From Anolis carolinensis (lineage: Eukaryota), in the NCBI RefSeq assembly GCF_035594765.1, contig NC_085842.1, positions 146,271,036-146,335,035 of the forward strand: DNA of 64,000 nt. Direction: 5' to 3'. Under the pieces are notes generated by a model. The model saw only the letters and a list, made by a program, of their open reading frames with translations, had not been told where the DNA came from and made no database searches. Below are positions 1-64,000 of the stretch, one piece after another (the first letter of the stretch is position 1; the number at the start of each line of letters is the position of its first letter). A program made the translations under genes and the position numbers.

Positions 1-350
1 GGCTTTTGATTGTGTAGATCACAAAAAATGGTGGATCATTCTGAAAGAAATGTGGTGCCATGACATTTAATTCTCTTGAAGAGAAACCTACAAATCAAAT
101 AAAAAGTTATTGTTGGGTTAGAAAATGGAGGGACAATAGTTTTCATTTCGCAAGAAGGTCAAAACAAGTCTGTATTTTATCTGTTTAATTTATAGCAGAA
201 CATATAATGTGGAAAGCAGGAATACAGTCAGAGGAAGGAAATGTGAGAACTGGGAGAGGAAGAATCAACAATTTAAGATAAGCAGATGACAGCATATTAC
301 TTGATAAAAATATCAAAGACTTGGGATGACTAATATTGAAAGTTAAAGAA
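1..350 (+). mobile_element. Degenerate RTE/BovB LINE reverse-transcriptase fragment
   Basis: Translates with stops and frameshifts to AFDCVDH..W.ILKEM, LFNL.AEHIM.KAG, INNLR*ADD and ILKVKE. Confidence 0.8.
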
Positions 351-578
351 GCCCGGGGCTGTGGCGCAGACGGGAGAGCAAACCAGCTGCAATTAACTGC
401 AATCAATCACTCTGACCAAGAGGTCATGAGTTCGAGGCCCGCTCGGAGCTATGTTGTTTGTCTTTGTCCTATGTTAAAAAGGCATTGAATGTTTGCCTAT
501 ATGTGTAATGTGATCCGCCCTGAGTCCCCTTTGGGGTGAGAAGGGCGGAATATAAATGCTGTAAAGAAATAAATAAAT
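351..578 (+). mobile_element. tRNA-derived SINE with L2-type tail (Anolis SINE2-like)
   Basis: A box GTGGCGCAG, B box GAGTTCGAGGCC, tail ccgccctgagtcccc..gggtgagaagggcgg plus (taaa)n. Sister copies at 7448-7660 and 32354-32574. Confidence 0.85.
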
Positions 579-957
579 ACAGAAATATATGCATTAAAAT
601 GATTTAACTATATTTAAAGAGAAGGTTTTCTATACTTTTGCTCAGATTTTTATACCTTGGCTCAGTTAGTATATTCTCATATCTAAGGATGATGGGTCAC
701 ACGTGCATGGTTCACTTTTCTTTGTTCACGTCTGCACTGTGTAACCCCTGAGAATCCATCTTTCATCAGCCCTACCTTGAGTGACTGCACCTACCGGTAA
801 TCCCAGAGGCTCTGTTTATCCAGCCACAGAGAACTGATTTGTTGGCTATGGGATACTCTGGGTAAATATTTTTGTTTTGTGACCCATTTCTACCATTGGT
901 TTTGAGTGGATGCTGGACTCCATTAGCAAAAAGACTGGCATGCTCATAACTTGCCAC

Positions 958-1241
958 TTTTTTCTTGTCAGGAGTGACTTGAGAAACTGCAAATTGCTTC
1001 GGTGTGAGAGAATTGGCTGTCTGCAAGGACGTTGTCCAGGGGACGCCCGGATGTTTTGATGTTTTTATCATCCTTGTGGGAGGTTTCTGTCATGTCTGCG
1101 CATGGAGTTGGAGCTGACAGAGGGAGGTCATCCGCGCTCTCCCCAGGTTGGATTCGAACCAGTAACCTTCAGGTCACCAACCCAACCTTCAACTCATCAA
1201 TCCTGCCAGCACAAGGGTTAACCCACTGCACCACCGGGGGC
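958..1241 (-). mobile_element. Full-length tRNA-derived SINE, second family
   Basis: tRNA A/B boxes on minus and an A-rich tail ending ...ttctcaagtcactcctgacaagaaaa. Related copies at 13857-13953, 16067-16166, 26326-26615, 53027-53283 and 54621-54870. Confidence 0.85.
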
Positions 1242-1683
1242 TTACCACTATTAAAGCTTATCGTACAGCAGTAACATGTGACAACATTCAGCACCAAGTA
1301 ATGGAGTTTATCACATTAAGAGGCAAATTGCCATTATGACAGCACAACAGCATCTTTACTTTAGACTTTCCCACCAGGCTCCTGGTAGGAGACCATTGGA
1401 AGGCATTTCTTTTACAAAAGGAGGTCATTAATGGATTATTTGTATTTATAAAAGAAATTATTTTCAGGCTGTTTCCTATCAGGAAAGCAGTGAGAAATGA
1501 GCAACATCATATAAGACCAAGGCAATGACACTGTTGTACTGGTATAATCACAATGTGCCGGCTTTGTGTGATAAACTCCAAATCCACCCAGTTCTAAAAC
1601 AGGATACATACTTTGGCCACATTATGAAATGACATGACTCCCTTGAAATGAGACAAAAAGCAGTGTATAAATAAACATGATAG

Positions 1684-1718
<35 letters not shown>
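1684..1718. repeat. (GAT)n microsatellite
   Basis: Read directly; it produces the poly-H/S/I ORFs in the track. Confidence 0.95.
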
Positions 1719-1966
1719 GTGATAGAGTAAATGGCAAAAGGCAATGGTAAAAGACAAAGGCCACAACACAGATGGAATCTACATTCATAAATTCTATAAG
1801 ATCTGAACAGGCCTGTTGATAGAAGGACTTCATGGTGATTTCTCATTCACAAGGTCCCCATAAGTCAAAGTCAACTTGACTGCACATTAACAACAATAAC
1901 GGTATCACAGATCTAGAGAAAACTTTGGAGGAACTCTTTAAGCTATTCACGTTCAGGATGGAGATA

Positions 1967-4560
1967 CAGTGTTCCCTCACCACTTTGCAGTTTGTGTATT
2001 GCGGATTCACTGTTTTGTTGTTTTTCAAAAATATCCATTAAAAATACTGTTTCCAAATATCGCAGGATTTTCGCTATCTCGCGAGTTTTGGCGGTGTGAG
2101 CGCGCGCAGCTTCCCCTCTGCTCTTCCATTTCCGCTCCTCCATTTCTGTCTCTGGTGTTGTGTGAGCCATCTTCGATGCTTTGTGAGCTGTCTTCGGTGC
2201 TGTGTGTGCTATTGTGTGCCCTATGATGTCACCCAAACGTCTGGCAATGGTTTGTGGCAGCAAGCCTAAGTGTAAACTGTATGCTACAGTTGGCTGCCAT
2301 TATGGGATTAATGAATCAACGGTTTGTTATATTAAGAAGGAAGAGAAGAATATCCGGTCTACGGCAACAGTGTCTTTCAAAAAGACTGCGAAATGGGTGA
2401 TTACTCTTCGCAATAAGTTGATTGTAAAGATGGAATCTGCAATAGCCTTGTGGATTAATGACTGTCGTAAGAAAAATATTCCTTTGGATACAAACACCAT
2501 AAGGACTAAGGGAAAGCAACTTTACGACCGCATGGCAGAGAACATGAAGGTCCCAAGAAAAGGAGGACGACAACGGGGAGAATGAGGCAGGACCATCCAC
2601 ATCAACTGGTTTTCCCACCACATCAGGATTCGCTGCCAGCAAGGGCTGGTTTCATAAATGTCAGAAGCGCTATGGACTTAAGAGCATTTCTCTGCATGGA
2701 GAGGCTGCCTCCGCAGATACATCAGCTGCCGAGGAGTACGTGAGTAACACATTCAAGGACATAATAAAAGAAGGGGCTATCTACCAGAACAAGTTTTTTT
2801 AATATGGATGAAATGGGGTTATTTTGGAAGAGGATGCCATCTCGCACTTTTGTAATGAAGGAGGAAGCCAAAGCCCCTGGTTTTAAGGCTCAAAAAGATC
2901 GAGTCACTTTGATCATGTATGGAAATGCTACAAGAATTTATGATAAAGCCAGGGCTTATTTATAAGTCCAAAAACCCGAGAGCCATAAAGAACAAAAATA
3001 ATAATGTGTTGCCTTTGCATTGGATGCATGACCCCAAGGCATGGATAATGAAAATCCTCACAAAGGACTGGTTTCATCAGGTTAAGGTTTATCTGGCACA
3101 GAAAGGTCTTGAGTTCGAAATTCTTCTGTTGATAGACAATGCAGGAGGCCATGCTATTGACATAACACATGATGGGATCCAGGTTGAATTCTTGCCACCA
3201 AACACCACATCCCTCATTCAACCAATGGATCAAGGCATTATTCGCACTTTTAAGGTGCTTTACACAAGCAATTCCCTGCAAAACCTCATTGAAGCTATGG
3301 ACATACAGGAAGACGTCTCACTAAAGATGTACTGGCATGACCACATGATTGCATCATGCCTGAAAAATATTCAGAAGGCCATAACTGAGATGAAAACTGA
3401 GACTTTAAATGCGTGCTGGAAAAAATTGTGGCTGGAAGTGGCGCATGATCACAAGGGACTCTCTCTGGATGAAATCCATCATTCTGAAGTCAATAAAGCT
3501 GTGAGGCTGGCAAAAATACTGGGTGGAGAGAGTTTTAGTGATATGACTGCCAAAGATGTGAATGATCTGCTTGATGTGCACGGTCAACCATTGACAGACG
3601 AAGACCTGGAGGAGCTGGTCAAGTCAGCAAGTGAAGAAGAGGAGGATGAAGAAGAACAATGGGCTGAGGAAGAGGAGGAGGTTGGCTTAAAGCTTGAACG
3701 TCTTGCAACCTTGCTGAAAAAGGCTCAAGAACTTCAGCAACTTGCTGAAGAATGGGATACAAATATGGTTCATTCGTTGCAGTTCAGGAATTCCATTGAC
3801 AGCTGCATGTCAGCGTACAAAACCATGCTAACCCAGGCAAAGAAGCAGCGCCAGCAACTCCCTATAACTATGTTTATAATTCACACGAAGACATCTGTGA
3901 TGCCAACGCCTTCATCAGAGGAACCTGGGGAGGATTTGTAAAGAATTGAAATAGTCTACAGTACTGTACTGTATACTGTTATTGGGTTTTTTCAAGAAAT
4001 ATTTTTTAATATTTTAAAAATATTTTTATCAAGATTTTTAAAGTTTTGGTTTTGGAAGGGGGGAGGGGGGAGAGGGAGAAAGAAAGGAAGGAGGGAGAGA
4101 AGGGAAGGGTTTGAAATGATATTGCTAACCCAGGCAAAGAAGCATAACTATGTTTACTGTTACTGTATAACTTGCACAAAGACATCAGTGACGCCAACGC
4201 CTTCATCGGAGGAACCTGAGGAGAGTTTACAAAGACTTAAAATAATCTACAGTGTATACTGTATTTTTTTCCCCAAAAAATTGAATTTAAAAAAAAATAT
4301 TTTTATTAAGATATTTCTAGTTTTGGTTTTGGAAAGGGGAGAGGGGGGAAAGGGAGGAAGAAAGGGAGGAGGAGGGTAGGGAAGGAAGGGTTTGAAATAA
4401 AAATTGGTCATTTTGCTTCCATTCTTCTTCTCTGCCGGTGTACTGTATATTGTTACTGATAAAATAAGTAATTTTTAAAAAAACTGTGCCGCTATTTCAC
4501 GGTTTTTCACTTTTCGTGGGCGGGCTGGAACGTAACCCCGCAATAAGCGAGGGAACACTG
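1967..4560 (+). mobile_element. Near-full-length Tigger/pogo DNA transposon with disrupted transposase
   Basis: TIR CAGTGTTCCCTC...GAGGGAACACTG with TA TSD on both sides. Transposase 2223-3941 (MSPKR, ASKGWF, NMDEMGLFWKRMP, IDNAGGH, QPMDQG) is broken by frameshifts. Confidence 0.95.
2223..3941 (+). pseudogene. Tigger (CENP-B HTH plus DDE_1) transposase pseudogene
   Basis: ORFs 2202-2585 and 2919-3941 plus intervening shifted frames reconstruct a pogo-family transposase. Confidence 0.9.
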
Positions 4561-4651
4561 TAAATGCACTTCCAGGCCTTTTGAATTTTTATTATATTCT
4601 TTATCTTCCTGCTGTTCTTTTTAGTCTCCTTGAGAAAAAAAACTCACAATT

Positions 4652-4817
4652 TCAGTTGAAGGAACTATGAAGGAGGTGCCTGACACAAGCAAGCTGCATG
4701 CGCTTTTCACAAATGAACATATAGTCAGAACTGCAAGGCTCCTTGCTCCGTCGGTACATGGATTCTTTGAAGGCAGAGCAGTTTCCTTCACCGTGGTTAT
4801 TTGAGGAAACCCCATTT
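4652..4817 (-). CDS. Gene A exon 6 (CTLD part 3, NGVSSNNHGEGNCSAFKESMYRRSKEPCSSDYMFICEKRMQLACVRHLLHSSFN-stop)
   Basis: C...C..FICEK spacing; T-rich tract with AAG acceptor; phase 2; AATAAA on minus at 4588-4593. Confidence 0.8.
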
Positions 4818-7800
4818 CTTTAGAAAAAAATGGGAAAAATAATTATTTTTTAGAAAAAAATGATTTAAAAAAACACTCAGAAGCACGTAGTATCAGAAAT
4901 CACTGTTGCTAGGAGAATATCACTCAGTCCTTCTTTCCATGAAGAAACAACATTTCTCATTTGCCCCTTCCAGTCTCTGACTCAAATTCACATGACTAAG
5001 TCACACTACACATATGGGACCTAAAGGTCACCACTACACAGTAGCCATATTCTGGGTTTTTGGAGGTGTGTGCATTAATTGTTTCTCTCCTTTGAGAGAG
5101 AGAAAGCAGGATATTAAATACATATAATAAATGAATAAACATGGCTTCCATATGTTATGTTTTAAAATACCAGATAATTTTAATGATTAATTTTAAACTT
5201 CCACTTTATGTCTAATTTTTGTGTGTGCATTTTAATGTGCATTTTTATGGAAATATGTTTTAATATTGATATGTGTATTCTACAAAATATTTTAAATGAT
5301 TGTGTGTTTTGATTGCAATACACCTTTCAAATCCACAATTGTGTGCTTAAATATTAATCCAAAAGAATTCATATCATATTTTATCTGTTATGAAGTTATG
5401 ACATTCTAGTTTATTTTTTATGAATTATAGTAGCAAAAAATCCAACTTTTTTCAAATAAAATATGGGGACACCTATGAATTTGTAACTCTGCCCTTATGC
5501 ATGTACTAAAGGGACAGATTTTGTAGATTTCTTAGTGTCAGATTAATGTCTTAACCTAGGAAATCAATGGTTCCCAACCTGTGGTCCGTGGAGCAGTCCA
5601 AATAACCAACTGAATCTAAAGTTGACAAAAAACTGATTTGTAACCCTTTTGGTACTGATGTTGGAGAGTGGTCCCTGGTCAAGTAGTCCCTGGCCAAAAA
5701 GATGCATGATATAAACTGCATATATAAGTTCATTTGGATGTTTGACTTGGTATTTTATGATCTCTATGTGTATGTGTGTAAATAGTTATGTATATCCCAC
5801 CTTTTTACCTTTTTTTCTTCCTCCCAGGATGGTTACATAACATCAAAACCAGAACAGATAAATAATATATACAAATAGTCATAATAATATACAAAGGTTA
5901 TTTTTAAAGATAATTAAATAATTTTTAGAAACAAAAACATTAAAATACATTAAAAGATATGATATAAAAACAATAGCAACATTTTATTTTTATTTACAAC
6001 ATTTCTACCCCACCGTTTTCACCCTTCCCAAATTCCATTGCAATCCATTCCTAAAAGTAAGTTGGAAAAGAAAGGTTATATCAATATATTGCATTATTTA
6101 CCAACTCAAATCTGTAAAGTAATTTGGTGAACTGCATTGTGACAGATTATATGGAAGTCTGTTCAAAACAGTTACTCACCTGTTAGGAGAAACAGATCCA
6201 TCCATCCCGGGTTTTTTGCCCTCAGTGTCTCTATATCCAATCCAGTATGTGCCTTTTTGAGGGATATTATAAATGAGAAAATCCTAAGAAAAGAAGACAG
6301 GAAAAGAGAATGGCTCCTTGCCTGCTGCTACATGTTCATAGCCTATGAAGCTAAAAAGTTTCAATAACTCACAATGTGAACAGACTTTTTTCAGATGTCG
6401 TGTTGAGGGCATCCCTTGGAGAAAGATGGGGTGGCAAGAAAAGGTTGCCCCAAAAAGTGTGCTGCTGCTGAGTCTGAGAGGGCTTTTAAGCAATTGCTTT
6501 TGGCTGGAATAGGGCCCCTGGATGAAGGACCCAAAATCTGAGAAACTGTCTATTCCTTTCAGTTTGTCCACTACTTCTCATGCATATGTGATTCAGCTGA
6601 ATTGAGTCAAAAACACCATAGAGAAGACAAAGAATTAAGCACAATTGCTAATCCCAATTAAAAGAAGTGTGGTAACTTCACACTTACATAAATATAAGTG
6701 GATTGCTGTAGCTGGCACTAGAAATTAGACTGCGGCCATTGTTTCATTCTAGAACAGGGATGGGAAGTGTGTTCCCTTCCAGATGTTACTGGGCTGCAAA
6801 TCCCTGCAGTCATACCCATCATGCCCAAGGACTAAGAAGTATAGTCTAACAGGGAATTAAATCCAATCTGCAGTAGTTGCCTAGGGGAGACCCAATAAAT
6901 TAACTGCATAAGTCAGCATTTAAGCAAACAACAACAACAACAACAACAACAACTTTATTTCTACCCTGCCACCATCTCCCAAAAGGGACTCGGGACAATA
7001 AATACAGATACATCAATATCAAAAGAAAACATAATTTACATCTAAGCAACTAATGGTATGAGTCTGCTTTAGCAATTGGATTAAGATTTATAACTTCCAG
7101 TCTAGACACAGAAATGTGTGTGTTGCTCTTGGCCAGAAACACATCTGTATGGTTGTTATTTTGGGACCCTTGAAATAATATTTTAATCAGATCATCCTAT
7201 GCAACTGCATTTAGCTGAAATCCTGTATGTTACTCTTTTGCTGAGTTTATGTTGTTCTGAATACTATGGCCCCATCATCACTGCCATTATAATACAGATT
7301 GAACTGCATTATAGAGCCAGCGTAGGTAAGATTAGGTAAAGTTTTTCCCCTGACATTAAGTCCAGTCGTGTCTGACTCTAGGGGTTGGTGCTCATCTCCA
7401 TTTCTAAGCCGAAGAGCCGGTGTTGTCTGTAGACATCTCCAAGGTCATGTGGCGCAGGCTGTTGAGCAACCAGCTGCAACAAATCACTCTGACCAAGAGG
7501 TCATGAGTTCGAGGCCAGCTCGGAGCCCCATGTTTGTCTTGTCTTTGTTCTATGTTAAGGCATTGAATGTTTGCCTTATATGTGTAATGTGATCTGCCCT
7601 GAGTCCCCTTCAGGGTGAGAAGGGCGGAATATAAATACTGTAAATAAATAATAAATAAATGACTGCATGGAGCGCCGTTACCTTCCTGCCGGAGCGGTAC
7701 CTATTGATCTACTCACATTTGTATGTTTTCGAACTGCTAGGTTGGTAGAAGCTGGAACTAACAGCAAGTGCTCACTCCGCTCCCCAGATTCGAACCTGCG

Positions 7801-9749
7801 ACCTTTCGGTCCACAAGTTCAGCAGCTCAGCGCTTTAATACGCTGCACCATCAGGGGCTCATAGTCAGCATAGACTCATATATTCATGTTCAATGCAATT
7901 AAACTGTATTATGTGGATCTACACTGGCTAAATAATGTAATTCAATCTGCAGTGTAGATAAGACCTAAGAGCCATGTAAACTTGTGGCGGGGGGGGGGGG
8001 TATTTCTGGAAACAGAAGAGGAGTTTCTCATGCAAGAGATCCAACACTTCTGTTTGTTGTCTAACATAGCCACATCAGGAGAGAGACAAGGCTGAAACTG
8101 TACCCCAAACTATATTGTATCTAAACCCTTTAATAAATGTATAAAATTATATTTCTTGTGTAACTTGTATTTACTGTATACTGTGTCAATTCCTAAATGT
8201 ATAAAACTGTTTTGAATGTATTATGAAGGCATCTGCTTCTCCCAGTGCCCCTATTTACATAAGCTCCTGAGAATCGAGATGGCTCAATAATTAAGAAGGT
8301 CCCTCCAGCAGTCTTCCAGATCAGATAACATCAGTTCCTTTGTGTGTGTATGTGAGACAGATAATCCCTTTATAGCCAGGATTGTGTTGACACTGTTTAC
8401 CTGTTTAACTATGACTGAAGGCTTATGATCTCACGGAATAAAAGGCTAAAACAAAATATAAATACATTAGTCTTTTGAAAGGGAAACCAAGCCTCTGTCC
8501 ACCCAGGATTATAATCTTTTATTCTCTGGATCTTGTACCTTTGTCTTCACAGACACTTAAATCAATCAAGAAATCATCTGCATACCCACGTCATCATCTC
8601 CTTCAGTTTTACACACTTCACAGGGGTGTCTCTGCAACAGATCGAACCTTTAAACCTACCAATAGTCAACTATTATTCCTCCCACCATGTGAGTATTTGC
8701 GATGTCAGAGAAACCTACGGCCAATCCCTGCATGGATCCTAGCTAGCCTATTTCTCAGCCAATCAGGAGGTGCAGGAAGTCTGAATAGCTATCAGACATG
8801 TATAAAATGTCTTATCTTTTTCTATGGATCTATGCTTGTATATTTTGAGTGTTGGCTGTGACTTGCATCCCTTTTGGCCAAACTGTTATTAAACCTCTGT
8901 AGTTTGCCTTCAACCTGGAATGTTTGTTCTCTGTCCTGGCTGATCTGGTTTAGCAGAAGCTCACCAAGCATGGACCGTCTTATCCACAGTCCTAGTCGAA
9001 ATAGCTTCGTCCCTGTTGAGTTCAACAGCTTTCATTTTTGTGCCCACAAACTATGTTAAATTGGTGGAGACTCTACAAGATATTCTGTCACTGAGAAACT
9101 AGAGCAAAATGTGCTATAGCAGAATGTCCCTCCTTCATAGACAAAGTTTTTGCAGTTTAATAAACCAATTAGGAAATTACATTTATAACCGAAGAACAAA
9201 AATCATAATCCAGGAGAGGAAGTGTTTCTTTTCACAAAGAAAACAGGGGCGGGACAATGGGCAGGAACAACTCTCTACAACGTGATGGCAAATCAATTGA
9301 GAATTCCTGAATAAAACAGATAGTTTGCTAGTGTGTGATGGAGGTAGGAAAACCATCCATTCAATTTCAAAACAAAGTATGCCTAAGCTGTATGGTAATC
9401 TACTCTTCCATACACTTGACATGTTTAGTGGGATGAAGTCTAACATGCTTGTGGGACATGAATGCCAAGGTAAACCCCCCTGGGACTTACCATGGACTTT
9501 ACCCATCTCCCATTCATACATACACTGAATGCTAGCTCATAAAGGGACACTTCCATTTGAGAAACCCTAAGTTTTGACATTTTACTAAATGTAAAAAATG
9601 GCAGCACCATGCTTCCCAAACCTAGTTAACTACCCACCAATCTGCCCCATCCTCCAATCACCACCATCCCAATTCCACTCCGATTCCCTACTCTGAATGC
9701 TAGGCACATGTGTAAAGAAAAAGTTTTTTTTTCCCTTTTCATAAAAGTG

Positions 9750-9786
<37 letters not shown>

Positions 9787-11180
9787 CCCCAACCAAACTG
9801 GGATTGGGGTAAGGACAAATTATTTTGCAGGTGTTTATTCATCCTACGTCTGGTGGAAAATTCACAAATAACATTTGTAGGACAAAGGAGTCCTTTATTC
9901 TGCACGAACAACATAAAACACAAACCTTTTCAAAGTAATGCTCTCAAATGAAAGGAAAGAAGGACCTAAAACTTCAAATTTCCACAAAACTAATGACACA
10001 ACTTGCAAAAATACTGCTGCTCTATTTGTTGCCAGGAGGAAGAATAGCAGAAATAGCAAATACAGTCGAGTCTCACTTATCCAACATAAACGGACTGGCA
10101 GAACATTGGATAAGCGAATATGTTGGATAATAAGGAGAGATTAAGGAGAAGCCTATTAAACATCAAATTAGGTTATGATTTTACAAATTAAGCACCAAAA
10201 CATCATGTTATACAACAAATTTGACAGAAAAAGTAGTTCAATATGTCGTAATGCTACGTAGTAATTATTGTATTTACGAATTTAGCACCAAAATATCACA
10301 ATGTGTTGAAAACACTGACTACAAAAATGCGTTGGATAATCCAGAACGTTAGATAAGTGAATGTTGGATAAGTGAAACTCTACTGTAATAGAAATATGTT
10401 TTCCTTGACAATATCTGCTAGCAAACTCTTGAAGGAGAATCTAATCTACTTCTCTGAAAAGCATGGAATAACCTTTAATAAATGTATTTATTAAATGGAT
10501 TTTAGTAGCTGACATACTCAAGAGAACATAGTTGTCCTCTGGTATTTGTTCCATTTACTACAGGAGACACACAGAGAAAGCTCACCTGTTCCTCCTCACT
10601 GCCAATCACTACTAAGTCTGCACCCAGGTCATGGCAGGTGCCCCTGGCATTTGTCCAAGTGTCTTGGTTTTGGTCATAATAGTAGCATTTCTCCTGAAAC
10701 ATGATCCATTCATGGGGGCATGATGGAAAACCTGCAAAACATCAAGCCTTGAAATAATCCAGCCTAGAACAAATGATATATCTTAAATGCTGCAACTTTT
10801 ACAGAAACTTTGGTCAGATACTACCACAGATGTCTGCTCAGAAAATGAACATACATGATCTTCTGGCATATCCACATGGCACTGTGAAACGAACTTTTCA
10901 AAATAAAAATCTCAGAGGCTGTGCTGGTTGGTGGATTCTGAGAACTGCAGTGCAAAAACATCTACAGGTCATCACTGAGGGCCAGGTTTCTCTTTCCCCA
11001 AGGATCTTACATCTCATATGGTCCTGCTAAAATACTCTAAAGCAGGGGTCCCCAAACTAAGGCCCGGGGGCCGGATGCGGCCCATTGAAGCCATTTATTC
11101 GGCCCCCACAGCACAAGGGTAGAAGGGGGTTGGGCTAAATGACCCAAGGGGTCTCTTCCAACCCTCTTTATTATTATTAT

Positions 11181-11238
<58 letters not shown>

Positions 11239-12693
11239 ATTGAGGCTGGGTGGCCATCTTTCAGGGGTGCTTTGCTTGTGCCTTTTGGTGCAGAAAGGCA
11301 GAAGAGGGTTGGACTAAAAGGCCCAAGGGGTCTCTTCCAACCCTCTTTTTCATTATTATTATTATTATTATTAATTATTGCTTGGTAGCCAACTATAGTC
11401 CGGCCCTCCAACAGTCTGAAGGATCGTGAACTGGCCCCCTGTTTAAAAAGTTTGGGGACCCCTGCTCTAAAGTTACCAGAGCCTGTCTGATCTTAGAAGC
11501 TAAGCAGGTTTAGCCCTGGCTAGTATTTGGATGGCAGATGGCCAATGACTGCCAGCTGCTGTAGGCTATGTTTTAGAGGAAGGAATGAGCAAAACCACCA
11601 CTGACTATTCCTTGCCTTAAAAAATGAAATAATTCATGGGGTCACTATAAGTCAACTTGAAGGCACATGCACACACATCCCATATAGCAGAAAGCCAGCA
11701 TGGTGTAGTGGTTTGAGAGCCCTTCCGAGCAGCTGCTTAATCCAAAGTAAAGGATTAAAAATCCTGGTACCTTAAGAAGAGTCCTCACGTGGAGTCATTA
11801 GTCCTGGGAAATGGTCTCATAGCATCCAGAAAGGTTTGGTTAAAGCATATTGAAGGGATCCACAAAAGGTGCAGAACATTCTCTGGAAGTTTTCTTTTAA
11901 TTATTTTCTCAGTGACCCTCTGAGATGCGCTGTACCTCATAAGCATTTTGCCAATTCTTATGAGTGCTAATGCACTGATGCAGATATAATAATAATCTCT
12001 CCTCACCCTCCTGGTGTCTTTAGGTTTGCCCTCTTGAACCCTGTTTCCCTTTGGAGTCACTTCCCTACAATTGTCCGACCTGCTCCTGCAGAATTCTGGA
12101 AAATGTAGTTTAGAGAAGCCGGGGACTCTCTAGCTGATAATTCCAAAGGCTCTGCCCTGAACTACATGTCACAGAATTCTGTAGGAGCAACTCGAACGAT
12201 TGGCAGATGATAGCCTCCATTCTATAACGTTGGTGGGGAAAAGTTCATGGTTCCATGCTACAAAACGCAACTTACATCTGTTAAAGGCTAATATGAGGGC
12301 AGCAATTGCCATGATCAGAGAGAGGAAGGCCAGTCCATAAGCGAAGTTAATGGGAGATCTGCACTGTTCTTTCAATTTGTCAATACCATAGGCAAACAGA
12401 TCTGTAAATAAAGAAAAGTACATAGACAAAGTTGTAGCAAGAGGAGAAGTATTTCAGTTGTTTCAGAAATGCTATACCCAGGGCTGGCCTCCTGTGTGAA
12501 CATGAACAACTTAGGTACTGGCCCTGGACTCTGAGCTGAAAGAGTTGTGGGGGAGAGATAATTACAGAGATGTGATGTTTCTTGTATAGGAATTCTGGGA
12601 CTTGTAGTCCAAAAGATCTAATTTCCCATGCTCTGGCTACAAAATATTGAACCTACTATAATGACAGTTTAAGACTACAATGGCTGCATTTCC

Positions 12694-12748
<55 letters not shown>

Positions 12749-15700
12749 CTTTATTTATATCCCGCCACCATCTCCCAGAGGGACTCGGGGCAGCTCACAA
12801 AACACTCAAGGTGTGATACAAAATACTAAATACAACAAGTTCAGAACAAAACATAGGCAATAAACAGTCAACACAACATCATAAATTCACAGTATGCCCT
12901 GGTAAAAACAATAAAATACAGCAATTGCTGTAGATAAAAGAGCAGCATTCGATCCTAGAATTGTAAAGTGCTAAAAAAAGAGTCAACAGTCCTCATATGT
13001 ATTATAAGACAGTCTAAACATGATCAAAGACTTGTCGGAAAAGCCGGGTCTTTAATGGTGTGCGAAAGGTTTGGAGGGTGGGGCTATCCTGATCTCCCTC
13101 GGGAGGGTATTCCAGAGCCAGGGGCCACAACTGAGAAGGCCCTCTCCCTCGTCCCCACCAACCGCACTTGAGATGGAGGTGTTCGTCCAACCAGGTCTCA
13201 GTGATGCAAGCCAGATTCGCACATTCATCCAGGGTTAAATCCTGGGTGGCAGCTGCTTTACCATTTATGGACCTTGCGTTTAACAGCAGGACTTTAAGCT
13301 CTGTGGGCCTGTCAAGAACAATTACAACCCATATTTTCTGGCCCCAGTCACCTAGAATCATTATCCCAGGATTTCTCTTGTGTTATACCTCCAACCAGTT
13401 CTATACACATGATGGGAACCTATATGTTTCTATCCCACAAACCAGTATTCTTTGCTAGGAACCAAGAATTGAACTCCTCCCCATCACACCTCCCTTCTCT
13501 GACACTGGCTTCTCACTGGCCTCTCACCTTGTTCTATTCTGAGCCCATTCTTGGGTAGCTTCCTCATCAGCATGTCAGGATCAGGGATGTATTCATATTC
13601 CTCCTGAGTCTCTTCACCGCTGACAGACAATGTTCCTAAAGACAGAAGAGGCTTTGCTCAGGTACTTTGGAATCTGCTGAATCCTTTTGGTTGGGTGATC
13701 TTACTATGCAATTCTATCCCTCTAATTCTTATAGAACATTGCTTTCTCAATTATAATGGCTACTCAAATAAAAACATGCCCAAATTTTGGCTATGTACTG
13801 ACACACAAGGATTCTCTCTTCCCCAGTGATGGAAGGTGGCTTCCAAGTCAGTGAGGGTTTTTTTTCCGTGTCAAGAGCGACTTGAGAAACTGCAAGTTGC
13901 TTCTGGTGTGAGAGAATTGGCCATCTGTAACAACATTGCTCAGGGGACACCCGGGACTAAAAGGATATTTCCAAATAGATTCAGCACCTTGAAGCACTTG
14001 TTATAGGCATTAAAATTGGTGTATTGTTCAACTGACAAGGAAGCTGCTGGCCAGCTCTTCTCTCTTTCTGCCTCTTCACGTGTGTATTTGATGAGTATCG
14101 TTTCATGTAGCTACTTGCAAGATAAATTCCATACCACAAATAGCTTTGATATCGTGAAATCGGACCCCCCAAATGATGAATTGTATAAAATTATATAAAA
14201 TGGTAATCGTGGCTCTGCAAAACCCTTTTGTGTAAACTGTTGCTGGAATGTTCTCCGGTTGCACTCAAGACCCTTGCCCTTCATTTCCAAAATCATTTTT
14301 ACAATGAACTGAGAGATTGGGGAGGGGGTGGAATTAGTCAATGGATGTATATCAGAGGGCCCTGGTTCCCTTTCCTGCTCCCATTGATGAGATCGGGGCT
14401 ATCTCTGGCTGCCATGCCTTAAGCCAGTTCTATCTATTGAAATGGTCATTATGTCTAAATATCCATTATGTACACTGGACTAACTCTATTGTGCCAACCA
14501 GAGCTAACCCATTAAACTCATAAATGACTCTTTTGCATATTGTCATATCACCTACCATTCGATCACATCCCTTTCAGAGGCAGACCATCCAATGGACTGA
14601 CACCTCAAATGATCAGTTTATTGAATTTCCCGCCACTACAAAGTGCCAACCAGCAAAGACCTCTGATGTAATCTTGAGCCACACAAAACATGGATCCTAG
14701 CTGGAAAGATTTCAACCAATTAGGAGCTGGCACAGGTTTCTTGAAAAGTGGTTAAATGTAATAAAAATACCCTGTATTGACAGTTGCAGCATGTCAGTCA
14801 ATTGCAGTATGTCAGTACCTCTGATGTCCCATCTGTCCAGTGAGAATGCACTCTTTTTTGCCTTCTAACCCATCTTTGTTTAATTTGGACTGGAATAGTT
14901 GGACATGCCAGGCTTCAAAACCTGTAATAGCAGAAATCACTTAACATCTTCTCAAAGGCTGACAGAGTTAGGAATCTGGTAGGAAGCATATGTAGCATCT
15001 AATTTAAAATATAGTAGGACATTCCTATTTTTGTGTGGGGAAAAGTGACAGCCCTGGCCAGTGGACCTAATCCAACACGCCATGTGTGCATCCACACAGA
15101 GATTTCTATTGTTATCTGTTGTCAGTTACCATACCTAACAAACTATTCAAATAGTGGATGTCTCACAGTAAAATGAGATGTGATTTCTGACCTTTCAAGG
15201 TTTTGCACTCCTGCTTTTCAGTTATTGCTCCAGAAGAAACTGGTCAGCTTTAGATCTGGCCTCACTTGCTTCAATTTGGCCTGCTTCATATTTTTAGCTC
15301 TGCACACAACATCCTTTCCAAGTTAGAACTGAACCTGAGAAAGGTCTGTCCCTCCAGGTCAAGAGGCTGCTATGTTGGGTAACTGGCCTGCATAACTGGG
15401 TAAACGAATGCACTCTTCTCAGAAAAATTTGGAGAAGCCACTTAAAATATAAGGCTGGGCTTATAAATAGGGAAGACTGAAGCCTTCCATTACTCTACTT
15501 TACTAGTAAGTTACCACTTGAATCTGCCAGATATCCTATGAGAAAGATTTCCAAAGTCATTTGAGTAAAGAATATGCTTTGAGAAGCACACCCTGTGAAC
15601 ATGTCAGCACGAGCAACAGCACTGATAAAATGTGATTTCATCTTGTGACACCAACAGCATAATCTGGGGTGGAAAGACATAGGACTGCAATTAGGAAAAT

Positions 15701-15917
15701 GAAGCTAATACCAAGTACAATGCCTACACTGTCCAAGACATTGAATTTCGGTAGAGCTAAAGCAACTCTTTGGAAAATCCCCTTTCTTTCCCTCTCCGTG
15801 ACCCTCTATTTTATGTTTACCTGTTTTTCTGAGTTCTGAGCAAGCCTCTGAGGTGTGGGACAATTCTTCCAAATTTTTTCCCCTGTGATAGTCTTCATTC
15901 TGGTAGTCATCACCCAT
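4652..15917 (-). CDS. Gene A: type II transmembrane C-type lectin-like receptor lacking sugar-binding motifs (CLEC17A/CD209-family-derived), 6 coding exons, 248 aa
   Basis: Exons 15917-15821, 13635-13528, 12401-12276 (TM), 10731-10586, 6283-6180 and 4817-4652. All introns are GT-AG with phases 1,1,1,0,2, the classic lectin pattern. The 747-nt join is open. CTLD motifs: CPHEW..FQEKCYYY..W..A...C, YWIGY, C..DYMFICEK. Confidence 0.85.
6180..6283 (-). CDS. Gene A exon 5 (CTLD part 2, DFLIYNIPQKGTYWIGYRDTEGKKPGMDGSVSPN)
   Basis: WIG and DGS motifs; strong acceptor and CAG|GTGAGT donor; phase 0-2. Confidence 0.88.
7324..7860 (-). mobile_element. Sauria SINE interrupted by a nested SINE
   Basis: tRNA head at 7860, central aacctagcagttcgaaa domain, BovB-like tail ending in (acctt)-type repeats. 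Confidence 0.9.
7448..7660 (+). mobile_element. Anolis SINE2-like copy nested inside the Sauria SINE
   Basis: Closely similar to 351-578. Confidence 0.88.
8093..9034 (+). mobile_element. Putative solo ERV-type LTR
   Basis: Starts TGAAA, ends TTTCA; CCAAT (8759), TATAAAA (8801) and ATTAAA (8888) occur in LTR order. No TSD found. Confidence 0.45.
9751..9783. repeat. (TG)n microsatellite
   Basis: Read directly. Confidence 0.95.
10063..10385. mobile_element. Tc1/mariner (Tigger-type) MITE
   Basis: TIR CAGT(C/A)GAGT(C/T)TCACTTATCCAACAT with TA TSD. Confidence 0.9.
10586..10731 (-). CDS. Gene A exon 4 (CTLD part 1, CFPSCPHEWIMFQEKCYYY...GSEEEQ)
   Basis: Canonical CTLD N-terminal motifs; CAG|GTGAGC donor; phase 1-0. 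Confidence 0.92.
11043..11464. mobile_element. hAT non-autonomous element (OposCharlie1/Charlie-type TIR)
   Basis: TIR CAGGGGTCCCCAAACT / AGTTTGGGGACCCCTG; perfect 8-bp TSD CTCTAAAG. Confidence 0.93.
11473..11666 (+). mobile_element. Degenerate 5S rRNA-derived SINE with RTE-type tail
   Basis: gtctgatcttagaagctaagcagg..ctggctagtatttggatgg..gctgtaggc resembles 5S boxes A/C. A second degenerate copy lies on minus at about 51750-51895. Confidence 0.7.
12276..12401 (-). CDS. Gene A exon 3 (transmembrane, ...PINFAYGLAFLSLIMAIAALILAFNR)
   Basis: ttctttatttacAG acceptor, GTAAGT donor, 126 nt, hydrophobic helix. Confidence 0.85.
12693..13340 (-). mobile_element. Internally deleted L2 LINE (endonuclease start fused to the 3' end)
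   Basis: LLLNARSINGK...ACITETWLDE (APE motifs) joins near 13181 to the L2 ORF2 end, 3' UTR and (tta)n tail. Confidence 0.75.
13528..13635 (-). CDS. Gene A exon 2 (cytoplasmic, GTLSVSGEETQEEYEYIPDPDMLMRKLPKNGLRIEQ)
   Basis: ctcttctgtctttAG acceptor, AAG|GTGAGA donor, 108 nt, phase 1-1, open. Confidence 0.75.
14155..14917 (+). mobile_element. Putative solo LTR related to 8093-9034
   Basis: Starts TGAAATCGGACCCCCCAAA; shares CATGGATCCTAGCT...CCAATYAGGAG with the first copy. No TSD found. Confidence 0.4.
15821..15917 (-). CDS. Gene A exon 1 (cytoplasmic, MGDDYQNEDYHRGKNLEELSHTSEACSELRKT)
   Basis: ATG at 15917; donor CAG|GTAAAC; phase 1 fits exon 2. Confidence 0.7.
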
Positions 15918-16839
15918 GGTGAGGAAAGGCTGCATCAACAGTAATCTTCAGGGCAGATTCTCCCTACGAAACGGATACTGGTGATATCTCTAAAATCATT
16001 ATCAGCTTCTGTCTAACAAGCCACACAGGAAAGTCAGTCACATGCACTACCCTTTATGCCTTGCTAGTTTTTTCATGTCAGGAGTGACTTGAGAAACTGC
16101 AAGTCCCTTCTGGTGTGAGAGAACTGGCCGTCTGCAAGGATGTTACCCAGGGGATGCCCAGATGCTTTGCTACTTGGGAGAAGGGAAAGAAGAAGGGCAA
16201 CATCTTATTTATAGGGTCAAAACTACAAGAAAGCAGCCCTTTCAAAGTTAAGTTAATGTTTTCCTCTTTCCGTGCTACTACTACAATTTGGTTTCTCCTC
16301 CTTCTTTTGCTGGCTATTTTTTAAATTAGCTAGATAGGAGAGAATGATATGGCAAATATGTTTAGGCCGGCCTTGAGATGGATCTCTCTTGTAATAAAGC
16401 ACATTAAAGCTTTGTCATTAACTGCAGGTCTCCTCCTGGTTCTCTCTATGCTTTCTGTCATTTTTAGAACAATGCAGCTTATAGATTTGTACCATGTGGG
16501 CAGATCAATGATCTGCAAGACATCTTTGAAAAAACAGTCCTATGTTATTGGTTATTGGTTATTAATACCTTTGATCACTCGGTCAGACATGGACTGAGCC
16601 AATCAGGTCCCTGTACTTTGTTGGCCTAGCAAAATAGATGCTGGTGTGTATGCAGCATCCTGCAGTTGCATTATCTCTTGTATTGCACAACACTAAACTC
16701 TTCATTAAGTTGGATGTGAAAGAAAGAAAGATGCATTTTTGTTTCCAGTTAAATGTTCTAGGGACAGAATTAACAAATCCACTGAGAAAATCAAAGTTGT
16801 GTTGAATTATTTTTACACTGGCATAGTAACCCAAGAGGG

Positions 16840-17165
16840 TCATTGAACCATATAAGCATTGAGTTGGAACAGTCCCCAAGGGCCATCCAGTCCAACCTCA
16901 TTCTGCTCTGAAGGAAAAAAACAAAGCCCGATCATCATAGGCCATCCAGCCTCTGCTTAAAACCTCCAGAGAAGAAGACTCCCCCACACTCCAAGGCAGC
17001 AGATTCACTGTCAAACAGCTCTTACCATCAGGGGGTTATTCCTACAATGTAGGTGGAAATTTGAATATATCACTCTATGTCTCAAGCCTCTGGAACAGCA
17101 GAAAACAAGCTGGTTTCCTTTTCATCCTTTAAAATATGGTTAGCATGTCCTCTCTTAACCTTCTC
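16840..17165 (-). mobile_element. Degenerate CR1 LINE 3' fragment
   Basis: gagttgga..ggccatccagtccaacc..gccatccagcctctgcttaaaacctcc is the reverse complement of a CR1 3' end. Confidence 0.75.
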
Positions 17166-18435
17166 CAAGAATACTGTGGTGGCTATATTTAATCAATCTG
17201 TGTATCTGTCCCCTTCAGCTGTTCACTTTCTGTGTGAATGCTCTTTTTATTTCAAAATAACAGCAATCTAGATAATAAATTTTTCATTTGCTTAGGCATC
17301 TTAAACTATTCAGTTTGTTATTTTGCCCTGACTTTTGTTTGTAGTGTTTATTATTCTATTTTATTGTTTTTATTGCATATCCATTGTTCGCTATCCTTGT
17401 ATTTTCTGATAAAGCCTGCTATTTAAAATGAAAAATGGAATGAATAAGTAGACTCCACATAAAGAAAGCTTTAAAAATACATTTAATGACATACATACCA
17501 TAGTATAACATGTGTTATGGATGAAAAGTATATTAAATATTTTTTTAATGCTTGAAAATTGGAAGTCAGGTATTTTGTTCCTGTCATTTTACTTTTTAGA
17601 TCTTTATTTGTATGGATGGTCTAGTTTACTTTAGTTTAGTTAGTGCAGTTGTTATATATATATATACAGTTTTTGTTCACAATTACTCATCAAAAACATC
17701 ACTGGTGGATATGTAGGGACGTCCACAGATCTGTGCCATCCAGCCTGGAGACCATGTTGATCAATATAGCGTTATCTTGCCTTTGGTAGTAAGAAAGTAC
17801 TTGAGATCATTTGCATCTTCTTTGACTTCACCCCTCTAGGTCACCCAGGAAAAACAAAGAGGGGGATTTGTGTCCCTCTGGGAGCGTTGTGCAACTCACT
17901 GTATGCAGAGGGTGGGAGCATAATGCTGTCGGCCTTCAGGCAATGTTCTGGGCCTTTTTGAATACCTGGACCTTTTTGGTTGCCGTGGCCAGGAACAGCT
18001 GGCTACCCTAAAGTGGCACTGGTCATTTCCTCTCTCTGTGGAGTGGGTCATCTCAATATGCAACATTTTGGCTCAAGACCCATCCTCAACATAAATGGGA
18101 TTGACTAATACACAAGCGTACACAGTTGATTGTGAACCAGCTTAATCTCACTGGAAAATCAGGAAAAAGAGATTCTGGGACTTAAACTGACTTCTTTGAA
18201 TTTACCTCCAGCTCAAGGAATGGAGGAATATCAAATAGAAAAGAGCTGTAATCAAATCGTATCTTTCTTCTGAGACACTGATGCTCCATTGCTCCAGTTT
18301 AATCACAGATTTCAAAGTTATGGTTAAAATGTTTCATCCAGATGAAGGCCCATGTTTGCATTACTGACAGTCTATGACAACAAAGTCCCAAGCTGAGTCA
18401 AGCTGGCTCCAGTTGTGTTCTTGCTGGCCACAGAA

Positions 18436-18574
18436 TTAGCATTTCCAGGCCTTTTCACAAATCCAGCCATCAGCATTGCTTCCACACTCACGATCATCCC
18501 ACCTGCCCGAAGTGGTCATCACGACACAATCCTGCCCATGGCCATAGTTGTTGGGCTGCCGTGGATTCCAATAG
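18436..18574 (-). CDS. Gene B exon 9 (CTLD part 3, YWNPRQPNNYGHGQDCVVMTTSGRWDDRECGSNADGWICEKAWKC-stop)
   Basis: Terminal CTLD motifs; TAA at 18438-18436. Confidence 0.93.
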
Positions 18575-21500
18575 CTGCAGATGGAAATTCAGGAAATGAA
18601 TGCACGGTAGTCAATGAAGCATAGTAGGATAGGTTTTGTTTGCACAGTTGACTATAGGAGTACAGAAATGTGACCTCTATGTTGTATGTAGCCCTCAAGG
18701 CCATTTCTGAGGTTGTAAAACTACCTGTCACTTGCTCCCCAGATATTTTTGATGAACAACACTAAAAATGACCTCATAACTCTGAAGGGGCTTGGGAAGC
18801 AAATTATCAAATTCAAGAGAGAAGTCCTTCAAATTAGGAACTGAACCAGAAGAAATGGACATGTCCAGTTTTGATTTTTTTTTTAAGGTAACAAATTCAC
18901 CCTAGAAATGTCCACCAAGATGATGGGAGATACCATGTAAAACAGTGGTTCTCAACCTGTGTTTTGACCTAATCTATGTGTGTTTCAAAATCAGTGAATA
19001 AATCAATGATTCCCTTCGGGTGAGAAGGGTGGGATATAAATGTTGTAAATAAATAAATAAATAAATAAATTAGCAATGGGGACTTTAAAAAGTGGAATAT
19101 TTAAGATGTTACAAAAATGAATGCAAACCATTTTTAAAATAAAGAATTCCAAATGAGTATAACTCTAAATGGAATTTATGTCATAGTGATATGAAAATAA
19201 GCAAGACTCCCTCATGTGCATGATTAGACTAATATTCATGTACCTCCTGATAAAAATGAGGAGAGATCTTTTTGTCAGAAGAGGGCAAATTTTTCTCTTT
19301 TTTTCTTGAAGCACATTGCATTTAAAATGTGAAAATGAAAAACATATACATGGGTGCACCTCTTGCACCTCAATTTTACACTGCAGCTAAGATCTCTCAA
19401 GAGGTTGAAGTACATTTAGAGTACAGCTCTATCATATTAAGAGAACCAGAGAGAGAGGGGGGGGGGGGAGAGAATAAATGAGGAGCATTTATCAGCCTGC
19501 CAGATCACTAACCTCTATCATTTCATCTGAGCTTCAGAAAAATAGAAGCTACAAAACATAAATGGTTAATCTTGCTGCACTTTAACCTGGGATAAATCTA
19601 CAGACCAGCTGAAAGTGATATATTGTTTATTTTATCTCTTAGTTATATCTTCTTTTTGAAACCTAAGTATTCTTCATAATTCTTCAACAATATGGGTTCT
19701 CTGCCTGAGGGTTTTGTTTTCAATTTGAAAGGGTTTTTACTTTTAAAAGGATAGAAGAACAGACTGCATGTAACTAGACTTACGTATATGATGCTGGACT
19801 GCGGTCCACCCATACAAATGTATTCTCTGTATTTATATCACTGAGACCAATCCACAAGACATTATTTTTTGAGTGAGATGTGAGAAAGCGCTGAAACAGA
19901 AACCATATTTAATTATTTGAGCTGGACAGATAACTAAATAACCTTTTATGACTAGCACCGTGTCATCTTAGACTCAGTGCCAGGCACACAATTGCATACT
20001 CACAAGTTCTATTCATCCAGGTAAGAGGCATGTTTACAATCCCTGGCAGCTCTCACTGAAAGTATTCAAATGTCAGTTATAAGGACTTGGTGAACCTAAG
20101 ACATGACTTTGAATAGAACAGTTCTAGTCCATGTGATAGACAAAATTGTGGGGGATGAATTCATCAAAAGTTATTAGATAAACATACACTATCTATGTTC
20201 AGAAGCAAGATACATTTTTCAAAATGTATTTATTTAGAGTATTTATACCCTGTTCTTTAGCCAAAAAGGCTTGTAGGACAGTTTACAAATCATTAAATTT
20301 GTCAAATTCAAAATGTAAATGAGACACAACACACAAGGAAAATAGGGTGGCAGTGCAGGAAGGGATTAAGACCAGCAATTGCTGATTGCTTTTCTTTCAA
20401 ATCAGGGCAGTTCAAGGCAGCCCTTTAACCTGGGAGCAACAGGGTTTGTTAAATGTGAATGCCCCCGAGTCACAGTCCACCCCCACTTCTCCTACATGCC
20501 AGGAGAGCTCTAGCAGCAGTCTAATGGCAGCCAGGTCAATTATTTTATTTTTTAAAAAGATTTTAAAAGGGGTTTTGGGAGGAGCTGGGGGCTATCTCAG
20601 ATTTGTTGGGCTCAAGCAGCCCCAGAAACCCAAGACAGATATGTAGATGAGCACTGGAAGTTACATGGCACAATCCTCGGTCCCATCTACACAGCGCCTG
20701 CAGCTGCAAAGTCCTAAGTCTACTGAAAGATCGACGTATTTCCAGCAGACAAATTAATTCAGCACAAAGCAGGGTTTTTCTGATTTGTGTCGAAAACATT
20801 TGTTTTTCCCTGAAGCATCATTTGGACGCCCCAAGGGAAAATGCAGGAGGGTGTGCATTATATGTGATGTCCGGATGCGCCCTCAGAAAGTAAAGCAATG
20901 GCAATTGCAACATGGAAGGAAAGCTTCTTGTCAATGGAGCAGTGCCTGGTTACTCTTGTCCTCCTCAGAGGCCACAGCAGCAGCAGCAGGTGGAGCTCAG
21001 TTTATGAACTAAGGCCGGATCTACACTGCCCTATATCCCAGGATCTCATCTCATATTGTCTGTTTATTCCAGATTATCTGATAGTATAGACTCATAAAAT
21101 GCAGTTCAATGCAGTTACACTGCATTATGAAATTGTATTATATGGACAGTGTAGATGGGGCCTGCGTTGTAGCTGGCATTGTCCTTTTATGACCATCAGT
21201 GACCCAATGTGAGTTTGAAGAGTTTAATCAACAACTGGTTGTTTCTTCAAATACAAGAAAAGATGGCTGAAAAAGATGGTTGACATTACCAACAATATTC
21301 ACCACTTACCTGATAGTTTTGTACACAACCACCTCAACAAAAAATCAGTATTCTTCAAATGCTGGATGTAGTTCTGAGTACCCAAGAATTATAATGTTTT
21401 GCCATGCAAGTGGCACCTTATGGGAAGATATTGTGGACTTGATAAATAGCAGATCATCACGAGGGAGTCATGCCTTACCTGCTCTTCATAATCATCAATG

Positions 21501-24500
21501 ATAACCAAAGAGCTCTCTTGCTCCTCACATAATGTTTTGGCAAGAGACCAGTGGTTCTGCTTTTCTTGGAAATGGTAGCAGTGTCCTCTGTTAAGCAGCC
21601 AGCCCTCTGGACAAACTCGGCAGGCTGAGTCTACAAAGGAATTGCAGCGATGTTAAAGTCACAGACAAATTCCAGAGCAATTCATTAGCAGGAATGCAGA
21701 TCAAATGAGAAATGATTCCGTCCATAACCTACCTTTGTGTTTGCATTTCTAATATCTGTAACAAGCCCTGACTTGATTCACTGAAAAGGCAGCTAAATCC
21801 AAGATTTCATATATGTTACAGTACTTTTTAAAAGCATATGTACTGTTTATCTCATTGGCACTGACTGGCCTCTTTGCATGGTCAGAGCTTCTGATTTTAA
21901 GTTTTTAGTTACTCAAGAAGCTGAAAACATCTCTTAGAGGCAAACACTCAGAATGATTTTACTTTAACTGTTGCCGAGAGTATTCCACCAGCCTCATAGT
22001 GCAATGCTCAAACCACAACACCCTGCTGGCTCACTACACCACACTGGTGAATTTGTACCCACCCCATTAATTTGGATAGTGACCAGTCAGAGAAAGCTCT
22101 ATACAGGCGGTCCCCAGGTTAATAACAAGATAGGGTCTGAGGGTTTATTCTTAAGTTCTCTGTAAGTTGGAACTATTTTTAAAGTGTAACCCCAGCTAAT
22201 TTTATTTTAGTTTTGTATGACACAGGGAAGGGTTAACACCCTTATATTGTTTGTTTTGCTGCCTGTGTCCCGTTCAGAAGATTTCACCTCACTTTCTGTC
22301 CCTGTAACAATTGGATTTTGAAAATGTTGGGTTCTCGTGGAAACAAAGATTGGTGATAAAGCTTTACTGGAGAAACTTTTCCACATAATAACTCTTTCAG
22401 GAGTGAATTTCTCTTCCTATGAGATGATTTCCTCTCTGTTCCTGTTGTCTCACTGCCCATTTGTAACTAGGAGTTTGTAAGTCGGATATTTGTAATTCAA
22501 GGACTGCCTGTATTGACATATATTAGTGTGACACAAAATCGTGAGGAAAAAATATTTCATGAACTACATTATGCTTCCAATGTGCATTTTGGTGACATGC
22601 ATATAGCAAAATTATAGATGACCACCTGAAAGAATTCATATTACTAGACTTGAAAATCAGCTGTCTGGTTCTGACTCACAAGGTCAGGTTTCCCATAACT
22701 GCTTTTTAGTCACCTCCTATTGAGTTTCTAAAGTGCAGTTCTAAATATCATAGGCATGAGAACTCTGTAATGGCATGCTATGGGTTAAAGAACAAAGGAA
22801 AAGTAGGATTGCTGCCAATAAAATCTCACATCTTACCATTCATCTTATGTAGCGCTTCCAGCAGCTTAAAAGTATCTTCCTGGATCCTTTCTTCTGCAGC
22901 ATCTAAATTAGCCAGATGTTTGCTCACTAGTAATAAAACATTAAGGGAAATAGTTTAATGGAATATGAACTTGACCTTATACAGAGTTGAATCAGTAATG
23001 ACCTTGTGACCCGCTACAAACAGCTCTATCTCCAGGGATAACCAATCCTGCAACTGCCTACCAAAAATATTTTTAAATTTCAAAACAACGTACCCTCCTT
23101 TCCCCTTGTTTCTTGCTGACTCTCCAGCTTCTTCAGCTCTTCAGTTAGCCTTGATCCTGGAAGAAAATTACAGATCACAGCAAAGATATGGGTGAATCCA
23201 CTATACTTTCCTGATCAAGAAGTGGCCCAAAGGCCACTATTGGATTAGCATCCTTGCAGTGAAGAAGCACTAAGAAATTACAAAGATTTTCTAATAATCC
23301 TAGATGCTGACCTACAAACTATCCATACTGCAGAATTATAGTAGTTTGACAGCACATTACCTGCCATGGCTCCATCCTCTGGAATCCTGGAATTGTATTT
23401 TGTTTGGGAGTGTTCTTTGATAAAGAAAGGTAAAAATGTCACAAAACTACAAATCCCAGAATTTTATATCATTGAACCATGGCAGTCAACGTGGTGTCAA
23501 ACTGCTACACAAGGCTAAAATCAGCTGCATTCGCCGGTTCATTCCAGGTCACCCACGGAGCCTGACAGCATGGCTCCATGGGCTCCTGTGTTGCCACGGG
23601 AATCCATGGGGGAAAGCATGCTCCACATGCGCTCCACATGTCCTCCATCTGACTGCCCTCAGCTGGAACTGGGCAATGTGAGGCACAAGATTCCCCATGC
23701 CCCTCCACAAAGCAGAACACCTCCGGTGGCCATATGACAAGGTCATATTTCTTAGTAATATCAAGAGTAGGCCCACAATCATGTTTACTGACCCTCCCAT
23801 TGATGTTAATGAGTCTCCCCTAGTTATCCAACTCATTGTTATTACTTGCAATCATAAAAAGCAGAAAATAATGGAAATAAATAGGCAAGCAGCTTCAGGC
23901 TTCCCAAAGCAACAGCACTGATACTTTCATCCCAAGTTCAAAACTGCCAGCAGTCTACTCTTTACTGAATGCAGAGCACTGGTCTCACATCCACTCTCTC
24001 CCAAAATACAATTTCATTTTCCACTCTACAAAAGCATGCTGAGATAATACAGTACAGATAATACATGGGGGATACGTTCTTAAACCTACAATAGAAGCAG
24101 AAAAGCGAGGATAATAGCAAACCCTATTGCAATGTATGTCTTCTGCTAGAATGTATCATAGAATCTCACTGCAGGACCGAAAAAATTGCTAGAGAGGTAT
24201 CCTCTCTCAGAATTTGCTAGTGTGACTCTATGGTAACTTCTGGCAGAAGCACAGCATAGAATGGTGTGTAGGACCTAGGCAATTCCTATAAAGGACGTAT
24301 TTTGTCAGATGTGGATAGGTCTTATGGATATCGGAGTCGTATTATAGTCACTCTCTCTGAGTAAATGTTTTTTTCACTTGTTTATTCATTGCTGACTTGT
24401 TTATAAATAGTCTTTCCCCAAAACCAATACTCAGTGCCTCGTTACTGTGCTAATTCTAGGAACATATGTCCTCCCTTTAATCAGGTTCCCTTTTCCACAA

Positions 24501-27426
24501 ATCATACCAGATATTTATAACACATAACCAGTCTAACCAAGATGGTCATCTGGCAACTATGGCAGTACTTAATGGAGACTTGGAGGTAGAAAATGAACAG
24601 AAGTTGAGAATCATGGCAAAGTCATCACATACCCAAAATGGAGTGGTTGGAACGGAGTCCCTCCAATTGCTTCTCCATCCTGGAGCCTAGAAATGACAGA
24701 TTCCCGTTAGCAAGGCTTATGTGCTTCAAAGTCCATTGATTGAAAAGAATAAGACGGTAAATGTTTGCATAATCAAATAATGTGGCACACTCTTAAAGAA
24801 ATGGATTTGCCCCATCATTGGAATAAATGATCACTAGGGCAAATTAAGCCTGAACTCTCTCTAGAATCCAAAATGACTAAACTGAAACTATTGAACTATG
24901 GACATGTCATGAGAAGATATGACTCACTAGAATGAACAATTATGCTGTAATAGTTATATTACAGATGGGTAGATTCAATCACTTAATCAGGGAAGCCATA
25001 GCACTGAGTCTGCAAGACTTCTGCAAGACGGTTGATGACAGGGTGACCTGAAGATCTCTCATTCATAGAATAATCATTAGTCAAAGTTGACTGAATGGCA
25101 GTAAATGTTTCTGAAATGTTTCCTTGTGATATAGGGCCCTTTTCAACTGATCTAAAATATGGACCCAATTTGGCATCCCAATCTGACACCTGATTGGGAC
25201 TTCCTCGGCTGCGTTGGAGGCGGATTGGGCCAAATGCAGTTTAGTGCCCCAGGGCAGGCACCCTGGATGAACCCCTCTCCCTGTGTCACAGCAGTCCACA
25301 GCTGTGACATACCACACATCTTGTTCCCATTGCTTGCTCTGATGTCAGCCAGAGCGAAAGCATGCCAGGGGAGGAAAGTGAAAGGACAGTGGGGCAGGGG
25401 ACTGACATCCCATGTCCTGGGCTGCCCGAGCCAGGAAACACAGGGTGGCAGCCAGGACAATTGCAGCCAGTTTCATTTGAGAACTAATTCAACTGTTCTG
25501 ATTGCCCTGAATTGGGAGAAGCCTGAATCCTGGGGCAGCCCTGGGCAGTGTTTACGCCACACAAATGTATCAAGAAAGCATTAATGAAACTGTATACAGA
25601 GAACAAAAAAAGTAAAGAAATAGAAAATAACAGTAGCCAATAGGCAATGTCACAATACAGTGCATCAAAGTGTATAAAGATGTATTCAGAAAACAACTAT
25701 GTAAGTGGAGGCACTTAAAAATCGTATACATAGCCTTTGCAAGGGATTCCATGATTTGACTTAGAAGTGCAGCAATGTCCAAATACATTCAAATCTATCT
25801 AACATGACTTGGACCGAAATGTGGTTCTGAACTTCACTGTGAAGGATAGGCTGAACAGCTTGTCTCCTTTACAAATTTGCATCCTTGCTTTTCTTTAAAA
25901 AAAATAAATAGTTATGTCTCCCACTGTTCCTTTAGTGGGCTGAAAAGATGTATACCTTCTCTCAGTTTCTGGTAACTTTAACTTCACAGTAATTCTATAA
26001 ATTAGTCCAGGAAAAGAATAATGGGCCCAGGAAATGTTATGGCTTGATGGAAATTAAAACATGACACTTCCTGAATACAAGGTCAACACTGTTGCCATTC
26101 TGGCTTTTGCAGTAGTGGTGTGTAAAATGATGTCTGGAATGAATGCAGTATACCAAAGATGGCCCAATTATAGAATAAATGTGAGGAACTGGGGAGTCCT
26201 TGCTTTATCCATTATTAATATTAAATCAAGCGGGGGGTTTTATGTTGGAATCCACCCTGAGTCCCCTTGAGGAGATAGGGCGGAATACAAATAAAGTGTT
26301 GTTGTTGTTGTTGTTGTTGTTGTTATTTTCGTGTCAAGGGCAACTTGAGAAACTGCAAGGAGCCCCCGGTGGCGCAGTGGATTAAACCTTTGTGATGGCA
26401 GGACTGCTGACTTGAAGGTTGGGTTGCTGACCTGAAGGTTGCTGGTTTGAATCCAACCTGAGAACAACATGGATGAGCTCCCTCTATCAGCTCCAGCTTC
26501 ATGAGGGGACATGAGAGAAGCCTTCCACAAGGATGGTAAAAACTTCAAAACATCCAGGGGTCCGTCCCCTGGGCAACGTCCTTGCAGGCGGCCAGTTCTC
26601 TCACACCAGAAGCGATCTAGCAGGATGACTGGCCCAAATGCATACTCTTTAGTCTTTCTCTGCTCTGTATGGTCAACAGTGAAATTAGTAATTGTGTATA
26701 TTGCAATATAGTCTCTTATCACTTGATATGAAGTACAGTTTGGGATTATTAAAACAATATCATCATGGTCAAACATGCATTTGAAAAAAAAACTCTTTCA
26801 AATGTAACATTGGTTGGGCAGAAGTCAGCACATTCCATAGTAATAAGTTCAAATGGACACCACATGCCAAATAGCATATAATTCAGGTCTATGTTAATAA
26901 TTGCTTAATTTTTCAAAATCTCTTCCTGAAATAAGTATTGCAAAATGGGGAGGCATTCATATAAGTATACTTCTGCATATAGGGAGATTGTGAAATATCC
27001 ACAGGAGCTACAAACAGCATGATCTTTCTGCTAGGAGTCACAGTCCTTCTGCATTACTCCAAATGTAAAAAAATCAACTGAATCCAAGGTCCAATAATGG
27101 TGTTACACACAAAAGTATATATTTCAGCAGCTGCTCTTATCCTTCCAAGCCCCATCCCAAGAAGCTACTATGGGAGTGGATTATGTTGTGTCCAAGAAAA
27201 CACATGTTATGCTCAGAACCCTGTTGGACTAAAAAAGTGGCTTGGAAAGGAACAAAAAACAACAAGCAGGGGAAGGGTTTAGCATCTCTGGATTGATCAA
27301 ACCATTAAGCAGAGGATGAGATAGCACAATGTTATGAGGACAAAGCTGTGTGTGCCACACAGAATATCCTAAATTTCCCTTGTCTGGCCTATTCCATCAT
27401 TTGGGGGTAGTGAACAGCGTTTTGCC

Positions 27427-27467
<41 letters not shown>

Positions 27468-28599
27468 TCATAAACTGGACACAGATGGAACTGGACAAGA
27501 AAAACAAGAAAACTCATGACCATTCATCATTCACTGCACCCTCGCAGTGATGTTGACCAGCTATATCTGCCTAGAAGATCGGGGGCAGAGGACTCTTACA
27601 AGTAAAACAAGCAGTCAAAGAAGAAGAACATGCCCTGGCAGAATATGTAAAGCAAAGTGAAGAACCTGCTTTGATTGAAGTCAAAAATCAGAAACTCCTC
27701 AAAGCACAGCAGACAAAAAACCAGTACAAGAAAGCCACACTACAAACTAGAGCTGACAGCTGGCACAACAAAACATTGCATGGAAAGTTCCTTGACAAAA
27801 TTGAAGGAAAAGCTGATAAGGAGAAGACCTGGCTATGGCTCACGAACGGGACCCTGAAGAAGGAGACAGAAGGCCTGATCCTTGTAGCCCAGGAGCAAGC
27901 CATCAGAACAAATGCAATTAAGGCCAAGATTGAAAAATCAGCTAATGACCCAAAATGCAGACTGTGCAAGGAAACCGACGAAACCATTGATCATATCCTC
28001 AGCTGCTGTAAGAAAATTGCACAGACAGACTACAAACAGAGGCACAACTATGTGGCCCAAATGATTCATTGGAACTTATGCCTCAAGTACCACCTCCCAG
28101 CAGTAAAGAACTGGTGGGATCACAAACCTGCAAAAGTATTGGAAAATGAGCACGCAAAGATACTGTGGGACTTCCAAATCCAGACTGACAAAGTTCTGAA
28201 ACACAACACACAAGACATCACAGTTGTGGAAAAGAAAAAGGTTTGGATCATTGATGTCGCCATCCCAGGTGACAGTCGCATTGACGAAAAACAACAGGAA
28301 AAACTCAGCCGCTATCAGGACCTCAAGATTGAACTTCAAAGACTCTGGCAGAAACCAGTGCAGGTGGTCCCGGTGGTGATGGGCACATTGGGTGCCGTGC
28401 CAAAAGATCTCAGCCGGCATTTGGAAACAATAGACATTAACAAAATTACGATCTGCCAACTGCAAAAGACCACCCTGCTGGGATCTGCGCGTATCATCCG
28501 AAAATACATCACACAGTCCTCGACACTTGGGAAGTGTTTGACTTGTGATTTTGTGATATGAAATCCAGCATATCTATCTTGTTTGCTGTGTCATAATAA

Positions 28600-28642
<43 letters not shown>

Positions 28643-31600
28643 GTTGTTGTTGTTGTTGTTTTTGTTTATTTATACCCCATTTTTTCTCTCCACAAAGGAG
28701 ACTCAAAGCAGCTTAGATATGGGTCCATTCAGCTCTTGCACATGGATTCATAAGTAAGGGAGAATGCTGTCTTGTCTGTTACCTCAGCCACTAACATTTC
28801 TTGATTTGTTCATGTTCCTTCCCAGTGCTTGAAAGGGCCTTATTTACATTTGAGTGCAACATTTACTTCAGTCCGTGTTCAGGTACTAAAATAAGTCCAT
28901 ATGGACAGCAATCTGTAAATTTTGACACAAATTCAAGCATGTTCATATTTAGGGTAGGGCACTACTGCATTAAAAGAACCAAAATCAGATTGGAAGTTCT
29001 AACCATTGGTTTTAATCCTTAGACGTTCTGTCTGGTGCACACATTCATGTACCCTCATTCAATGATTTGATACAATTGAATATACTACGTAACTATTAAT
29101 CTCTTTCTGGAATTGACCTACATTTCTGATGCCAAATAATGTTAAGTTTAAAGCTGCCAGCTTGCTAATTGTGATGCTTCAACAAAGTGAAATGAACTAA
29201 TACAGTGAGTCTAAAGCTCTGCTTCTTGGATTTTCCCTAGAAAATACAAGCCCCTCATTTATGGAATGCCTTGCCAGTTGAAACTCAAACTATCTGAGAC
29301 CTACTTGCCTTTCGGAAAGCCTGCAAAACCTTGCTCTTCCGACAAGCTTTCGATGGATGAAAAACTCGGGGCTATGTCTGTTTTTATTGTTGTTTTTATT
29401 GTTTTTATTGTTATTTTAAAGCTAAGTGTATTGTTTTAATCTATTTCTGTAAACCGCTCCGAGCCAAACTGGGAGTAGCGGTATACAAGTCTAATAAATA
29501 AATAAATAAATAAATAAATACTCTTTCATACAAGATATAGAAATTATAGTAGTACCCAAGTCCTGTAACTCTGTAGTGAGACAGAGACAACAGATAAACT
29601 GAAATAATTATATATATGTATTCATTTTTTTTATCTATCCCTTCTCCCCATGTAGCCATTACCATCATGCATTGATTTTATTTTAAAAAAAAGCTAGTGA
29701 GTTAACCCTGTGTTTAACATTGGTCTCCTTATGTGAAATTACTCAACCTATAAAAACAGATTCATGCCCAGCGACAGAAATAACACAGAAGTAGGAGATG
29801 GCAAAGCTCAGTTCTTACCATTTGCTGTCAATACAGCCTGATGGTCATTCAGCTGTTCTAATTTCCTGGCCATTTCAGAATCTGAAACAACACAAAATCT
29901 GATCACCACTGAGCTTGGTTAGTTCACAAAAAGGACAGTCTTGATTTTGACATTTTAGCAACCTTTTTACCACTTGGCAATGTGAGTTGAATGCTTCCTA
30001 AGAATCACAAGGAGAAGAGGTTCTTGAAAACACATACTGAAATGTTACTATACAACATATATATCTACAGTATATATCTATATCTATATCTATATATATA
30101 TATGAGAGATGCCATTTTAAAGTCAGCACCAGGGGTTCTGACTCTTGCTGAGCCCAACAAAAAAAGCTTGCTGGCTCCTGGCACTTAAGACTCAGGCTGA
30201 TGAAAGCCAGGATTAGGAACTGTGTCCCCGAAATGACCCTCTTTTCAAAGGGAAGGAGAGACTACAGAAACACAGGATGGCACCAAGGAGAGTTCTGTTC
30301 CAAAACTAGCCTAACTGTTCCATGGGGCCCAAAGTCAGGGGATAGTCTGAATTTTATGCCAGATTTGGATCTCCCCCAACTGTGGTTAATATAGGCCAAG
30401 GCGATGTTAAGACGCCCTTGCTCTGCATTACCCTGGATCAGATCTGTGAGACATTTAGCTGACACAGCTTAATCTGGCTTTACACTGACCTAAGTAATGT
30501 AGATATGGCTACAGACTCATCTCAACTGGCTACATCATATCATTGGTAGGAAACAGTATTAGGACCTCATCAAACACAGTCCTCTCCACATTTCTATACA
30601 CTTCTCATCCATTGAGGACTACGTGCCATGGAGCACATCATATGACGTTTCTTGACTTGCTGGCATCATCTGTAGCATTTCATCCTCAAAATGTGGTTGA
30701 TGTGTGTAGAAATGGGATAGAAGAGGAGACAGGGAGAAATAATGGTCTACGCCACTGAAGCAATCGAAAATGGGAGAAAGCACTCAAAAACACATGGGAT
30801 GGGATCTGTCAGATTTGCCCATGTTGTTTCATTGTAGTGTCATGGAGCAATGGGTGTTGCTATGTCTGGTCTTCTGGTGAGCATGGATGATCCAACTCTT
30901 ATCCCAAATTCTTCAGTTTGAGCCTGGTTCCTTTTTCTTTTTAATGTCACTGACAGAAATTGCACAACGGAAAGCTATCACTGCTCTGCAGTATGCTGTG
31001 CTTTCACAATACCACTATTTTAAACCTGTTATTTTTTTAAAAAACTATTGCTGCTACTTCAGAGTTCAGCAGCCATTACTCTTCCCTACATTAGTCATAG
31101 TACTTAGGAGTGTTCTTTTTTTCTAGGTGCTTTAAACTAGTATTTGAAAATACATAAATGCATTTTTTCATGTATTAGAAATTTAATGTATACATTCTTT
31201 ATATTGGCAAGCATTGATGTTTTATGTTAATAATAATCACCTTGTTTGAATGGTAAAGATTGTTAGAAGGATTTATTAGAAGGATATAATTTCTCCTTTT
31301 CAGTCTTTCAATTTCAACTCTGAAGAGGAGACAGAGAATCTCTGTGGCCATGATCATTAAAATTTTTTTTCCATTACTGGAAATTTAAATATTAACTAAA
31401 GAAGAAACACCTGGAATCCTGTGTCCAATTCTGAGAACCACAATTAAAGGGAGATGTTGACAAGCTGGAATGTGTCCAGAGGAGGGTGACTAAAATGATC
31501 AAGGGTCTGGAGAACAAGCCCTATGAGGAGTGGCTTAAAGAACTGGGCATGTTTAGCCTGCAGAAGAGAAGGCTGAGAGGAGATATGATAGCTATGTATA

Positions 31601-34600
31601 AATATGTGAGGGAAAGTCATAGGGAGGAGGGAGTAAGCTTCTTTTCTGCTGCCCTGGAGACTAGGATGCAGAACAATGGCTTCAAATTACAGGAAAGGAG
31701 ATTCCACCTGAACATCAGGAAGACCTTCCTCACTGTGAGAGCTATTCAGCAGTGGAACTCTCTGCCCTGGAATGTGGTGGGGCTCCTTCTTTGGAGACTT
31801 TTAAGCAGAGGCTGGATGGGCATCTATTGGGGATGCTTTGAATGCGATTTTCCTGCTTCTTGGCAGGGGGTTGGACTGGATGGTCCGTGAGGTCTCTTCC
31901 AACACTATGATTCTATGATTCTATGAAGGCGAAATGAAGGGCTTGCAGACTTGCAGTAAACAGATGGTTGTAGAGTTTGGAAATCCCTTTTTGAAGTACC
32001 ATGGAGTTTTGGAGTTCCGTGATTCTGACAACTTCCTAAATTTTTTAAAAAAGGAATACAGAGTGGGCAGGGACAGAACTTGCCCATATGATGGGTACAA
32101 ATGCAGGACAAAATGGGGGCAAGGCTGGGGAACATATCCATGATATATTCATAATTATCTGTTTTAGGATGGAACAATACAATTTCAGATGATTCATCCC
32201 ACCTCCCACCTCCTCATGTGATGAGGTCATTAGTCTCAGATGTTACCAGATTCCATTTACTGTTTGCCCCACATAGCATGAGCTTCTATCAAGAATGGGA
32301 ATCAAACAACATTTCATTCCTATATTATTATAGTATAAGGTGTATATAGTATAAGCTCGGGCTGTGACGCAGGCTGGAGAGCAGCTGCAATGAATCACTG
32401 CAATGAATCACTCTGACCAGGAGGTCATGAGTTCGAGGCCCGCTCGGAGCCTATGTTTGTCTTGTCTTTGTCATTGAATGTTTGCCTATATGTGTAATGT
32501 TATCCGCCCTGAGTCCCCTTCGGGGTGAGAAGGGCAGAATATAAATGCTGTAAATAAATAAATAAAAAATAAATATGATAAAAGGCCTTAAGACATAACA
32601 ATATATCAGGGAAGAAGGACTTTAGCCAACCTGAAACTAACTGAAAGTTTTCAGTCTAAATATTTGAAAACTTTTAAAATGTTGGTAATCTGATGAAAAA
32701 TATATTACAAATCTGATTTGGTTTCTAACACATAAAAACGTCAAGAAAATTTTATGAACACAAGAGGAAACAATTAAATAATACTAAAAACATATCAAGT
32801 TTCAATTTATTTCAGTATGTTTCCCCACTCCCTTTCTTCACTGCTCTTCCCTCCACCCCACCTCCTATATCTTACCTCTTAGAATAGACATAAATAACAG
32901 ACTCCAGAATCCTTACATTTTGAAATTGTAACTGCAAAAATTATGATCCATAGCAGAACTAAGACAGCATTCACAGCATAGAGGATGGGCAAGGACCTTC
33001 TCCCTGAAACACATGTGCGGTACTTCAGGAGGAAACTATCTGTGGACAACAAAAACACATCACATGGAATACCTGGCACAGAGGGAAGTGAGCAGTCAAG
33101 GAGCTAGGTAGAGATGCAGAACTCTTCAGAATGCAAATTCATAACAACAGAAACATTATAGAAATCAAGAGATGACACATTAGCCATGTAATACTTTACA
33201 TTAACAAGCACGTCTTTAATTCTAGAAGGCTTTGTCTAAAAGAGGTGATCTATAGCAACAAATAATGCTCCAGCACAAGAGAGACCAGATGCTTTTCTGT
33301 AGCCTGGCTTTTCAAACCCGCTTTTTCTCAGTTGAAGATATTGGAAAATAAAACCCATGACATCCTGAAAGCAGATGATTCTGAGCATCTGCATGGTAAG
33401 AGGGACATCAATCCAAAGTTCACTGGATCTTGTAGCCATGACTGCATCCAGTTTTCTGATAAGAAGTGCTACTTCATCTAATTTAATGGTGTATTTTCTT
33501 TTATAATGACATCTTATTTTGTAACCTCTCCATGCCTTAACTATTTACTTTAATTGGAGATACCTGATGTGTTGTGATTGAAATTCCATTATTCCTATGT
33601 GCCTAACCACCTATCCATGCTATACTGATATTGGTGGTGTGGGTATTTCACTCTCTGCCCTTGGATATCTCTAACACTGGTTCTCTTCCTGCCCAGACAA
33701 TCGATACAATCGAAAGAAAAAGTTCCAGTTGCTCCCAGGTAAGAATTATCAGGGCATGTTTTTCAGTGAGTTCATCAAGGCAAGTGAGATCAATGAGTTA
33801 TTCTTAGCATCTTCCTACAGCCCTGCCCCTCCATAACAAGCTTTTTCCAAGATTCATTTGAAGAATTTGTCCATGCTGGTCTAAATTGCCCATTAGTAGC
33901 CTTTTCTCCCTCCCAGTGTTCAGCACTAGGGGCTTTGACTCTTGCTGAGCCCAAGAAAAGAGCTTGCTGTCATCTGGCACTTGAGCCTCAGGTTGATGAA
34001 AGCCAGGATCAGGAACTGTGCCCTTGAGATGACCCTCTCTTCAAAGGGAAGGAGAGACTACAAAGTCAGCTGTTCATCCAGCAAAAGCTTGTACTAAGGA
34101 AGGGAACTTGCTGTTCTCTAACTCATTGAGTAATAACTAGGGCTTCTGACATCACTCCCAAGATGCTGCAGTAGACACAAGAACACAGACTAGAATTATA
34201 TTATGGCTACTTCTTCAAAAGAAGGCTTTTGCTATGCATTCACCTTTCTCCATTCACATTTGTACAGACAATTCAGATGTCATTGCCTTTAGTAGTTCTT
34301 CCATGTTGTCCCATTGCTATGTTTACTATTACTTTTCTCAACATGAGTTGAACAGAAGCTAGATTAATCTTATCCCTTGACAGGTTCAGCATCCACAGAA
34401 CTCCTTTCAAGCTCAGAACAACTGTAGGAAGAACAATAGCAAAATCAAGAATGGATTAATGGCCCACATGTTGGTGGTGGACCCACTGCCGATTCCATCG
34501 CTTCTTACCACAGACAGTTCATTAAGGAACTCTTTTACACCACATAGTTATAGTGCTATGATTCCACCTTAGCTGCTGTGGCAACAGCTTAAGGTATCCT

Positions 34601-37600
34601 GGCATGGGCAGTTTCACGTTTGCTAGCAGGGATTTCCCTGGTGACTCTGATTAAACCACAGACCCCAGCATTCCATAAGATGCAGTCATAGCAGTTAAAG
34701 TGGGATCATAGGCACTGCAATTGTGCAATGTGAAACTGGCAGATATATGACTGCTTTTTGGCTAGTAATGTTAGTAGCTGTCCGCCTTGGAACTATCCAA
34801 ATGTTTACCAATTGAGGTCAATCATGCTTTCTCCAATTTTCCTAAGTAGAAAACTTCTGGAGAGCTCCAACATGGATCTCGTGACTGTAGTGATCAGAAA
34901 GATAAGATTAGCAATCTCATAACACTGTACAATTAAACCTTTTGATTCTAATTTAATTGCCATGGTTGCAACCTTTGGAATCCTAGGATATTTAATTTGA
35001 GGCTCTGGAGTATTCCATAGAATTTTACCATGGCAGCTAGAATGGAATCACAGCATTATAACTGTGCAATGTGAAAGAGGCCCAGGGTTTTTCTATACAG
35101 TGCATAGCTCAGCCTCATTTTTTTATTCCAAAGTAACTGAGAAAAGACCCAGACTGTCAGAAGATTCTTGGCTCATGGGTAGGGGAAGCTTCAACCTTCC
35201 CTCTGCAAAAGTTTATTGTTCTTACATTTGTCCACCCATCTAGCTGAGGTGGAAATCCAGCTGCTACTTGAGAAGGAATTAAAATTAAGGGATAAATGGG
35301 TAAAGGAATGTTTTCTTCCCCACAAACTGCCGACCCAATTCAAATCAGGGGCATTCATGTGGTTTTTTTTTTGGAAAAAATGTAATAATGTGGTACCACC
35401 TCATGTAAAACTTTTCCAGTCAAAGAGAACCAAGTTAGAAAGAACAGATGGGAGGAGGAACTTATGAGCAAGAAACGTAAGTACTTTTTGTGTAGCCCTT
35501 TCCCATTTCCTGTGCCCAGGGAAGCAGCCTGTCTCATGTAAACCATTCAGACAGATATTATTCAAGGACACCAAATGGTTGATTACTTCACTTTTTATAA
35601 TACCTCTTGCACTGTGAGTGGAGGTGGGGATATTTTCAAGATGTGGATGGTGGAATCTGTGGATGCAAAATCCATTGATATGGAGGAACAATTGAACAAA
35701 TTTAGGGAACAATAAGCTCCCTCAGTCCCCATTTGCCATGCAGCAGCATCTGCAATTGACAGGAATCTATTGCCCTGTTTTTCAGTATACAGATTATGGA
35801 TGTTTCCACCACCACCTCTCATACCAGCAATCTACGGCACAGGGAGGAATTTTGACAAGGTCCCTGTTTCTGGCTGTCACACCAAAAATCACTCACAGGA
35901 GAGGGTGGGAGCATCAAATAATTGCTTCCCGATGGACAGGGAAAGAAACTCCTGTCAGTCTCAGTGGCTGCTGCCTAGAAAGTGGGATTTGTGGGGGGGG
36001 GGGGGGGGGGGGGGGGCTGGGAGTCACTGCATATTCCAAAATTCCTGACAAGATTCTGGCCAGTAAATTATTTATCCCTTAAAATTAGACAACTGAAAAC
36101 TAGTTAATGCAATTTGAAACAATGTCAATCATAACATGTGTGTAAATTGATGTTGTTACAACGCCACCAGTGGTACCACTCAGGCTTCCGAGAGGAAGGT
36201 ATTCCATAACAGGAGTGGCATAGCAGAGACTGGGATGCTTACCTCACTACTACATATTGAGTCCTGCTGATCATACAGAACTTTGACCTTGTTCACACCA
36301 GCATGGCTATCAGTTGGTGGTTCTGTCTTGATTTGCAAGTGTGGAGGACTTATTACCTAATCTGAAGAGAGAAGGTTGAAATTTCCCCTACACGTGAGCC
36401 AAGAGGCTTTAGTTACATGTGACTCAACTGAAATTTGGAGAGGCACAAGACACACACCAACTTGGCTGACACACCTCATCAGACAGGGTGACTTTAGCAT
36501 CCTAGGACACTTCCACCCCATCTAGAGGACTGATGAGCTTGCTGTCCATCAGATGATGCAAGGGAATTTCCTGTGGAAGCCCACCCCCAACTGGAGTGAA
36601 AGTGTCCCTGGATGCTTTTACCCCAACACAGGAGGGTTCCTGTGCTGTGCTGGCACCAATGGAGCAGGCATGGGCCTCCCTGCAATGTCAATGCTTTCCC
36701 CGTGTGATGTGGACTTTAAGATAAGGTCATTATTAGAGTTGTAAATGGACAAATGCTTTTCGAATGACACCCCTAAAATTCCTCAACAAGTGGGATGCAT
36801 GGAGTTGTCTTCCAAACAGTGACTTGTCCAAATTCTGCCCCTAATCAAAAAGAGCAGCTGCAATTTCCTGTTTCCTCTGTTGCAACACTTTTCAATGTAA
36901 ACAATTCAGAAATTTAGCTCTAATGAATCAATGAGTCCTCTGTGAGATGAGTACACATATCTTCAAACCAACTTCCAAATATCACAAAATAAACAATGAT
37001 GAAGAGAGAGGAGAGTGTCATAAGGCACAGAGTAGATGTAGTGAATACCCAAATAATAATTAGCAGAGCATATAATGATGTTCATTATAGCAATATCGTG
37101 ATAATCTCTCCTATTTCTCAATAATGGAACTCAAGATGGCTTTCTAGGTTGTTGTAAATGATTAACATTAAAACTATATAAAATAAATAAAAAGTTTAAA
37201 TACTAGTAAAAGGGTAATGTATTGATAAAGTTATAACCCAAGTCGAAACCTCTATACAGCTCCACCACCCACTTTCTGGATGTTTGAAAGACCCTGTCCT
37301 TAGCCCATCAAACAGAGCTAGGGTCTTAGTTCATACAGAACTAGAAAATATATGTCTGGGTTTTACCAACTCAACTGCAGACAAGGAACACAGGAAGCTG
37401 CCAGATCAAACAATGAGTTCATTAAGCATGAAAATGTCTACAATACTCCTTCCTATTCTGGTTCCCTTTATATATTTTGATCTATTATCATTCATTCATT
37501 CATTCATTTCTATCCCGCTTTTCTCCCATGGGTGGGACTCAAAGCGACGTACAAAGTTAAAATACATTGGCATACAATACATAATCAACATACACAAATA

Positions 37601-38679
37601 TAAAAATAACCCAGTTTAAACAGATCATATAAAACAGTTAAAACTTACAACAGGCACCATTTAAAAGTATCCATAACCTTCAGCCACTGAGGCTATTTGT
37701 AAAACTAAAAAATTATACAGCGCTATAGTGCTATCATTCATAGTAATGGTGACAGGTTTGGGCAGTAATATAATGTTACTCTCTCCAGGAGTCCAAACAG
37801 GACTTCCCCATTTCTACCCAAAACAAACCTGGGGCCACGTGCTGTTCTTCTGAGTTGAGGGGCACAAGGAACGGATAGAAAATTCTCTGTTCTTATTTTT
37901 AGGAGCCAGTGTGCCTGGCAGGATGCTATAACCCTATCCTCTTGACCTTTAGCTCTATGCAGGCATGCCATTTTGGGCCCCTTCCATACAGCTGTATAAA
38001 ATCCACATTGAATTGGGTTATATGACAGTGAGGACTCAAATAATCCAGTTCAAATCAGATATTGTGGATTATTGGCCTTGATATTTGGGGTTATATGGCT
38101 GTGTGGAAGGGCTCTCATTCTGTTTTTTTTTTTTTTTTGTAATAGAGAATTTGGTTATGTGCGGCTCAGCTGCAGCTTGGAGACGCACACAAACTAAGAT
38201 GACACAAGGATAGAATAAGAGTTGTAAAGTATTTCATATAATTAGCTTAAAATTTCTCATTTCTCTTTGGATGCCTCCTCGCGTTTCATCCAACTCTAGA
38301 AGTTGCAAGTAGTCACTTTTGTTATGTACCATACCAATCGTCTGGCAGTCAAAAGTTCAATTACCCTTAACAACACTATGTCCAGAATTATGTCAGACAT
38401 TACCCCTTAGCAAAATTATCACTCTCCCCACTTCCCTCTCTGTTTCTCTCTTTTCTGAAAGAACTGAATCTCCTGAGAAAAAAATAACCTAATCTAGAAC
38501 CCTTAACCTCATAACCAGCCCTCCAGTGGACTTCGTGGCTTTTTTTTCATTGAGGGCAAGAGGTGCCATTTTTGGGATCCTGGCTGGCATGGGTATTTAC
38601 CTGCCTTTCCTGGGATTGTAGATTCGATCTCAGCATGGTCAGGCTCCTCACACTTCCTGTAGATGCCTCCCGGTGCCAT
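18436..38679 (-). CDS. Gene B: type II C-type lectin, CLEC4G (LSECtin)/FCER2 (CD23)-like, 9 coding exons, 289 aa
   Basis: Exons 38679-38601, 33039-32917 (TM), 29881-29819, 24686-24633, 23156-23094, 22926-22837 (neck), 21630-21479, 19890-19784 and 18574-18436. All GT-AG, 870 nt open. CTLD has WIGLSD, QPN, QDC, WDD and DGWICEKAWKC. Confidence 0.88.
19784..19890 (-). CDS. Gene B exon 8 (CTLD part 2, RFLTSHSKNNVLWIGLSDINTENTFVWVDRSPASYT)
   Basis: WIGLSD and WVD motifs, phase 0-2. Confidence 0.93.
21479..21630 (-). CDS. Gene B exon 7 (CTLD part 1, DSACRVCPEGWLLNRGHCYHF...DYEEQ)
   Basis: 152-nt phase 1-0 exon with CPxGW and CY motifs. Confidence 0.93.
22104..22510. mobile_element. Tigger-type MITE
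   Basis: CAGGCGGTCCC...GGACTGCCTG with TA TSD. Confidence 0.85.
22837..22926 (-). CDS. Gene B exon 6 (neck, VSKHLANLDAAEERIQEDTFKLLEALHKMN)
   Basis: 90 nt, phase 1-1, ATG|GTAAGA donor. Confidence 0.82.
23094..23156 (-). CDS. Gene B exon 5 (neck, GSRLTEELKKLESQQETRGKE)
   Basis: 63 nt, phase 1-1, heptad pattern. Confidence 0.8.
24633..24686 (-). CDS. Gene B exon 4 (neck, GSRMEKQLEGLRSNHSIL)
   Basis: 54 nt, phase 1-1, resembles exons 3 and 5. Confidence 0.75.
26326..26615. mobile_element. tRNA-SINE with an internal inversion
   Basis: Tail 26326-26359 is on minus; head and body 26360-26615 are on plus. Confidence 0.85.
27467..28593 (+). mobile_element. 5'-truncated R4/Dong(Rex6)-clade non-LTR retrotransposon
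   Basis: ORF 27671-28561 has a CCHC knuckle (CRLC..ETIDHILSCC) and a restriction-like endonuclease (RHN, QDI..IIDVAIP..EKLSRY). Flanked on both sides by (TAA)n. Confidence 0.92.
29245..29520 (+). mobile_element. L2 LINE 3' fragment
   Basis: WNALP..FRKACKTLLF motif, AT-rich UTR, hairpin tail and (taaa)n. Confidence 0.75.
29819..29881 (-). CDS. Gene B exon 3 (neck, YSEMARKLEQLNDHQAVLTAN)
   Basis: 63 nt, phase 1-1, heptad pattern, good splice sites. Confidence 0.8.
30123..30266. repeat. About 144-bp dispersed repeat, copy 1 (copy 2 at 33920-34062)
   Basis: Colinear diverged match ending at ...GGGAAGGAGAGACTACA in both copies. Confidence 0.85.
31408..31926 (+). mobile_element. CR1 LINE 3' fragment
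   Basis: TKMIKGLENKPYEE..LGMFSLQKRRLRGDMIAMYKY followed by an (ATTCTATG)n tail. Confidence 0.93.
32354..32574 (+). mobile_element. Anolis SINE2-like copy
   Basis: Matches 351-578. Confidence 0.85.
32917..33039 (-). CDS. Gene B exon 2 (transmembrane, DSFLLKYRTCVSGRRSLPILYAVNAVLVLLWIIIFAVTISK)
   Basis: tttttgttgtccacAG acceptor, GTAAGG donor, phase 1-1. Confidence 0.85.
33920..34062. repeat. About 143-bp dispersed repeat, copy 2
   Basis: Same orientation as 30123-30266. Confidence 0.85.
38601..38679 (-). CDS. Gene B exon 1 (MAPGGIYRKCEEPDHAEIESTIPGKA)
   Basis: ATG at 38679, CAG|GTAAAT donor, phase 1; TATA box about 105 nt upstream. Confidence 0.7.
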
Positions 38680-38776
38680 TCTTGCAGTCTCAGCGAGTTG
38701 CTCCTCACAATTGCTTTGATACCTCCTCCAGCTCCAGGGACCTTTTAACCAGAAGGAAATGTACACACACATCCAA

Positions 38777-38791
38777 ACTTCCTCTTTTATA
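38777..38791 (-). promoter_or_regulatory. Gene B core promoter: TATA box overlapping a PU.1-type site
   Basis: Minus strand reads TATAAAAGAGGAAGT about 100 nt upstream of the ATG. Confidence 0.55.
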
Positions 38792-39028
38792 TTCAGAGCA
38801 CATGGCTGTCACTTCCATATTAAAGTTCTTGGAAATCTTTGTGTGAAGTGAACAAACTGATTCACAGGGTATCCTTACAAATAAATTTGCTGAGTGGTAA
38901 ACCCACTTGTAAGTGAAGTTCCGCGTTCTTTTGAATGGTCCCTGACATATTTTGTTTTTATAAGTGTCTGTGTATATTTTTCTTGATTATGTTGAGTTTG
39001 TTTTGATAATGCTCTTTGTCGTATTGTA

Positions 39029-39452
39029 CAGGTTGAGTATTCCTTATTGGAAATGCTTGTTACCAGAAGTTTTTTGGATTGTTTCAATGTTGGAATATTT
39101 CCATATACAAAGATATCTTGGAAATGGGACTCAGATCTAAACATATACATATTTTACACACAGCTTGAAAGATTTTCTTCTTTTTATTTCTAGGATTCTA
39201 AGATTTGTATATTGTATTTTTTTTGTATTGTTAGCCACTTGGAGTCTCTTTTAAGAGGCAAAAAATGGCACCTGAAATAATAGAACAAACACTTAATAAC
39301 CATAATTGTATGAATAATATTTTTTTAAATTATGCAATAGAGAAAGTTTGTGTACATTGAACTATCAGAATGAAAGGGTGTCACCATGTGGACAATTTTA
39401 TATTTTGTAGAATCTTGGATTTCATGAATTCAGATAAAGAATGCATAACCTG
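39029..39452. mobile_element. Degenerate Tigger-type MITE
   Basis: CAGGTTGAGTAT...ATGCATAACCTG with TA flanks. Confidence 0.7.
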
Positions 39453-39630
39453 TATTATTTTAATTTCTGGGGCAATTATTGCAATGGTCTGAAGCCCAAG
39501 AAAACTTATTCCAAAGAAAATACATTAGTTTGAATGTCTGCTCATAGGCTTTGGAACTTCCTTCCCAGGAAAGCAGAAACGATCATAATGATTCATATCA
39601 CACCATTAGTGGGACTCAAGGCAGCTTACA

Positions 39631-39635
39631 AAATA

Positions 39636-39691
<56 letters not shown>
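39631..39691. repeat. (AAT)n microsatellite
   Basis: Read directly; similar tracts at 11169-11235, 12693-12740, 46207-46255 and 47383-47422. Confidence 0.95.
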
Positions 39692-42600
39692 TACAGATTA
39701 AAATTCACAAGTTAAAATTGACTGGATAGGCTTGCCAGAAGAGATAGGTTTTCAGTCAAGTCTTAATTAAAGCAAAAGCAGTTTTAAATGACTACAAAGA
39801 CATCAGCAACAACATATGACACTTATATGAAACTTATTTTCAAAGCAATTAAATCATCTATAGAATAAAATCAATCCCCAAGATTGCATAAACAGCAGCC
39901 ATGAGGAGTGGGAGGTTTTGGAAGTTCTCATGCAAAAAAAAAACAACAACTTTTGGCCATTCACTGTAGAGGCTTGGTGCCAACTAGATGCCTACTGGTG
40001 TCTTACATGTACATAAGTTGAACTTTATTGTCTGATTACGAACATCTGTCTTTAGTCCAAGATTTGTGAAAGTAGAATTATACATCAAACATCTAGATGC
40101 TCATAAGAATGTGCATGATCACATTTCCCCTCTCTCTAATCTTGATATGCCCACTATAGAGCTGGTTCTGATCATTGAGATTGGTTTTGTTTTATATTAA
40201 TGATGTTTTTATACTTCATTGTTTTAATTGTTTAATTAGCTTGTTATATGTTTATTTGTGTTTTAAAATGTGTTTTTATTTGGTTAACTCTGTTTTTATT
40301 GGGCTTGGTCCCGCTTGTAAGCTGACCCGAGTCCCTTTGGGAAGACGGTGACAGGATATAAAAATAAAGTTGTTGTTGTTATTGTTATTGTTATTATTAT
40401 TATTATTACCATCACACATCCAGATGCTCATAAGAATGCGTTTGATTTTGTAAGATTGAAATTCAGTGCAAAAGTTGCAAATTCAACCAATATGTGACTC
40501 TACGTGGGAAGATTTATGCTTATGTGAACCTGATGTAGAATCTCAGTACGCAGGAGTTACAGTCACTCCAAGCACTTGCAGTAACAAGTATTACACACTC
40601 CTTGTGTGCAGTGATTGGTGGCAGAATCACCTCTGTCTTTTATTGCTTCTATGTGTTAGCAAAAGAAGGAATCTTGAATATATACCAATGATTGATCAAG
40701 GATTTTCCCTTTGCCTAGAGGATGTGTATGTGTTTGTGTGAGTTGGTGTGTTCAGCATTGTGAAATATCATACTCAGCCACGAGTTATGAACTATAATAT
40801 GACTATGCGAAATGGGCTGATCACATCCCAAACAAGTTTGGCAACCAGAAAAGTTTATTTCAAGTTTCACCCAAAGGTAAAACTGTCACGTTTTACCACT
40901 GACATGGGAGCCCTCAACAACCACTGATGTCTCCTGCACAGGACCTCTGTCATAGTCACTTTCACCTCCAAGATGGTAGGGACCCAACTGTGGTAGCTGA
41001 CATTGTCCTCTGACTGTGTGAAAGGGTTCGTTAAAAATCTGTTCTCTTGAAGAGTCATGTACTTCCTTTCTCCGGAGAATTGTGGTTTCTTGCAAAATTC
41101 CCCCAAGAGGTTACGTTATTCGGAAACATTGATTCAATGTAAATAAATAAATAAATAAATAAATAAAGTGGGTTATAGCTGGAAACAGGGTTGTTTTAAT
41201 TAGTGATGTTCCTTGACTGAAGGTCCATTTCAGAGCGATTTATCTGGTACTTTCATCTCAAAAATTCAATCGCTTTAACTGCCATGGCTCAATGCCATTG
41301 AATCACAGAAGTGCAGTTTGGTGCAACACTAGCAGTATTTGGAAGAGAAAGCTAAAGGAGTCCATAACATTGAGCCAAAGTAATTAAAGTGTCCGATTGC
41401 ATTAATTTTACAGTGTAGATGCACTTCTTATCAGTGGAAAATGAGCAGACTTTCAAAGCCTAGCTCATCAACTGATTCCCTTTTACACTTTCCAATGCTT
41501 CTCTCCTTTATTTCATGTTCTTTTAAAGCTTGACCATCTTGGATGTGCAGATATGTGCCATCAAGACTTGATGTACATGACTCATTTTGGTGGTTGAGGG
41601 AACATTTCTGGAAAATGAGGTTGTGAAAGCAATACGTCCAGTTTATTCTCTGGTAATGCATGACTCTTACATCTCAACAAAAGAAATTTTAATTCCTGAG
41701 AATGAAATAATGGACACATGAATTCTAGCTGCTTTATCTGATTCCCAAACAAAAGAACTCACAGGTCGCAACAACTGTAAAATGTCAAGCAGAAGTGACA
41801 TGCAAACTGTTTGTAAAACAAACCCTAAACTATTTTTTTCATCAATGGCTTTAATCTACTGGAAGCTTCCAGTAGGTGCATTGCATCTAGAACTGATACA
41901 AAATGAAAGCCATTAATCGCAAAATCAAGAAATGGCTTAGTCAATGGCTGGTGAGGAAAATGGTAAGCACGCATGGGTATGCCCAGGATTTTTCATTTAA
42001 ATTTCCTTTCTGACCTCACCAGTGTCCTCTTTAGCTGTACCTGCCTTCTGAAGTTAGGCAAGTGAAGAGAAGGTTTTCCCATACAGAATCAGCACCAGCA
42101 AAATCAGCACCAGTACACAATATTCTGCTCCGGAGTTGCCCCAGATCCACCCGATAACTGCCACACCTGCAGTAATATACCGGAGTGAAATTAAAATTGG
42201 CACTGCTTTATTCCTTCTCTTCAGGGCATCCACCCCCTTTCCAAGAAGCCCAGCCATGAGATAAACAGAGTTTCAATCCAGCTACCACCTCATAACTGAA
42301 CCCTAGCGGAGCATCTTGTTCTGGCTACTTGATCTCAGAATTTGCAGCTTCACCAGTGAGCCCTACTGGGGAGGTGCTTGGCCATGAAGATAGACGTAGA
42401 AGCCCAAAAAGAAAGATAACCTGAGAAGAAATAAATGTTTTGCCTCCCAATAGTAAGGGGACCAATTTTCCTGTCCAAATGCTACTTTCCTTAAAATTTG
42501 TGCACTGAGCAGTATCTCGGGGTGGCATCTTAATGAAGAAACCACTATTTCCATTTGCTCTGTTCTTTGCCTCAGAATTTTGCTTCTTGGGATGGAGACA

Positions 42601-43835
42601 ATTAATATTTTGGCTGCCTGAATAACAAAGTAGGTCCATCTCCAACATTGTTTGGGATGATTTTCAATTGTGTTTTTAGATAGATGATTAAAGAGAAGGA
42701 ATAAAAACTGGCTACACTGGGTGGGAAGAGGGAATCCTTAGAAAGTGCCTTAGCTAGAGTAGACATGGTGTAGTGGCCTGAGTGACAGATTACAACTCTA
42801 CAGATTAGTGTTCCAGTTCCCACTCAACTATGGAAACCCACTCCATCAGACTCTCTAATCTTCAGAGGAAGGCAAAGGCAACCCCCCTTCTCTGAAAAAA
42901 CCTTGCCAAGAAAACCCTGTGATAAATTCAGCTTAGGTGCTGCTACTGGAGGTTTCCTGGGGATGTATGTATGTGACGAATGGATAGATGGATGAACAGA
43001 TAGCATGAAAGTCTTGAAGAGACCCAGGAGCTGTGAAAATAATGGGATCACATGCAGCCCAGAAGCTATATTAGCTCACTATATTTCTGGACATTGACTC
43101 AGATTTCCAAGAAACCAGTGGTGTCAAAAAAGTCTAAAATTCCAGTACCCAAGCTACTGAGATGCCCATGCCCTTAAAACACTGAAACGCTCAAGCCTCG
43201 GCCATCATTGGCAACCTCTAAATTTACCTCTAGCACTGCAAGAGAACACTGTCTACTTTTTCCCCACAAGCCAGTGCACCAACCCTGTTGTGCATTAATT
43301 CTTGAAGAGACATAAGTGTAAAAGGTAAAAAGGCATAAGGCCCTTTAAGATTTCTATTTTTGGGGAAAGAGTGGGTTGAGACTTGAGGAAAGGTGTGAGA
43401 GGTGTATATGTGTCTTCAGGTAATCTGTTGACTTCTGACGATCTCATGAATTACATGGGGTTTTCTATAACAAGAACTACACGAAAGTGCTTTTGCCAGT
43501 CTCTTGCCATCAGTCTCCTATCTAAGTATCAACCAGAGAATTGGGCAGGGAGTGGGGGGCACTCAACAGGAGTGCAAGGTGGGTGGTAAGACTGCCAGGG
43601 GAATAAGCAAGACTATTGGTTGAAAGATTTATGCATGCTGGGAAGGAAAAAAAAAAACTCTGAAGGTGTTATGGTAATGCGACCTAACATAATCAAAGGT
43701 GATGGCGGCAGTGGCTTTGAAGACAGGCTTGAGTGCAAATTTAAACAGGTGAGTGTAATGTTAGTAGGGTTAAACTAAGGCAGGAAAATGCTCACTGGAG
43801 CTAGGATATAGCCTTGGTGTGGATAGGGCCTATGA

Positions 43836-43997
43836 CTAGTGGTGGCGAACCTATGGCATGCGTGCCAGAAGAGGCATGCAGCAGCCCCTCTCCTGGCACA
43901 TGCGCCATCGCCTGCCCCCCCCCCATTTGCCACCCCCTGCTTGCCACCCCTTTCCCCCAGTTTGTGTACTTGATCTCTAAAAGGTTTGCCATCACTG
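43836..43997. mobile_element. hAT MITE
   Basis: TIR AGTGGTGGCGAACCT / AGGTTTGCCATCACTG; 8-bp TSD GCCTATGA. Confidence 0.85.
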
Positions 43998-44672
43998 GCC
44001 TATGAGATAGTAAGAAAAAGCACCACTCCCTGTACTGTGCAGGGTGGAGTCATGCAAGTGGGCTTAAAGGTTGTAACAGAAGTTTTCTGCAATACTATTG
44101 ACTTTTTTTATCTGGAAGCACAGAGAGTTAGAGCCAGAAAGTTGTGAAATAGCTTGAGAAAGAATCTGTTGAATCTTCATCACTTTGAGGATTTTATCTG
44201 ATGTGATGGGGTCTTGTACGAGAAAAAAAAAACCCTTGCTTCCGCTTAACTTTGGCTTATCTATTTGTGAACACAGAAATTATTAGATAAGGTTTTATTG
44301 TGCAGTTGTATTCATTATCTCCAATATGAAATTTTATACAAGGAGGCAGAAAATCTCATTTTCCAATCCACCTATCTTTTTCTGTCATTTCATCCTCTTT
44401 TTTTCCTTTTCAGGAAAAATATGATATGAAGGAAAAGATGGTGGAGCTGCACAATTCAATCTTGCTACAGCCCATCCATCTGCAAGTGCCGGATTCCCCA
44501 GTGGTCTCTCCTTTCAAGCAACCCAAAATAGTGCTTGAACTTTTCACTATATGAGGAAGTAGAAGATTTCACTAAGGACACACCTGCCCAAGACACTCAG
44601 CTATTTTGAGGTCTCTGTGGGTAGCTACAGTTGGCCATTGTTTCCTGGCTTGGTTATTTAGATTGTGTGTAG

Positions 44673-44797
44673 TAGTGGTTCTCAACCCAGATATTTTGGC
44701 CTTCAACTCCCAGAAATCCTAATGGCTGGTAAAATGGCTGGGATTTCTGAGAGTTGTAGGCCAAAACACCTGAGGACCCACAGGTTGAGAACCACTG
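44673..44797. mobile_element. hAT MITE with SPIN-type TIRs
   Basis: AGTGGTTCTCAACC...GGTTGAGAACCACTG; TSD GTGTGTAG/GTGTATAG. Confidence 0.88.
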
Positions 44798-45130
44798 GTG
44801 TATAGCATGGGGAGGTCAACATTGCCTAAACAGGTTACTTACATAAAAGTTTGCAAGACTGAAAACTAGAAAGTACTACTATACTTTTCAAGACTGAGTC
44901 GAAGAGGGAATTTTCAGCAGCTTTTGTTCGTCACACAACCAGGTAACAAGCAACTGCTGCTGAAATTCCCTGTTCCACGCAACCATAAAATGTACAGGTG
45001 ACAACCAATATGCAGGTGTTGTAGTATGGAATGGAATCTGTCCCTCTCAAAAAAGGAAGAGAAACATAAGGAAACAAAATAAATCAAAAACCACTAAAGA
45101 AATGAAAGAAACCCAAATACCATAATGGGA

Positions 45131-45150
45131 AGGCGGGCCCCTATATTAAT
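45131..45150 (+). promoter_or_regulatory. Gene C putative core promoter (GC-box-like AGGCGGG plus TATATTAA)
   Basis: Lies about 40-55 nt upstream of the predicted ATG; motif match only. Confidence 0.35.
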
Positions 45151-45186
45151 CAGTCCAAAGCAGCTCACTTTCTTAAGTGTAGACCC

Positions 45187-45289
45187 ATGTATGATGACAC
45201 AGAAGCACCAAGTGGAGAAGAGGGTCTCCCACAATGGAGTTGCCGCCCCCTCCCTGCTGAGCCCACAGAGAAGACAGAACATGTGGAAG
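45187..45289 (+). CDS. Gene C putative exon 1 (MYDDTEAPSGEEGLPQWSCRPLPAEPTEKTEHVE)
   Basis: ATG, open frame, AAG|GTAATT phase-1 donor matching exon 2; GC-box and TATA-like element just upstream. Confidence 0.65.
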
Positions 45290-46205
45290 GTAATTTTTTA
45301 AAAACCTAAAACAAGATTGAAAGGGTGGGCTTTGACATATGACAGAATGATTCAAGCATGATATGCTAAGACTATGATGAATATAGTGTGGTCTAGTAGG
45401 TTTATATAGTGCTATCTACAGGGAAGGCGTACCTACTGAAGAATTTCAAGCTATGGATGTGGCGTTGATTGTCAGATCCAACGGGAATATTGCAAGTGAC
45501 AGGAAGGAAAGCAGGGTGGATCTAGGTTTGTTTTCCTGTTTTTATAAGGAGAATAAAGATTGTATGAATGTTCAGATGCAAGAGATAACACGGGTCCTTT
45601 ATCTTAACTGCTGTGTTGAAAAGAGAATTGCAGCAGGTCTAGCTGGCAGGACACTACTTTCATGGGCATCTACCAACTGCCTCCTTCACAGAAGCAAATA
45701 TGGGAGAGAGCCTTCTCCACAGCTGCTCCAAGATTTTCGAACTGCTGTTGTCTTTTCTATTCCAATAGATGTTTGTGAACTGATATTTTATAGATAAAAG
45801 ATTTTTGGATTTTTTTTTGTATATTGTATGGGTCCTAGAGCAAATTAAGCATGAACTCTCCCTAGAGGCCAAGATGGCTTAACTTAAACTGTCATACTTT
45901 GACTACGGTATATACTCGAAGATAAGCGGAGTTTATTATCTCTTTTTTAGGTCGAAAAGGCCTCCCTCGGCTTATAATAGGGTCAAGGTTAAGCCGGGTT
46001 GCGGAGCCTGGGGGCTACAGTGTGTTTTCCAAAACCTCCCTCTTCTGCTCTCCTCCCAGGCTGGAGTTATCTTATTTTTTAAGAGGGGGAGGGAATGTTT
46101 TGAAAAGGGAAAGGAGGGTGAGAGAAGCCCTTGCAAGCCAGGAAGAAGAAAAAGATTGCATGGGTGGAAGGGGAAGAAATAGACAGATGCTTGCAAATTT
46201 GCAGG

Positions 46206-46256
<51 letters not shown>

Positions 46257-47379
46257 TGCACAAACTGTTTGAGTCAAAGGGGAGGGGAGGGGAGAAAGGA
46301 GATATATTTCATTTCCTCTTTGTTTGTATGGCTCTCTTTCAAACCCACACAATTTCCTGAACTTGCAGAGGAAAGAAAATCTAAACTAGGGATATTCCTT
46401 TCCCTCCTTCAACTGCCTGGTCAACTTGAGTGGGTTTTCTTTTTAGTGGGGAAGAAGCAATATCTATTCCTCTCCTCCCACATGTTTACAAAAGAAAATA
46501 TAGCCTACTTTTTTCAAAAGTTAGCAACAGAAGCTATTTTTTATTTCTAAGGAAACAAAAATGGGGTGGGTTTTTGGAGGGGAGGACGGAGGTTTTAAAA
46601 AGCCTTTTCTGGCTACTTTTAGAGTTTGAAAAAGAGAGAATTAAAATAGGTGGGAAAGGGGAGCTGAACAGAGGCCCACATTTTGGGAGGGGGGGCTTTG
46701 CTTGCATTTCTTCCTTGGGCAAATGCATGCCCCAAAGCTTGTAAATATGATATAGATTTCCCCCCAGAAATACATCAATTTTATATATGATTTTTTCCCT
46801 CATATGTTTGCAGGTCTTTGCAAAACCTATACACATGTATATATATCTAGAGATTTTCATGTACCTGTATATCTGTATCCATATGTATACATTATTTTTA
46901 TATATGAATTTTCTCTCCCATGTTTGCAAGATTTTGCAAATCCTATATAGATATAATTATCTATATGTAGAGAGAGATGTCTAGATAGATATATATGAAT
47001 ATAGATATATAGGGTTTGCAAATATGACAGTGTGGAAATGCACACACAAATATACACAGACATGTCTAGATAGATATGAATATAGATATACAGGACTTGC
47101 AAATATTGCAGTGGAAATGCACACACCCCTATATTAGACAGATGTCTAGATAGATATAAACAGATATATAGGGCTTCCAAATATTGCGAGAGGGAAATGC
47201 ACATATATAGAGAGATGATTTGCAAATATTTCAGGGGGAAATGCATATGTAAAATTAGTATATATACTTGTAGATCTATATCTAGCTCTGTATTGTTTAT
47301 AAAGGCATTGAATGTTTGCCTGTTACTATGTTGGAAGCATGCTTGTGTCCCCATGGGGAGATAGAGCAAGATACAAGTG

Positions 47380-47422
<43 letters not shown>

Positions 47423-50400
47423 TTGTTGATACCATATTTTTGTTGACCTTCCATTTCCACTTACAGAGCTAGTTTACTGTGTTTCTTTGAAAAACAGTAA
47501 ATAATATTAAAAACATGCCTCAATTAATGTAATTGTATTGGTATTTTATTTTGAAATTTACCACTAGCTGCTGCATTTCCCTCCCTTGGCTTATACTCGA
47601 GTCAATACGTTTTTCCAGCTTTTTGTGGTAAAATTAGGTGCCTTGGTTTATATTTTGGTCGGCTTATACTCAAGTATATACGGTATATCATGAGACAACA
47701 TGACAATATGCCATATAATAAGAATGGACAAGAATGCTTGGTAAGGTAAAAAGCTGTAGGAAAAGAGGAACGCTGCATTACATGTGGATAGACTCCATTA
47801 AGGAAGCCACAACCCTGAATCTGCAAGACCTGAGCAGCAGGTCTATTAATGACAAGGTGACTTGGAAGTCTCTCATTCATGGGATCACCATGAATCAAAG
47901 TCAATCTGACAGCAGTTAATAGCAAAACTCAATATTCTTCAGACTACTTCTGCTATTTGGAGATGACAAAACTTCCTAAAAGAATGATTGTGTTTCCTCT
48001 GATCTAGGCTTTTGTAATCCTTTTCCATTTTTAAAATATTTGTACAGTATATAAATTGTTTGCTGTTACCTATATATATAAAAGAGAGATGGAATCGCGG
48101 CACCGAGCAAAACAACTAAACTACAGGCCCCCCAACCTCGAAACTCGACCACACAACCCATCATCCACGCCTCTAGGTTGATACAACAAAAAATCCCGTC
48201 AAAAACCTCCACGGGGCCTTAAAACCCCAGCCGTCAGCCTGGCTGGAAGGCCCCATGGTGGTTGGAGGAGGGCTCTCCACGCGGTGGGGCTGCGGAGTAA
48301 AAATTGTCAGGGGCCCAAGCTGGCATGGAACAACCTCCCCCCCCCCCAAGAGCCACCTCAGCCTCCTGCCAGCCAGAGGGAGGCCGCGAGGCCCCAAGGT
48401 TTCTTTTTCTGTTTTTTGGATGTTGAGGCCTGCAGAGCCAAAGGCGGGGGGGGGGCTTCCAGAAAGGCGCCCCCCCCAACCAAGAGAAGACCACCGCAGC
48501 CTCCTCCGTGCCCCGCAGGCCTCAGGCCGGCCCCGGCCATGAGAGAGCCGGAGCCCGAACCTTCCCCCCCGAAGAGCCACCTCCGCCTCCCACCAGGCCA
48601 GAGGGAGGCCGCAAGGCCCAAGGTTTCTTTTCTTTTAACTATTTCTTTTGGACATAGAAGCCTCAAGGGGTGGCCTCAAGGCCGGAAAGAGCCCCCCCCC
48701 CCCCCGCTGTGTCCAAAAGGGTCCTAAACCCACCCTTCCCTTTCCCCCTCTTCAAAGGAGGGCCCTCCCTTCCCAGCCTCAGCTGCCTGGGCCTCTGTCT
48801 CTCTTCCAGGGATTGGAAAGAGGGGCCACCTGCCTGTACTCTCAGGCAACAAATATCATATCTACAATTACTGTGGTGTAATAATACAGAACAATATAAT
48901 CTCTAAAATCAGGACATTAAATACAGAACAACACTCTGAAAATGGGAATTACAGAAAGGAAACAACCAGGGCCAGCTAACACCTCCCAACAAAGGATTCC
49001 CCCAGCCAGGAAGCAACCAGGCTTCCAAACAGCAAGGCTATTCAGTGCTGTTCAACCTAACCAAGCAAGATTTCCCCTTCATAGTACACCCTCAGGGTTT
49101 CAAGCCATGAGGCTACTCCGTCTCATTCAGCCTGCCCAAGAAAGGATGCCCCTATGTAGAAAGCAGTCAGTCTTTGAAACAGTGAGGCTATTCAGTACAA
49201 TTCAAATTGGCTAAAACAACCATTTCCCTACAATGCAAGTACCCAGCCTTCCAAGCAGCAAACCTATTCCATTGTATTCCAGCTCACCAACCAAGGATTC
49301 ACTTAAGGAGAAAACACCCAGACTCTAAGGCTGCAAGGCTATTCACTGCTATTCCACCTGGTCAACAAATGATTCCCATCAGCCACAGCAATGCGTGGCC
49401 GGGCACAGCTAGTAATACAATAATGCTGATTTGTTACCTTTCAAAGTTGTTATTCAGATGCCTTGACTGCATATGAATGTTTTCAAAAAAATCATGCCAT
49501 GTTTTCCTATGCCACCACAAGATTACTCTTTTAAAACTATTTTTATTTTTTCAAGATAATACTATAATAAAGCTATGATGTTATGTGTATATAAGCAACC
49601 AAATTACAAAGTGCATGGCTGGGTAAATGGAGTGGTGATACTGGTATTAGTGCAGATAACAAAACAGTACAAATCATGCTATTATAGCATAAATGTGACA
49701 AGGATGCGATACACATCAGCAATCAGCTATCATTGCAAGTACAATTGAAGTACTTTTTGATCAGTATAGCCCAGCGTTTCAGTGTGGTGTGATTAAGGAT
49801 CACCGTCTTCCTTCCAAGATCCATGTCCAGGAGAAAACAGAGCACTTTCTAGCTGTGGTGAGCTCAGAGTCTTTGCATGAATATTGTTCAAGCAGCAATG
49901 GTGTGGGGAAGCTGAAAGCACGCCCTGTAGTAGTTCATAGATGAAGCTGGACACATGTGGCTAAGCAACATCAAAACATGATCATGAGGACAGAAATTAT
50001 GAATAAGGAAGGATATAGAAGCTAATAGAGGCTGAAGCAATTTGCATTTGCCTTAGCTGTCGAGGAGGTCAAGATTCAGCTCCCTCTTCTTTCCCTTTGC
50101 TGAGACCCCTTCCACACAGCTGAATAAAATCCCAGATTATCTGCTTTGAACTGGAATATATGACAGAATGGACTCAGATATCCCAGTTCAAAGCATATAT
50201 TGTGGGATTTTCTGCCTTGATATTCTGGGTTATATGGCTGTGTGGAAGGGCCCTGAATTAATCCAGTGCGAACTACTTTTCCTCTTTGAACTCAGGGCCC
50301 TTCCACACTGCCCATTTATCCCAGGATCTGATCCCAGATTATTCGTTTATCCTAGGTTATCTGGCAGTGGGAACTCATATATTCTAGTTTAATCTGGGAT

Positions 50401-53400
50401 CAGATTCTGAGATAAAGGGCAATGTGGACTGAAATAAGATGAGGACAGAGACAGAAAGAGAGAGGAAACAGGAACATTTCAAAGCAGCTTGAATTGTAGG
50501 ACATTGATTATGACTGTCCTTTCAAAATTAAGTTAACTGAAAGGTGTGTGAAAGTTTATCCTTCAATTCGGTTGGATGACTGGGGTGCAATGGAAGACAT
50601 CACTAGTCAAGGGACCTTATCACATTGGGATACCATCCGTTTATATCAGTATACATCCCATATTTTTTAGGACTGGATGCATACTGTATTGAGATGGGAT
50701 GCATACTCTCCTCATCACATCTGATTATTATGATTCTTATTATTTGAAAATACTGCACTTTGACTCATCACACCATGGAAGGCTGGCTCCTCCCAATCCA
50801 TTCAAAACACCCCCTACATCACTGTGACCTTTTAAAAAGTATCATTGTTGATGGGATGCAAACAGATTTTCTTATCGCACACAAAAACAGTGCTTCAACA
50901 ACGGAAGAATAATAAACTTTACTAAATCATAATAAATGTTATTTCTATTTCGCCCTATTTCCCTGAGGGGATTCAGTGGTATTTCAAAAACATGACTGGT
51001 TGTTGTTGAGTTAATGCTTTTATGATTTTCCTATATTTTATGTATTAATTCATTGTAATTGAATGTATCTTATGTTGTTGTATTTTATTGTTGCATTACT
51101 GGGCTTGGTCCTCGTGTAAGCCGCCCTGAGTCCCTTTGGGGAGATGGGGCAGGATTAAAGAATAAAGTTATTATTAGATTTGCATCTGCAAATAATCCAT
51201 TTCTGTGACACTTTGCAGATGGATTCCACTGGAATACTGACAAGATGGGGCAAACATCACATGATGGGACCCATAAGAAATCATTCTCAAACTGTCTCAG
51301 AAACGAGTATTTCCTAATGTGATAAAGTCCAAGACCACACTAACCTCTTCCCTTTTCCTTATTCAGATGAATATGAAAGCTTTGGTGAAGAAAGCAGCTA
51401 TGGCAGGATCCCATTTCCTTCTGAAAGGAAGAAGCCAAATACACAAGCAAAACAACCAAGCCCTAGTATTAACTCTTTTACAGGTATGAAGAGATCAGAC
51501 ACTTTGTTGCTTGAGCACTGCTGCCCCCTACTGCCTGTTCTGCATACAGAAAGGCTACAGTGTATAGCCCTCCAAATCTTGTTGGATGGCAACTCCCAAC
51601 ATCCTTAACCAATGTCTGGATGTCATAGAAGTTGCAAATCAGCATCTGGAGGGTCACACAGCCTACATCCCCATCACATATAGATTAACCCCATACAGAC
51701 TTTTTCCATGGAGTTGTCATCCAACTAGTCACCCATCCATTATGTCAGTCCCATGAATTTCTTATCAAGGTGATTTTGTCAATTCCTTCCTTTGAAATTA
51801 GCCTACAATGCCTGGTATTTGTTGGCATTTTCCCATTCAAGTACTATTATGGCTTGACCCTGCTAAGTTTCCCAGCTCAGAGGGAATTGCATGCCTTTAA
51901 CGTTTAGACCACAACTAATTCAAATATTCTTTCTTCCCCTTGCAGCTGAGCCAGCTTTCACTCCTGCCTTCTGGAAAGGCTTTTGGAAGAGAAATGGCAT
52001 GCTTGTGGTCTTGCCTGTCCTTGTTGGCTGTCTCGTAATTGACATGATTCTTCTCTCACAATGTGAGTATAAGCAACAGGGTTAAGCAATCTGATGGTAC
52101 TTATAATACGTATAATGTGAAAATTTTAATTTTAAGAAAGGAAAGAGTGAGTTAACAGCAACAGAACAATTAAGCAAACCAGAATAAGATGAGTAAGAAC
52201 AAATGAGCTCAGTATTTAACTGTCTTCTCGCCTTTGCCAGTTTGCTCATCTCTAGGTGTCAGAAATCATACTAGAAAGGGGTCTGATCCCTTTGACAGTA
52301 AGGGTATATTTTGATGTTCAAACCCTCCTTGTGACAATTCCATTAGCCACTGTGTTTTTGTTGTGTGCCCTTGAGTCATTTCCAACTTATGTCAGTTCAA
52401 AGGCAGACCCTATCACGGTTGTTGTTGTTGTTGGTGGTGGGTTTTGTTTTTTTGCAAGATTGGTTCAGATGAGGTTTGCCTTTGCATTCCTCTGAGGCTG
52501 AAAGAAGGTGACTTGCCCAAGGACCCAGTGGGTTTCTGTAGCTGCACAAGGATTCAAAACCTGTTCTCCAAAACCATAGTCCAACACTCGAATAACTACA
52601 CCAACATTCCAAAAATGCAAGTGTCCTTTAAAAAATTCTAGAAATGCTCATCTCCATCAGTCTTTTATTTTTCTCTAATGGTCTCTCTCATGTACAACAA
52701 AACCATTCCAAACTACTTTGTACTACAACTGGGATAACTTGTAACATTACATTCTTACTGGGCCAATCCATTTCCTCTCCAGATATTGTAAGAATTATAA
52801 TTAAAGTGAGAGGGGAAGAACAAGCTTGAGGGGCTCACTGCTGTTCAAAAAATCTTGGGGATCTTATCTTGTGAATTGGCTCCACTACAATGCTTCTGGT
52901 AAACAACAGGTCAATCAAAGGTGTTTGCTTCAGGTAACTGACTGAATAAATGGGAGAACTGGGAAACATCACCCCATATTTTAAACTGTTTTAATATTTT
53001 ATTAAATTGGACTCTAGGTATACACTTTTTTATCATGTCAGAAGTAACTTGAGAACATACTACAAGTCACTTCTGGTGTGAGAGAATTGGCCGTCTACAG
53101 AGTTGTTGCCCAGGGGACTCCTGGATGTGATACCATCCTGCTGGGAGGCTTCTCTTATGTCCTTGCAAGCTAGAGCTGACAGACAGGAGCTCACCCCATC
53201 TCACAGATTTAAACAGGCAACCCTCAGGTCAGCCATTCAACCTTTACGTCAACAGTCAAGTCAGCACAAGGGTTTAACCATGGCATAGGTATACACTGAG
53301 GCTTGGTTTTAGGATCTCCCCACCCCCCTCATGGATGCAAATATTCATGAGTGCTCAAATCCAATGGTTTGCAATGGCTTAGTAAAATCGTCATCCTTGT

Positions 53401-56400
53401 ATATAATGGCAAAATCATGGTTTGCTTTTTGGAATTTTAAAAATAATATTTTCAGGCAATGGATTGTTGACTTTGAGGATACAGAATTCATGGATATGAA
53501 GAGCAAACTGAATTGGGGCTTCTCTGTTTCAATTCAGTTTGTGTTGTAATGATAGCTCTCAGCATTTCTGGTAATGAAAATGTTCTCAAAGGAGTAATAG
53601 GATCAAGAGGGTGGTAACATCTGTCCCTTTCCTTTCCAGATGCTGCCATGTTTTCAGAGCTCAGGAAGCTGAATTTCACCCCCACAACTGACATCTGTGA
53701 ACCTTCAACAGCCCCTCTATATATTGAAGAATTAAAGAGCACATTAATAGCAGAGTTCAGAACTTTGGAAAATCATGTTGATGAGAAGTATAAAGCAAGT
53801 GATAGAAAAATGGAAAAGGAAATATCCAGGCTGGAAGAAAAACTGAGTGCAATGGAAAACAGACAAGGTTAAGTATGAGAAAGAACAAGCTGCCCATAGA
53901 CAGAAATGAAAGCAACATTTTTAAGAGCGCAATTTAAAAAAAACAAACAAATCATTTCCCCTTTCAAGTTATTTAGATTTTGTAAAAAAAAGTCAACTTT
54001 TGGGGAAGATAGTGTTTTTAGATTAGATTAAAGCAAACAAGAAAGTGTATTATTCCCCAGAACCAACATATTTGTGTGTACATGTGTTTTTGAATTTTTA
54101 AATGTGAATTTCATGGAATTTCAAAGTGTTGTCCCTAAATGCATTTTAGTAGAAAACTTCAAATAGTCTGTAGAAAGTTAAAAATATTTTCTCCTGCTTA
54201 TTCAAGGCATAACCTAACTTGCTTCTCCCCCCCCCCCCATTTCACATGCGCATATCATTCATTTTGAATTAAAAGTTTGCTGAAATATTGGAACTGGTCT
54301 TCTTTTGGGGGAAATTAGACCTATTCTTTCCATACTGTTTCTGCCTATAGTATTATGTCTTGGCATACCTTAACTGAGGCATACCTGGATAATAACAGAG
54401 TGCGTGGAACATATAAATGCCATTTTCAGGGGGGGAAATGTTTCTGCTATTGTGGGGAACCCGTTCTTTGACCAAGTAAAAGAATGCAAGATATAACATC
54501 GGAACCATACAAAGTGGTGACCCCTGAACCATTGGCAGCTGCTCCCTGAAGTTTCCAGGGAAGAAAGAAACAACTGTACCCAGTCAGACCAAACAGTGCT
54601 CGTCCCCATCATCAGACAGCCTTTTTCATGTCAGGAGCAACTTGAGAAACTGCAAGTCGCTTCTGGTGAGAGAATTGGTTGTCTGCAAGGACATCGTCCA
54701 GATGTTTTGCTGTTTTTATCATCCTTGTGGGAGGTTTCTCTCATGTACCCGCATGGAGCTGGAGCTGATAGAGGGAACTCATCCGTGCTCTCCCCAGGTT
54801 CAGGTCAGCAACACAACCTTCAAATCAGCAGTCCTGTTGGCACAAGGGTTTAACCCACTGCGCCACCAGGAAGCACTGATAAAGATGACTGAGACTCCCT
54901 ATGTTACTTTATCCTCTTTCAGTTGTTTGCCCCACGCCAGAACCTCTGCAATGGGAAGAATTTGGAGACAGTTGCTACTATTTCTCAGATACTACAGAAC
55001 AGTGGGAAAATGCCAAAAAAATATGTGCAGCAGTTAACTCCCATCTGATCATTATTAACAGCAATACAGAGCAGGTAAATGGTGTCTCATGTAGTCATCT
55101 TTTGTTTCTAGTTCTATAAGTTTTTGAAAGAATTCCCGCTCCCTATTCCACCACTTGCCTGCCTACCTGTGCACAGACACCCAAGAAAAGACACCCAAGT
55201 ATTACACTTAATTTGTTCATACCTTAGTTCCATTCGGCTGAAATCATATCCAGCCTTGGAATGCATTCCCACTTTCTGAGTAGACATGCATGGGTTGACA
55301 TTGTAGTTATGTTACATTTATATTTATTTTATTCATTACAATATTTTCACCTCTCTTCTGCCTGCCTGCCTGCCTATCTATCTATCTGTGTCTGTCTGTC
55401 TGTCTGTCTATCTATCTAATTATCATCTATTTATCAAATAGAAAATGAGATACAATTCTGTTAAAATTTTAAGGCTGGGACCCTGCTAGCAATTGCGCTT
55501 TTTCCAAAGCTGCACAGCACTGAAGTGGAAAGTACACAATGGCATCCTTAAAAAACACACAGTTATGGTTCTATGATTCCACTTGAAATGTCTTGGCAAC
55601 GTCCTATGCAATCCCTACATATTGGCATTTCTACTACAGTACTTAGATAATCCTATTACCAAAACCAACAGTTAATATTTTATCCCTATATTCTTACCTT
55701 CTTTTACTTCTAAAGGAAACGGGAGGAAGTGTATCTGCCAGGTTTGCATGCTAGCCACCATCTTTACCCTCCTGTCTATATTTCATCCTCTACTTTCAAC
55801 CAGGTAGCCTGCTAGGAACAGGATAGATTGATCTTGCTTGAGATCACAATTGATTGGCATCAGACAGCTTTTGCAGCTAAGCCTGGACTGCACATGAAAT
55901 CGGTCAGAGGGTGCATCTATATTGTAGAATTAATGAAGTTTGACACTGCTTTAACTATCTTGGCTCAATGCTACAGAACTCTGGGATGTGTAGTTTGGCA
56001 AGTCACAAGCACTTTATAGCAGGGAAAGGTAAAAAACTTGAAAAACTCCCATGCTCCCACAGCACTGAGCGATGGCAGCTAAAGTGATGTCAAACTGCAT
56101 TAATTTTACAGTATAGATGCACCCACATCATATATAGCCTACAGCTATAAAAAGCAATTCATACAGTAAGATGCTAGATTAGGGGGGCTTCTGTTTTCAC
56201 ATGCTTAGCATCTCAGAATGCACAATGTTGTTGTTTTCCTCCTAGAATTTTGTGGTTCAAAAAATAAAGCAAACATCAGTCTGGCTTGGTCTACATGATA
56301 CAGAGGTAGAAGGAACTTGGCGCTGGGTAGATGGATCACTACTTGAACGAAATGGGTATGTGAACCATTCCTTTGTTTTCATCCTAGGGTCCTTTATGAA

Positions 56401-58388
56401 GACAAAGGCAAAGCAGAAGAGGGGCCATGACAATGTTGGGTTAGTGCAGGCATGGGCAAACCTTGGTCTTCCGGGTGTTTTGGACTTCAATCCCCACCAT
56501 TCCTAACAGCCTACCGGCCTGGGTTAGTGGCTAGAAGAACATTGCCTAGAGCAGCGGTTCTCAACCTGTGGGTCCCCAGATGTTTTGGCCTTTAACTCCC
56601 AAAAATCCTAGCAGCTGGTAAAGTCGCTGGGATTTCTGGGAGTTGTAGGCCAAAACACCTGGGGAACCACTGGCATAGAGGGATACTTGGAACTGCCTAA
56701 CCGCAAGTCTCAGCCTTTTTGAAGCACAGAAGCACTTAAAACAAAAATACAAGTTATAGTGTTGTACTTATCAAATCAAAGAATGTGTTGTCGAAGGCTT
56801 TCATGGCCGGGATCCTCTGAGGATGCCTGCCATAGATGTGGGCGAAACGTCAGGAGAGAATACTTCTGGAACATGGCCACACAGCCCGAAAGACATGCAA
56901 CAACCCTGAAATCAAAGAATGTCTAAAATAAGCAATTAATAACTTGAATCAGATTAAAATAAACCTACTAAAAATATCTTCCAAAACCATGTAGCAGCAA
57001 ATACAACTCTGGCCAAATTTCTACTGAACCAAATAAGTATTTCCAAGGAAAAAAAATCTAAAAGCAATTATACTGGGTGTACAGCTCCAGTTACCACTGG
57101 AGGTGTCATCTATACGGTCAGTTCTCCTATGAGGAAAGGTCACAAAGTATTGTTGAAGGCTTTCATGGCCAGAATCACTGGGGTGTTGTCTGGTTTCCGG
57201 GCTGTATGGCCGAGCTCTAGCAGCATTTTTTCCTAACTGTTTGCCTGCTTTTGTGGCTGGCATCTTTGGAGGATCTGGGTCTTCACAAACTCTGGGTCTT
57301 TGTTTGGAACAAATACATTTAAAAGAGAATATGACAGAGACACATGAACTTTGCTTAGTATGGATAAGATGGACAGAGTGTTTTCCTCCTTCCACTTTTA
57401 CAATAGTGGACCCCAGAATCATCAACTGAAGCTGAATGGTGGGAGATTGCGACAGACCAAAACAATAATTCTTCAAACAGGATATAGTAGATGGCAAACA
57501 ATGTAGTGACTATGTCAAAGGCTTTCATGGCTGGAACCGCTGGCTTGCTGTGAGCATTCCAGGCTGTATGGCCATATTCCAGAAGCATTGTTTCCTGACA
57601 TTTCGCCCACATCTATGGCAGGTATCCTCGGAGATTGTAAGGATGCTTGTCATAGATGTGGGTGAAATATCAGGAAACAATGCGTCTGGAATATGACCAT
57701 ACAGCCTAAAAAGCTCACAGCAACCCAATGTATTGACTGATTGAAGATAACTTTCAAAGGGTATTGGATACACTTATGGAGATGATGTCTGCTTTGCTTA
57801 TGACCCAGTGAGGAGTCATTGCCACTACAGGTTAATCCCATGACTATGAGTGAGGAGAATGAAGATACCGGCAATGGTTACTTTGGGGTGCTTATTGTGG
57901 CTGTGGCCTGTAAGGACCTAGGATCTGATCTGCTTCCTAAGTGGCTCCCTACAGCCACCATTTTTGCACTTTTTTCAAGGGAGATGTCAACAATTCTGTA
58001 ATGTGTTATTGAAAATATAGTATATCACTATATTTTGAGTTACCAGTGTGAGTCTTTTCTTGTTTAATTCATACTTTTCCTCAAGTTGTTTGATTAATGC
58101 AGTCCCATGCGTGTCTCTCTGGGGCATGCTATAGTTTGGGTTATGAAAAATGGTTTGATCACAGGCAGTCCATCAATGTAGAAAGTCGTAACTGAATTCA
58201 GGAAGGCTCTTCATGGTGGGATTTCAATGCTCTGTTTTATGCTCCTTTTCAGATATTGGAAGAGTGGTGAACCCAATGATGCTCATGGAGCGGAAGACTG
58301 TGCTGTCCTGTACAAAGAGAAAAACTGGAATGACATTCCATGTGATAAAAATGTCCAGTTTGTGTGTGAGAAAAGTGCCCTCAGTTAA
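45187..58388 (+). CDS. Gene C: type II C-type lectin with EPN/WND mannose/fucose/GlcNAc-type site (CLEC17A/CD209/hepatic-lectin-like), 7 coding exons, 320 aa
   Basis: Exons 45187-45289, 51367-51483, 51946-52062 (TM), 53640-53867 (neck), 54923-55074, 56246-56355 and 58253-58388. All GT-AG, phases 1,1,1,1,0,2, 963 nt open. Exon 1 is the least certain. Confidence 0.87.
45906..47683. mobile_element. Composite non-autonomous Tc1/mariner element (about 1.8 kb) in gene C intron 1
   Basis: TIR CGGTATATACTCGA..ATAAGC / GCTTATACTCAAGTATATACGG with TA TSD. Contains internal ~80-bp tandem repeats, (tta)n tracts and an L2-type tail. Confidence 0.85.
48069..49412 (+). mobile_element. Non-autonomous Helitron in gene C intron 1
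   Basis: Inserted between A and T. 5' (T>C)CTATATATATAAAAGAG; 3' hairpin CCACAGCAATGCGTGG followed by CTAG. Subterminal ~60-70-bp tandem repeats at 48990-49380. Confidence 0.88.
50104..50253. mobile_element. Palindromic MITE (GGCCCCTTCCACACAG-type termini); relatives at 37976-38113 and 50296-50430
   Basis: Inverted termini CCCTTCCACACAGC / GCTGTGTGGAAGGG. Confidence 0.75.
51367..51483 (+). CDS. Gene C exon 2 (cytoplasmic, DEYESFGEESSYGRIPFPSERKKPNTQAKQPSPSINSFT)
   Basis: Long pyrimidine tract with CAG acceptor, CAG|GTATGA donor, 117 nt, phase 1-1. Confidence 0.8.
51946..52062 (+). CDS. Gene C exon 3 (transmembrane, AEPAFTPAFWKGFWKRNGMLVVLPVLVGCLVIDMILLSQ)
   Basis: ttcttccccttgcAG acceptor, GTGAGT donor, phase 1-1. 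Confidence 0.85.
53640..53867 (+). CDS. Gene C exon 4 (coiled-coil neck, 76 codons)
   Basis: Overlaps ORF 53648-53872; heptad-rich; phase 1-1; donor AAG|GTTAAG is suboptimal. Confidence 0.8.
54923..55074 (+). CDS. Gene C exon 5 (CTLD part 1, VVCPTPEPLQWEEFGDSCYYFS...NSNTEQ)
   Basis: 152-nt phase 1-0 exon with canonical motifs. Confidence 0.93.
56246..56355 (+). CDS. Gene C exon 6 (CTLD part 2, NFVVQKIKQTSVWLGLHDTEVEGTWRWVDGSLLERNG)
   Basis: WLGL and EGTWRWVDGS motifs, phase 0-2. Confidence 0.94.
56552..56672. mobile_element. hAT MITE with SPIN-type TIRs
   Basis: Starts CAGCGGTTCTCAACCTGTGGGTC; TSD GCCTAGAG/GCATAGAG. Confidence 0.88.
56787..56908. mobile_element. Short Penelope (Poseidon-type) pseudo-LTR insert with an inverted piece; relatives at 57148-57272 and 57512-57727
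   Basis: 14-bp TSD AAATCAAAGAATGT (56773-56786 / 56909-56922); contains a hammerhead core. Confidence 0.85.
56813..56855 (+). ncRNA. Minimal type I hammerhead ribozyme (palindromic helix III) in a Penelope-derived insert
   Basis: TCCT-CTGAGGA-T-GCCTGC(CATAGAT)GTGGGC-GAA-ACGT-C-AGGA. Confidence 0.8.
58253..58388 (+). CDS. Gene C exon 7 (CTLD part 3, YWKSGEPNDAHGAEDCAVLYKEKNWNDIPCDKNVQFVCEKSALS-stop)
   Basis: EPN, EDC, WND and FVCEK; TAA at 58386-58388. Confidence 0.95.
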
Positions 58389-58465
58389 GAAACTAAGCAG
58401 TATGTTTCTCTATATTTGATGTCTGTTCCATGTAGTTCCTTTCTCTAGGTTTAGTTTGATATATT

Positions 58466-58700
58466 TTCGTCGTCATCTCACTCGTTCAGTCGTTTTCGAC
58501 TCTTCATGACCTCATGGACCATTCCACGCCAGAGCTCCCTGTCAGCCGTCACCGCACCCAGTTCCTTCAAGGTTGAGCACTTCAAGGATACCGTCCATCC
58601 ATCTCGCCCTTGGTCGGCCTCTCTTCCTTTTTTCTTCCATTTTCCCCAGCATCATGATCTTCTCTAAGCTTTCCTGTCTTCTCATGATGTTTTTTAAATA
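58466..58700 (-). mobile_element. RTE/BovB LINE 3' end
   Basis: Minus translation IMRRQESLEKIMMLGKME.KRKRGRPRARWMDGI plus an RTE-type 3' tail. Confidence 0.85.
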
Positions 58701-60585
58701 GCTGCAAATTTGGGTGGTTAAAGACAATGATTAGTGTTAAACATCTCTGGGCTGCTACAACCACGATGCATGATATTGATATGTTGAATCCTTATCTACT
58801 GCTCACCATTGAAAACATGCAAAAAGCACAGATGTCTATTACAAGCAATATACAAAAATATACAAAGCAAGTGTGGTCTCTGGTGCAATCTAATAGTAAG
58901 TCACATCTGTGTTACACAATGTGTATATTACACCAACCTTTATATATCACACCATACAAATAAACACAAAAGTCTCTGAATTCATATAAGATCCACATCG
59001 GATTTAAACTTAAATGGTATCTAATTGAAGTACTCAGTCCTATGAACGTCTTTTATAGTGTCCCAAATTCTATAGTGGTATTGTCCAAAATACACCAACT
59101 CTAAGATAAATTCAATGCAGTGTAAATATCGTGCATATAGAAAGATAATGGATTTAGTCTATAGCAGAACAGGTTCCATCGTAGGTTCTGGAGACTATGT
59201 AGTCAATTACGACTGGTTTCCCGGATACCTTTCCAGTTTCGGTTACCCTTCCTCAGGTAATCAATGATGTGCTTCTTAATTCCTTTTATTTGGTTGGAAA
59301 AGGTTGTAGATATTTGTTGGAAGGCTCTGCTTCAGGTTCTCTTCATATAAAAATAAAAAGGAAAACTTTCTAGTACTGCAATTACACCTGGAGCCTTAAT
59401 GATATAAACCAAACATAAAATAGACATGTCGAAACACCCCAAACTTTTCACTATTTTGGATATATCATATCTCTTATATAATCTGGAACACATGTAATCC
59501 CATTCTAACAGCCATTTATAACACAATATAATATAAACTCACATGTCTGTAGTAAGTTTCCATATGCTGCTTCGAATCTTGTGTCGCGAGCATGTGTTTG
59601 TGGTCTTGGGAGGACTTAAATGCCTTAATCTTGTTAAAGAAAACAGGTGAGATCTAGTTTATCATTTTGACCCTACGGTGTAAGAGTTCTTAATCTGAAA
59701 ATCCAATATACCTCCCTCCGGAGGAGCAATCTCTTGATGTCAGTGTTGCTTGTAACATGCAATTTTTCTAAAGCGAAGAATTTTAAACTGTTACAAGAGT
59801 GAGATTTCTCATTAAAGTGTATATATAATGTCGAATCAATACTTCCCCTTCTAATCCTCGAACGATGTTCTTGTATTCTGGTTCTTAAAGACCTGGTGGT
59901 CATGCCGATATATAATAGATTACAGGGACATTGGATCACATATATTATGTTATGTAGTGTAATTCTTTAAGTTGACTCTAATATTTAATGTTGGATGTAA
60001 GAATTGTTTTATATTGGTAGCTTGAGTGCAACAGTCACAATGTCCACATTTAAAATTACCTATGATGGAACTCCTCAGATCTGTGTTAGGTGTTCTAAGA
60101 TCGGAGTGAATTAGAATATCTCTTAAATTTTTGGATCTTCTATGGGATATAATGGGTATCTCCCGACATCCTGGAATATCTTGTATGAGATGCCAATGTC
60201 TGATAATTATTTTACATATGTTGGAGGTCTGTGTTGTCAATGTGAGGGGACAAATAATTCTATTGTTTTGTTTATTGGGTTGATATTTCAGTAAAGTACT
60301 TCTGTCGGTTTGCTGTGATTTCTGAAAAGCCAAGTTAAGTATATTTTCCAGGTATCTTCTTGCTTTAAGTTTATTGCTGAGGGTGTGAGCTGCTGAATGA
60401 TAATCATCTTGTCTGCTATTGTTCCGTTTGAGTCTTAGTAATTGGGAGTACGGTAGGTTAAATTTCAGTGAATGATGATGAAAACTCTTAAAGTGTAAGA
60501 TTGAGTTTTTGTCTGTAGGGTTGATGTAATTAGTCACATATAAGCCCCTTTCATCCTGGTGTACCAATACGTCTAGGAAGTTATC
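58700..60585 (-). mobile_element. 5'-truncated Penelope-like element (RT C-terminus, Cys-rich linker, GIY-YIG endonuclease, pseudo-LTR)
   Basis: ORFs 59950-60567 (after NFLDV; PTDKNSILHFKSFH, LPYSQLLRLKR, CGHCDCC) and 59673-59939 (CPCNLLYIGMTTR.LR.RI.EH, RREVYWI). Left boundary is approximate. Confidence 0.9.
59203..59264 (-). ncRNA. Type I hammerhead ribozyme in a Penelope pseudo-LTR
   Basis: Minus strand reads TTGATTAC-CTGAGGA-A-GG(GTAA)CC-GAA-ACTGG-[16 nt]-CCAGT-C-GTAATTGA. The core is intact with three helices and a GUC cleavage triplet. Confidence 0.85.
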
Positions 60586-62591
60586 AAGATATCACTGTAA
60601 TAGCAACCATGTGCAGGGCAGTGCCATGGATCCACTTCTTCACCTTCAAACAAGCCTACAGTACTGACAGGCAGTCACTGTACTTATGAATCTGGTTATT
60701 TTCAAATACCAAAATATTGTTGTCTTTAAACGTTTGTCATTATTTACCTGTATTCTCTATGCACTAGAGAGCATCTCACTGCTCCTTTAAAATATTCACA
60801 TATTAATGTTGAAGCAAGAATCAAACTAGCTAATATATGTGTCTGTGTCATTGTGAATACTGCCCACTATGATATAGGATTAAGAAAACCCTATGAAATT
60901 CATGGGATCGCCATGTCATGATCGCCTGAAAGCACGAACTTGCACACACACACACATATTACTACATATGTGGTACATTTTACTCTTTCTTCTTATCCCA
61001 AATGCAGCACATCCATGGCTGTTTGTCTTCTACATCTGCAACATTTGCATACTCTCCAACATTAGAAAACTGTGACCTGTGTAGCCGAGTTGCATCAGAA
61101 ATAGTGTGGCCATGTAACAAGAAGAGAAAAGTTAATAGGGAACAACACACAAAGCTACCATTTTAAGCAGTGAAGCCCCAGAATTTATCGGGTTTAGGAA
61201 GGACAAGATTTCACCCTCCTCTGCTCTCCCTTATGTCTGCACTTTGAACTCAGTTTGCAGTGACTGAAGTAAAAGCATCTGAGAAAGTATGACAGGGAAT
61301 TATTAATCCAAGTCATCCCTGTCAAACTGGTACGGTTAGAGGATCTGCATTTGGTAGTGGGGAAAACTTTAAGCATTTACCATTGTGAAAATCCCTGCCA
61401 TTGAAAAGCAAATTTGTAGGCATTGTTTGAAAAAAATATATTGATGATAAGAGAAGATGCAGATTTGATGTTTAGGAGATGTTCCTAAAAACTAGTTTTC
61501 AAAGAAACTACAGATACCCAATTTATACCTTGTAGCATTATGTATACAATGTGAAATATGTTATGCCCAAGGACGTTCCTTTGGCCCTTTTCTCCCTGTC
61601 ATTCTGACTACATGCTATCATCAAAGCTCATCAGTGAAGGCCAACATTCTTCAGCAGCTGAACTCAAAGAATTAAAGGAAAGAGAGCTTTTGCCACAGAC
61701 ACAAAAGAGACAAGCATCACTCTTCTCTACTTATACCATAGAAACATAGTGGTCATAGAATTAGAAAGTGAGACTGAAACACACATTGGTCGTTGCTTTT
61801 TATTGGTGGTTAGACTAATGAGCAACACCTGCTGCAAACCCCTCATTTATGCAGCCTGTAAAAGCACGGGTCCTTTCCAGTTTTAACTCTTACATCGGAT
61901 TATTGTGAGCTTTCAAGCCATTTCCAACTTAATGGTTCCTTGACAAGCCTGGTTCACTTGGGGGGGGGGGGGTCATTGCCTTCCTCTGAGGCTAAGAGAG
62001 TGTAACCTTCCCTAAGTCTCCCGGTGAGTTTCCATGGCTGAGTAGAAATTTGAATCCAGGCCTAATCCAACACTCAAGCCAGGCTGTCTCTGCTCATTAT
62101 ACGTCTTGTGTGCATTCAAGTCATTTTCAACCCATGTCCATTACAAGGCAAACCTTTTTTACAAGATTTGTTTGGTGCGGGTTGCTTTTGCCATCTTCTG
62201 AGGCTGCATCTACACTGAAGAAAGAATGCAGCTTGACACCACTTGAACTGTTGTGACTCAATGCTTTGGAATCTTGGGACTTGTGGTTTTACAAGGCTTT
62301 TAGCATTCCCAGCCAAAGTGTGCTTGTGCCTCTATAACTCCCAGGTCTCCCTAGTACTGAGCACAGCATTAGTAAAGTGGTGTCAAGCTGCATTCATTCG
62401 ATAGTGTAGCTGCTTCCTGAGAATGTGACTCACCCTGTTGGAGATAGAAACCTTCTCAAGCCTCCTCAATCCAATGTTTTGCCTGTTTGTAATGTGTCGG
62501 TTTATTTCCTGAAGTGTATGTCTTCTTTGGTTCGCTGTTTTCTTAGCTCTATGTACTTGAGGCAGTGGGAGGGGCTGCAGACCATGTGACT

Positions 62592-62726
62592 CAGTGGTTC
62601 TCAACCTGTGGGTCCCCAGATGTTTTGGCCTACAACTCCCAGAAATCCCAGCCAGTTTACCTGCTGTTAGGATTTCTGGGAGTTGAAGGCCAAAACATCT
62701 GGGGACCCACAGGTTGAGAACCACTG
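62592..62726. mobile_element. hAT MITE with SPIN-type TIRs (near-perfect palindrome)
   Basis: CAGTGGTTCTCAACCTGTGGGTCCCCAG...CTGGGGACCCACAGGTTGAGAACCACTG; TSD ATGTGACT/ACGTGACT. Confidence 0.92.
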
Positions 62727-63464
62727 ACGTGACTGGTTCTGTAACTGTTTAGAACGTTCAATTTAGAAGTTGGAAGTCAGTTGAGGCCTGAGTCTGTTTG
62801 AGTGCAGAAGCCAGTGTTAGAAGTCAGTTGAGGCTTGAGTTCCTTGGAAGGAGACTGTTATGAAAGAGAGCAATATAGTTTTAAAGAGACTGTTAAAGAC
62901 CATAAGTTAAAGATACAAACTGAAATGTTTTAAAGCTTAACCTGACAAGAAATGCACCTGTATATTTAAATACATGAAGTTGCAAGTAATACAAACATGT
63001 TATTTTATATAAACCTACTTGAATCTTTCTCAGCTGAAAGCATCAAATAGAAACAAGATATTTACATACCCAATGATCTTCCATTATTCAATAAAGGAGC
63101 ACTCCTGAAACTCTGCTACCAAATACTTTATGATCTTAACAGGTCATAATCAAATAGTCCAATAGATCCAAGACCAACCTGTAGGTTTCTATAGCCAAAA
63201 GGTGCATCTGCACTGCACAACTGATGCGGTTTGGGCCCACTTTAACTGCTATGGCTGAATGCCATGGAGTCCTTTGAGTTCCAGTTTAAATCAGTCTTTA
63301 GAGTTCTCTTACAAAGTGTGCTGGTGCTTCATGAAACTATCGCTCCCATGATTCCATCGTGTTGATGATTCCATGGCGGTGAAAGCAGTGCAATCAATCT
63401 GCACAGACATCAAGCACTCTCCAGACGCACCACTCTATGACATCTCTACCATAGAGCTGGGACA

Positions 63465-63850
63465 AGGTGGTCCCTCGTTCCAAGAGGCTCCTTCCGCTTC
63501 CGGGATGGAGGGAAGTGGAGGGGAGGCGCCAAGGGCGGAAGTGGGTCTCGGTGCTCAAGGGCCGGGGCCGAGCGGGAAGAAGCGGCGGCGGCGGCGGCGA
63601 TGGGGGCCCACTTGGCCCGGCGCTACCTGTGGGATGCGGAGGTGGAGCCCGACCCGCTCCGGATGCCCACCTTCGAGCCCACCTTCGGCTTCCCCGAGCG
63701 CAAGGAACGCGGTGAGGAGGAAGCGGAGGAGGGGAAGGTCACTCAGCCCTTGGGCCGCGCCTCCGCGCCAGGCCTCCTTCGGCTCCGGTGCCGAGCTGCC
63801 ACTTCGGGCCTCCCTCCTCGAAATCCCAGGCTGGCGAAAGCCGTCTTCGG
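63465..63850 (+). promoter_or_regulatory. CpG-island promoter of NDUFB7 with tandem ETS/GABP(NRF-2)-type sites and a GC box
   Basis: CpG-rich; CTTCCGCTTCCGG at 63491-63503 and GGGCGGAAGTG at 63533-63543. GABP sites are typical of nuclear-encoded respiratory-chain genes. Confidence 0.75.
63600..63711 (+). CDS. NDUFB7: NADH:ubiquinone oxidoreductase subunit B7, first coding exon (gene continues beyond the window)
   Basis: [37 protein letters not shown] matches the recognisable NDUFB7 N-terminus (Gly2 myristoylation). 112-nt exon ending at a G|GTGAGG donor inside a CpG island. Confidence 0.95.
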
Positions 63851-64000
63851 TGCATCTACTCTGTAGAACCAATTCAGTTGGACACCGTTTTCTCTGCCCT
63901 GCCTCAATGTCTGGTTTGGCAGAGTCGGCCAGAGATCTTCTGAAACGACACTGCGATGGAATCCTAGAAGAAGTGCCAAACTTCATTCGTTCTATGTGTT

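What the first reader, a model, noticed from the sequence alone, without database searches (positions are those of the whole stretch)
4652..15917. Gene A: neckless, Ca2+-site-less lectin-like receptor with Grb2-type and hemITAM-like tyrosines
Seen: all core CTLD cysteines are kept and the frame is open. However, the EPN loop reads GVSSNNHGEG, the WND position reads RSKE and the usual WxW reads KPG. The CTLD starts two residues after the TM helix, and I found no phase-compatible neck exon in 10732-12275. The tail has DDYQN (YxN) and ETQEEYEYI (acidic plus YxxI). Established: pYxN binds the Grb2 SH2 domain, as in CLEC17A; acidic-YxxL hemITAMs recruit Syk in Dectin-1, CLEC-2 and CLEC9A. Inference: a group II lectin has converged on a group V-like, non-sugar-binding activating receptor. 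The extra N- and C-terminal Cys pair shared with gene B suggests local origin.
Basis: partly seen in the sequence, partly recalled or inferred. Interest (0 to 1): 0.7.

Follow-up and report, generated by a model that had tools for sequence, protein, structure and literature searches.

The report
Anole lectin with fast-remodelled binding face
This intact green-anole gene belongs to a lizard-and-turtle family of stalk-less lectin-like membrane receptors that mostly lack the sugar-binding site; in anoles the outer face has also lost four normally fixed tryptophans and appears to change faster than neutral DNA, so it is likely an immune signalling receptor, predicted to recruit Grb2, whose face likely tracks or evades a non-sugar ligand.

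Summary
In detail: six exons, open 248-aa frame, no neck, no EPN/WND/WxW, tail DDYQN and YEYI. The window is Anolis carolinensis, next to NDUFB7; RefSeq has the same splice.

The neckless build and tyrosine tail are not a local convergence: they are shared by a family found in geckos, lacertids, anguimorphs, iguanians and turtles. None of 23 members has a full EPN+WND site; 2 keep EPN. The YEYI motif fails the published hemITAM definition. The extra cysteine pair also occurs in marsupial CD23, so it does not show origin from gene B.

What is peculiar is anole-specific. Both anole orthologues lost all four upper-lobe tryptophans, three of which are kept in 21 of 21 other members; only 2 of 898 other lectin domains lack all four. 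The upper lobe is 21/53 identical between the anoles, against 159/195 elsewhere (p=1e-8), and below neutral expectation at published genome-wide rates. AlphaFold keeps the core but not that loop (pLDDT 43, gecko control 84-93).

Best reading (0.5): a functional adaptor-recruiting receptor whose ligand face is under diversifying selection. No dN/dS, no spliced reads and no function were obtained.

The parts
15821..15917 (-). Exon 1, cytoplasmic tail residues 1-32; an in-frame ATG at 15935 could add 6 residues as in the A. sagrei model
15897..15911 (-). DDYQN: YxN motif (Y5), predicted Grb2-SH2 site
   Evidence: at least one YxN in 25 of 26 family rows
13528..13635 (-). Exon 2, cytoplasmic tail residues 33-68
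13586..13597 (-). YEYI (Y46-I49): conserved YxxI motif, not a consensus hemITAM
   Evidence: YxxI/L/V in 24 of 26 rows, triacidic in 0 of 26
12276..12401 (-). Exon 3, juxtamembrane and TM helix (about residues 88-108, no charged residue inside)
   Evidence: helix in model
10586..10731 (-). Exon 4, CTLD part 1 (C111 split over the intron, C115, C126, C143); joined directly to the TM exon
   Evidence: RefSeq P0004, P0007
6180..6283 (-). Exon 5, CTLD part 2: WIGY kept; WxW lost (K/P/G; G185 codon GGG at 6208-6206); upper lobe starts at 6232
4652..4817 (-). Exon 6, CTLD part 3 and stop: post-intron Trp is G196 (GGG), EPN falls in an alignment gap, WND reads RSK (R217 CGG), C207, C222, C230 and extra C238 kept
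36..87 (-). Alternative terminal exon used by older RefSeq models; truncates the CTLD after exon 5
18434..21630 (-). Context: CTLD exons of gene B, CD23-like (QPN/WDD, with neck exons further upstream)
54923..58389 (+). Context: CTLD exons of gene C (EPN and WND intact, neck exon near 53640)
63600..63710 (+). Context: NDUFB7 exon 1
   Evidence: E 3.5e-17; CLEC17A is listed next to NDUFB7 in horse and pig gene lists

Best explanation
Gene A encodes an intact, neckless type II lectin-like membrane protein without a Ca2+/sugar site, which is likely a working immune receptor that would signal by tyrosine phosphorylation of its own tail (pYQN predicted to bind Grb2, pYEYI an unidentified SH2 protein) and whose outer face likely evolves under diversifying selection against a non-sugar, probably pathogen-linked, ligand. 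Shown: gene structure, family membership, motif conservation, loss of the four upper-lobe tryptophans in both anoles, and strongly uneven divergence. Inferred: expression as spliced mRNA, phosphorylation, partners, ligand and positive selection. Likely history: a CD23/DC-SIGN/CLEC17A-type lectin lost its neck before the lizard-turtle split; most copies lost EPN/WND but kept the fold's tryptophans; the anole copy, whose nearest relatives still carry EPN, then lost the EPN segment and the loop's hydrophobic anchors.
For: Open frame and 8 of 8 CTLD Cys kept in two anoles about 39 My apart (date PMC9679377 passage). Chance of no stop codon in both lineages under neutral substitution alone is 0.007-0.036, and both indels between the anoles are whole codons. 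Family found in lizards and turtles; TM-to-CTLD distance 4-12 residues in 25 of 26 rows, YxN in 25 of 26, YxxI/L/V in 24 of 26. EPN in 2 of 23 near-complete domains, WND in 0 of 23. Upper lobe 21/53 identical against 159/195 elsewhere, Fisher p=1.2e-8; 0 of 20000 shuffles reach so low a window. Published 4D rate 1.8e-9 per year (bioRxiv 2022.05.06.490966, section 14) gives d of about 0.14-0.19; simulated neutral identity is then 32-36 of 49 aligned sites, observed 21 (0 of 600 runs), while the rest is more conserved than neutral (P 0.04 or less at d 0.14 and above). No compensated frameshift explains the divergence. AlphaFold core pLDDT 86-97, CTLD fold Z 16.4 (rmsd 2.0, 104 aligned, LLT1). 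No charged TM residue for an ITAM adaptor chain.
Against: No A. sagrei DNA was available, so there is no locus dS or dN/dS. If local d is 0.3-0.4 the upper lobe is simply neutral (P 0.08-0.45); with the lowest window chosen freely the excess is already weak at d 0.23 (P 0.06-0.10); at d 0.12 the rest of the protein is not distinguishable from neutral (P 0.10-0.19). The long loop is unconfident in the model (pLDDT 43-44, residues 129-148 of P0004) against 84-93 in most blocks of the gecko control, which fits a collapsed surface as well as a new one. The two anoles share no new motif there. RefSeq models show exon-6 replacement (A. carolinensis) and TM-exon skipping (A. sagrei), and the current A. 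carolinensis model starts in exon 2, omitting both tyrosine motifs. The link to the EPN-bearing Varanus and gecko copies is 86/88 in one tree and unresolved in the second. The Varanus model lacks its last cysteines and may itself be broken or mis-predicted. Family rows are database predictions and are not independent.
Confidence: 0.5

Rival explanations
1. The upper lobe is functionally dead and drifting; the protein is kept for its tail, TM helix and lower lobe, as a signalling or partner subunit of a neighbouring lectin (in the manner of MCL with Mincle) or as a ligand-independent adaptor.
For: All four hydrophobic anchors lost, loop shortened and polar, loop pLDDT 43. TM exon 36/42 and tail 56/68 identical between anoles. 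Paralogues with intact tryptophans exist in the same species (P0166, P0169).
Against: Upper-lobe divergence exceeds neutral expectation at published genome-wide rates. C207 and C222 inside the region are kept in both species.
Confidence: 0.27
2. A paralogue in slow decay (unitary or duplicate pseudogene in the making) with little remaining constraint.
For: The rest of the protein is only modestly more conserved than neutral at d 0.12-0.14. Truncating and TM-less RefSeq isoforms exist. Three lost Trp codons are one base from TGG.
Against: Frame open in two species, whole-codon indels only, 8 of 8 Cys kept; no single neutral rate fits both regions.
Confidence: 0.11
3. One reading: a true hemITAM receptor that activates Syk through YEYI like CLEC-2 or Dectin-1.
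For: YxxI with acidic residues nearby, conserved across lizards. NKp65 and NKp80 show that divergent hemITAM-like motifs can signal (PMC3819593 passages).
Against: Triacidic -2 to -4 context absent in 26 of 26 rows; Ile not Leu; Tyr at 46, not near 7; turtles have YENV there, a YxN-type motif.
Confidence: 0.12

Closest known systems
CLEC17A / prolectin
   Same: Type II CTLD receptor with a long tyrosine-bearing tail, YxN and Grb2 co-purification (PMC2709368, passages and section 13); lies next to NDUFB7 in horse and pig gene lists, as this cluster does.
   Different: Prolectin has a neck, a Ca2+-dependent mannose/fucose site and eight potential SH3 motifs; gene A has none of these (turtle members have 0-2 PxxP). 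Orthology was not testable: no CLEC17A sequence was obtained.
CD23/FCER2, DC-SIGN/CD209 (group II)
   Same: Among the best single-domain sequence matches and the top Foldseek matches; extra N- and C-terminal Cys as in possum CD23; gene B in the window is CD23-like.
   Different: No neck, no EPN/WND, no upper-lobe tryptophans; signalling-type tail.
Group V hemITAM receptors (CLEC-2, Dectin-1, CLEC9A, NKp80) and LLT1
   Same: No Ca2+ site; tyrosine motif in the receptor's own tail; LLT1 and NKp80 head the VIA-align list, within about 1 Z of dectin-2, CD72 and ASGPR.
   Different: Tail about 87 aa with YxN plus YxxI instead of a short tail with triacidic YxxL; sits in a CD23/NDUFB7 neighbourhood. 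No group V sequence was in my trees, so descent from group V is not formally excluded.
Compact CTLDs (Link modules)
   Same: Core kept while the long loop is reduced.
   Different: The loop is still present (about 30 residues), only shortened and stripped of tryptophans; compact CTLDs lack it (PMC9630629 passage).

Membership tests
C-type lectin-like domain | Pfam Lectin_C above the curated cut-off; core disulfide cysteines; double-loop fold | tested here: met
   55.6 bits against cut-off 22.6; Cys kept; Z 16.4, rmsd 2.0, 104 aligned
Group II C-type lectin | Type II membrane topology with one C-terminal CTLD | tested here: met
Group II C-type lectin | Ca2+ site 2 (EPN/QPD, Glu, WND) | tested here: not met
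Group II C-type lectin | Neck between TM and CTLD | tested here: not met
Group V (NK-type) receptor | No Ca2+/carbohydrate site | tested here: met
Group V (NK-type) receptor | Short N-terminal tail | tested here: not met
   tail about 87 aa; definition from PMC9630629 passage
Group V (NK-type) receptor | Descent from, and location in, the NK gene complex | tested here: inconclusive
   neighbours are CD23-like and NDUFB7; no group V rows in the trees
hemITAM receptor | Acidic residues at -2, -3, -4 of the Tyr | tested here: not met
   T-Q-E-E-Y: 1 of 3; 0 of 26 family rows
hemITAM receptor | YxxL, Tyr near position 7 | tested here: not met
   YxxI at residue 46; Y5 has Glu at +3
hemITAM receptor | Syk-dependent signalling | not testable with these tools
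   needs cell assays
CLEC17A orthologue | YxN motif in tail; locus beside NDUFB7 | tested here: met
   (two other lectin genes lie between gene A and NDUFB7)
CLEC17A orthologue | Neck, sugar-binding site, multiple SH3 motifs | tested here: not met
CLEC17A orthologue | Phylogenetic grouping with CLEC17A | not testable with these tools
   no CLEC17A sequence was returned under that name by the searches
Lizard-turtle neckless YxN-tail CTLD family (unnamed) | Tail YxN plus YxxI/V, TM joined to CTLD, C-terminal extra Cys; full-length similarity | tested here: met
   split from CD23, gene B and fish rows 97/88 and 85/74
Compact CTLD | Long loop absent | tested here: not met
   loop present, low confidence

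The most novel reading that the evidence does not exclude
Anoles carry a signalling lectin caught midway between a canonical and a compact CTLD: positive selection has dismantled the tryptophan core of the long loop, leaving a flexible, fast-changing surface that recognises or escapes a pathogen protein, on a Grb2-recruiting receptor family that reptiles built from the CD23/DC-SIGN/CLEC17A locus independently of the NK-complex receptors.
Probability: 0.22. Interest if true: 0.68.

Novelty: new variant of a known kind. Interest (0 to 1): 0.42.

Why it matters
Reptile innate receptors are mostly named by best hit (this family is labelled CD209-like, CLEC2B-like, nattectin-like, snaclec or lectoxin-like in RefSeq), which hides a coherent receptor family at least as old as the lizard-turtle split. 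It offers a natural series from EPN-bearing (monitor, gecko) through Ca2+-site-less to tryptophan-less (anoles) domains on one scaffold, and A. sagrei is an established laboratory lizard. If the fast change is adaptive, it marks a host-pathogen interface. If it is drift, the gene shows how a lectin can become a pure signalling subunit.

Tried and rejected
RNA evidence: the run search listed no holder on record as RNA. Eight of the 24 listed runs were laid. In X4, X5, X6, X8 the listed contigs run unbroken across exon 5 or exon 6 borders, repeats swamped the joint table, and 129 joints were not shown. In X9-X12 no joint was listed. Splicing is therefore neither confirmed nor refuted here; exons 3-4 were not covered by any listed piece.

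Homodimer prediction gave no answer (score 0.04) and is not used.

No whole genome is held for this window, so paralogues and flanks outside the window could not be read, and no orthologue DNA was obtained for dN/dS.

ESM Atlas: the tail gave only leads under 0.9 (KLRF1-like and a 'CL17A fragment' cluster at 0.78); the turtle protein gave generic CTLD clusters. Neither is used for orthology.

A compensated frameshift as the cause of loop divergence was rejected. Origin from gene B was rejected as unsupported.

No snake, crocodilian, bird or mammal member was among the named hits; these searches are word-limited and most hits were not named, so this is not evidence of absence.

Literature: searches (listings only) showed no paper on this family; the library lacks most subscription journals. 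PMC10920033 (passages) gave no usable branch lengths.
Full report
Observation. Six minus-strand exons between 15917 and 4652 have canonical splice sites and give an open 248-aa frame: tail of about 87 residues, one uncharged TM helix, then a CTLD whose first cysteine (C111) follows the helix by two residues. No neck exon passed my scan of intron 3 (0 candidates). Searching with exon 4 returned Anolis proteins, and RefSeq XP_062825449.1 of A. carolinensis equals residues 54-248 of my model. The window ends in NDUFB7 exon 1, the gene listed next to CLEC17A in horse and pig (one passage each of PMC12291906 and PMC12189728). Gene B groups with marsupial CD23 (95/86 and 97/94); gene C has intact EPN and WND.

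The family. The A. sagrei orthologue (P0007) found full-length relatives in Varanus, Elgaria and Zootoca, then in gecko, Hemicordylus, Podarcis, Lacerta, Sceloporus, two further A. carolinensis paralogues and sea turtles. A profile search added cryptodire and pleurodire turtles. Of 26 rows examined, 25 have the CTLD within 12 residues of the TM (the exception is a Mauremys model with an insert), 25 have at least one tail YxN, 24 a YxxI/L/V, and none a triacidic YxxL context. Of 23 rows with a near-complete domain (truncated Zootoca, Lacerta and Sceloporus models left out), 2 have EPN (Varanus, one gecko copy) and none WND. Necklessness, the tyrosine tail and the missing sugar site are thus family traits, not a peculiarity of gene A. 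The family separates from CD23, gene B and fish rows with 97/88 in one tree and 85/74 in a second that adds gene C (the first tree lacked gene C and Salminus, the second dropped eight redundant or long-branch rows). Neither tree held CLEC17A or group V sequences. Possum CD23 has the same extra N- and C-terminal cysteines, so they do not tie gene A to gene B.

What is special in anoles. The two tryptophans of WxW and the one of WND are present in 21 of 21 other rows, the one after the last intron in 18 of 21; both anoles lack all four. Among 902 four-cysteine CTLDs extracted from the 191 proteins held, 6 lack all four: four are these two anole genes, two are unrelated domains (the set is biased toward relatives of the query and mostly multi-domain proteins). 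Three of the replaced codons are one base from TGG. Against Varanus, EPN falls in a three-residue gap. AlphaFold, with the same 36-sequence alignment, models the core at pLDDT 86-97 but the long loop at 43-44, whereas the gecko control scores 84-93 there with one block at 70. The fold is a CTLD, nearest CD23 by Foldseek and nearly tied among LLT1, NKp80, dectin-2, CD72 and ASGPR by VIA-align. The role of these tryptophans in the upper-lobe core and the variability of the long loop are described in PMC7618208 (passages).

Selection. Between the anoles, identity is 28/32, 28/36, 36/42, 39/49, 22/35 and 27/54 by exon; residues 177-229 are 21/53 identical against 159/195 elsewhere (p=1.2e-8). With a 4D rate of 1.8e-9 per year (range 1.13-2.20; bioRxiv 2022.05.06.490966, passages and section 14) and a split of 39 to 52 My (PMC9679377 and PMC9596491 passages), neutral d is about 0.12-0.23. 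Simulated neutral change leaves 30-38 of the 49 aligned upper-lobe sites identical; 21 are (P 0.005 or less). The rest is more conserved than neutral for d of 0.14 and above, but not at 0.12. If the lowest window is chosen freely the excess weakens at d 0.23 (P 0.06-0.10) and vanishes at 0.3. A neutral copy would escape stop codons in both lineages with probability 0.007-0.036, before counting frameshifts. This is a protein-level proxy with genome-wide rates, not a dN/dS.

Mechanism. YxN is the Grb2-SH2 target and Grb2 co-purifies with prolectin (PMC2709368, passages and section 13); the motif's retention across the family makes Grb2 recruitment the likeliest output (inference). YEYI is equally conserved in lizards but fails the hemITAM definition (PMC3576117 and PMC3819593 passages) and has Glu, not a hydrophobic residue, at -2, so it is not an ITIM either (consensus recalled); its partner is open. 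With no neck the domain sits on the membrane, probably braced by a C111-C238 bond: the model pairs strands at both ends, but the bond itself is inferred. I commit to a functional adaptor-recruiting receptor with a diversifying non-sugar ligand face (0.5), against a dead face on a signalling subunit (0.27), a true Syk hemITAM receptor (0.12) and decay (0.11).

Against and unresolved. My read checks showed only unspliced contigs, so expression rests on RefSeq models. The current A. carolinensis model starts in exon 2, after both tyrosine motifs; exon 1 is supported by its 28/32 identity to the A. sagrei model and by the family. Older models use a truncating exon at 87-36, and A. sagrei has a TM-skipping isoform. 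The Varanus model ends without its last cysteines.

Novelty. Four literature searches (listings only) found no description of the family. An earlier, unreviewed note of this scan (e1-9997766) describes two neckless GRB2-tail paralogues just upstream of the window and reaches a similar view of the family; it is not independent support, and it means the family was already seen in this scan. New here are the turtle members, the NDUFB7 link, the failed hemITAM test and the anole-specific loss of the upper-lobe core. Verdict: new variant of a known kind, interest 0.42.

Noticed in passing
window 18434-38680 (-): Gene B is CD23/FCER2-like by tree (95/86, 97/94) with QPN/WDD in place of EPN/WND, three short neck exons (about 29870, 23155, 22925) and a TM exon near 32916-33040.
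   Followed up: partly
window 45188-58389 (+): Gene C: two tail exons (one with an RPLPAEP proline motif), TM exon near 51945, a 76-aa neck exon and an intact EPN/WND domain, 5 kb upstream of NDUFB7; a candidate CLEC17A orthologue, not tested.
   Followed up: partly
window 63600-63710 (+): NDUFB7 lies beside a CD23-like gene here, whereas the human prolectin gene is about 7 Mb from the DC-SIGN cluster (PMC2709368): the two mammalian lectin loci may be one locus in lizards.
   Followed up: partly
window 36-87 (-): Alternative terminal exon of older RefSeq models, spliced from exon 5, removing four CTLD cysteines.
   Followed up: yes
window 4701: One contig (run X5, depth 3) carries a variant that would change R233 to His; may be an error. 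RefSeq P0001 also differs from the window at one exon-4 residue, possibly an allele or a duplicate model.
   Followed up: no
P0007 (A. sagrei), TM helix: A lysine sits in the outer half of the TM helix where A. carolinensis has Ile; present in both A. sagrei annotations (P0002, P0007).
   Followed up: no
window about 2250-3860 (-): Decayed ORF fragments that look like a Tigger/pogo-type DNA transposase (recalled resemblance, not searched), directly downstream of exon 6.
   Followed up: no
P0008 (Varanus komodoensis): Keeps EPN, EEDC and WHD but the model ends without the last two core cysteines: frameshift, assembly error or mis-prediction.
   Followed up: no

Follow-up and report, generated by a model that had tools for sequence, protein, structure and literature searches.

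Three C-type lectin receptor genes, here called A, B and C, adjoin one another in the genome of Anolis carolinensis, and a reading from sequence alone had taken them for a locally diversified squamate set of innate-immune receptors. The locus therefore raises two questions: whether the three genes arose together in lizards, and how their binding sites came to differ. We consider it probable that they are three intact group II receptor genes from three old lineages, likely the remnant of an ancestral cluster, and that their calcium sites likely had EPN/WND origins. The window referred to throughout is the whole stretch of 64,000 nucleotides analysed (contig NC_085842.1, positions 146,271,036 to 146,335,035 of the forward strand).

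Gene models built from window coordinates (Table 1) comprise 22 exons with GT/AG at 38 of 38 internal splice ends and without internal stops: A encodes 248 aa in 6 exons and B 289 aa in 9 exons, both on the reverse strand, and C encodes 320 aa in 7 exons on the forward strand. In all three genes the lectin domain spans three exons in phases 1-0-2, and the group II type II layout (tail, one transmembrane helix, neck and C-terminal lectin domain in three exons) is complete in B and C, whereas A has no neck. The stalk of C is a single 228-nt exon (76 aa) and that of B is spread over four exons (63, 54, 63 and 90 nt, together 90 aa); C has a tail of 91 residues, and B a short one without the listed signalling motifs. 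The open frames and splice ends bear out the sequence-only reading in its description of three intact type II receptors with differing site residues, stalks and tails, as the models do in its exon count, shared phases and stalk lengths. RefSeq places the start of B further upstream, which would add 44 residues; we kept the downstream start, since it is the one that orthologues share.

Table 1. Positions of coding exons and related features in the window.
Feature	Position	Strand	Basis
A exon 1 (start; acidic YxN motif)	15821..15917	-	model; 28/32 identical to A. sagrei
A exon 2 (acidic YxxI motif)	13528..13635	-	model; motif table; A. sagrei comparison
A exon 3 (transmembrane; helix interior without charged residue)	12276..12401	-	model; covered by run X6 contig
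A exon 4 (lectin domain part 1; no stalk)	10586..10731	-	model; reads; public model
A exon 5 (lectin domain part 2)	6180..6283	-	model; joined to exon 4 in run X6
A exon 6 (lectin domain part 3; no EPN/WND; stop)	4652..4817	-	model; XP_062825449.1
Alternative last coding exon of A, older RefSeq models	39..89	-	P0089 and P0293 map there; would cut lectin domain
B exon 1 (coding part from start common to orthologues)	38601..38679	-	model; public models
B exon 2 (transmembrane)	32917..33039	-	model
B exon 3 (stalk, 63 nt)	29819..29881	-	model
B exon 4 (stalk, 54 nt)	24633..24686	-	model; reads
B exon 5 (stalk, 63 nt)	23094..23156	-	model; reads
B exon 6 (stalk, 90 nt; aligns with CLEC4G neck end)	22837..22926	-	model; reads; profile alignment
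B exon 7 (lectin domain part 1)	21479..21630	-	model; reads
B exon 8 (lectin domain part 2)	19784..19890	-	model; reads
B exon 9, coding part (QPN, Gln at Glu193 position, WDD)	18436..18574	-	model; reads; ligand table
C exon 1 (start; proline-rich SH3-ligand-like motif)	45187..45289	+	model; conserved in orthologues
C exon 2 (two acidic tyrosine motifs, second ITIM-like)	51367..51483	+	model; motif table
C exon 3 (transmembrane)	51946..52062	+	model
C exon 4 (76-aa stalk; weak donor GTTAAG)	53640..53867	+	model; current RefSeq model ends just past exon 4
C exon 5 (lectin domain part 1)	54923..55074	+	model; public models
C exon 6 (lectin domain part 2)	56246..56355	+	model; UniRef model
C exon 7 (EPN, Glu193, WND; stop)	58253..58388	+	model; ligand table
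NDUFB7 first coding exon (synteny anchor)	63600..63711	+	phmmer E 3.5e-17 to NDUFB7 chains

The gene models are not a product of chance, and public models agree with them: all three genes match annotated A. carolinensis proteins. XP_008102424 is B with all 8 joins (an older version matches at 99% over 289 aa), XP_062825449.1 is A from exon 2 to the stop, and the join of A exons 1 and 2 is present in the A. sagrei protein. Each of the 6 joins of C is found in some public model (exons 1-4 in XP_016846765.2, exons 1-6 in XP_016846765.1 and exons 5-7 in UniRef G1KTH1); the full 7-exon form is absent from all four public C models retrieved, and a 50-residue C exon query had the species' own protein as its sole match. 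Reads were mapped to positions 4690-24689 of the window, using 4 runs from 4 studies found via the last exon and 3' UTR of B. All 5 B joins in this interval were found in 4/4 runs, which means that RNA was present in every one of them (the run search listed no run recorded as RNA), and the transcribed 3' UTR of B extends to about 17520-17650. Missing cover over most of A was not counted as evidence; among the joins listed (76 joints and 31,964 pieces lay outside the listing, and with them the other 3 A joins), one contig in run X6 (depth 2.5) joins A exons 4 and 5, and the exon 5-6 join is inferred from bin depth (2.5 x 67 / 667 = 0.25). Of the exons that the sequence-only reading had proposed to check by RNA-seq, confirmation thus came for the five B joins and, in one run, for A exons 4 and 5.

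To place the genes among their relatives, we used a lectin-domain tree of 58 rows and a full-length tree of 39 rows, both without CD23, CD209, ASGR, langerin, group V and chicken hepatic lectin sequences. The A, B and C lectin domains are 30-34% identical, and each gene forms its own squamate-wide clade (lectin-domain support 100/92 for A, 100/100 for B and 100/99 for C with one Varanus row). B is joined by turtle sequences at 99/98, and by turtle and mammalian CLEC4G together at 98/93 in the full-length tree; the lectin domain gives B+CLEC4G only 88/74, FCER2 and CD209 being absent in both cases. The full-length A clade (100/99) is sister to a lungfish row (98/92), with long branches involved. 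In the free lectin-domain tree a turtle-bird-mammal CLEC17A clade (96/90) excludes C, a tree constrained to C+CLEC17A is as likely (p-AU 0.565), and a homologue search found no C orthologue outside squamates. A single A+B+C clade was rejected (p-AU 0.0013). Judged by these trees, A, B and C are old separate lineages and not a recent lizard expansion, and the notion of a locally diversified set is not supported; of the phylogeny that had been suggested as a check, run here with CLEC4G and CLEC17A, the B branch joined CLEC4G in the full-length tree and the C branch lay outside CLEC17A in the free lectin-domain tree.

A squamate-specific triplication yielding a paired set, with an activating A and an inhibitory C that share ligands, is the direction in which the sequence-only reading pointed; it would agree with the clustering and common exon phases of the genes, with an ITIM-like motif in 10/12 full C tails and an acidic YxxI in 3/5 A rows, with a constrained A+C clade that stays above rejection (p-AU 0.075) and with the apparent confinement of C to squamates in the homologue search. 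However, the rejection of A+B+C largely refutes it for the trio, the phase pattern 1-0-2 is known from type II lectin receptors in general, and A is without the sugar site of C. Paired receptors have closely similar ectodomains with opposite signalling; A and C, with lectin domains 32.5% identical (40/123), appear too divergent to be such a pair, and we give this scenario almost no credence.

The surroundings of the three lineages point to an older arrangement. NDUFB7 lies 5.2 kb behind C, the window extends 4.6 kb past A, and B and C are on one chromosome in 6/6 other squamate species that place both (which does not imply adjacency). The order ADGRE3, CLEC17A, NDUFB7 appears in an excerpt of a pig gene list (PMC12189728), and human CLEC17A is about 7 Mb from the DC-SIGN cluster (PMC2709368). 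The trio is likely a surviving piece of an ancestral CLEC4G/CD23/DC-SIGN-plus-CLEC17A cluster beside NDUFB7, with B likely a receptor of the CLEC4G (LSECtin) lineage.

We scored the binding sites at the five site-2 ligands E185, N187, E193, N205 and D206 (rat MBP-A numbering). The motifs claimed earlier are those of the window models: C has EPN and WND, B has QPN and WDD, and A has neither. By its residues C has a canonical mannose-type site and A cannot use a canonical Ca2+ site, both as anticipated. EPN is present in 21/22 C rows, and Glu193 and WND in 22/22. Among 13 B rows, five were canonical, four read E-N-Q-D-D and four had other states, giving five states besides the canonical one; EPN occurs in 11/13. 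Pogona is among the canonical rows, and A. sagrei among those with E-N-Q-D-D. The B site of the window is Q-N-Q-D-D, i.e., amides at three of five positions (the Gln codon CAG of QPN starts at 18558), and its QPN is found in A. carolinensis only (1/13 rows). The idea of a distinct site chemistry for each paralogue therefore holds for the residues in the window, but in B the QPN is a species-level trait. The underlying Glu193Gln/Asn205Asp swap is also present in B of three related species, and the Pelodiscus row carries EPN/WND. In A, all five ligands are kept in Eublepharis and 4/5 in Paroedura (these gecko orthologues have EPN with WND or WNA), whereas Hemicordylus and both anoles are without EPN or WND.

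Since a gecko orthologue keeps EPN/WND, A lost its site secondarily, a loss that would date after the gecko split. Each of the three genes likely began with a mannose-type EPN/WND calcium site, and the site of B would have drifted in two steps, with Glu193Gln and Asn205Asp in anoles, Sceloporus and Phrynosoma, followed by Glu185Gln in A. carolinensis alone, leaving a site predicted to be weaker and probably no longer mannose-selective. Relative to a mannose-type ancestor the calcium site is altered in B and lost in A, and a change of ligand is the likely consequence.

Could A instead be an NK-type (group V) receptor, e.g., CLEC2 or KLR, that happens to sit in the cluster? Like CD69, CLEC2 and dectin-1 it has no stalk, no calcium site and a tail tyrosine motif; the A. 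sagrei model is named CLEC2B-like, an NKG2D construct is the best solved match of the anole protein (77.7 bits over two stretches, against 55-65 bits for group II domains), and a CLEC2F-like cluster came third in the Atlas (0.93), whose structure searches returned generic lectin clusters only. Yet for the gecko protein the matches to group II domains (80-104 bits) outscore that to NKG2D (69.7 bits), the top matches in a fold search with the A model were mincle, CLEC10A and CD23, and the gecko orthologues with EPN and WND or WNA group with A (100/92 and 100/99, in trees that hold no group V row). A search with the gecko protein among representatives gave A orthologues in 2/150 rows, multi-domain lectins crowding the list. 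We regard a group V origin as very unlikely: A comes from an EPN-bearing lineage, and its likeness to group V receptors is likely convergent, even if by analogy the two may work alike.

Relaxed selection, with A decaying and the QPN site of B simply damaged, is improbable to a lesser degree. The lectin exons of A are 65% identical between A. carolinensis and A. sagrei (87/133) and the last exon 51% (27/53), loop 128-149 is modelled with pLDDT under 50 (the core with over 90), public A models are truncated, RNA cover of A is thin in the 4 runs (which were chosen for B), and B carries the three amides described above. Against decay, A has an open frame in both anoles and Hemicordylus and keeps 7/7 aligned cysteines and 82% identity in its tail exons (56/68) between the anoles; B is spliced in 4 studies, and its lectin exons are 87% identical to those of A. 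sagrei (115/132; for C, 104/132 or 79%). On the preferred account, A would keep fold and cysteines while the loop that once bound sugar diverges fast; its ligand is most likely a protein or lipid, bound independently of calcium, and signalling would run through its acidic YxN/YxxI motifs.

The affinities of B and C are less settled. B shares with CLEC4G/LSECtin (mammals and turtle CLEC4G-like) the type II layout, a short tail, a multi-exon neck with an alignable end and the domain end DGWICEK..C; it differs in having Q-N-Q-D-D for E-N-E-N-D and in keeping accessory calcium ligands that are missing from the lemur and mouse CLEC4G rows. LSECtin binds GlcNAc-beta1-2-Man, according to an excerpt of one study (PMC7135977). 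B could alternatively be the CD23 (FCER2) orthologue, with which it shares a coiled-coil stalk, or a single sauropsid pro-orthologue of CLEC4G, FCER2 and CD209. CD23 is its best single-domain solved match (122.7 bits for the whole protein; also for the last exon), above mammalian CLEC4G (99-112) and CLEC17A (110-112) domains, which suggests that B may be pro-orthologous to several mammalian genes; many squamate rows are named after CD23, and the 63-nt stalk exons resemble CD23 repeat exons. The solved-structure lists hold no CLEC4G chain, however, making that comparison one-sided, turtle orthologues are named CLEC4G, and the B N-terminal profile gives lemur CLEC4G 30.8 bits (other CLEC4G rows score 13-17, like CLEC17A). 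A lizard protein would not be expected to bind IgE, which is not known outside mammals. We rate the CD23 or pro-orthologue origin as rather unlikely.

C resembles CLEC17A/prolectin in its EPN/WND, its NDUFB7 neighbour and a tail that carries acidic tyrosine motifs as well as proline-rich SH3-ligand ones, but is without the terminal cysteine of the CLEC17A rows and has a conserved ITIM-like YxxI. Its N-terminal profile scores CLEC17A weakly (6-10 bits), and C runs towards NDUFB7, whereas human CLEC17A and NDUFB7 are head to head. Among 12 full C tails the ITIM-like motif, of the form S/IxYxxI, occurs in 10, the SH3-ligand motif in 8 and YxN in 7, and C of the window has the SH3-ligand motif but not YxN; human CLEC17A binds Grb2 via YxN and SH3 motifs (PMC2709368). 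The conserved ITIM-like motif leaves an inhibitory or endocytic role open, though the same tails carry SH3-ligand and YxN motifs. A somewhat stronger contender than CD23 was for B, yet still short of our preference, is that C corresponds in lizards to chicken hepatic lectin, an endocytic receptor for GlcNAc clearance that is likewise EPN/WND and type II. The Sceloporus and Candoia C rows are named hepatic lectin-like, a frog row so named is the top non-squamate domain match (124.3 bits), YxxI can serve in endocytosis, and C falls outside the CLEC17A clade in the free tree. These names are automatic, however, C adjoins NDUFB7 and has a long tail with prolectin-like SH3-ligand motifs, and the chicken tail is much shorter. 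All five ligands being kept, mannose, fucose and GlcNAc are the predicted sugars of C, whose stalk would form a coiled coil; by analogy with prolectin, C would signal or be internalised via its tail tyrosine and SH3-ligand motifs.

The swap in B may mirror the QPD galactose switch, as predicted from its residues. A partial parallel is the tunicate galactose lectin TC14, soluble and unrelated by descent, which has Glu, amide and Asp-Asp calcium ligands like the swapped B site; the passages available of two reports place the Asp-Asp on strand beta4 and describe galactose binding despite an EPS motif (PMC3293724, PMC8235521), and the parallel is only partial because the TC14 amide, by the same passages, maps to MBP Asn187. 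It is doubtful, more so than the CD23 origin of B, that the squamate CLEC4G-lineage receptor, in a cluster that keeps the ancestral CLEC4G-type/CLEC17A-NDUFB7 link, went through repeated changes of sugar class along separate routes. One route would be the textbook EPN-to-QPD swap, in the gecko Euleptes; the other, in a colubrid snake and in iguanian lizards, would mirror it at the second donor/acceptor pair, Glu193Gln being combined with Asn205Asp or Glu. Otherwise the three genes are ordinary family members, and the B site swap is the one testable wrinkle.

A literature search of open-licence papers found none on this locus, which does not imply absence from print, and the sections available of PMC11269713, PMC9965136 and bioRxiv 2024.05.20.594848 contain nothing on it. 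The automatic names in use conflict (CD23-like, CD209-like, CLEC2B-like, ASGR2, uncharacterized), and sorting the genes into three old lineages repairs this annotation. The lineages also give a handle on the origin of the mammalian DC-SIGN/CD23/LSECtin cluster and of prolectin, far apart as these are in human. A would be an example of a sugar-binding lectin becoming an NK-like, calcium-free receptor within lizards. The mirror swap, if true, would mean that a vertebrate receptor with an EPN motif takes up galactose in a flipped orientation, a natural test of the C-type lectin specificity rule, and the natural B variants are a ready panel for asking whether sugar preference can be reversed through the second donor/acceptor pair.

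Lectin-domain exons were located at three places by a six-frame motif scan, and the remaining exons were found by searching for membrane helices and for reading frames flanked by splice sites. The resulting models of three type II C-type lectin receptor genes, A, B and C, together comprise 22 exons with canonical splice ends (38/38) and no internal stops, and confirm the exon phases, motifs and stalk lengths given for them in the sequence-only reading. Public Anolis carolinensis protein records, under automatic names, match all three proteins. These records contain all eight joins of B and the last four of the five joins of A; each of the six joins of C is present in some A. carolinensis model (none of the four retrieved is complete), and full-length C orthologues of 316-320 aa occur in Pogona, Rhineura, Elgaria and Podarcis.

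Positions of genes and other elements in the window
Feature	Position	Strand	Protein	Description
A	15917-4652	minus	248 aa	assembled model
B	38679-18436	minus	289 aa	assembled model
C	45187-58388	plus	320 aa	assembled model
NDUFB7 first coding exon	63600-63711	plus		G+C-rich stretch at window end; synteny anchor
B extra upstream exon	51349-51414	minus		RefSeq model; antisense to C exon 2
A alternative last exon	39-89	minus		older RefSeq models
C stalk-exon donor	53867	plus		weak, GTTAAG
B CAG codon	18558			gives Q-N-Q-D-D
Tandem repeat	46986-47203			period 81, 2.7 copies, inside C first intron
Broken reading frames	2187-3938	plus		presumably Tigger/pogo-type DNA transposase, by resemblance
Open stretch	27575-28558	plus		resembles LINE- or Penelope-type retroelement fragment (by eye)
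Open stretch	31435-31887	plus		as preceding row
Open stretch	13017-13382	minus		as preceding row
Open stretch	59953-60591	minus		as preceding row

RNA evidence was drawn from contigs of four runs (four studies), picked by the last exon and 3' UTR of B and aligned to the stretch 4690-24689. Within it, all five B joins were seen in all four runs, and among the output shown one contig of sequencing run X6, at depth 2.5, joined A exons 4 and 5; the A exon 5-6 join is suggested in that run by bin depth only. Transcribed from the RefSeq upstream exon, B would run head to head into C and have C exon 1 inside its first intron; B orthologues begin at a downstream methionine, unlike the RefSeq upstream exon. 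In older RefSeq models of A, exon 5 is joined to the alternative last exon, which truncates the lectin domain, and an A. sagrei isoform of A is without the membrane exon. Read-through at the donor of the C stalk exon leads to an immediate stop, and the current RefSeq model of C ends after this exon, which would yield a membrane protein lacking the lectin domain.

Orthologues of each gene were recovered by homologue searches (best 120 of 401 matches; 29 matches in a second search; 2 useful of 150 in a third). The lectin domains of A, B and C are pairwise 30-34% identical (37/125, 40/123, 43/127). In a domain tree of 58 rows (the three window proteins plus 55 retrieved proteins, hand-picked with near-duplicates, most fish rows and multi-domain proteins excluded) they fall in separate clades, each reaching from geckos or skinks to snakes or anoles: A with five rows (100/92), B with 12 (100/100) and C with 13, including one Varanus row (100/99). 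A single A+B+C clade was rejected (p-AU 0.0013), and the proposal of a locally diversified squamate set is not supported; constraining C with CLEC17A (p-AU 0.565) or A with C (p-AU 0.075) was not rejected. Both trees are without CD23, CD209, ASGR, langerin, group V lectins and chicken hepatic lectin. B joins four turtle rows in the domain tree (99/98); with CD23 and CD209 absent, it joins two turtle and five mammalian CLEC4G rows in a full-length tree of 39 rows (98/93), and CLEC4G on the lectin domain alone (88/74). Since the best single-domain solved-structure match of B is CD23 (122.7 bits), above the CLEC4G domains (99-112 bits), B may, judging by sequence, be the counterpart of several genes in mammals. 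Both trees place a lungfish row as sister to A (98/96, 98/92), in a region of long branches. Three bird proteins named CLEC4G- or CD209-like (P0015, P0024, P0041) fall with CLEC17A in the domain tree (96/90) and lose this grouping in the full-length tree. We consider this evolutionary picture of the trio probable overall, and hold each proposed ligand with less confidence.

A pig gene list has ADGRE3, CLEC17A and NDUFB7 consecutive (PMC12189728), and according to PMC2709368 some 7 Mb separate human CLEC17A from the DC-SIGN cluster. Here a CLEC4G-lineage gene lies within 25 kb of NDUFB7, a hint that both mammalian loci formerly belonged to one cluster. B and C share a chromosome in all six other squamate species placeable for both, as do A and B in two, adjacency being implied in neither case. 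The turtle protein P0091 combines a B-type tail and neck with a CLEC17A-type lectin domain, either through domain shuffling or because the model fuses adjacent genes; it may hint at the same B/CLEC17A linkage or be an annotation chimera.

At the binding site, Glu185 and Asn187 (rat MBP-A numbering) serve one sugar hydroxyl, and Glu193 and Asn205 the other. In PMC8235521 and PMC4681411, these residues and Asp206 of rat MBP-A are ligands of calcium and sugar hydroxyls, and EPN to QPD is a donor/acceptor reversal that switches mannose to galactose. EPN/WND is likely ancestral in the trio and was later altered in A and B. C rows carry EPN in 21/22 cases and Glu193 and WND in 22/22, a conserved site of predicted mannose type, and C would bind mannose-type glycans with calcium.

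The B site is canonical in five of 13 rows. Writing states as residues 185, 187, 193, 205 and 206, four rows (two A. sagrei records, Sceloporus, Phrynosoma) have E-N-Q-D-D, Pantherophis E-N-Q-E-D, Candoia E-N-E-Q-D and Euleptes Q-D-E-N-D; Q-N-Q-D-D is found among these 13 in the window sequence only. The Euleptes orthologue (P0105) has a full QPD/WND galactose-type site, and two other geckos keep EPN/WND. Gln193 is present in all six proteins with Asp205 (143 scorable of 152 retrieved, at most 400 aa); these six represent one inherited event, and the snake a second at most. The swap at 193/205 keeps charge and mirrors the QPD arrangement and, given how the two residue pairs divide the hydroxyls, could favour galactose. 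A partial precedent is the tunicate lectin TC14 (ligands Glu, amide and Asp-Asp), which binds galactose according to PMC3293724. In A. carolinensis the extra Glu185Gln removes charge and probably weakens the site. B would be a glycan receptor of LSECtin type whose site is remodelled and, in this species, likely weakened.

The A orthologue of Eublepharis keeps all five site ligands and that of Paroedura four; those of Hemicordylus and both anoles are without EPN and WND, so the aligned sequences place the loss of the A site later than the gecko split, as one event or two. The predicted structure of anole A has a confident lectin core with a long loop (128-149) at pLDDT <50, and its fold matches are mincle, CLEC10A and CD23. 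Between A. carolinensis and A. sagrei, lectin-exon identity is 65% for A (last exon 51%), 79% for C and 87% for B; the A tail exons reach 82%, and none of its seven aligned cysteines is lost. A changing ligand accounts for this rapid change within a kept fold better than decay does, decay being the less likely but possible reading, and A may bind a non-sugar ligand and signal through YxN/YxxI.

The definitions of the YxN and SH3-ligand tail motifs were taken from PMC2709368, where prolectin binds Grb2 through these motifs and mediates no endocytosis. Acidic YxN occurs in 5/5 A tails and acidic YxxI in 3/5; none of the scanned signalling motifs was found in the B tail of about 45 residues. Full C tails carry ITIM-like S/IxYxxI (10/12), SH3-ligand-like (8/12) and YxN (7/12) motifs, the last missing from the window's own C. 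With this mixed set, inhibitory, endocytic and adaptor-recruiting readings of C are all possible, and C would signal or internalise through its tail tyrosines. The suggested pairing of an activating A with an inhibitory or endocytic C is unlikely, because the ectodomains are 32.5% identical and the binding sites differ.

We found no study of this locus in the open-licence literature. Differing sites and tails are common among clustered group II lectins of mammals, and in that light the headline of the trio's diversity is ordinary. PMC4681411 likewise describes such differences as common there. What remains is a testable natural series of B site variants, together with a synteny clue and the loss of sugar binding in A, which can be traced.
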